Below are positions 1 to 28,281 of a stretch of DNA of 28,281 nt, one piece after another; positions within the stretch are counted from its first letter, which is position 1, and every line of letters starts with the position of its first letter. The notes under the pieces were generated by a model, which ran no database searches, was not told where the DNA came from, and was given only the letters and a program-made list of their open reading frames with translations. The DNA comes from an uncultured Acidimicrobiaceae bacterium (lineage in GTDB: Bacteria > Actinomycetota > Acidimicrobiia > Spongiisociales > ZC4RG35): positions 1 through 28,281 of the forward strand of contig CAYZKF010000001.1 of the NCBI GenBank assembly GCA_964479135.1, in the 5' to 3' direction. A program made the position numbers and the translations under genes.

Positions 1-7
1 GTTGCGG

Positions 8-712
8 TCAATGGGGAGTGGCCCCGGGAAAAGCGCACCTCTCCGCCGCCCAGACCGAGGTGAGCAAACGCTCCGCGCCCAGCAAAAGCGACATTCCGAT
101 CAAGACACTGCTGATCACGTCGGAGGGCCAATGGGCACCAAGACGCACCCGGCTGATGGCCACGAGCACCACCACGATTCCGAAAAGTGCGAAGCCGAAA
201 CGCATCAGCCCTCGCCTCTGGGTCAATACCCACAGCAGGAAGGGGACCAGTCCGAATACCACCACCGCATGGATCACATGCCCGCTGGGAAACGACCCCA
301 ACGTGGTGCTGACCAACGGGTCGGATGGGCGGGCGCGGTCGACGATCAGCTTGAGCACCACGTCGGCCAGTTGGGCCGCGGCGATCAGAGCCAGCAAAGT
401 CAGCGCGGCGGCGCGACACTGATTCCACAGGATCAAAGCGGCGACCACGCCGACAACCACCGCGATGGCCGGCGAGCCGAGATGGGTTATCAGCGCGGCC
501 AGTGAGTGGTCACCCCCGCCTCCCAGGCCCCGGACCCAATCGGCGATCGGCTGGTCGACGCGCAGAAGCCAATCCGGGCTGGTGGCAGCGATGGTGGAAA
601 CGATCGCGGTGACCACCACGGTGACCACCAGGAGGGCTCGACTTCGAAGGGGGACGCGGAAGAGCCAGGGTGCCTCGTCGGGAAGCCCGGTGTGGATCAG
701 GTGAAGTTTCAT
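8..712 (-). CDS. PAP2-family membrane phosphatase (undecaprenyl-PP/lipid phosphatase-like)
   Basis: PAP2 motifs KLIVDRARP, SFPSGH and SRVRLGAHWPSDV; several hydrophobic segments. Confidence 0.9.
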   Translation of the reverse strand: MKLHLIHTGLPDEAPWLFRVPLRSRALLVVTVVVTAIVSTIAATSPDWLLRVDQPIADWVRGLGGGGDHSLAALITHLGSPAIAVVVGVVAALILWNQCRAAALTLLALIAAAQLADVVLKLIVDRARPSDPLVSTTLGSFPSGHVIHAVVVFGLVPFLLWVLTQRRGLMRFGFALFGIVVVLVAISRVRLGAHWPSDVISSVLIGMSLLLGAERLLTSVWAAERCAFPGATPH

Positions 713-775
713 CGTCCGGTCGCTCCGTTACCCATGCCGACGCAACAAGACCCTTGTCGGCGACGATGAGTTTGG

Positions 776-1438
776 TCACTCCGGACGGGTAAGCGGTGTG
801 CGGGTCAGGATCGGTCGCGCCGATGGTGGGACGGCGACGCCGCGACCTCTGCCCGCCCGCCAGGTCACTGCCGGTCCGATGATCGCCAGTGCCAGGCCAA
901 ACACCACCAGGATGGCCCTGTCGATCGCGGGTTCGCGACCCAAGGCAAACCGTAGGGCGAATCCCAGCCCCAACACCGCCAGTATCCCGGGGAGCCATCG
1001 CGGGGCGAGCCGGAGAGTGTGCATTGCGACGATGGCAAATCCGAAGGCCAGCACCATGCTGATCGCCCAGATCCACGCGACTTGCTCGATGTACCCACCG
1101 GGGTTGAAGAAATTCCAGGTGGCCCCGAAAAGGACCACCAAGACGAGAGCCAGTGAGATCCCGCCCACGAACCCGTAGACAGCCAGGGGCCGGAGACCCG
1201 ACTCGGTGCGGCTGGAAGCGCCCGCGCCGGCACGGATCTCGTCGACGAGGGCGGCCCCGGTAAGCCGAACCCGACGTTCGGCACTGGCGTCGCCTCTCAG
1301 TCGACGCACCGCGTCGCCGACGAGGAGCCCGATGGAGATGAGGAATCCGCCGGCGAGCGCCCCGGGAATGAAGACGAAGAGGCTGCCCGGGTCGACCCGG
1401 TCGCCACTGGCCGCATGCCGGGGTACCCGACCGATCAC
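776..1438 (-). CDS. Hypothetical integral membrane protein (~220 aa)
   Basis: Multiple TM-like segments. Likely GTG start at 1438 overlaps the upstream stop (GTGA) with GGAGG just upstream; the ORF-track start at 1678 lies inside the dikinase gene. Confidence 0.7.
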   Translation of the reverse strand: MIGRVPRHAASGDRVDPGSLFVFIPGALAGGFLISIGLLVGDAVRRLRGDASAERRVRLTGAALVDEIRAGAGASSRTESGLRPLAVYGFVGGISLALVLVVLFGATWNFFNPGGYIEQVAWIWAISMVLAFGFAIVAMHTLRLAPRWLPGILAVLGLGFALRFALGREPAIDRAILVVFGLALAIIGPAVTWRAGRGRGVAVPPSARPILTRTPLTRPE

Positions 1439-4059
1439 CCGGCCACCTCCGCCAGTTTCACCGAATCGGCGTCGTCTTCGACGTCTCGGATGAGGACGGT
1501 GCCTTCGTCGCCGTCGACACGGAGTGACACCGATGGGTGTGACGCCAGCCGGTCGAGAAGACCGGGGACGTTGAGCACGGCCGGCAGACCCAGCTCGCGA
1601 GCAATGATTGCGGCATGCGAAAGCGGCCCTCCCTCTTCGACCACGATGGCGCCGGCGGTGAGGAAGAGCGGAGTCCACGCCGGATCAGTGGTCCGGGCAA
1701 CGAGGACGTCTCCGGGCTCGATTGGCTCCGTTGCCGCCGAGATGACTCGGGCCCTGCCTTCGTACACGCCGGCGCTCGCTCCCCAACCGGTGAAGGTGTC
1801 GCCGGTGGGAGCGGTCGAGTCACCGAGGCGTCGGCTCGGGTCCCCGACGAAGACCTGTGGAAGCGAGTCGTCGTCGGACAGGATTTTCAGGACGTTCCGT
1901 CGCCTCTCGATCTCCCATCGGCTCGGCCAGCTTTTTCCCCTGACCGCCGGTTCGAGCTCCTGTGAAGCCATCAAGTCGACGTCGGTGGCTGCCTCGAGCA
2001 CACCCGAGGCGTGGAGGCGATGCCCCAGGGCGAGATGTGTTCGCCTGACTTCTCCCCCGAGGGCGAGCACCGCCGACTTTGTCTTCTCACGAAGATGGAG
2101 GAACTCGACGGCGTCGGCCACCAGGCGGCGGAGAAGTCGCCGACGAACGTCGATGAACTGGGCCGTCAAGACGCGTTGCATGCGCCACTTCCACGAGGTC
2201 GCCAGGCGAGACTCGATCTCGTCGAGGAGAACATGACGGGCACCGGGATCGATCAGGTCCCGGCGACCCGATTGCGCCACCTGGATCGCCTGGCTCATCA
2301 ACCGCCAGGCGAGGTCTGGCGACTCCGCCCAAGTCTCGCCGGAGAAAACCGACGCCGAGCCGGAACGACCCAGCTCCTGTTCGAATTCGGCGAGGAACCG
2401 CGCCTGCGGCAGGCTGGTCTGGAAGTCGGCCAGGGCGGGCGCGTCGCCTTGGGCGAGTCCGACCATCGAGGCGGCGAGTTCCTCGTCCTGAAGGGCAAAC
2501 GCGGCCAGGTCGCAGGTGTGTAGGGCGACCTGGGCTCCGCAAGGGTCGATTCCTCCAGCAGTGAGCTGTTGAGCGAGACTCATCGCCTCGTCACCGAGGT
2601 GGGACTGGAGAAACAGCTCGACGCCGCGATAGGCCGCGGCGGCAGCAGCAGCTACCGAGATCTCGGCGGCCATCAGCCGACCGGCAAGGTCCAGAGCTCG
2701 GTGCCGGTACGCCAGGAGCTGTTCGGTGCTGACCAGGTCGCAGTCGGGCGGTTGGTCGACGAGTCTCTCTGTGGCGTCGATGCAGACATGGGCCTCAAAC
2801 CGGAAGCCGCGGCGGGCGTTGATCTCCCGGAAGCCGGTCAACATCGATCGCAACCCTTTGAACGGCCCCCGCCTCGCCGTCTCGGGAAACTCGGCTGCTT
2901 CGCTGACCACCCGGCCGAAGTACTGCCTCTCGATCTCTTCGGCGGATCCGCCGGGGACCAGGACCGCGGCTTCCTTCATCAGGTCGAGGCTGAGGACGGC
3001 GCGCCCCCGAACGCGGGCCAGAAAGGGGCGGCCATCGGCGGCGGGAGGCAGTGCTCGCATCCGATCGAACAGCCGCCGGAATCCGTTCTCCAGCAACGGC
3101 GCCGCCGTGGTCCACTGGAGTGGGGGCAGCACCCCGGGGAGCGACTCGGCGATCCCGGCCGTCGTATAGGCATCGTCGGGCCCTATGTCGGTGTCGAACC
3201 CGTCGTCGCTACCCCTTGTGGGGGTGGTGGTTATCGGTCGGGTCTGCACGATGTAGAGGCGTTCGCCATCGTGGGCCCATTCGACGTCCTGGGGCCGGCC
3301 GAATCGCCGTTCCAGGTCCAGGGCGACTTCGATCGCCTCGTCGAGTACCGGGTCAACCGACCGGCGCAGTGCCGACGTACGGGGTAGGACATGTGCCCCG
3401 GGGGTCACCTCGCCCGACACCAGTTGATCACCGAAGCCATCAACGGCTTCGATCCGTAGGTCGCTCCCTGACCCGGTCGGATTCACGGTGAAGATGACCC
3501 CGGCCCGCCGGGCCTGGACGAGACGCATAACCACCACGGACATGGCGAGGTCGTCTTCTGGCACGCCGGAGTGCGCCCGATAGGTCCGTGGTGCCGGCAA
3601 CCACAGCGACGCCCAAACCAGTTTCACCGTGCGAAGCAGGTTCTCGGGGTCGTTGACATCGAGGAACGACCGGTACTGACCGGCGAAAGAGGCTGAAGCC
3701 ATGTCCTCGGCGGTCGCCGACGATCGAACGGCAAGGGGGGCGCCGTCCCCAACCGAAGACGCCAACTCGATGATCTCATCGGCCAGAGCATCGGGGAATG
3801 GGGCCTCGAGGAAAGCCTGGTCGACGCGCCGGACCACATCGTCGAGGTCCGCCTGATCGGGGAGGCCCTCGCTGCGGAGTTCGTCGATGAAGTCCTGCAG
3901 TCCGGAATCCCGGACAAACCACCTGTAGCCGAACGTGGTGATCGATCCGGTCGAAGGGACAGGCATACCCATCCCGATCAACTGGTTGAGCGCAAAACCC
4001 TTGCCTCCAACCCAGCCAAGCTCGACCGGCGTCCCATCGAAGACGAGGGTTGCTCTCAA
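1435..4059 (-). CDS. PEP/pyruvate-binding (ATP-grasp) + C-terminal His-swivel dikinase; rifamycin phosphotransferase/PigC-like architecture
   Basis: N-terminal GGKG, AVRSSATAED..SFAGQY and DVEWA..LYIVQTRP motifs; C-terminal GGPLSHAAIIARELGLPAV phospho-His motif; TTG start overlapping the upstream TGA. Confidence 0.88.
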   Translation of the reverse strand: MRATLVFDGTPVELGWVGGKGFALNQLIGMGMPVPSTGSITTFGYRWFVRDSGLQDFIDELRSEGLPDQADLDDVVRRVDQAFLEAPFPDALADEIIELASSVGDGAPLAVRSSATAEDMASASFAGQYRSFLDVNDPENLLRTVKLVWASLWLPAPRTYRAHSGVPEDDLAMSVVVMRLVQARRAGVIFTVNPTGSGSDLRIEAVDGFGDQLVSGEVTPGAHVLPRTSALRRSVDPVLDEAIEVALDLERRFGRPQDVEWAHDGERLYIVQTRPITTTPTRGSDDGFDTDIGPDDAYTTAGIAESLPGVLPPLQWTTAAPLLENGFRRLFDRMRALPPAADGRPFLARVRGRAVLSLDLMKEAAVLVPGGSAEEIERQYFGRVVSEAAEFPETARRGPFKGLRSMLTGFREINARRGFRFEAHVCIDATERLVDQPPDCDLVSTEQLLAYRHRALDLAGRLMAAEISVAAAAAAAYRGVELFLQSHLGDEAMSLAQQLTAGGIDPCGAQVALHTCDLAAFALQDEELAASMVGLAQGDAPALADFQTSLPQARFLAEFEQELGRSGSASVFSGETWAESPDLAWRLMSQAIQVAQSGRRDLIDPGARHVLLDEIESRLATSWKWRMQRVLTAQFIDVRRRLLRRLVADAVEFLHLREKTKSAVLALGGEVRRTHLALGHRLHASGVLEAATDVDLMASQELEPAVRGKSWPSRWEIERRRNVLKILSDDDSLPQVFVGDPSRRLGDSTAPTGDTFTGWGASAGVYEGRARVISAATEPIEPGDVLVARTTDPAWTPLFLTAGAIVVEEGGPLSHAAIIARELGLPAVLNVPGLLDRLASHPSVSLRVDGDEGTVLIRDVEDDADSVKLAEVAG

Positions 4060-4373
4060 CTAGGCGTCTCGTCCGGTTCCGAATCCACCCCGTAGCGATC
4101 CGCGTAGGTGGCGATCGCCCGGTCGGTCACCGCGGTGAGTGACTCGCCCGAGATCGACGCCCGGTCCCGGAGCCATGCCACCAGATCGCGGCGAATCGGA
4201 ATCGCGGGGCGGCGGGACTCGACGCGGGAGAGAAGCACCAGGTTGAGCGCCAGACCGAGAGCGAAGATGACGAATAGGTCCCAGTCGCCGCTGATCCCGG
4301 CATCGATCGATCCGATGACGAGAACCAAGACGCTGGCGACGATGAGGGTCCTGACGAATCCGGTCGGGCTCAA
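4056..4373 (-). CDS. Small hypothetical membrane protein (2 TM), first gene of the dikinase operon
   Basis: Two hydrophobic segments; GGAGGAG RBS upstream of TTG; stop overlaps the next start. Confidence 0.75.
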   Translation of the reverse strand: MSPTGFVRTLIVASVLVLVIGSIDAGISGDWDLFVIFALGLALNLVLLSRVESRRPAIPIRRDLVAWLRDRASISGESLTAVTDRAIATYADRYGVDSEPDETPS

Positions 4374-4544
4374 TTAAGACTCCTCCCATCGCTCGATTTC
4401 GGGCCGCGGAGCATACAACCGCTCACCTGGGAACAGAGTCCAAATCCCCCCGGTCGGGGCCCCAATCACATGCGGGTCCTGAACAACCACGGCCGGTGAG
4501 GGTACGGGGTAGCCGGGGCGGTCGCAGACGTGTCCCTTCTGTCC

Positions 4545-4571
4545 GGTGGGCGTTTACGGACTCGAACCGCC
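4545..4571 (-). repeat. Displaced copy of the tRNA-Val 3' end (att-like direct repeat)
   Basis: ggtgggcgtttacggactcgaaccgcc matches 5487-5513 (ggtgggcgttgacggactcgaaccgcc) at 26/27 nt in the same orientation. Confidence 0.9.
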
Positions 4572-4599
4572 CCGACCACCCCATCAAGACCCGATCTCC

Positions 4600-4628
4600 G
4601 TGACAACTCCGATCCTTCAGTCGAGAAT
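4600..4628 (+). promoter_or_regulatory. Putative sigma70-type promoter for a leaderless hydrolase transcript
   Basis: GTGACA-N17-GAGAAT, followed 6 nt later by the GTG at 4635. Confidence 0.4.
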
Positions 4629-4634
4629 CTGGGT

Positions 4635-5450
4635 GTGTTGCGTGGGATCGCCGCCGTCGTGGTCGTGCTGGCCATCATCCTCGCCTTACTCTGGATCTCG
4701 CAGCGCCGGATGATCTACTTCCCGACTCAGACAGTGCCGTCAGCAGCGGCTGTCAACCCGGCGATCGAAGAGGTGAGTTACCCGACCGCTGACGGCCTCA
4801 CGTTGAAGGCGTGGTTTGTCCCCGCTTCAGGGGACCCAATCGGTGCGGTCGTGATCTTCAACGGCAACGCAGGGAACCGCGCCCATCGACTCCCACTCGG
4901 CGAGGCTCTCTCCGAGTCGGGTTACTCGGTCTTGCTGGTTGATTACCGCGGGTACGGAGGGAACCCGGGCAACCCCGGTGAGGAGGGGTTGGCTGCCGAC
5001 GCCCGGGCCGCCCTCGCCTATGTGAAATCTCGCCCAGAGGCCGATCCGAGGCGGATCGCATACTTTGGAGAGTCTCTGGGAGCGGGAGTAGCCGTGAGAC
5101 TCGCAGCAGAGGAAACCCCGGCGGCTCTCCTGCTCCGGTCGCCTTTTACTTCCCTGGCCGACGTCGCCTCAGTCCACTACCCATTGGTGCCGGCCTCGTT
5201 GCTCCTCCGTGACCGCTATCCCAATATCGACACCATCGGCGGCATCACAGTCCCGCTCCTTGTCATCGCGGGGTCGGACGACAGAATCGTCCCCCTTGAG
5301 GGCAGCCGACGTCTCTTCGAAGCAGCAAATGAGCCCAAACACCTGGTGGTCATCGATGGCGCTGACCACAACGACCTGGCTCTTCTCGCCGGAGAGGAGA
5401 TGATCGGAGAGATCGTGACATTTCTCCGGGAGGCGTTGGCCAACGACTGA
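4635..5450 (+). CDS. Alpha/beta hydrolase with N-terminal membrane anchor (Bem46/ABHD13-like)
   Basis: FNGNAGN, VDYRGYG, GESLG nucleophile motif, GSDDRIV and ADHND; likely start GTG 4635 (the ORF-track start at 4530 runs through the att repeat). Confidence 0.9.
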   Translation: MLRGIAAVVVVLAIILALLWISQRRMIYFPTQTVPSAAAVNPAIEEVSYPTADGLTLKAWFVPASGDPIGAVVIFNGNAGNRAHRLPLGEALSESGYSVLLVDYRGYGGNPGNPGEEGLAADARAALAYVKSRPEADPRRIAYFGESLGAGVAVRLAAEETPAALLLRSPFTSLADVASVHYPLVPASLLLRDRYPNIDTIGGITVPLLVIAGSDDRIVPLEGSRRLFEAANEPKHLVVIDGADHNDLALLAGEEMIGEIVTFLREALAND

Positions 5451-5484
5451 GCGGAAGTGTCTCCGCCACCTGGAGAGACCGCTC
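5449..5484. terminator. Imperfect hairpin between the convergent hydrolase and tRNA-Val
   Basis: gagcgg...gtctcc-gccacct-ggagagac...ccgctc; no U-tract. Confidence 0.35.
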
Positions 5485-5485
5485 T

Positions 5486-5562
5486 TGGTGGGCGTTGACG
5501 GACTCGAACCGCCGACCCCTGCCTTGTAAGGGCAGTGCTCTAGCCATCTGAGCTAAACGCCC
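5486..5562 (-). tRNA. tRNA-Val (TAC)
   Basis: Reverse complement GGGCGTTTAGCTCAG...CTGCC-CTTACAA-GGCAG...GGTTCGAGTCC...AACGCCCACCA folds as a cloverleaf with encoded CCA. Confidence 0.97.
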
Positions 5563-5633
5563 GCTGGCGCAAATGCTACGAGCTAGCCATTCGTTCAACG
5601 AGTCGGGCCCCGAGTCCGTACCCTGGGCAACTC

Positions 5634-6116
5634 ATGAGTCGTAGCCCTGAAGTCGTGCGACTGGTCTCCGGATTGGTGGGCACCTGGGCCGGTCAGGGAG
5701 AAGGCGGCTATCCCACTATCGAACCCTTCCGCTATCGGGAGATACTCGAGATCACCGGACGCAGCGACCATCCCGCCCTCCACTACCAACAGCAGACCTG
5801 GCGGGAGACACCGGAGGGAGAGGAGCCCTCCCATTGGGAGACCGGCTTCTTGCGGATCTCGAGTGACGGCACGCTGACCGGCTTCAACGCCCAGGGCGGT
5901 CGAGCCGAGGCGATGAACGGGGTGTGGGTCGCCAACGGCGACACCTGGGTGATCACACTCGAAGGGTACGAATACGCCGGCGACGACCGCGTCATCAAGT
6001 CGGTACGCACCCTGACACTCGACTCCGATTTCCTCGGTTATCGAATGTCGATGCTGACAAGCGCTACCATCGACCTCGAGCCCCACCTGAGGGCGAGTCT
6101 GAACCGAGTGTCCTGA
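5634..6116 (+). CDS. Nitrobindin/FABP-like heme-binding beta-barrel (DUF1794 type)
   Basis: [24 protein letters not shown]-terminus, HWETGFLR and C-terminal PHLRASL with the proximal His. Confidence 0.85.
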
Positions 6117-6229
6117 CCGGGGTATCTCCCGCCTCGGGCCTCGTCAACCGTTCTGTGAGTATCTCGGCAGTCCCCCTCTGCCACGACCTGCACGGAACGC
6201 TATTGGGTCTTTGTGCCCATTCAGTCCTC

Positions 6230-6238
6230 TGTGGATAA
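6230..6238. promoter_or_regulatory. Single consensus DnaA box upstream of the sigma gene
   Basis: TGTGGATAA is the reverse complement of TTATCCACA; a TTGACA hexamer lies at 6254-6259. Confidence 0.3.
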
Positions 6239-6312
6239 ACGTCGATAGTGATATTGACAAATGCCATTGGGTGGCCAGTGCTGTTCCTACGCTGGCCGAT
6301 GAGCGCGAGAGT

Positions 6313-7239
6313 ATGAGCAGGTCTATCGAACGAGAAGTGAGCGACGAGGCGATCCGTCAATATTTGGACGGAATCGGCACCTTCGATCTGCTGACCGCCG
6401 AGGACGAAGTCCGACTCGCCAAGGCGATCGAGACCGGCCGCAAGGCCGAGATCTCGCTCGAATCCGAGAAGGATCCCACCAAGCGGCGTCAACTCGGCCA
6501 GTTGGTCAGGGCCGGCGAAGAAGCCCGTCAGACCTTCATCCGCTCCAACCTCCGCCTGGTGGTCTCAATCGCCAAGCGGTACGGCCACGCCAAGCTCCCC
6601 TTCCTCGACCTGGTTCAGGAGGGCAACCTCGGTCTGATCCGTGCCGTCGAAAAGTTCGAATATCGCAAAGGCTTCAAGTTCTCCACCTACGCCACCTGGT
6701 GGATCCGACAGGCGATCACCCGGGCCATCGCCGACAAGTCCCGCACCATCCGGGTCCCGGTCCACATGATGGACACAATCACTCAGATGCAGACCGCCGA
6801 GGCCAACCTGACCAAGCGCGCCGGTCGCAAGCCCACCGACGAGGAGCTCGCCCAGGAGTCGGGCCTCACTGTGGAGAAGATCCGGGAGGCTCGCAAAGTG
6901 GCCCCCGAGCCGGTCTCCATCTTCGAGCCGGTCGGTGAAGACAACGCCATGCTCGGTGACTTCATCGAAGATCTCGAGGCCACCGCGCCTTTCGAGCTGA
7001 TCGCCTCCAAGCTCAACATCGAGAACCTGCGATTCGTCCTCGACCGTCTCAACGAACGGGAGCGGATCATCATCGAGATGCGTTACGGGTTGGGCGACCG
7101 TGAGCCGGCCACCCTCGACGAGGTGGGCCGCCACTTCAACGTCACCCGTGAGCGCATCCGCCAGATCGAGGCCAAAGCGCTGGCCAAGATGCGACACCCG
7201 TCCACTCCCGGAGGTCTCCGGGAGATGGCCGTCGGCTGA
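6313..7239 (+). CDS. RpoD/SigA-family sigma-70 factor lacking region 1.1
   Basis: Region 1.2 ([10 protein letters not shown]), region 2 ([51 protein letters not shown]) and region 4 ([25 protein letters not shown]); ATG at 6313. Confidence 0.95.
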
Positions 7240-7245
7240 GTGTTA

Positions 7246-7560
7246 TCAAGCCGATCTGACCAGCTCCAGGAGGGCACCTCGGTCTGCTTCGACAGGGAGA
7301 TCTGCCTCAGCATGGCGGGGTCTCCCCCGGCCTCGTCGGCGGTGGTAGGCCCGGCCATCCCAAAAGATGACCCCGCCCCATACTCCCCATTCCAGGTTCT
7401 ATTGGAGAGCCAGCTCCAAACATCGGGAGCGCACCGGGCATCGGGCGCAAATGCTCTGCGCCTGAGCCAGGTCGGCCGGGCTCTCCGAGAAGAAGAGCTC
7501 ATGGCTCCCCTCGTCGGTACATCGGCCGTCTTCTTGTAGTTCTCTAAGCAAGTGGTTCAC
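7246..7560 (-). pseudogene. whiB7: WhiB7/WblC-like transcription factor interrupted by an in-frame TAG at codon 54 (7399-7401)
   Basis: GTG 7560 with GAGG RBS. Translation: MNHLLRELQEDGRC...LFF...ICARCPVRSRCLELALQ*NLEWGVWGGVIFWDGRAYHRRRGRGRPRHAE...VRSA*. Four Cys, GVWGG and the RGRPR AT-hook are all in one frame. Confidence 0.88.
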
Positions 7561-7593
7561 GTCGAAACCTCGTTCTTCCGATTCGGAGGCGGC

Positions 7594-7624
7594 AAACAAA
7601 AAGCCGCCGGGTGACTCCGGCGGC
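7594..7624 (-). terminator. Intrinsic terminator (attenuator) in the whiB7 leader
   Basis: Minus strand reads GCCGCCGG-agtcac-CCGGCGGC-TTTTTGTTT, ending ~33 nt before the whiB7 start. Confidence 0.85.
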
Positions 7625-7653
7625 CGCATTTCGGAGAGTTGTTGGTCGTCACA

Positions 7654-7767
7654 TCACATGACGAGAGGCCGCCGTCGGGTCTGATTCATGCCTGCGTCCG
7701 TGCCGGTCGGGGCGGACTGGCAGAATTTGCCCGTGGCATTGGGTCCGGTCTTACGCAGTCTGATCAC
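7654..7767 (-). CDS. Putative leader peptide (uORF) of the whiB7 attenuator
   Basis: GTG 7767 with GAGAGG RBS gives MIRLRKTGPNATGKFCQSAPTGTDAGMNQTRRRPLVM*; an internal ATG at 7689 gives an 11-aa version. It ends ~30 nt before the terminator. Confidence 0.5.
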   Translation of the reverse strand: MIRLRKTGPNATGKFCQSAPTGTDAGMNQTRRRPLVM

Positions 7768-7887
7768 AAAGGCACCCCTCTCTCGACGCCGCCATCATCG
7801 CCGATCCCCCCTCCCTTCGTCAAGGCAATAACTCGATTCAGCCACACCGCTCGGTGGTGGAGGTATCTGAACGCCTAGAGTCGCACC

Positions 7888-8346
7888 GTGATCAAGTTCA
7901 TCTTCCGACTGTTCAAGTATGCCCTGGTGACAGCCGTCGGCTTGGCGGCGGCCGCCAAGATGGTCCTTCAGTCGAGCGCCGGACCGGAGACCGAGGAGAT
8001 CGACATGGTCTCCATCTTCGAAGGCACGGTCCTGGTGTCGAACGCCGACCCTTTCTATGGGGGAAAGATCCTCGGGATGTTCTCCGGAGTCGCCCTCGAC
8101 ATGCGTAAGGCGACACCCTCCCCGACCGGGGTCCACCTCGATCTGGCGGTGGTCTTCGGTGGGGTAACCCTGGTCGTCCCCGAAGGCTGGCGGATTCGCT
8201 CCGAGCTCAACGTGGTCATGGGAGGTTTCGCCGACCAGACCCGGACCACCGCCGACCCCGACGTCCCCACCGTGACCCTGAACGGCATCGTGGTCATGGG
8301 TGGTGTCCAGGCATCGTCGAAGCCGATCGTCGAGGTGGTGACCTGA
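7888..8346 (+). CDS. LiaF/DUF2154-like cell-wall-stress protein
   Basis: N-terminal hydrophobic anchor and Gly-rich beta repeats (MFSGVALDMR, VFGGVTLVVPEGW, VMGGF). Confidence 0.65.
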   Translation: MIKFIFRLFKYALVTAVGLAAAAKMVLQSSAGPETEEIDMVSIFEGTVLVSNADPFYGGKILGMFSGVALDMRKATPSPTGVHLDLAVVFGGVTLVVPEGWRIRSELNVVMGGFADQTRTTADPDVPTVTLNGIVVMGGVQASSKPIVEVVT

Positions 8347-8393
8347 CGACGGCACGAATCGAAGCCAGTCGCCTGATCCCCGGTCGAGGCCCC

Positions 8394-9572
8394 GTGATCG
8401 ACAACGGGGTGGTGGTGATAGAGGGCGGAGAGATCTCCTATGCCGGGGAGTCGAGTGGCGCGCCGGAGACCAACGGCGCCGCGGTCTTCACCACCGACAC
8501 CGTCATGCCCGGGATGTGGGAGTGCCACGGGCACTTCATGGGTACCCGCAGCGCCAACATCGACGAGATCCATGTCACCCGGCCGCAGATGGCGGCGATC
8601 CGGTCGGCCGTCGACGCACGCCGCGTCCTAGACGCCGGCTTCACCTCAGTGAGGGAGGTTGGCGGCCAGGGCAGTTTCCTGGCCAGGGTGATCGATGAGG
8701 GGACCATGGTCGGCCCCTCGATCTACGCCAGCGGGGGCATGCTCTCCATGACCGCCGGTCATGCCGACATCCACGACATGGACCCGGCCACAGCCCGGCA
8801 CTCGATGGCCCGCCAGTGGGGTGAGGACGGGGTGGTCGACGGACCGAACCAAGCGAGAGCCGGGGTGCGACGGATGCTTCGGCTCGGTGCTCGGGTGATC
8901 AAGATCCACGCCTCAGGTGGGGTGCTCAGCCAGCTCGACGACCCGCAGTTGCCCCAGTTCTCCAAACCCGAGCTGGAGGCGATCATCGATGAGGCATCGC
9001 GCATGGAACGAGTGGTCGCCGCCCACTGCCACGGCAAGCGGGGGATGATGGCCGCCATCGAGGCTGGCGTGAAGACCATCGAACACGGGACATTCATGGA
9101 CGAGGAAGTCGCCGACGCCATGAAGGAACGGGATGTGATCCTGGTCCCGACCCGCTGGATCGTGGACTTCCTGATGCGAGAGGGCGAGAAACGGGGAATG
9201 CCCGAGTACGCCAAGCAGAAGCTCTTCGACACCGCCGCGCAACACGCCAAGGGAATCACCCTCGCCGTGGAAAAGGGCGTCCGAATCGCCATGGGCACCG
9301 ACATCTTCGGGGCCGGGTTGTGGGGGCGGAATGCCGAGGAGTTGCCACTGCTCGTCGACTGTGGGATGGGCCCCCTCCAAGCTATCGAGGCGGCGACGGC
9401 CAACGGCCCAGACACCCTCGGGCCCCAGGCCCCCAACGCCGGGCAACTGAAAGCCGGTATGGACGCCGACGTGATCTGTGTCAACGGGGACCCTACGACC
9501 GACGTCTCGATCCTCGCCGACCCTGACAACATCACCCACGTCTGGAAGAGGGGCGAGCTGGCCAAGGGGTGA
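8394..9572 (+). CDS. Metal-dependent amidohydrolase (prolidase/Xaa-Pro dipeptidase-like subgroup)
   Basis: PGMWECHGH (HxH), GFTSVRE, IKIHASGG, AAHCHG, TIEHG, MGTD and GQLKAGMDADV. Confidence 0.9.
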   Translation: MIDNGVVVIEGGEISYAGESSGAPETNGAAVFTTDTVMPGMWECHGHFMGTRSANIDEIHVTRPQMAAIRSAVDARRVLDAGFTSVREVGGQGSFLARVIDEGTMVGPSIYASGGMLSMTAGHADIHDMDPATARHSMARQWGEDGVVDGPNQARAGVRRMLRLGARVIKIHASGGVLSQLDDPQLPQFSKPELEAIIDEASRMERVVAAHCHGKRGMMAAIEAGVKTIEHGTFMDEEVADAMKERDVILVPTRWIVDFLMREGEKRGMPEYAKQKLFDTAAQHAKGITLAVEKGVRIAMGTDIFGAGLWGRNAEELPLLVDCGMGPLQAIEAATANGPDTLGPQAPNAGQLKAGMDADVICVNGDPTTDVSILADPDNITHVWKRGELAKG

Positions 9573-9586
9573 ACTGGTGCGCCTCA

Positions 9587-9684
9587 TCGTGTGCACAACT
9601 AGACCATCACGGGTGTTCTGTGCACACGCAAGACCTCCTCGTGTGCACAACTAGACCGTCACGGGTGTTCTGTGCACACGCAAG
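9587..9684. repeat. Tandem pair of 46-bp palindromic units (period 52 bp), REP-like
   Basis: tcgtgtgcacaactagacc[a/g]tcacgggtgttctgtgcacacgcaag at 9587-9632 and 9639-9684; each unit has a 10-bp stem cgtgtgcaca/tgtgcacacg. Confidence 0.9.
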
Positions 9685-9733
9685 GAGCTCCCGTCGCCCG
9701 GACTACGTCGTGCGATCACCCCCGAAGCGGGGG

Positions 9734-10369
9734 CTAGACGAGTCGACGCTTCGAGGCCCAACGGGCGAGCTCGTGGCGGTTGGACAACTGGAGCTTGCGC
9801 AACACCGAGGAGACATGGGTCTCCACCGTCTTGATCGAGATGTCGAGCTTGCGGGCAACCTGTTTATAGGCGTAACCCCGGGCGATGAGACGCAAGACGT
9901 CTTTCTCCCGCGAGGTCAACTGGTCGAGCTCGGGATCCTCGTCACTGGGTAGGGCGCCGGCAAACGCGTCGAGGACGAACCCGGCGAGACGGGGTGAGAA
10001 CACTGCGTCTCCGGCATGGACCCGACGTACCGCATCGGCCAGATCGGGGGGCTCGATGGTCTTGGTGACATAACCTCGGGCTCCCGCCCGGATCATGGCG
10101 ATGACGTCTTCGGCCTGATCGGACACCGACAGGGCGAGAAACTTGACCTCGGGATTGGTCCCAGCGACCGACTCGATCACGGCGATCCCCCCACCATCGG
10201 GCATATGGACATCGACCAGGGCGACCTCGGGCCGGAGCCCTCTGATCTCGGCGATGGCGGTGTCGACGTCCTGAGCCGACCCGACGATGGTGAACTCCTC
10301 GGCGAGCTCCGCCTTGACCCCGGAGAGGAAGATCCGATGGTCGTCGACCAGATAGACCTTGATGCTCAT
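9734..10369 (-). CDS. NarL/LuxR-family response regulator
   Basis: LVDDH, LVDVHMP, GARGYVTK and LTSREKDVL..IARGY.YKQVA..L.IS.KTVETHVS. Confidence 0.96.
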   Translation of the reverse strand: MSIKVYLVDDHRIFLSGVKAELAEEFTIVGSAQDVDTAIAEIRGLRPEVALVDVHMPDGGGIAVIESVAGTNPEVKFLALSVSDQAEDVIAMIRAGARGYVTKTIEPPDLADAVRRVHAGDAVFSPRLAGFVLDAFAGALPSDEDPELDQLTSREKDVLRLIARGYAYKQVARKLDISIKTVETHVSSVLRKLQLSNRHELARWASKRRLV

Positions 10370-11529
10370 GGGATCAGCGGCATGGTCAGATGCACCTCGG
10401 TCCCGTCGCCGTTCTCACTGGCGATGGAGGCGGCACCACCAGCCTTCTCCACCCGCCCCATGATCGATGCGGTGATCCCCCGGCGGTCGGCGCCCACCGA
10501 TGCCGGGTCGAATCCCTTCCCCTGATCGGTGACGAATACCGCCAACCCATCCTCTCCCGCCTCGAAGTACAGCGAGATCTTCCCCGACCCCGAATGTTTG
10601 GCGGCGTTGACCATCGCCTCGGTGGCCGCCCCGATCAGTGCAGCGGTTGCCTCGTCAATCGGATGGTCTCCCACCGTCACCACTTCGACTGGAACCTGAT
10701 GGTCCTCTTCGACCCGCAATGCCGCCCTCTTCAGCGCGGTGGAGACCAGGTCCATGCCGTCCAACGGAGCGGTCCCATACAGCCAGTCGCGAAGCTCGGT
10801 CTCTTGATGTCTGGCCAGCATGGTCATCTTGGCCGGGTCGTCAGAACGCTGGATCAGGGCGAGAGTCTGGAGCACCGAGTCGTGGAGGTGGGCGGCGACC
10901 TCGGCCCGCTCCTCCTGGCGGATCCTCTCTCCCCGCTCACGGGCAAGATCGTGGAGCAACCGGCGCACCAGGGGTCCAAAGGCGACGAGCACCCCCAGAG
11001 CGGTCAGGGTGACGGCGATGAACACCGAGGCAACCTCGAACACCGGGCCCACCGCCGAGGCGAAGATGGTGAGACCAGCGACCAGGAGCCCGACCCCCAA
11101 TATCACCCGGGCCCGTCCCGGGCGATCCACCCCGGGATCGATGAGGGCGGCCAGGGGCCGGGGTGTGCTCCGATCGGTGAGGGCAGCGGCCCCGAAGGCG
11201 AGAGTGGCCATGGTCAACACCACCACCGGCGACGGCCACCAACCCAGCACTCCGACCAGAGACATGAAACCGACAAAGGCCAACGCCAGCCCGGCGCGCT
11301 GTGAGGTCTCCACCCGGCGCGGCTCTCGATCCTCCACCCGGTCATAGGAGTAGAGCCACAACCCGGCGTAGACCAGCCCTCCCAGTCCCCACACCGTGGC
11401 CAGGGTGAGAAACGCCGCCCTCACATAAGGCGCTCCGACACCGAGTGCGTCGGCGGCACCTCCGGCCACCCCGGCGATCATCCGGTCGGTGCTCCTCCGG
11501 CTCAAGTCGAACGATGGGGGTGATGTCAC
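10366..11529 (-). CDS. PspC-domain membrane sensor histidine kinase (HisKA_3 type)
   Basis: N-terminal RRSTDRMIAGVAGG (PspC), AHLHDSVLQTL H-box, EAMVNAAKHS and DQGKGFD; likely GTG start at 11529. Confidence 0.92.
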   Translation of the reverse strand: MTSPPSFDLSRRSTDRMIAGVAGGAADALGVGAPYVRAAFLTLATVWGLGGLVYAGLWLYSYDRVEDREPRRVETSQRAGLALAFVGFMSLVGVLGWWPSPVVVLTMATLAFGAAALTDRSTPRPLAALIDPGVDRPGRARVILGVGLLVAGLTIFASAVGPVFEVASVFIAVTLTALGVLVAFGPLVRRLLHDLARERGERIRQEERAEVAAHLHDSVLQTLALIQRSDDPAKMTMLARHQETELRDWLYGTAPLDGMDLVSTALKRAALRVEEDHQVPVEVVTVGDHPIDEATAALIGAATEAMVNAAKHSGSGKISLYFEAGEDGLAVFVTDQGKGFDPASVGADRRGITASIMGRVEKAGGAASIASENGDGTEVHLTMPLIP

Positions 11530-11564
11530 CCGGCAATCATGCCCCAGAGGAGCCCCGGGCTCAA

Positions 11565-11613
11565 TCGGGGAAGGCCCCGACTCGTATCGGGGGCCGGTCA
11601 GGGACATCCCCGA
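11565..11613. promoter_or_regulatory. Phased 16-bp palindromes between the divergent PspC genes (putative response-regulator sites)
   Basis: TCGGGG-aagg-CCCCGA (11565-11580), half-site TCGGGG (11587) and TCAGGG-acat-CCCCGA (11598-11613). Confidence 0.6.
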
Positions 11614-11640
11614 TGGCAAAAGGCCCGGCAATGCGGCTCA

Positions 11641-12870
11641 ATGGCGGACATGGAACAACAGACAGAAACCACCGCGACGGAGCCAACCCCATTTACGGGA
11701 ACACCGGAGTTGGTCAGACCCCTCGAGGGCCGAATGATCGCCGGCGTCGCCCGGGGCCTGGCCAACCGATTCCAGATAACCGATTGGGTCCTCCGGGTCT
11801 TCTTCGTGGTCACCTCGGTTTTCGGTGGTCTCGGCATCATCCTCTACCTCTCCGGATGGGCGTTGATCAGGTCGGAAGACGAGACAGAACCGCCGGCAGC
11901 GAGATTCTTCTCCCGGGCAGGTACCGCCAGATCGTGGGTGGGAATCGGCTTGATCTTCCTGGCCTCACTAGTCATCCTCGACCAGTTCACTTTTCTGACC
12001 AGCGGGGTGATGTGGGCTGGGGCGCTCCTCGTCCTCGGGGTTCTTCTGTATGCGGGTGTCATCCCCATGCCTGGAGCGGGTGGTGGGGATGTTGGCGAGG
12101 CACCGGACGCCAACGCTGCCACCGGCTCCAATGTCGCCCCAAGAACGTCCGCTGACCCTGTGCCGACTCCCCAACTCAACCCGCCTTCACCTCCACCTCC
12201 ACCTACCAGGACACCGCCGATACTTCCCCCGGTGGCGGCAACGCCCAAGGAGCGGTCGATCCTGGGTCGGTTGACCATCGGGGTCATGATGCTGGCCCTC
12301 GGCGTCCTGGCCATGCTCGACATCTTGCCCGGAGTGGGTATCGACGCTCGACCCCGTCATTACCTGGCACTAGCCACGGTGGTCCTCGGTCTCGGGCTCC
12401 TCGTCGGATCGTTGTGGGGTCGGGCGCGGTGGCTGATCGTGGTCGGGATGATCCTGGTGCCCACCCTGTTGTTCTCCCCGGTGATGGAACGCGACTGGGG
12501 CACAGTTCGCTGGAACACCCGGGTGACCCCCACCAGCTTCGAGACCGTCGAAGACTCCTACAACATCGAGGTGGGACGTCTCGTCATCGACCTGACCCAA
12601 CTCCCCTGGGATGGCGAGGAGATCACGATCTCGGCTGGAGCCGAGGTGGGCCGGATCGTCATCTGGGTCCCCAACGACGTCGGAGTGAGCGGGTTAATCA
12701 CTGTGGACGTCGGTTCGGTCCGTTCGGCCAGACGCGGCGACTCCGCGGTCGGTCTCGGTTCACCCCGGGTGGTCATCGACGATCCGGGGCCCGCCGGACT
12801 CCTCCACCTGGACGCCCGAGTCAGTGTCGGTGCCATACACGTCCACGACGTCCAGAGCGTCAATCGTTAG
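11641..12870 (+). CDS. PspC-domain membrane protein with Pro-rich linker and C-terminal LiaF/DUF2154-like domain
   Basis: LVRPLEGRMIAGVARGLA..F (PspC), multiple TMs, PPSPPPPP linker and VGRLVIDLT..VGRIVIWVP. Confidence 0.88.
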   Translation: MADMEQQTETTATEPTPFTGTPELVRPLEGRMIAGVARGLANRFQITDWVLRVFFVVTSVFGGLGIILYLSGWALIRSEDETEPPAARFFSRAGTARSWVGIGLIFLASLVILDQFTFLTSGVMWAGALLVLGVLLYAGVIPMPGAGGGDVGEAPDANAATGSNVAPRTSADPVPTPQLNPPSPPPPPTRTPPILPPVAATPKERSILGRLTIGVMMLALGVLAMLDILPGVGIDARPRHYLALATVVLGLGLLVGSLWGRARWLIVVGMILVPTLLFSPVMERDWGTVRWNTRVTPTSFETVEDSYNIEVGRLVIDLTQLPWDGEEITISAGAEVGRIVIWVPNDVGVSGLITVDVGSVRSARRGDSAVGLGSPRVVIDDPGPAGLLHLDARVSVGAIHVHDVQSVNR

Positions 12871-12881
12871 GAGACGAGATC

Positions 12882-13103
12882 ATGAAACTGCACGAGTTCG
12901 ACACCCTCTCGTTCATCGCCGGTCTGCTCACCACCGCATTCGGGTTGCTCTTCCTGATCCCGGCAGCGACCGACGATCTGATCGGCATGGCCACACGTTT
13001 CGCCGTCTGGATCTGGCCGGTCCTCTTCCTGGTCATCGGGGTCGCCATCCTGGTCCCTACCCTCATCCGAAAGGACGACCGCGACCAGGATCACAAGACC
13101 TGA
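12882..13103 (+). CDS. Small 2-TM membrane protein of the PspC cluster (73 aa)
   Basis: AGGAG RBS and ATG 12882; MKLHEFDTLSFIAGLL...WIWPVLFLVIGVAILV. Confidence 0.8.
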   Translation: MKLHEFDTLSFIAGLLTTAFGLLFLIPAATDDLIGMATRFAVWIWPVLFLVIGVAILVPTLIRKDDRDQDHKT

Positions 13104-13876
13104 GGCTCCTCCCTGATCGCCTGATAGACCGAACGGAGGGCAATGGCCAGGATGCTCACCCCGAACACCTGGGAGAGAGCCCGACTGGAAAGTGCCAACG
13201 CCGACCTCGAGCCGATCAGCGAGCCGAAGGCTCCTCCGACACCAAGGGCCAAGCCGTCCTTGAGCAGCACCCTCCCGTTGCGAAGGTTGACCAGGGTTGC
13301 TGAAAGCGCGGTGAACACGATGGCCAGCAGCGAGGTCCCCTGGGCCTCATGCTGGGTGAGACCGAGGAGGAACACCGACGCCGGGACGATGACCAAACCT
13401 CCCCCGACTCCGGCGATACCGGCGATGAACCCAGCACCCACTCCGACCAGGACACCCACCAGGATCTCGGCGAAGCCCTCCATCCCGGGAACTTCGCCAT
13501 TGGGGCTTCCCCCGACTATCAGTCGGACCGAGACGGCGAGCAGGGCCAGGCTGAAGACGAGACGAATCATCTTGGGGCTGGAGCGATGCATCACCTGGGC
13601 CCCGATGGCCGAGCCGATGATCCCACCGATGCCGATCACGATCCCCAGATAGAGGTCGACCTCACCGGAGACCCCGAAGGAGACCGCCCCGACCAGGGCG
13701 ATGAGGAAGATGGCGGCGAGCGAAGTGGCATGGGCCCGGTGACGGTCGAACCCGAGAACCGCCAGGAGGGGAACCATGATGAAACCCCCACCGAGGCCGA
13801 GGCCCCCGCCCAAAGCGCCTCCTATGATCCCCACCAGCACCAATCGCCAGGGGTCGATTTGTCTGGCGAAGGGCAC
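13091..13876 (-). CDS. Sulfite exporter TauE/SafE-family permease
   Basis: Duplicated GLGGGFIMVP/GVGGGLVIVP motifs and AHATSLA/AQGTSLL. Confidence 0.92.
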   Translation of the reverse strand: MPFARQIDPWRLVLVGIIGGALGGGLGLGGGFIMVPLLAVLGFDRHRAHATSLAAIFLIALVGAVSFGVSGEVDLYLGIVIGIGGIIGSAIGAQVMHRSSPKMIRLVFSLALLAVSVRLIVGGSPNGEVPGMEGFAEILVGVLVGVGAGFIAGIAGVGGGLVIVPASVFLLGLTQHEAQGTSLLAIVFTALSATLVNLRNGRVLLKDGLALGVGGAFGSLIGSRSALALSSRALSQVFGVSILAIALRSVYQAIREEPQVL

Positions 13877-13962
13877 GCCCAGAGGATAGAGCCGACGCCG
13901 ATGGCTCCCGGTATGTTGAGCTAACGTCCCAGGTCACCACGCCAACTTTCACTACATCGCCG

Positions 13963-15660
13963 ATGGTGGCGGTAAACGCCGATGTGGTCGGGTTCAGCAG
14001 TCTCATGGCCGAGGATCCCCAAGCCACGGCTAGCGCCATCGAATCACACCGTCGGCTTGTCGAGCAGAAGGTCGCCGAGAGCGGAGGGATCCTGGTCAAT
14101 TTTGTCGGCGACAGCTTCATGGCGCTGTTTCCGGACCCGGCCCAGGCACTTCGGGCCTCGATCGCCATCTCTTCCGACGTCGAGGCCGACAATGCCGACA
14201 AAGCCCGTCACCAATGGGTGCGCTTTCGCATCGGCATCGACCAGGGCGATGTCACCCGGGCCGGAAGCGAATACCTGGGTGACGCCCTCAATGTCGCGGC
14301 ACGAATCCAGGAGAGAGCCCGACCAGGCGGGATCAGCGTGTCAGGCAGTGTGTTCCGTGCACTCGACGAGCCCGAGCTGAGATTTCGCTCCACGGGGCGT
14401 CACCGACTCAAGAACATCCCCGAGTCAGTGGAGGTGTTCGACTTCGCCGACCTCCCCAGTGACAATTCCCTGACTGACCGCCGGCGGACCACGCACCTCA
14501 CACTGGCGACCCCGACCATCGTCGTGCTCCCGATACACAACGACAAGGCGACCCCATCGGTGCAGGCAGCCTCGGACGTGATCCGTTCCGACCTGGTCCA
14601 CAGGCTCAGCGCCATCCCCCGTCTCCAGGTGATCGACGCCGGTGTCGGCGGTCATGAGAACCTCGCTCCCGCCCAATACATGCTGGAAACGGGAGTGCTG
14701 CTAATCGGCGACGTGGTTCGGGTCTACGCCAAGATTCTCTACACCGCGACGATGAACGTCGTCACGTCCCACAAGTGGTCGACCACCGTGGACGAGATGC
14801 TCTTGATCTCCGACGAGATCGCTGAGGAGGTAGCCCGGGTGATCGGAATCGAACTCATCCTCGGTGAGCAGGCGCGGCTTTACGCCGACGTCGCCAGTCC
14901 CGAATCGGTAGGCAAGCTCTATCAGGGGTGGTATCACCTGACCGCCGAGAACCCTCAGGATTGGCGGCGGGCAGTCGACCTGTTCGACGACGTCGCCCGT
15001 TCCCAGCCGGACGAGCCGTTCGGCCCCACCCTGGCCGCCTTCGCCAAGTGGCTCGGTGCCTCCGAAGGCTACGCCGATGACCCCGAAGCCCTCTTCGATG
15101 AGGCCTTCGATCAGGCCTCGGCGGTAGCTGAGATTGGTGACCCAACCGGTCTCGCCCACATGATCCAGGGCGCGGTCTACATGAGCCGGGGTCAAACCGA
15201 CAGGGCCCTCGAAGTGATCGGGGAGGCCCATATAACCAGGCCGACCTGCGATGTGACCTACGCCGTGGAGGGGAGTGTCCGCCGCTACCTCGGCGAATGG
15301 GAGAAGGCGGTGGATCTGACGGAGACTGCGATGCGTCTCAGCGTGGTCACCCCACCCTGGTATGCCACCGTCCAGGCCTGCTCACTCTTCATGGGGGGAC
15401 GTCTCGACATGGCGGCAGCCACCGCCGAAGAAGTGATCGAGCACTCCCCCAACAGTCTCGAGGCTCTTCTCGTCCTGGTGGCATCCCAGACCGAAATGGG
15501 GTTGGAGCGCAGGGCCCGTGCGACCGCAGAGACCATCCGGGAACGCTTTCCCGCGGTCGATGTCGACCAGTGGCTGACACGTCACCCGTTCACCGACCCG
15601 GGCATGGTCGACAGATGGCGCGCCGACCTGAAGAGCGTCGGTCTGGTAACCGCAGAATGA
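13963..15660 (+). CDS. Class III adenylate/guanylate cyclase domain + TolB-like linker + TPR-like helical region
   Basis: ADVVGFS, FVGDSFM, RIGIDQGDV, LGDALNVAARIQ and G..RLKNIPE. Confidence 0.85.
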   Translation: MVAVNADVVGFSSLMAEDPQATASAIESHRRLVEQKVAESGGILVNFVGDSFMALFPDPAQALRASIAISSDVEADNADKARHQWVRFRIGIDQGDVTRAGSEYLGDALNVAARIQERARPGGISVSGSVFRALDEPELRFRSTGRHRLKNIPESVEVFDFADLPSDNSLTDRRRTTHLTLATPTIVVLPIHNDKATPSVQAASDVIRSDLVHRLSAIPRLQVIDAGVGGHENLAPAQYMLETGVLLIGDVVRVYAKILYTATMNVVTSHKWSTTVDEMLLISDEIAEEVARVIGIELILGEQARLYADVASPESVGKLYQGWYHLTAENPQDWRRAVDLFDDVARSQPDEPFGPTLAAFAKWLGASEGYADDPEALFDEAFDQASAVAEIGDPTGLAHMIQGAVYMSRGQTDRALEVIGEAHITRPTCDVTYAVEGSVRRYLGEWEKAVDLTETAMRLSVVTPPWYATVQACSLFMGGRLDMAAATAEEVIEHSPNSLEALLVLVASQTEMGLERRARATAETIRERFPAVDVDQWLTRHPFTDPGMVDRWRADLKSVGLVTAE

Positions 15661-15964
15661 CTCGTGAACCAAAATCGGAACCAACAAGTCCCGCAGCCTT
15701 CCACATCTCTTCTACCAGGCACAACTGTGCTTGGTGCGGCCGGTCCGCCTGACGGCGGGCAGGAGGTTCCCCTGCTCACCAGATGACGATGAGTCCTTCC
15801 TAGTGGTCTGTCGGTCAAATAGGGCGCGCGGAGCTCCGAGCCATCAAGGTCATCTGGCAAGGAGAAGCGCGCAGTCGCACCCGGGGAGGTGCGGCGAGCA
15901 CTTCGACGCAGCCAGGGGCTTTGAGGGCCGGAGACACGCCGTCAGTATTTTGGGCGACGGGCCA

Positions 15965-17401
15965 CTAGCCGAGGCCGCCGAAATAACGGGTCTTGGGCTC
16001 GACGTACTCCAGGATCCCTTCCGATCCCGACTCCCGCCCCAGGCCGGACTGCTTCATTCCCCCGAAAGGGGCCTCCGGTGTGCTGGGGAACCAGTCGTTG
16101 ATCCCGATCAACCCGAACTCGAGCTCTTCGGAGACCTTGAAGGCGGTGGCCAGGTCTCGGGTGTAGACATAAGCGGCCAGGCCGTAGTCGGTGGCGTTGG
16201 CCTGGGCGATCGCGGCATCGACGTCTTCAAAGGGGATGACCGGCATCACCGGCCCGAAGATCTCCTCGTTGTGCACAGGGACCTCCGGAGTGATGTCGGT
16301 GATCACCGTCGGTTGGTAGAAATACCCGGGACCCTCTCCCCTGGCTCCCCCGACCAGGACCCGAGCACCCTGGTCGACACTCGCCGAGACCAGGCTCTCC
16401 ACCCGGTCTCGCTGACGGGCGTTGATCAACGGCCCTACGGTGGTGTCCGGGTCGAGGCCATTGCCCAAGACCTGACGCTGAGCGGTGGCCACCGCTACAT
16501 CGGTGAACTCGTCGGCGATGGCCTCGTGCACATAGAACCGCTGGGGGGCGATGCAAACCTGACCGTTGTTGCGGACCTTGGTCACCATCCCGCTCTTGGC
16601 CACCGCGGCGATGTCCCCTGCGTCGGGGAAAACCAGGACCGGCGCATTGCCGCCCAACTCGAGTGACAGGCGGGTGACGGTGCGCGACGCCCCGTCCATT
16701 AGAAGGCGACCCACCCGGGTCGACCCGGTGAATTGGATCTTTTTCACCCGCTTGTCGTCCAGCATCACCTGGCCCATCGACTCGGGATCGCCGTTGATCA
16801 CATTGAGCACCCCCGGGGGCAGGCCCGCCTCGACGAAGGCGTGGCCGATCAGCATCGCCGAACGAGGGGTGTACTCCGAGGGCCGGGCCACCACGGTGCA
16901 TCCCACGGCCAGCGCCGAGGAGATCGCCCTCATCTGGTTGTAAACCGGGAAGTTCCATGCGGTGATCACCCCGACCACACCCATGGGCTGATAGGTGACG
17001 TCGATCCGCCGACCCGACACCCGCGACGGGATCCAACGCCCGTTGAGCCGCTGTGCCTCCCCGGCCGCCCAACGGAGTTGGTTGGGGGCTCCCACCCACT
17101 CGGCTCGGGCCTGGGCGAAGGGCTTTCCCGACTCCTCGGTGGTGGTAGCGGCCATCTCGTCGAGATGTGACTCGATGTAGTCGGCAGCCCCTTCGAGGAC
17201 ACTTCCCCGCTGGTAGGCGGTCAGATGTGACCACTCGGGGAACGCATCCGCTGCCGCATCGACGGCCGCGGTGGCATCTGCGGCGTCCCCGAACGGAACC
17301 TGTTGGATCACCTGTTCGGTGGCCGGGTTGACCAGGTCCCAGGTGCCTCCCCCGCTGGCGTCCATCCACTTGCCCCCGACGAGCTGTTTGAAGTCGATCA
17401 T
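15965..17401 (-). CDS. NAD(P)-dependent aldehyde dehydrogenase, succinate-semialdehyde dehydrogenase-like
   Basis: ITAWNFP, FTGSTRVG, LELGGNAP, GQVCIAP, EEIFGPV and PFGGMKQSGLGRE. Confidence 0.93.
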   Translation of the reverse strand: MIDFKQLVGGKWMDASGGGTWDLVNPATEQVIQQVPFGDAADATAAVDAAADAFPEWSHLTAYQRGSVLEGAADYIESHLDEMAATTTEESGKPFAQARAEWVGAPNQLRWAAGEAQRLNGRWIPSRVSGRRIDVTYQPMGVVGVITAWNFPVYNQMRAISSALAVGCTVVARPSEYTPRSAMLIGHAFVEAGLPPGVLNVINGDPESMGQVMLDDKRVKKIQFTGSTRVGRLLMDGASRTVTRLSLELGGNAPVLVFPDAGDIAAVAKSGMVTKVRNNGQVCIAPQRFYVHEAIADEFTDVAVATAQRQVLGNGLDPDTTVGPLINARQRDRVESLVSASVDQGARVLVGGARGEGPGYFYQPTVITDITPEVPVHNEEIFGPVMPVIPFEDVDAAIAQANATDYGLAAYVYTRDLATAFKVSEELEFGLIGINDWFPSTPEAPFGGMKQSGLGRESGSEGILEYVEPKTRYFGGLG

Positions 17402-17477
17402 GGGCCAACCGTATCAGCGCCCGACTCCTCACCGCTGCATGCCTACAGCATCCGCCTGTTCTTGACGAATAACTCTC

Positions 17478-19049
17478 ATGCCCCGACCGCGTGGGTCAGC
17501 CCACGGCCTGCCCGCTTCCATCCTGGCTGGAACGGGAGTCGCCCTCCTCACCCTCGGCATCGCCGCCGCAGGGGTCTCGATCGAATACCAGGCCGGAATC
17601 CGCCAATCCAAGAGCCGGCTCGACGGCATCGGCCAGACCATGGTCGAGGGACTGCACCGGGAGCTCCGTGACATCAGCTTCTTCCTCCTTGCCGTTGACC
17701 GACTCCAGCCCGACGATCGCACGCAGATCCAAGTCCGGCTCGACCTGCTCGCGGAGTATCCCCATGTGGCCGCGGTCGGGCACGCTCCCGGAGACCGGAG
17801 CCCGGTCGTCTGGTCGACCCAGGTGTTATCGACTGCGATCACACCCATCGGACCGGACATGCTCGAAGAAGCCAACCTGGGCCTCGACTCGCTGATCATG
17901 TATCGCACCATCGGGTCGCACCTGATGATGACCCATCCCTATCCAGTCCAAGGGGACCGTGTCTGGGATCTGGTCCTGGTTGACATGGCACGAGCAGTCG
18001 ACGATGTGGTCCCTGCCACCTTCGCCCGGGACCTGATCTGGGACTTGCGCCCGGTTCCGGGACTCGACGCGACTCGGGCTGCTCCCGACCGTCACCGCGA
18101 GTACCTGATCCTCGACGGGTCCACCGCATGGGTCCTCGAACTGGGCTGGACCGAACAAGCCAAGACTCGCATGGGGCTGGGGATCGATTGGTGGCTGATC
18201 GGAGCCGGAGTCCTCGTCGCCCTGATCACCGGGACCCTTTCCGCCCGATGGATGCGACGGAAGTACCTCGATGCCGATGTTCGGTCCAACGAGGACCTGG
18301 TCGAGCAGAAGGATCTGCTCCTCCTCGCCATTTCACACCAGATGCGCACTCCTCTGACCGGGATCATCGGGTTTCTCAGACTCGCTCTCGACGAGCCCGA
18401 AGACCAGATGTCGATCACCCAGAGACGGGAGCTCGCTCGGATGGCTTTGGGCGAAGCCGAACTGGTCGCTGAGATCGTCGAGGACCTCCTGCTCAGCACC
18501 CGCATCGACTACCAACAACTGGTGGTAGTCGAACGCACTGTGGCGGTCGAAGGTTTGCTCGCCGACATCTTCCGGGCCACGGCTCGAGACTCCGAGACAC
18601 TCAGATTCGTCGACCCGACAACCGAGACGATGATCTTCGCCGACCCGCTCCGGGTGCGACAACTGTTCAGGAACATCCTCAGCGGTGGACGCGACGAAGG
18701 CTCCACCCATTGGGACGTGACTGTCTCGACCGACGACGAGACTGTCGAGGTGACCCTGATTCCCGATGTGATCGTGGCCCCCCGATCGGATCGACTCATA
18801 CCCGACCACGTGGCCCTGCCCCAGGGCCTATCTGCGGTGCAACCGAGACTGGGGATCGCCAGGAAGCTCTGTCTGCTGATGAACGGCAGCCTCGAGGTCG
18901 TCCAGGGGAGACGGCGCACCGAGATCCGGGTGTCACTGCCGGCGGCGAAGACCGGGACTCCACCACGCAGCTCGGCGAGTCGGCCGAGAGAGCCCAGGCC
19001 GCACCACCGCGGCAAAGGTCGCACCTCCCACCAGGAGACCAACTCCTAG
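17478..19049 (+). CDS. Membrane sensor histidine-kinase-like protein with degenerate ATPase domain
   Basis: Two TMs flanking an extracytoplasmic domain; H-box ISHQMRTPLTGI; N, G1 and G2 boxes eroded. Confidence 0.7.
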   Translation: MPRPRGSAHGLPASILAGTGVALLTLGIAAAGVSIEYQAGIRQSKSRLDGIGQTMVEGLHRELRDISFFLLAVDRLQPDDRTQIQVRLDLLAEYPHVAAVGHAPGDRSPVVWSTQVLSTAITPIGPDMLEEANLGLDSLIMYRTIGSHLMMTHPYPVQGDRVWDLVLVDMARAVDDVVPATFARDLIWDLRPVPGLDATRAAPDRHREYLILDGSTAWVLELGWTEQAKTRMGLGIDWWLIGAGVLVALITGTLSARWMRRKYLDADVRSNEDLVEQKDLLLLAISHQMRTPLTGIIGFLRLALDEPEDQMSITQRRELARMALGEAELVAEIVEDLLLSTRIDYQQLVVVERTVAVEGLLADIFRATARDSETLRFVDPTTETMIFADPLRVRQLFRNILSGGRDEGSTHWDVTVSTDDETVEVTLIPDVIVAPRSDRLIPDHVALPQGLSAVQPRLGIARKLCLLMNGSLEVVQGRRRTEIRVSLPAAKTGTPPRSSASRPREPRPHHRGKGRTSHQETNS

Positions 19050-19143
19050 GGGGGCGGCACCCAGGGGGCCTCGGTCCCTCCCACTGCTCCGCGTATTTGA
19101 CACCTCGGAATCCACCGGGCGGTCCCGCGACGTTCATACACTG

Positions 19144-19500
19144 ATGGTTAGGACAGTGACGACTGAGTCTCCTCCCCGGCCGGACCAGGCCCTGGAGCCC
19201 GAGGATCTCCAGCGTTTCTACTACGCCTGTGCTCACGAGCGACGGTCACCGATGACGATGCGGATGATCGACGCCGCCTCATACGGCTGGATCCACCTCT
19301 TCGTCCAAACCCAGCATGTCTCCGACCGGTCGAACCCTGAGTGGGCCAGCCCGGGAACGGCGGACCCGCGCAAGCTCGAGGGCTTCTTCGAACGGGTGGC
19401 AATCAGGCTGAGGGAGACCCCCGGACACGACTATGCCCGGCGCTTGGAAGCCCATTACAAGGAGATCGCCGACTCGATAGAGGTCTGGCCGAGCCTCTAG
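19144..19500 (+). CDS. Hypothetical protein (118 aa; possible GTG start at 19156)
   Basis: Protein-like composition, fills the gap between same-strand genes; no family recognised. Confidence 0.6.
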   Translation: MVRTVTTESPPRPDQALEPEDLQRFYYACAHERRSPMTMRMIDAASYGWIHLFVQTQHVSDRSNPEWASPGTADPRKLEGFFERVAIRLRETPGHDYARRLEAHYKEIADSIEVWPSL

Positions 19501-19546
19501 TGCTCCGGCTCGTAGGGCAGCCCGCAACGATCAGGAGCCGGATAGG

Positions 19547-20176
19547 GTGTCTCCTGTGTGGGCCACAAACCCGCCAATCGTGGTCGACTGCGAGAGGATC
19601 GTCCAGGGGTTCCTCGCCCAACCGGTCAACGCAGTTACCAGCCTCAGCTTCGTGATCGCCGGGTCTTTGATCGCCTGGCAACGACCCGACCGCCGCCTGT
19701 TCGGCCTTCTGGTCGGGCTGGTCGGAACCGGGTCCTTTCTGTTCCACGGGCCGATGCCCTTCCAGTCGGAGTGGCTCCACGACGTCACCATCGGATGGGT
19801 CTTGGCTGCGGTCGCCCTCGACCGTAAACGGCAGTGGCTGTATCTGGTGATCCCGATCGTGGCGGTGACCTTCGCCGTCTGGCCATCTGGCGCCGATCCG
19901 ATCATGGTCTTGATGGCCGCGGTGGTGGTCGCCGGAGAGGCGACCAGGGGACTCCGCCAACGCGTAGTCGCCGCACCCGCTTCGGTGGGCGTGCTCGTCC
20001 TGGGTGCCGGGATCGGGACCATGTCACGAACCGGGTGGCCCTGGTGTGACCCGGACTCGTTGATCCAGGGGCACGCGGTGTGGCATCTCCTCGCCGCGAC
20101 CGCCCTCTTCGTGTGGGGCACCTACTCGGGGAAAGAACAGGCCCGAGCTAACGCCGGCCTCGATTCGACCCGGTGA
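19547..20176 (+). CDS. Ceramidase-like CREST-superfamily membrane hydrolase
   Basis: DCE..N.VTSL, GSFLFHG (SxxxH) and GHAVWH (HxxxH) metal motifs; multiple TMs. Confidence 0.75.
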   Translation: MSPVWATNPPIVVDCERIVQGFLAQPVNAVTSLSFVIAGSLIAWQRPDRRLFGLLVGLVGTGSFLFHGPMPFQSEWLHDVTIGWVLAAVALDRKRQWLYLVIPIVAVTFAVWPSGADPIMVLMAAVVVAGEATRGLRQRVVAAPASVGVLVLGAGIGTMSRTGWPWCDPDSLIQGHAVWHLLAATALFVWGTYSGKEQARANAGLDSTR

Positions 20177-20181
20177 GCGGT

Positions 20182-21675
20182 TCACGGGTCCAGCGACTCC
20201 TCGCAAGTGGTGTCGAGCCCGCTCAGACCCAGCGCCTCCCGGGCGGCGATCGGATCGCGCATCACGAATTGGGCGTCGGCCCGGATCTGTTCGATGTCGA
20301 AGTAGCGGATGCTCGAGTTGGGGGCCGGTATCTCGTACGCCGATCGGGCGATGCTCAGGGCGGTGAAGTGCTCGGTGTCCAGATTGGGGAGGAGGTCCAC
20401 GAAGTCAACCAGGGCGTCCTGGGGGATGTCGGTGAGGACGTTTGTTTTGATGGCGTCGGAGACACGTCCCAAGTTGACGAGGAGGCTGAGAGGGTTGGTT
20501 TGCTCGACCAGGGCAGCCAACACGCACCGCTGCCGTTGCATTCGGGCAAACTCGTGCGACTGTGACCTGATCCGGGTGTAGGCGAGGGCTTGGTACCCAT
20601 CGAGATGCTGGGTCCCCTCCTCGATGACAACCGTCGTCCTGGTGGCGCCCCAATGGTCGTCGGCGGTGTCGTAGTTACGGTCGACGATCCTCCTCGGCAC
20701 CTCGATGGTGACGCCACCGAGAGCATCGATGACATCGATGAACCCCCGCACCGTGATCAGCGCGTAATAGTGGATGGGGATGCCGAAGAGCTCACCAAGT
20801 GCCGCTTTGACCGCGTTCTCTCCCGGTGTCCCCGGTCCCGGGTAGCGGTGAGGCGCGACGTCCTCGGCTCTGCGGTAGACATGCCCGATCCAGTCCCAAT
20901 CGTCGAGTGTTCTCGGGACTCCCATCCCCTCGGGCATCTCGAAGTTGGAGAGGAACCGGGGCACCGAGAGCACCGCCACGTCGTAAGGCGGTTGCGGGTT
21001 GATGCTGACCACGATCATCACATCGGTCCGGTGCCCCAGATAACGCCGGTCGGTGGGATCCAGATCCTCCTGGTTGGGCCGCATGTCCGAGCCGAGCATC
21101 GCGATGTTGAGACGTTCCACCCCGTCCCAGATCCGGGGAGGCTGGGTGGTCGTGGTGGTCGGCGGCCTGCTCGTCGATGTCGGTCTGGTGACCGCGGGGC
21201 CGGAGGTCGTGGTGGTGTCAGCGGCCACCGGCGGGGTCGGAGCGAACACCGTCTCGATCAGGTCGTATTGGGTCCAGGCAAGGTACCCACCTACCAGGTG
21301 GGGGCCGACGAGAATGAGGCCGGCCAAGGCCATCACCCCGCCTGCACGTAAACCTGTGGGACGGACCGACGCCGCCCGGTAGGCGCCGCCCACGGCGAGG
21401 GTCCGGTAGACGAGGATGGCGACGTTGAACACCATCAGCAGGACCAATGCGTCGAGGCTGACCCATACCTTGACCGTCTCCCACCGAAACCGGGCTACGA
21501 CCACCAACAGAGCGGCGGCCAACAACAGGTCGCACGCGAAGAACCGGTATGCCGCCCTAGTCCTTCCCGTGTAGACCTGGCCCCATCCGGGAAGGATCGA
21601 TGACAACAGCGCTGCAAGAGGAGCGCTGTTCCCGGCGTCGCCGGCTGTCGGCCTGGTTGAGGGCACCTCGGTCAC
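20182..21675 (-). CDS. LCP (LytR-CpsA-Psr) family glycopolymer transferase with N-terminal TMs
   Basis: LNIAMLGSD, RTDVMIVV, VLSVPR, ALAYTRIR and FARMQRQ; likely GTG start at 21675. Confidence 0.9.
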   Translation of the reverse strand: MTEVPSTRPTAGDAGNSAPLAALLSSILPGWGQVYTGRTRAAYRFFACDLLLAAALLVVVARFRWETVKVWVSLDALVLLMVFNVAILVYRTLAVGGAYRAASVRPTGLRAGGVMALAGLILVGPHLVGGYLAWTQYDLIETVFAPTPPVAADTTTTSGPAVTRPTSTSRPPTTTTTQPPRIWDGVERLNIAMLGSDMRPNQEDLDPTDRRYLGHRTDVMIVVSINPQPPYDVAVLSVPRFLSNFEMPEGMGVPRTLDDWDWIGHVYRRAEDVAPHRYPGPGTPGENAVKAALGELFGIPIHYYALITVRGFIDVIDALGGVTIEVPRRIVDRNYDTADDHWGATRTTVVIEEGTQHLDGYQALAYTRIRSQSHEFARMQRQRCVLAALVEQTNPLSLLVNLGRVSDAIKTNVLTDIPQDALVDFVDLLPNLDTEHFTALSIARSAYEIPAPNSSIRYFDIEQIRADAQFVMRDPIAAREALGLSGLDTTCEESLDP

Positions 21676-21763
21676 AAGCGTACGACGTCCCCGGGGAAGC
21701 CAAAGGTTCCGGGGGGATTCTGAGCGTCTCGATCGATACGCAACCCGGGTAGGGTCGCCTCCA

Positions 21764-22018
21764 ATGATCGAGGTCAACCGATCATCCCAACACGCAGATC
21801 ACCACACCGCTTCGGGAGCGTCGGTGCGTCTGACCACGCGAACCTGGAGCGTCGGTGTGACGAGGAAGAGGTGGGGACTGGGGATCGGCTACACCGGTCC
21901 GAAGTGGGTGGCGGTTGACGGTGTCCGGGTGCCGGTACGCGACTACCTCCTGCTGGTGCAACTGACCGCGGTGGCAGTGGCAATCATGACCAGATTGGCG
22001 AGGAGGTTCAGACCGTGA
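21764..22018 (+). CDS. Hypothetical protein coupled to the YtfJ-like gene
   Basis: C-terminal hydrophobic helix; stop overlaps the next GTG. Confidence 0.55.
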   Translation: MIEVNRSSQHADHHTASGASVRLTTRTWSVGVTRKRWGLGIGYTGPKWVAVDGVRVPVRDYLLLVQLTAVAVAIMTRLARRFRP

Positions 22019-22410
22019 CGATTCCCGGAGCCGAAGGGTTCGACATCAACAAGTCCCTCGACGAAACCGGATCCCGCATACGCGAGGGGTTGGACAGTCT
22101 GATGGGACCGGCGTCACCATCCATGGTGTTCTCCGAGCCCCAGGTCATAGGAGACGACCTGGTGTTCACCGCGTCGTCCTGGGAGCGCGGTGGCGGTTTC
22201 GGTCTAGGGGCTGGTACCGGCGGTGACCCCACCGGTGGCGGCACCGGTGGAGGTGGTGGAGCCGGCGGCGGGTCACAGGGTCGGCCGGTGGCTGTGATTC
22301 GCGTAGGACCGGGAGGAATCGAGGTCCGTCCGGTACTCGACCTCACCAAGCTCGCGGTGACCGTGCTGCTGGCCTTGGTCGGCGTGTGGAAGGCATTGAG
22401 AGCCAAGTAG
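22015..22410 (+). CDS. YtfJ/GerW-like Gly-rich protein
   Basis: VFSEP..GD, GGGFGLGAG, GGGGGAGGG and PVAVI.V...GIEVRPV. Confidence 0.75.
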   Translation: MTIPGAEGFDINKSLDETGSRIREGLDSLMGPASPSMVFSEPQVIGDDLVFTASSWERGGGFGLGAGTGGDPTGGGTGGGGGAGGGSQGRPVAVIRVGPGGIEVRPVLDLTKLAVTVLLALVGVWKALRAK

Positions 22411-22445
22411 TCGCCGCTGCGCCGGGGCGAGACTGAGCCGTTGGA

Positions 22446-22913
22446 TCAGTCAGCGGGATCGGTGACGTCGGCGACTCGCGCTTCGAGGACCCGAGCCAGA
22501 TCTGCCCCGTGGATTGTTATCGAGACACCGTGGTCCCCTCCCCCTATCGAGACCGGGGTATCCACTGTCCGAGTGTCGGCGATCACCGGCCAGGGCCGGG
22601 TGGACCCGAGCGGGGTGATGGTGCCTCGCGCATAGCCGGTGACGTCCTGGGCGCTCACGGCGTCGGGCATCGACAGTCGGCTCACCCCGAGCAAACGTCT
22701 CAGCTTCACCCAGGAGATGACCCGGTCACCGGGGACCAGAACGAACAGGAAATCGTCGTCCCCCCTCCGCACCACCATCGTCTTGATCACTGCCGAAGGG
22801 GCCACCCCCCGCAACTCGGCTGCCTCCTCGAGCGAGGCAACCGGCCGGTGGCGAATCACCCGAAATTCGACGCCGTCAAGCCGCGAGTCGGAGAGTGCGG
22901 GTGTTGATTCCAC
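22446..22913 (-). CDS. YbaK/EbsC-family aminoacyl-tRNA deacylase
   Basis: EEAAE.RG, VIKTMVV, VLVPGD, TGY.RGTITPLG and IGGG..G.S; start uncertain (GTG 22913 assumed). Confidence 0.88.
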   Translation of the reverse strand: MESTPALSDSRLDGVEFRVIRHRPVASLEEAAELRGVAPSAVIKTMVVRRGDDDFLFVLVPGDRVISWVKLRRLLGVSRLSMPDAVSAQDVTGYARGTITPLGSTRPWPVIADTRTVDTPVSIGGGDHGVSITIHGADLARVLEARVADVTDPAD

Positions 22914-23003
22914 TCCCACCGACACTAACCATCGCCCGCGGAACACCATCCGTGACCTGGGCCTCGATGCATTTGGCCGGGCCGTCGCAGGTATTCTCGC
23001 CAA

Positions 23004-23975
23004 GTGACTGACCACGGCGGACCCATAGACTGGCTACTGGACCCCGAGAATTCCGACCCGTCGATCCGTTGGCAGGTGATGCGCGACCTGCTCGACGCCC
23101 CAGAGTCGGAGTGGGCGGCGGAGCGGCGAATGGTGGAGACCGAGGGCTGGGGTGCTCGTCTCCTCGACTTCGAAGACGAAGATGGTCAATGGGCCGGGGG
23201 CGCATACTTCCCGGCTGATTACGTCTGGGGGGGCGACGAGCCCGGTCAGCCCTGGACGGCCACCACCCATTCTCTCTCCCTGCTGCGGGAGTTCGGGCTC
23301 GACCCGACTTCGGACCGGGTCAGGCGCGCCATGGAGCTCATCGGCGCCAATGCACGGTGGGAACACGATGGCCAGCCGTACTGGGAGGGTGAAGTCGAGC
23401 CATGCGTCAACGGCATCACCGTGGCCAACGGCACCTATTTCGGCGTTGACCTGTCCCCCATCGTCGAGCGGCTGTTGGGCGAGCGCCTCGGGGACGGCGG
23501 CTGGAACTGCGAGGCTGAGAACGGCTCGGTTCGCTCGTCCTTTGCCACCACGATCAACGTTCTCGAAGGGCTCTTGGAGTACGAGCGGGCCACCAGGGGC
23601 ACCCCCCGGTCGCGGGAGGCCCGCCTCTCCGGCGAGGAGTACCTTCTCGAGCGCAAGCTGTTCCGGCGACTGGGCACCGGCGAGCCGGCCGACCAGCGGT
23701 TCCTCGACCTCCTGAACCCGAGTCGATGGCGCTACCACGTGCTCCGGGCCCTGGACTATTTCCGTGCCTCCGCTGCCTTTACTGGCGATGCCCCGGATCC
23801 CCGGCTCGGCGAGGCGATAGAACATCTTCGTTCCAGGCGCACCGAGGATGGCAGATGGCCCCTCGACTGGAGCCCCACCGGCCGGGTGTGGTTTGAGGTC
23901 GACGACGGAAAGGACCAGCCCTCGCGCTGGGTGACCCTCCGGGCGATGCGGGTGCTCAGATGGTGGGAGGGATAG
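23004..23975 (+). CDS. Conserved hypothetical protein with prenyltransferase/squalene-cyclase-like alpha-barrel repeats
   Basis: WLLD..DPSIRW, DGQWAGG, DGGWNCE and EDGRWP repeats (QW-like). Confidence 0.65.
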   Translation: MTDHGGPIDWLLDPENSDPSIRWQVMRDLLDAPESEWAAERRMVETEGWGARLLDFEDEDGQWAGGAYFPADYVWGGDEPGQPWTATTHSLSLLREFGLDPTSDRVRRAMELIGANARWEHDGQPYWEGEVEPCVNGITVANGTYFGVDLSPIVERLLGERLGDGGWNCEAENGSVRSSFATTINVLEGLLEYERATRGTPRSREARLSGEEYLLERKLFRRLGTGEPADQRFLDLLNPSRWRYHVLRALDYFRASAAFTGDAPDPRLGEAIEHLRSRRTEDGRWPLDWSPTGRVWFEVDDGKDQPSRWVTLRAMRVLRWWEG

Positions 23976-23985
23976 TCCACCCCGG

Positions 23986-24008
23986 GCTGCTGACCGGCAG
24001 CTTCGTTT
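23986..24008 (+). terminator. Short hairpin plus T-rich tail after the 23004 gene, abutting the att-like remnant
   Basis: gctgc-tgaccg-gcagc-ttcgttt. Confidence 0.4.
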
Positions 24009-24038
24009 GTGGACCCCACAGGATGTGAACCTGCAAGC
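24007..24038 (-). repeat. Decayed copy of the tRNA(CAT) 3' end (att-like direct repeat)
   Basis: ttgtggaccccacaggatgtgaacctgcaagc versus tggtgggcccggcaggatttgaacctgcaacc (25233-25264): 26/32 identical, same orientation. Confidence 0.75.
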
Positions 24039-24218
24039 ATTACCTCCGGTATCAGATGCCCAAAGGGATTCATCGCGACTCTGATGCAGCTATCTCACCC
24101 CGCAGTCGACCGCCACTCCCGAGTAGGCTTGTAGGGCAGATCCGGCTGAAACAACGTACAAAACGTACGAGCCGTGCACCTACGACCGGGGGCATGAGTG
24201 TGTCGGGAGGAGGTAGCA

Positions 24219-24296
24219 ATGAGTCGAATGATCTGGTTCGTTCTCGGGATCATCGGACTGATCGTGGTGATCATCTGGGTTTTGAATCGCATATAG
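24219..24296 (+). CDS. 25-aa single-TM small protein (not in the ORF track)
   Basis: GGAGGAGG RBS 6 nt before ATG; MSRMIWFVLGIIGLIVVIIWVLNRI*. Confidence 0.75.
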   Translation: MSRMIWFVLGIIGLIVVIIWVLNRI

Positions 24297-24513
24297 CCGC
24301 GCCCCTCTCGTTCAAGTAGCGGAGCCTCGTCCACTCGCCGTTGGATCGTCGACGATCAGATCGGTCTGGCTCCGTAGGTCGTTGGGGCGGTGGTCCGTGA
24401 GGGTCGGAGCTACCGAGAGGTCGAGGTTCCACACCGGGACCGACGGGCGGCTCACCCCCGTACCATCAGGCCATGAGCGGGTCGGTAGAGGTCAGGCTCC
24501 GGCATCAACTGAC

Positions 24514-24542
24514 TTGCACCTACCTGGGTCCACCGGCATTGT
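24514..24542 (+). promoter_or_regulatory. Putative promoter for a leaderless HIT transcript
   Basis: TTGCAC-N17-CATTGT, followed 6 nt later by ATG 24549; no RBS. Confidence 0.45.
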
Positions 24543-24548
24543 TGCGCC

Positions 24549-24998
24549 ATGACACAGAGCACGACGTCGGCGGCGCAAGAGTGCATCTTCTGCGCCATTG
24601 TGGAGCGAGAGGCCGAGGCCAGTGTCGTGTTCGAGGACGAGACCGTTGTGGTCTTCATGGACCTGAACCCCGTAACACCCGGCCATCTTCTCGTCGTGCC
24701 TCGCGAGCACGTGGTGGGCCTCGAAGACCTCGATGGAGCCACTGGCGCCCACGTTTGGTCGGTCGGTCACAACATGTCGCGAGCCTTGCGACGCTCCCGC
24801 ATGCGCTGCGAGGGGATCAACGTGTTCCTCTGTGACGGCGAAGCCGCCTTTCAGACGGTTTTCCACTTCCACCTTCACGTCATCCCTCGCTACACAGGAG
24901 ACGGCTGGACCATCATTCCCGAGTCGACCGAACGCGAGAGGTCGCTCCTCGACAGCGACGCGCAAGCGATCAGAGACGCCATCGCGTCGACGGACTGA
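24549..24998 (+). CDS. HIT-family nucleotide hydrolase
   Basis: CIFCAI, MDLNP..PGHLLVVPREH and VFHFHLHVIPR histidine triad. Confidence 0.95.
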   Translation: MTQSTTSAAQECIFCAIVEREAEASVVFEDETVVVFMDLNPVTPGHLLVVPREHVVGLEDLDGATGAHVWSVGHNMSRALRRSRMRCEGINVFLCDGEAAFQTVFHFHLHVIPRYTGDGWTIIPESTERERSLLDSDAQAIRDAIASTD

Positions 24999-25232
24999 AT
25001 GGTGACTTCCGCTTATGCCGCGAACCGGTCGATCCGCCGACCCGAATAGGCACTTACCGAGAGCCCTGTGACGTATGTTTTCTTACATCGCATCGGTTAG
25101 ATGCAACTGTGTGCGCTGAGCACGACCCGTCCATTTCTGGCCGTCTCCCCAGGTGGGTGAAAACGAGACACAAGAGCCGGAGCCAATGTGGGACAGACCT
25201 ACCGGACTTTCACAATGTCTCGCGACATCACA

Positions 25233-25310
25233 TGGTGGGCCCGGCAGGATTTGAACCTGCAACCGACGGATTATGAGTCCGCTGCTCTGACCAGGTTGAG
25301 CTACGGGCCC
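25233..25310 (-). tRNA. tRNA with CAT anticodon, probably tRNA-Ile2 (lysidine)
   Basis: Cloverleaf GGGCCCG...GCGGA-CTCATAA-TCCGT...GGTTCAAATCC...CGGGCCCACCA. G1-C72 pair and no GGG/CCC anticodon stem, so not initiator; C4-G69 and C5-G68 match TilS determinants described in E. coli. Confidence 0.9.
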
Positions 25311-25353
25311 CGCAGCCTCATCGTACCTGCGGGCGGCCGGTCATCCCATCGGG

Positions 25354-26244
25354 TCAACCGACGACTGCACTCCTGACCTTTGGGGCCACTTCCGTGGCAA
25401 ACCCCCTGATCTGGTCGGCGCGGTCGTCTCCTTCCGGCCAGAAGATGAAGGTGTCGACACCCAACCCGGCGACCTCGACCAACTCATCGACCCATTGGTC
25501 CACCGGTCCCCTGAAAAGCTCGCCGCCGGCATCGCCGATCGAGCCGTTCAAGTTGTAGATCGTCCGGATCGACTCTGCCTCCCGACCAGCACTCGAGGCC
25601 GCCTCATCGATCCTGGCAAGGTAGCCGGGCAGATCCTCCGGCGGCGCCCAGGACGACGACGGCACCCATCCGTCTGCCTTTCTCCCTATCAGGTCGAGCA
25701 TTCTCGGCCCACGAGCCCCCACCCAGATCGCCATGTCATGCGCCGGTTGGGGACCGGTGTGCACGCCTGCGAGTTGGTAGTGCTCACCATCGTATTTGAC
25801 TCCCCGATCCCCACTCCACACCAGACGGATGACATCGATCGCCTCCTCGATGGCATCGACAGCCTCACCCGGTGATCTGACCTTGCCCCCCATGGCGCCC
25901 ACAGCCTCCCAGAAGGTGCCGGCGCCCAGACCCAACTCGACCCGGCCACCACTGAGCACGTCGAGAGAAGCCGCCGACTTGGCCAAAATCGCCGGTGGTC
26001 GCAGGGGAAGGCTGATCACGTCAGGGAAGAACCTGATCCTCGAGGTCATCCCGGTGAGAAAGGAGATCAGCGTCCAGGTGTCGTAGAACCTCCACTGGTA
26101 GGGGTGATCCTGGATCCCGACCAGGTCGAGCCCAGTATCTTCGGCGGCCCGGACCAAATCGAAGATCTCGGATTGCTCCTGCCACACCGGGGCGACACTC
26201 ATCCCAAACTGCAGATCGGGCACACCATTCCTTTCAACAGCCAA
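25354..26244 (-). CDS. LLM-class (luciferase-like) flavin/F420-dependent oxidoreductase
   Basis: VGIQDHP, RPPAILAKSAASLDVLSGGRVELGLGAG, GARGPRML..IGRKADGW. Confidence 0.92.
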   Translation of the reverse strand: MAVERNGVPDLQFGMSVAPVWQEQSEIFDLVRAAEDTGLDLVGIQDHPYQWRFYDTWTLISFLTGMTSRIRFFPDVISLPLRPPAILAKSAASLDVLSGGRVELGLGAGTFWEAVGAMGGKVRSPGEAVDAIEEAIDVIRLVWSGDRGVKYDGEHYQLAGVHTGPQPAHDMAIWVGARGPRMLDLIGRKADGWVPSSSWAPPEDLPGYLARIDEAASSAGREAESIRTIYNLNGSIGDAGGELFRGPVDQWVDELVEVAGLGVDTFIFWPEGDDRADQIRGFATEVAPKVRSAVVG

Positions 26245-26358
26245 GAATAGGTGTCACCCGGGACAGCCCATGAAGCGAACATAGACCGACTGGAACCAGG
26301 TGGGGATGGTCGGAGCCCCGGCGGCCGGTAGCCGCTTTCGGCCACTAGGGTCTGGTCC

Positions 26359-26685
26359 ATGGCCGACCAGAATGCAACGAGCCTGAGCCCGATCGAACGG
26401 GTGGTAACCAGGCTCCACGACGCCGGGGCCAGCCCCTCGGAGATCGGGAGCAGAATCGGCAAGAAGCCGGGAACGGTGGCTCGGATCCTCGACATGGCAT
26501 CTCTCCGATCTCAGGCCGATTCCCCGCCCCGAGACGACAACGATCCACTCCGCCCGGTCGAGAGAGTGGTCCTCCGCCTCCGTGCCACGGGCGAGGGGTA
26601 CAGCGAGATCGGCAACCGTCTCGGCCGGAGTGGTCGCCAGGTCAGAGAGATCGAGCGTTTCGCCCGTCTCAAACTGACCGACTGA
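26359..26685 (+). CDS. Small protein made of two tandem sigma4/LuxR-like HTH repeats
   Basis: LSPIERVVTRLHDAGASPSEIGSRIGKKPGTV and LRPVERVVLRLRATGEGYSEIGNRLGRSGRQV. Confidence 0.75.
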   Translation: MADQNATSLSPIERVVTRLHDAGASPSEIGSRIGKKPGTVARILDMASLRSQADSPPRDDNDPLRPVERVVLRLRATGEGYSEIGNRLGRSGRQVREIERFARLKLTD

Positions 26686-26709
26686 CCGGCCCGGCGTGGG
26701 CTGACCGAG

Positions 26710-27192
26710 TCAGAGTCGAGAGGAAGTGTCCTCTTCCTCTGTGGCCACTCGGTCGACCACGATGGTGGGGAAGCCCAACGCGGCCAGAAGCCCGACGACA
26801 CCGATGATGACGTAGAGCACGCCCAACTCCCGTCCACCGCCAAACGCGGAATTGAAGGCGTTGGGCTCGATGGCCACGATGGCGCCAAACGCGATCGTCA
26901 CTGTTCCCAGGCCAAGCATTGATCCCTTCATGGCCGGCGACGATGCCGCGCCCAGGAACAAGAGCCCGGCGGCGATGTCGATCATCCCCATCAGGGCGGT
27001 ATGGCCAAAGCCGAGCACTGTGGTGGTCTCCCCGGTCAACGAGGTGAGCCCGACCCGTGCCAGGGCGACCCCACCGACCACGATGAGGAAGAGCCCGATA
27101 GCCCCGGCGATGACCTGCCCCGGGCTGACGACTCTGCGGTCGACGGTGCGTCGGCGCTCCCTCACCGTATGGGTGTGTCCAGGTTCAGTCAT
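26710..27192 (-). CDS. Hypothetical 4-TM membrane protein
   Basis: ATG at 27192 and four hydrophobic segments; the longer ORF-track version only reads through the repeat array. Confidence 0.75.
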   Translation of the reverse strand: MTEPGHTHTVRERRRTVDRRVVSPGQVIAGAIGLFLIVVGGVALARVGLTSLTGETTTVLGFGHTALMGMIDIAAGLLFLGAASSPAMKGSMLGLGTVTIAFGAIVAIEPNAFNSAFGGGRELGVLYVIIGVVGLLAALGFPTIVVDRVATEEEDTSSRL

Positions 27193-27263
27193 TTTTCGCT
27201 CCGTTCTCGACGAACCAAAGCCACATACCCGGACCCTGACCAAGTTAAACCCCTTCGACCCGC

Positions 27264-27514
27264 TGTCCCCCTGCGGAGCGGGGGGACAGCCCGAAGCGAA
27301 GCGAGGGCGAGGGGGGAACGGTCTCCGACGCGAGAGCGGGTCCCCCCCTCGACGGCCTGACGGCCATCGGTCCCCCCGTGAACGGGGGGACACCAAACGG
27401 AGCGAGGGGACCGCCAGGTGTCCCCCTGCGGAGCGGGGGGACCGCCCGAAGTGAAGCGAGGGCGAGGGGGGAACGGTCCCGGACACCAGACGGAGCGTCG
27501 GGACACCACACGGA
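27264..27514. repeat. REP/BIME-like array: two 60-bp copies (period 155 bp) plus related hairpins
   Basis: 27264-27323 versus 27419-27478 is 58/60 identical, each with a tgtccccc/ggggac hairpin; a third hairpin at 27370-27391; ggacaccaNacgga at 27388, 27481 and 27501. Confidence 0.88.
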
Positions 27515-27623
27515 AGGAACCCCCAAACGTCCTCAACGGGTCTTCGAGGCTCAGGCCGACACCGACGTGTCCCATCTGATAGCTTCCCGGGTGGTCGCGT
27601 CGTCATCGCCGTAAGGGCTCACT

Positions 27624-28124
27624 GTGAAGGTATCCATGACGGTCAACGGGCGGTCGGTCACCGCCGAAGTCGAACCTAGAACCCTTCTGGTTCACTTCCT
27701 GCGCGAAGACCAACGACTCACCGGGACACATGTCGGGTGTGAGACCGGTTACTGCGGTGCCTGCACCATCCACCTCGACGGTGAGCCGGTCAAGTCGTGC
27801 ACCATGTTCGCTGTTCAGGCAGACGGGGCCACCATTACCACCATCGAAGGTCTCGCCCAGAACGGGGAGCTCCACCCGGTTCAAGAGGGTTTCTGGGAGC
27901 GTCACGGCCTCCAGTGCGGCTTCTGTACGCCGGGGATGATCATGTCGTCTGTGGCCCTGCTCAACAAGAACCACCGCCCCACTGAGGATGAGATCCGGCA
28001 CGGGATCGAGGGCAATCTCTGCCGGTGCACCGGATACCACAACATCGTCCGGGCGGTCCAATACGCCGGAGCGAAGATGCGCGGCGAAGAGCCACCATCT
28101 CCCGACTGGTCGGGGGATGGCTGA
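27624..28124 (+). CDS. coxS: (2Fe-2S) small subunit of the CO dehydrogenase/xanthine dehydrogenase family (CoxS/CutS-like)
   Basis: [30 protein letters not shown] and GNLCRCTGY. Confidence 0.92.
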
Positions 28125-28281
28125 TGACAACCACCATCGCATGACTCTGGGTCGAGCAGACCCGACGGGAACCCTTTTCCAGGCGCGGCTGCCTGCTGTC
28201 ACTGGCCCCGACACCGCCCCAGGTCGCATGTGTAGGCTCGGCGAGGACATGCAGGGCGAAGGCCCGGAGCGTCCCGAGGTG

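Follow-up and report, generated by a model that had tools for sequence, protein, structure and literature searches.

The window considered here, the whole analysed stretch of 28,281 nucleotides from an uncultured Acidimicrobiaceae bacterium, contains two short segments, each enclosed between a tRNA gene and a displaced copy of its 3' end, and both are probably the fossil remains of tyrosine-integrase islands, either genomic islands or integrative mobilizable elements. Direct observation covers the repeats, the accessory cargo between them and, in relatives, segments at the same tRNAs that carry an integrase or integrase remnants. From these relatives we infer that the window's own islets decayed through comparable states, as no element remnant is seen inside either of them. 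The genome, of about 2 Mb, is represented by a 1.68-Mb assembly that is 63% complete.

Displaced tRNA 3' ends

The boundaries of the two islets are defined by the following features.

5486..5562, minus strand: intact tRNA-Val(TAC), attachment-site gene of islet 1 (ARAGORN)
4545..4571, minus strand: displaced tRNA-Val 3'-end copy (T arm and acceptor 3' strand), far boundary of islet 1, 26/27 identical
25233..25310, minus strand: CAT-anticodon tRNA, attachment-site gene of islet 2 (ARAGORN: tRNA-Met(cat); Ile2 also possible)
24009..24036, minus strand: displaced CAT-tRNA 3'-end copy, decayed, far boundary of islet 2, 24/28 identical

The 3' end of tRNA-Val (5487-5513) recurs at a spacing of 942 bp and that of the CAT-tRNA (25235-25262) at 1226 bp, in agreement with the first-pass annotation, which had reported a displaced copy about 1 kb downstream of both tRNAs. 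Each copy lies downstream of its own tRNA on the same strand and comprises the 3' part only, with no 5'-half tRNA homology at either fragment. Each is also the sole other genomic match at five or fewer mismatches, shuffled probes giving 0-1 matches per genome as a control; within the flanks, the best chance match of shuffled probes reached 19 of 27-28 positions. The geometry of these repeats is that of an att duplication.

Cargo of the two islets

The content of the islets is as follows.

4635..5450, plus strand: cargo of islet 1, a membrane-anchored alpha/beta hydrolase of 271 aa, intact, with a GESLG nucleophile elbow (Pfam Hydrolase_4 and Abhydrolase_1)
4600..4628, plus strand: promoter-like GTGACA-N17-GAGAAT whose end lies 6 nt upstream of the GTG start (consensus scan, 9/12)
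24549..24998, plus strand: cargo of islet 2, a HIT-family nucleotide hydrolase or transferase of 149 aa, histidine triad intact (Pfam HIT)
24220..24297, plus strand: putative 25-codon hydrophobic ORF in islet 2, GC 47%, GC3 0.42 (read from sequence)
25160..25214, minus strand: 55-nt stretch just 3' of the CAT-tRNA; in a congener (G007), the DNA directly following two tRNA-Ala genes located at contig ends is 85% identical to it

As had been proposed, a plus-strand gene converges on the tRNA in each segment, the hydrolase gene on tRNA-Val and the HIT gene on the CAT-tRNA. The further claim of a shared promoter layout finds a consensus match in islet 1, in which the scan returned two sites against 0.2 expected and 4600-4628 reached the threshold, and fails for islet 2, in which the proposed site at 24514-24549 gave 0 sites. 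The hydrolase thus seems to have its own promoter, judging from this match, and its start is possibly leaderless. Islet 1 is tightly packed, its gene being preceded by 63 nt and followed by 35 nt; islet 2 is more than a one-gene cassette, adding the low-GC ORF of 25 codons and non-coding DNA amounting to about 0.67 kb. With a single promoter-like site passing the scan and cargo orientation varying in relatives, the case for a "same design" of both islets is weak, and no sequence common to the two was seen beyond the tRNA-end repeats. The stretch at 25160-25214 may, from its similarity to the tRNA-Ala flanks, be the end of a repeated element, and RNA folding of the CAT-tRNA 3' flank was no better than that of shuffles.

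The cargo is accessory, the HIT gene being patchily distributed. No hydrolase ortholog occurs among 11 congeners; orthologs 48-63% identical are found in other genera, none of the 12 examined there standing beside tRNA-Val, and GC3 of the gene is 0.74 compared with about 0.80 in its neighbours. A metagenome search with the hydrolase yielded 26 relatives of at most 66% identity, none with a tRNA nearby, and detected neither a near-identical copy of the unit nor a second strain with or without islet 1. Among the same 11 congeners a HIT relative is present only in G005 (52% identical, at a different locus), the remainder having only a HIT paralog of about 30% identity, and neither a tRNA nor an integrase lies near the HIT homologs.

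Flanking DNA and integrase content

Beyond each far boundary lies further DNA of accessory character.

8..4373, minus strand: accessory operon beyond the Val fragment, reaching the contig end, with a rifampicin-phosphotransferase-like dikinase, two unknown proteins and a PAP2 phosphatase (Pfam)
21778..24008, strand not assigned: distal variable segment beyond the Met fragment, with a 131-aa ORF, a YbaK-like editing domain and a 323-aa protein without a Pfam family, non-syntenic with congeners

A search of 24 genomes of the same family did not detect the dikinase, homologs occurring in other families only; together with the 300-aa protein and PAP2 it is syntenic in G026. Both window tRNAs are nearly identical to their counterparts in congeners, tRNA-Val(TAC) at 96-99%, with the same sigma-factor gene adjoining it there. 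These genomes keep the sigma-factor and amidohydrolase genes on the 5' side of tRNA-Val while the 3' side differs, carrying otsA/otsB in three of them with CrcB added in one of the three; on the CAT side, one genome (G006) has a LytR gene about 0.87 kb from the tRNA. The 3' flanks of both window tRNAs are non-syntenic with congeners. These comparisons support the view that foreign DNA has inserted at tRNA attachment sites to give the two segments, and because accessory DNA continues past each scar, both tRNAs can be regarded as hot spots of tandem island pile-up. Past the two scars, window positions 1-4540 and 19000-24000 gave no match above the null that could represent an additional tRNA fragment in a more advanced state of decay.

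The segments are integrase-free, as had been claimed: PF00589 searches and tblastn with three family integrases, covering the window and both islets, detected no integrase gene or remnant, and no integration, transfer or other element genes were detected inside either islet. The first-pass annotation had further suggested a search for a solitary integrase and a scan of every tRNA of the genome, and neither bore out its proposal. PF00589 matches in this genome are confined to two contigs (C199 and C77), where both genes are unrelated or partial, and the 63% complete assembly contains no matching integrase; in the same assembly 0/8 other tRNAs have such a 3' copy.

The same tRNAs in related genomes

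In the same bacterial family, tRNA-Val carries 3' copies of 40-63 nt that bracket 1.1-12.3 kb. The largest segment (G045), of 12.3 kb, contains an intact integrase abutting the tRNA and a TrwC relaxase; a segment of 8.1 kb (G057) also has an intact integrase; and one of 3.2 kb (G022) retains two integrase pseudogene pieces, one of them abutting the tRNA. Five more islets of 1.1-3.6 kb are without an integrase trace, and in the survey as a whole 7/10 Val-site segments lack any such trace, several integrase-free segments of 1-4 kb having perfect repeats of 42-54 nt. At the same CAT-tRNA, congeners carry arrays of 3' fragments. In G002 an intact integrase abuts a perfect fragment of 48 nt, and a 1.6-kb islet contains a truncated one; in G005, G001 and G080 the fragments are just 36-131 bp apart, and these arrays are pure deletion scars. 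The Val- and Met-site integrases belong to one tyrosine-integrase family, being 41-48% identical, and both tRNAs are recurrent attachment sites of this integrase family within the bacterial family.

A fragment is not always a marker of foreign DNA, because in G056 a 10-kb operon for heme synthesis, a housekeeping function, lies between the tRNA and a 27-nt fragment of the CAT-tRNA. An apparent second CAT-tRNA copy in G046 proved to be a tRNA-Arg gene rather than a fragment.

A shared arm, for which the first-pass annotation had also recommended looking, exists in part: a conserved arm of about 110 nt adjoins nine fragments in seven relatives' genomes, in integrase-bearing and integrase-free segments alike, and is absent at the window's Val islet. 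Comparison of cargo between strains had likewise been recommended, and across the clade the cargo varies; no two islets of different genomes have cargo in common, their shared sequence being limited to the tRNA, the arm and remnants of integrases, and cargo orientation is non-uniform in relatives.

Judged by size and state, the family segments at both tRNAs appear to form a series of decay, from 12.3 to 8.1 kb, to 3.2 and 1.6 kb, to 0.9-3.6 kb, and finally to 36-131 bp, and the window islets are near its decayed end. Their repeats, of 27-28 nt with one and four mismatches compared with copies of 40-63 nt in relatives, are shorter and more mutated than any others in the series; the relatives' Val copies extend to the anticodon arm, and the window Val copy keeps 27 nt only. 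The accretion at tRNA ends that had been proposed is supported, tandem accretion at these tRNAs being seen in relatives. The proposal of a new class of minimal promoter-gene cassettes is not, in view of the integrase islands and remnants at the same tRNAs, the varying orientation and the failed promoter. The first-pass annotation had named an origin as remnants of larger elements as a finding that would speak against its proposal; such an origin is evident for the relatives and, for the window, is suggested by analogy with them.

Origin of the islets

Integrases that target tRNAs rebuild the tRNA from element DNA and push the old 3' end downstream. In the proposed course of events, islands would have entered tRNA-Val(TAC) and the CAT-anticodon tRNA of this uncultured Acidimicrobiia lineage at their 3' parts, each integration restoring the tRNA with element DNA and displacing its former 3' end. 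In this small genome (about 2 Mb), deletion would then have stripped the integrase and all non-selected DNA, leaving at each site one useful, presumably self-expressed gene and a shortened, mutated attachment-site scar, and successive islands may have accumulated in tandem at both tRNAs. Several observations count against decay, namely that neither window islet contains an integrase remnant or element gene, that the tight spacing of the Val islet is seldom expected from random deletion, that Val segments lacking an integrase trace would also be expected of an element class mobilised in trans, and that a matching integrase may lie elsewhere in the genome, given the incomplete assembly. Such a tight islet could, however, result where a small genome purges DNA that has no function.

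An alternative, considered unlikely, is that the islets are still-functional, integrase-less CIME-like cassettes that are excised and inserted by a tyrosine integrase supplied from another locus or by an incoming island, with tRNA ends as collection sites. The frequency of integrase-free, att-bounded segments of 1-4 kb at the family's tRNA-Val, several with perfect repeats, is consistent with it, as are the arm that stands beside the fragment whether or not an integrase is present, the matching integrases within the genus, and the documented mobilisation of CIMEs by accretion in other bacteria (PMC5704250). The short and mismatched repeats of the window, its armless Val islet, the absence of cargo common to any two islets, the failure to find a near-identical hydrolase unit in metagenomes and an assembled genome without a matching integrase all argue in the other direction. 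A related reading, similarly unlikely and perhaps a shade more so, treats the integrase-less one- or two-gene modules of 1-4 kb in the family at large (tRNA, 3' copy of 40-63 nt, arm of about 110 nt) as a living, trans-mobilised class exchanged at tRNA-Val and the CAT-tRNA by the shared tyrosine-integrase family, the window islets being old members of it.

Integrase-independent origins, in which the copies are left over from duplicated tRNA genes (pseudo-tRNAs) or arose when foreign DNA recombined, homologously or illegitimately, with the conserved tRNA as its anchor, are rated as quite improbable. Window islets without an integrase trace speak for them, as do the bracketed heme-synthesis operon of G056 and the tRNA gene of G046 that had looked like a second copy; on the other hand, the copies always represent the 3' part, downstream and on the same strand, as att duplication by an integrase gives, the same sites hold integrases or their remnants in relatives, and 5'-half homology is missing from both window fragments. 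Coincidence as the source of both the matches and the shared layout is extremely improbable. With two cases only, one of them with a promoter-like site that fails the scan, and convergent orientation in 2/2 cases at an expectation of one in four, chance can account for the shared layout; it is refuted for the repeats, whose 26 and 24 identities exceed the shuffled-probe maximum of 19 and whose pattern recurs across the family.

Decay of tyrosine-integrase islands offers a picture of how single accessory genes are gained in the small genomes of uncultured soil and water Actinomycetota, in which islands would enter tRNA hot spots and shrink to a useful gene and a scar. Two such hot spots about 20 kb apart, tRNA-Val(TAC) and the CAT-tRNA, together with one integrase family, would shape a variable region across a bacterial family.

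Comparison with known systems

In tRNA-targeted islands and actinomycete integrative elements (the Williams sublocation classes; Islander/TIGER), an intact tRNA marks one boundary and a copy of its 3' part the opposite one. The window segments agree with this in having an intact tRNA, a 3'-part repeat and content absent from close relatives, and the relatives agree further, with copies of 40-63 nt running from the anticodon arm to the 3' end and a tyrosine integrase abutting the tRNA in the full-size examples, but the defining integrase gene is missing from both window segments.

Integron cassettes, which are mostly promoterless, resemble the islets in that single genes are gathered beside a fixed recombination site. 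The integron-like reading put forward earlier is nevertheless rejected: the window has no integrase gene, neither IntI, attI and Pc nor attC is present, each boundary is formed by a direct repeat of a tRNA 3' end, and at least the hydrolase seems to carry its own promoter.

Islands at ssrA in Dehalococcoides, 15 of which lack an integration module and have been discussed as possible CIMEs or as fixed in the chromosome, likewise form arrays downstream of a single small RNA gene, in which every island ends in a direct repeat of that gene's 3' end and a conserved motif adjoins the repeat; they differ in their tmRNA target and serine recombinase, as opposed to two tRNAs and tyrosine integrases here, and in being larger and carrying rdhA genes (PMC3146451).

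The closest known kind is that of decayed islands (CIMEs, cis-mobilizable elements) with tandem accretion. CIMEs are att-bounded, lack integration and transfer genes, are thought to arise by the decay of integrative elements, and occur in tandem with other islands, as exemplified by the ICESt1-related elements of Streptococcus thermophilus (PMC5704250). The window islets differ in that functional attL and attR, which are part of the definition, are doubtful given the shortened and mutated repeats and the missing Val arm; they are also far smaller (0.9-1.2 kb, one gene), and they occur in an uncultured member of the Acidimicrobiia. They share with CIMEs boundaries that consist of the 3' end of a target gene and a direct repeat of it, the absence of integration and transfer genes, and a position in tandem with other accessory DNA at the same site. 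Integrase-free, att-bounded segments and their accretion are already described as CIMEs (PMC5704250, PMC3146451), and the two islets represent no new mechanism.

Displaced tRNA 3′ Ends and the Segments They Bracket

Both tRNAs of the window, as called by ARAGORN, are accompanied by a displaced copy of their 3′ end, which in each case lies downstream and on the same strand as its own tRNA. The relevant features are as follows:

8-4373, dikinase/PAP2 operon beyond the Val fragment
4545-4571, minus strand, second copy of the tRNA-Val 3′ end (26/27 identical, 942 bp from the original)
4635-5450, membrane-anchored alpha/beta hydrolase, the sole gene of the Val segment
5486-5562, minus strand, tRNA-Val(TAC)
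24009-24036, minus strand, second copy of the CAT-tRNA 3′ end (24/28 identical, 1226 bp from the original)
24220-24297, 25-codon hydrophobic ORF of the Met segment (47% GC, GC3 0.42)
24549-24998, HIT gene of the Met segment
25233-25310, minus strand, tRNA-Met(CAT)

With up to five mismatches allowed, neither tRNA 3′ end has any match in the whole assembly besides these two copies, while shuffled probes gave 0-1 hits and the top chance match in the flanks reached 19 of 27-28 nt. The observation of the first-pass annotation that both tRNAs carry a 3′-end copy about 1 kb downstream is upheld above the shuffled-probe level. The window comprises contig C1 in full, taken from a metagenome-assembled genome that is 63% complete and fragmented into 219 contigs (1.68 Mb in total, 65% GC); judged by the sigma-factor gene, the nearest named relative is an Acidimicrobiia MAG, at 85% identity. 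The pattern did not extend to the other tRNAs of the assembly: none of the eight other real ones shows a displaced copy.

The repeats and the cargo are confirmed, the design proposed to be common to both segments only partly: a consensus scan finds a promoter-like GTGACA-N17-GAGAAT stopping 6 nt ahead of the GTG start of the hydrolase gene, but the site proposed ahead of the HIT gene does not pass it. Spacing in the Val segment amounts to 63 nt ahead of the hydrolase gene and 35 nt behind it; the Met segment also contains about 0.67 kb of noncoding DNA. Genome GC3 is near 0.8, compared with 0.42 in the 25-codon ORF, which is either very foreign or noncoding.

Distribution of the Cargo Genes

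Judged from gene distribution, the cargo of both segments is accessory and not invariant in the clade. Within the genus, the hydrolase is without an ortholog in any of the 11 further species (genomes 81-97% complete); outside it, genera of the same family and order have orthologs 48-63% identical. Among 12 such loci, including one from an unpublished genome (G038) on which no conclusion depends, none adjoins tRNA-Val and one lies near tRNA-Thr; no tRNA was found near the hydrolase relatives in metagenomes (0/26). The HIT paralog occurs in a single congener, at 52% identity and a different genome location, and is patchy among other genera.

The Same tRNA Sites in Related Genomes

Across 61 genomes of the family, the tRNA-Val 3′ end is frequently found twice on one contig. 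In the nine cases examined, the copies, most of which start at the anticodon arm and reach or pass the 3′ end, measure 40-63 nt and bracket 1.1 to 12.3 kb. Among the islets of the relatives, the direction of the cargo relative to the tRNA is not uniform.

Segments at tRNA-Val in the nine cases examined (genome; size; integrase; other content)
G045; 12.3 kb; intact tyrosine integrase abutting tRNA-Val; TrwC relaxase, transposase
G057; 8.1 kb; intact integrase; ApeA/HEPN genes
G022; 3.2 kb; two integrase pseudogene fragments, one directly adjoining tRNA-Val; AbiEii gene
G017; 6.5 kb; no integrase trace
G084, G051, G056, G080, G055; 1.1-3.6 kb; no integrase trace; one or two genes each

Nine Val fragments from seven genomes (L136-L144), some with an integrase and some not, are preceded by a common arm of about 110 nt that lies immediately inside the element and shows a GC-rich, hairpin-like block (CGCGAG..CGACGC), then a T run and CCCAGGT.GCCGAAA. 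A different arm is common to G055 and G080, and the conserved arm is absent at the Val fragment of the window; the comparison covered the Val site only. In another genome (G066:C8:1568-2248), the tRNA-Val 3′ 26-mer recurs ten times on one strand with a period of about 73 nt, representing either tandem tRNA-Val genes or a fragment array.

At the CAT-tRNA of G002, an intact integrase adjoins a perfect fragment of 48 nt, and the 1.6-kb islet that comes next holds a truncated integrase; in G005, G001 and G080 the fragments are only 36-131 bp apart. In G064 (L093, C63:3500-13500), the tRNA and a 47-nt copy of its 3′ part enclose a 6.25-kb segment without an integrase, filled by a single 1704-aa gene with BTAD, kinase, nSTAND1 NTPase (STAND NTPase) and WD40 regions. 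The integrases of the two sites are 41-48% identical. Separately, a 27-nt CAT-tRNA 3′ fragment and the tRNA in G056 (L092, C3:134500-149500) enclose 10.25 kb comprising a full heme-synthesis operon (GlutR, PBG deaminase, ALAD, aminotransferase, URO-D, ferrochelatase, amine oxidase), with an integrase-like gene on the 5′ side of the tRNA.

Variable Regions Around Both tRNAs

Synteny breaks at both tRNAs. Five congeners retain the genes 5′ of tRNA-Val (sigma factor, small gene, amidohydrolase) and differ on its 3′ side, with otsA/otsB in three species, one of which also has CrcB, and other genes in G009. The dikinase of the 8-4373 operon (PPDK_N plus PEP-utilizers mobile domain) was not found in the 24 family genomes searched and is syntenic with its neighbours in G026, from another family; the operon as a whole therefore appears to have been acquired. 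The distance from the LytR gene to the CAT-tRNA is 0.87 kb in G006, whereas 3.4 kb of other genes intervene in the window. Since variable DNA also lies past each scar, the scars sit inside larger variable regions, as expected for tandem accretion.

Several neighbouring genes were also recorded. A THAP4/nitrobindin-like heme-binding gene (5634-6116) separates tRNA-Val from the sigma-factor gene in this species only; that gap is 50-180 bp in four congeners and holds a glyoxalase gene in G009, and the 5′ side of tRNA-Val is therefore variable too. A luciferase-like monooxygenase (25354-26244), which separates the CAT-tRNA from the next conserved gene, also occurs in five congeners and is missing from that position in G001 and G006. 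The protein encoded at 23004-23975 (323 aa, no Pfam family) ends 33 nt short of the Met fragment; genomes of the genus each carry several paralogs of it, frequently at contig ends. The 55 nt immediately 3′ of the CAT-tRNA (25160-25214), whose RNA fold is not significant, are 85% identical to stretches of G007 (L128 4801-4855, L129 1-55) directly 3′ of tRNA-Ala(ggc) and tRNA-Ala(cgc); both contigs terminate exactly there, so a repeated element may end at this stretch.

Origin of the Segments and Known Systems

The size series at these shared attachment sites agrees with the classical scenario, in which a tyrosine integrase would insert an island at a tRNA attachment site and deletional decay would then reduce the full element to integrase remnants and bare scars. 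The repeats of the window islets are shorter and more mutated than any others of the series, the Val islet lacks the conserved arm, and neither islet has an integrase trace; both are placed near the decayed end of the series by inference from relatives rather than from their own content. The integron-like novelty put forward earlier is not supported, as the same tRNAs in relatives show integrase islands, remnants and scars. The compactness of the Val islet and the large proportion of integrase-free segments nevertheless leave room for trans-mobilisation.

Two results are of modest interest, namely that both tRNAs are family-wide hot spots and that the conserved arm is found even beside integrase-free segments. 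In Dehalococcoides, fifteen islands that lack an integrase and lie between ssrA repeats have been described (PMC3146451), and cis-mobilizable elements (CIMEs), which derive from ICEs or IMEs by decay, retain attL and attR and accrete with incoming elements (PMC5704250). The observation is real, and the kind of element is already known, its closest named counterpart being CIMEs.

What the first reader, a model, noticed from the sequence alone, without database searches (positions are those of the whole stretch)
7246..7560. whiB7-like gene gated by one in-frame amber codon between the Fe-S domain and the DNA-binding half
Seen: codon 54 is TAG (context CAA-TAG-AAC). Beyond it, 50 codons stay open in frame with intact GVWGG and RGRGRPR AT-hook motifs. 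The upstream part keeps all four Cys (C14, C38, C41, C47), and the leader attenuator is intact. Spacing matches WhiB7 (CLAAALQRAEPWGVWGG versus CLELALQ*NLEWGVWGG), so the stop replaces exactly one residue. Known: WhiB7/WblC is induced by ribosome-targeting antibiotics, and aminoglycosides raise stop readthrough. Inference, three options: a recent nonsense mutation, a sequencing error, or a readthrough switch that makes the full activator only under mistranslation while a 53-aa Fe-S-only form is made otherwise.
Basis: partly seen in the sequence, partly recalled or inferred. Interest (0 to 1): 0.8.

Follow-up and report, generated by a model that had tools for sequence, protein, structure and literature searches.

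The report
Private stop codon in whiB7 gene
An otherwise normal copy of the antibiotic-stress regulator gene whiB7 in an uncultured soil Acidimicrobiia genome has one premature stop codon, but no relative shares it, so it is a one-off broken allele or an assembly error and not a regulatory switch.

Summary
On the minus strand (7560..7246) lies a whiB7 orthologue whose codon 54 (7401..7399) is TAG. The four Cys, GVWGG, the RGRGRPR AT-hook and the uORF/terminator leader are all intact.

The stop is not conserved:
- All 28 orthologues that cover this codon, from 40 related genomes, have a sense codon there. Within the genus it is GAG/GAA (Glu) in 7 of 8.
- All 15 metagenomic homologues have Glu.
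- Contigs from three independent soil and volcano studies, 97.7-98.4% identical to the window here, read C at 7401, which gives GAG.
- One of those contigs (12.3 kb) encodes exactly the window's protein with Glu54. Inside the coding sequence it differs only by this base and four synonymous third-position changes, plus a TGA/TAG swap at the natural stop.

So TAG arose by a single G-to-T change private to this 63%-complete MAG. No run I could lay shows the TAG base itself.

What remains is either a recent, real loss-of-function allele, comparable to the natural Gly64delG truncation of M. tuberculosis lineage L1.2.1, or a consensus error. Interest is low.

The parts
7246..7560 (-). whiB7 orthologue: 104 sense codons plus the natural TGA stop, interrupted at codon 54
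   Evidence: Searches give the sequence and translation. Pfam Whib E 1.1e-16. Best solved relative is Mtb WhiB7, 7KIF, E 5.9e-17.
7399..7401 (-). In-frame TAG (codon 54). On the + strand it reads CTA, and base 7401 (A) is the private change.
   Evidence: Genus orthologues have GAG/GAA here. Contigs of runs X2, X4 and X9 read C at 7401. L049 has GAG.
7402..7560 (-). N-terminal 53 codons: the Fe-S cluster half, with Cys codons at 7521-7519, 7449-7447, 7440-7438 and 7422-7420
   Evidence: These Cys columns are invariant in alignment A1.
7249..7398 (-). C-terminal 50 codons, lost if the TAG terminates translation: the GVWGG turn (7386-7372) and the RGRGRPR AT-hook (7335-7315)
   Evidence: W58-G69 and R74-P81 are invariant or nearly so in A1. 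The three differences from the sister contig in this part are all synonymous.
7594..7625 (-). Leader intrinsic terminator: 9-bp GC-rich stem, 6-nt loop and a T-run
   Evidence: Present in the MFE and centroid folds. The same hairpin plus T-run lies upstream of the orthologues.
7654..7689 (-). Leader uORF of 11 codons from the ATG, with a longer form from GTG at 7767. Its GGCGGCC segment and the ...GTGATGTGAC end are conserved.
   Evidence: ORF list, sequence, and the alignment of leaders.
7794..7833 (-). Promoter-like TTGACG-N18-GATGAT, with an AT-rich box (7833-7826) directly 5' of the -35 hexamer
   Evidence: An AT-rich box followed by CCTTGAC is conserved in the eleven leaders aligned. That this is the WhiB7 AT-hook site is inferred from what is known of mycobacterial whiB7.

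Best explanation
This is an ordinary whiB7 orthologue of an uncultured soil Acidimicrobiia bacterium that carries a strain-private, recent GAG(Glu54)-to-TAG nonsense change, a single G-to-T on the coding strand (C-to-A at + strand base 7401). If the base is real, translation ends after 53 residues. The product keeps the four cluster-binding Cys but lacks the GVWGG turn and the AT-hook that places WhiB7 on the AT-rich box next to the -35 element. It therefore cannot activate its regulon or its own promoter, which makes this a loss-of-function allele. There is no in-frame ATG, GTG or TTG just after the stop for re-initiation. Shown here: the stop is present, it is private, and the ancestral codon was GAG. 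Inferred: loss of function, by analogy with truncations that remove the AT-hook in M. tuberculosis.
For: 1. All 28 orthologues that cover the codon, from 40 related genomes, have a sense codon. Within the genus, 7 of 8 have GAG/GAA, so TAG is one step from the ancestral codon.
2. All 15 metagenomic homologues have Glu at this column.
3. Contigs from three studies, 97.7-98.4% identical over the locus, read C at 7401, giving GAG.
4. The exact protein with Glu54 is on record on a 12,348-nt contig. Within the 104 codons it differs from the window only at codon 54 and at four synonymous third positions, codons 40, 60, 66 and 75. The protein was therefore under purifying selection for essentially all of the divergence, and the stop is recent.
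5. Those four synonymous differences show the window is a genuinely distinct strain, so a fifth real difference is unremarkable.
6. No other WhiB7-type copy was found in this genome. The other four WhiB paralogues are at most about 44% identical.
7. Natural truncating whiB7 alleles persist in the wild. Mtb L1.2.1 Gly64delG removes the AT-hook, is described as a loss-of-function allele and renders the sublineage macrolide-susceptible (PMC9159947). By the ungapped alignment, it lies five codons downstream of the equivalent position.
Against: The TAG base is not seen in any independent data that I could lay. A single base in a 63%-complete, 219-contig MAG may be a consensus error. Whether the 53-residue product is made, is stable or is inactive was not tested.
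Confidence: 0.55

Rival explanations
1. It is a sequencing or assembly consensus error. The organism's whiB7 is intact (GAG, Glu54), and A at 7401 is an artefact of the MAG assembly or a minority read path chosen by the assembler.
For: The genome is a fragmentary MAG of 219 contigs at 62.7% completeness. Every independent sequence that covers the site reads GAG. The rest of the gene, its leader and its promoter are flawless. C-to-A/G-to-T is a known oxidative-damage artefact class of Illumina libraries (my own knowledge, not tested here).
Against: The window is a 28-kb contig, which implies reasonable depth in its source. The other differences from the sister contig look biological: four of four in the coding sequence are synonymous, and strong/weak base changes are symmetric at 28:27 over the flanks. 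There is therefore no sign of a generally error-ridden consensus.
Confidence: 0.38
2. It is a programmed or exploited readthrough switch. The TAG is real and maintained, a 53-residue Fe-S-only form is made by default, and full-length WhiB7 is made only when mistranslation (for example by aminoglycosides) raises stop readthrough.
For: The 50 downstream codons are open and intact, with three synonymous and no non-synonymous differences from the sister contig. The attenuator is intact. This pattern is equally expected for a very recent mutation or an error.
Against: The stop is absent from all 28 orthologues, all 15 homologues and three near-identical populations. No tRNA with a CUA anticodon was found among the 12 tRNAs of the MAG, and no PylS scored above the cut-off. 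Both of these are weak, because the MAG is incomplete. From the literature, whiB7 induction works by uORF stalling and positive autoregulation by full-length protein (bioRxiv 10.1101/2023.06.02.543512). A gate that opens only under miscoding would blind the system to the ribosome-targeting inducers that paper names (macrolides, lincosamides, spectinomycin).
Confidence: 0.03
3. It reflects genome-wide reassignment or suppression of TAG in this organism.
For: None specific. It was considered only because the stop is an amber codon.
Against: Long ORFs of the window read normally under table 11. The other four WhiB paralogues have no internal stop. TAG is the natural stop of this very gene in the sister contig. 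No suppressor tRNA or PylS was found. The sister population encodes Glu at this codon with GAG.
Confidence: 0.01

Closest known systems
WhiB7 / WblC of Mycobacterium and Streptomyces (solved: Mtb WhiB7 with sigma-A region 4 and RNA polymerase; PDB 7KIF, 7KIM, 7KUF, 7KUG)
   Same: It has a four-Cys WhiB domain, the GVWGG turn and a C-terminal RGRP-type AT-hook. Its best solved relative by sequence is WhiB7. It has a uORF plus intrinsic-terminator leader, and an AT-rich box abutting the -35 hexamer.
   Different: It comes from class Acidimicrobiia rather than Actinomycetes. It has LEW where Mtb has EPW before GVWGG. It has a 20-residue acidic tail after the AT-hook. In this assembly the frame is broken at codon 54.
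Natural whiB7 loss-of-function allele Gly64delG of M. tuberculosis sublineage L1.2.1 (PMC9159947)
   Same: It is a naturally occurring allele that truncates WhiB7 before the AT-hook. By the ungapped alignment the break is five codons from the equivalent position. Its leader and promoter are otherwise intact.
   Different: The Mtb allele is a frameshift fixed in a whole sublineage, with a measured phenotype. This one is a single-base nonsense change seen in one MAG only, and it is unconfirmed by reads.
Programmed stop-codon readthrough / recoding
   Same: The only shared features are an in-frame stop and an open, intact downstream frame.
   Different: The stop is not conserved among orthologues. 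No recoding signal or suppressor was identified.

Membership tests
WhiB7/WblC subfamily of WhiB-like proteins | WhiB domain with four cluster-binding Cys | tested here: met
   Pfam PF02467 E 1.1e-16. C14, C38, C41 and C47 are invariant in A1.
WhiB7/WblC subfamily of WhiB-like proteins | Gly-rich turn (GVWGG) followed by a C-terminal AT-hook (RGRP core) | tested here: met
   Both motifs are present at 7386-7372 and 7335-7315. They align to the Mtb WhiB7 turn and its RGRPR. In this assembly they lie downstream of the TAG.
WhiB7/WblC subfamily of WhiB-like proteins | Closer to WhiB7 than to other WhiB paralogues | tested here: met
   PDB search: WhiB7 E 5.9e-17, WhiB1 E 9.3e-10, WhiB (WhiB2-type) E 1.8e-9, WhiB4 E 1.7e-5.
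WhiB7/WblC subfamily of WhiB-like proteins | Long 5' leader with a uORF and an intrinsic terminator (ribosome-mediated attenuation) | tested here: met
   Terminator at 7625-7594 and uORF at 7689-7654. Both are conserved in orthologous leaders. The mechanism is described in bioRxiv 10.1101/2023.06.02.543512.
WhiB7/WblC subfamily of WhiB-like proteins | AT-rich site next to the -35 hexamer of its own promoter (autoactivation) | tested here: met
   An AT-rich box followed by CCTTGAC is conserved in the eleven leaders aligned. Binding was not tested.
WhiB7/WblC subfamily of WhiB-like proteins | Uninterrupted reading frame giving the full-length protein | tested here: not met
   TAG at codon 54. 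The frame is intact in all 28 orthologues and in L049.
WhiB7/WblC subfamily of WhiB-like proteins | Induction by ribosome-targeting antibiotics and control of a resistance regulon | not testable with these tools
   The organism is uncultured, and no RNA run was listed.
Programmed stop-codon readthrough | Stop codon conserved at the same position among orthologues | tested here: not met
   None of 28 orthologues, none of 15 homologues and none of 3 near-identical populations has it.
Programmed stop-codon readthrough | Purifying selection on the extension after the stop arose | tested here: inconclusive
   There are three synonymous and no non-synonymous differences downstream relative to L049. 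A very recent mutation or an error predicts the same.
Programmed stop-codon readthrough | Suppressor tRNA or dedicated decoding machinery | tested here: inconclusive
   There is no CUA anticodon among the 12 tRNAs found. The two unassigned ARAGORN calls are poor models. The PylS match is 27.8 bits against a cut-off of 178. The MAG is only 63% complete.

The most novel reading that the evidence does not exclude
The TAG is real in this strain and is leaky enough that some full-length WhiB7 is made. Drugs or stresses that raise amber readthrough would then partly restore the regulator, an accidental conditional allele and not an evolved switch.
Probability: 0.03. Interest if true: 0.5.

Novelty: new member of a known kind. 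Interest (0 to 1): 0.1.

Why it matters
It matters little beyond annotation. The locus should be annotated as a whiB7 orthologue with an internal stop (a pseudogene, or a possible assembly error). It should not be called as the 76-residue ORF that a gene caller would start at the ATG inside the terminator (7629). Two modest points are useful. The full WhiB7 module (AT-rich box/-35 promoter, uORF, terminator, Fe-S domain, AT-hook) is conserved in soil Acidimicrobiia. If the allele is real, it adds an environmental example to the natural whiB7 loss-of-function alleles known from M. tuberculosis.

Tried and rejected
- **Reads, run X1.** X1 is the best holder, with pieces identical to the window at 7142-7400 and 7483-7800. 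It has no contig over 7401-7482. The TAG base therefore could not be confirmed or refuted in the sample closest to the window.
- **Allele-specific run search.** A search with window:7371-7431, where every 31-mer contains base 7401, listed no run.
- **Expression.** No RNA holder was listed.
- **Metagenome contig scans.** I scanned for the exact flanks with any codon at position 54, and for a degenerate Q-TAG-N-x-E-W-G-V-W-G pattern. Both gave 0 matches. The first blank shows only that this collection does not hold the species at this locus.
- **Genome-wide scan for in-frame stops.** I looked for stops flanked by coding-like sequence, using a codon log-odds model. It gave 52 candidates (30 TGA, 21 TAG, 1 TAA). 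On inspection they look like ordinary same-frame gene junctions. The whiB7 site itself did not pass the filter, so the scan is too insensitive to measure the MAG's error or pseudogene rate. I draw no conclusion from it.
- **NCBIfam.** It has no model that matches the protein.
- **Whole-leader fold.** The fold is no more stable than shuffles (z = -0.45). Only the terminator hairpin is a robust element.
- **Earlier scan notes.** These are first-reader notes on the same window and are not independent evidence.
- **Not run.** Structure prediction and complex prediction were skipped because no open question depended on them.

Full report
**What is there**

The feature lies on the minus strand. A 104-codon frame runs from GTG at 7560 to TGA at 7248-7246, and its codon 54, at 7401-7399, is TAG.

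Read through, the protein matches Pfam Whib (PF02467, E 1.1e-16). Its best solved relative is M. tuberculosis WhiB7 (7KIF, E 5.9e-17), ahead of WhiB1 (9.3e-10), a WhiB2-type WhiB (1.8e-9) and WhiB4 (1.7e-5). The alignment is ungapped from residue 18 to 83 and includes the GVWGG turn and the RGRPR AT-hook. The four Cys (C14, C38, C41, C47) lie upstream of the stop, and GVWGG and RGRGRPR lie downstream.

The regulatory region is complete:
- a promoter-like TTGACG-N18-GATGAT at 7823-7794;
- an AT-rich box directly 5' of the -35 hexamer, conserved as 'AT-rich + CCTTGAC' in the eleven leaders aligned;
- a short uORF ending at 7654, whose GGCGGCC segment and stop region are conserved;
- a 9-bp GC-rich terminator with a T-run at 7625-7594, which is also found upstream of the orthologues.

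This is the architecture described for whiB7 in mycobacteria (bioRxiv 10.1101/2023.06.02.543512).

**Where it comes from**

The window is the whole of contig C1 of a metagenome-assembled genome of 1.68 Mb in 219 contigs, 62.7% complete. The named relatives that carry the closest orthologues are uncultured Acidimicrobiia MAGs. The genome has four other WhiB paralogues, none with an internal stop and none of WhiB7 type.

**Is the TAG conserved?**

It is not.
- **Related genomes.** A search of 40 related genomes found a WhiB7 orthologue that covers this codon in 28 of them (53-83% identity), and none has a stop. One of the 28, G038/L032, is an unpublished genome. The conclusion does not depend on it.
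- **Codon state.** The codon is GAG or GAA (Glu) in 7 of the 8 same-genus orthologues and TCA (Ser) in the eighth. Further out it is Glu, Asp, Gln, Asn, Arg or Leu. TAG is thus one G-to-T step from the ancestral GAG.
- **Metagenomic homologues.** Fifteen homologues from the 5.8-billion-protein collection all have Glu at this column. No truncated form was returned.

**Nearest populations**

Public soil and volcano metagenome runs from seven studies hold parts of the locus. I laid contigs from four runs of four studies. Three of them cover base 7401:
- X2: a 664-nt contig with 13 differences;
- X4: a 12,348-nt contig with 20 differences over 860 nt;
- X9: a 385-nt contig with 6 differences.

All three read C where the window has A, which gives GAG.

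An exact-sequence look-up of the window's protein with Glu at codon 54 found it on a 12,348-nt contig of the same length as the X4 record, fetched as L049. Within the 104 codons, L049 differs from the window at five bases. Four are synonymous third-position changes (codons 40, 60, 66, 75) and the fifth is codon 54, GAG against TAG. In addition, the natural stop is TAG in L049 and TGA in the window. The flanks are 96-98.5% identical, so this is the same species or a very close sister.

Four synonymous and no missense differences mean the protein was under purifying selection for essentially all the time separating the two lineages. The stop is therefore either very recent or not real.

**What this does to the three options**

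That result was obtained. There is also no support from decoding machinery. None of the 12 tRNAs found has a CUA anticodon, the two unassigned ARAGORN calls are poor models, and no PylS reaches the cut-off. These negatives are weak in a 63%-complete genome.

From the literature, whiB7 induction relies on uORF stalling and then on autoactivation by full-length protein. A gate that opens only under miscoding would disable the response to the ribosome-targeting inducers that paper names (macrolides, lincosamides, spectinomycin). I put this reading at about 3%, and only in the weak form of an accidentally leaky allele.

**Real allele or error?**

I could not decide this.

For a real allele:
- The window is a distinct strain with biologically sensible differences from its sister. 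All four other coding differences are synonymous, and strong/weak base changes are symmetric at 28:27 over the flanks.
- The contig is 28 kb long, which argues against very thin coverage in its source.
- Natural whiB7 truncations are known to persist. The Gly64delG allele of M. tuberculosis L1.2.1 removes the AT-hook, is described as a loss-of-function allele and renders the sublineage macrolide-susceptible (PMC9159947). By the ungapped alignment, its position is five codons downstream of the codon broken here.

For an error:
- The genome is a fragmentary MAG.
- Every independent sequence that covers the site reads GAG.
- I found no independent sequence that carries the A.

I put a real, recent, private loss-of-function allele at about 0.55 and an artefact at about 0.38.

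**Mechanism if real (inferred)**

Translation would end after 53 residues. The product keeps the cluster ligands but lacks the Trp/Gly-rich turn and the AT-hook. No in-frame ATG, GTG or TTG follows the stop closely enough for re-initiation. Without the AT-hook the protein cannot be placed on the AT-rich box next to the -35 element. Both the regulon and the positive feedback loop would then be lost, as inferred for the Mtb truncation.

**Novelty and verdict**

This is a known kind of gene with a known kind of lesion. The only mildly new points are that the complete WhiB7 module is conserved in soil Acidimicrobiia and, if the base is real, that this is an environmental loss-of-function allele. 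Interest is 0.1.

Noticed in passing
window 8341-9740 compared with L049: The amidohydrolase gene (8394-9572) is only 72-76% identical to the sister contig over 8541-9340. The flanks on both sides are 94-98.5% identical. This looks like a divergent allele brought in by recombination, or a hypervariable locus.
   Followed up: partly
window 7246-7560: At all five positions within the 104 codons where the window differs from the sister contig, the window has A/T and the sister has G/C. Genus outgroups mostly side with the sister. Over the whole aligned flanks the strong/weak changes are symmetric at 28:27. The sample is too small to read as relaxed selection.
   Followed up: partly
window 7561-7629: The whiB7 frame stays open upstream of the true GTG start, through the terminator, to an ATG at 7629. 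A gene caller would therefore report a spurious 76-residue ORF. The apparent conserved peptide 'FLFAA' in this stretch is just the translated terminator T-run.
   Followed up: yes
window 6211-7239: A group-2 type sigma-70 factor (regions 1.2, 2, 3 and 4; best NCBIfam scores are below the RpoD and SigB cut-offs) lies tail-to-tail with whiB7, with the two stop codons 6 nt apart. The very high contig depth at 7136-7203 comes from many other organisms matching conserved sigma region 4.
   Followed up: no
window 7238 and 7608 (run X9): The volcano-metagenome population has a 10-nt deletion just past the whiB7 stop, in the 6-nt gap to the sigma gene. It also has a G inserted behind 7608, within the 3' arm of the terminator stem.
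   Followed up: no
window 7888-8346: A 152-residue protein is divergently oriented from the whiB7 promoter. It has a weak LiaF-like C-terminal match (E 0.0048, below the Pfam cut-off). The same gene sits next to whiB7 in L049.
   Followed up: no
G000 contigs C10:14605-14694 and C23:11168-11257: ARAGORN calls two 90-nt 'tRNA-???' with two-base anticodons. Their drawn structures have mismatched stems and look like false positives.
   Followed up: partly
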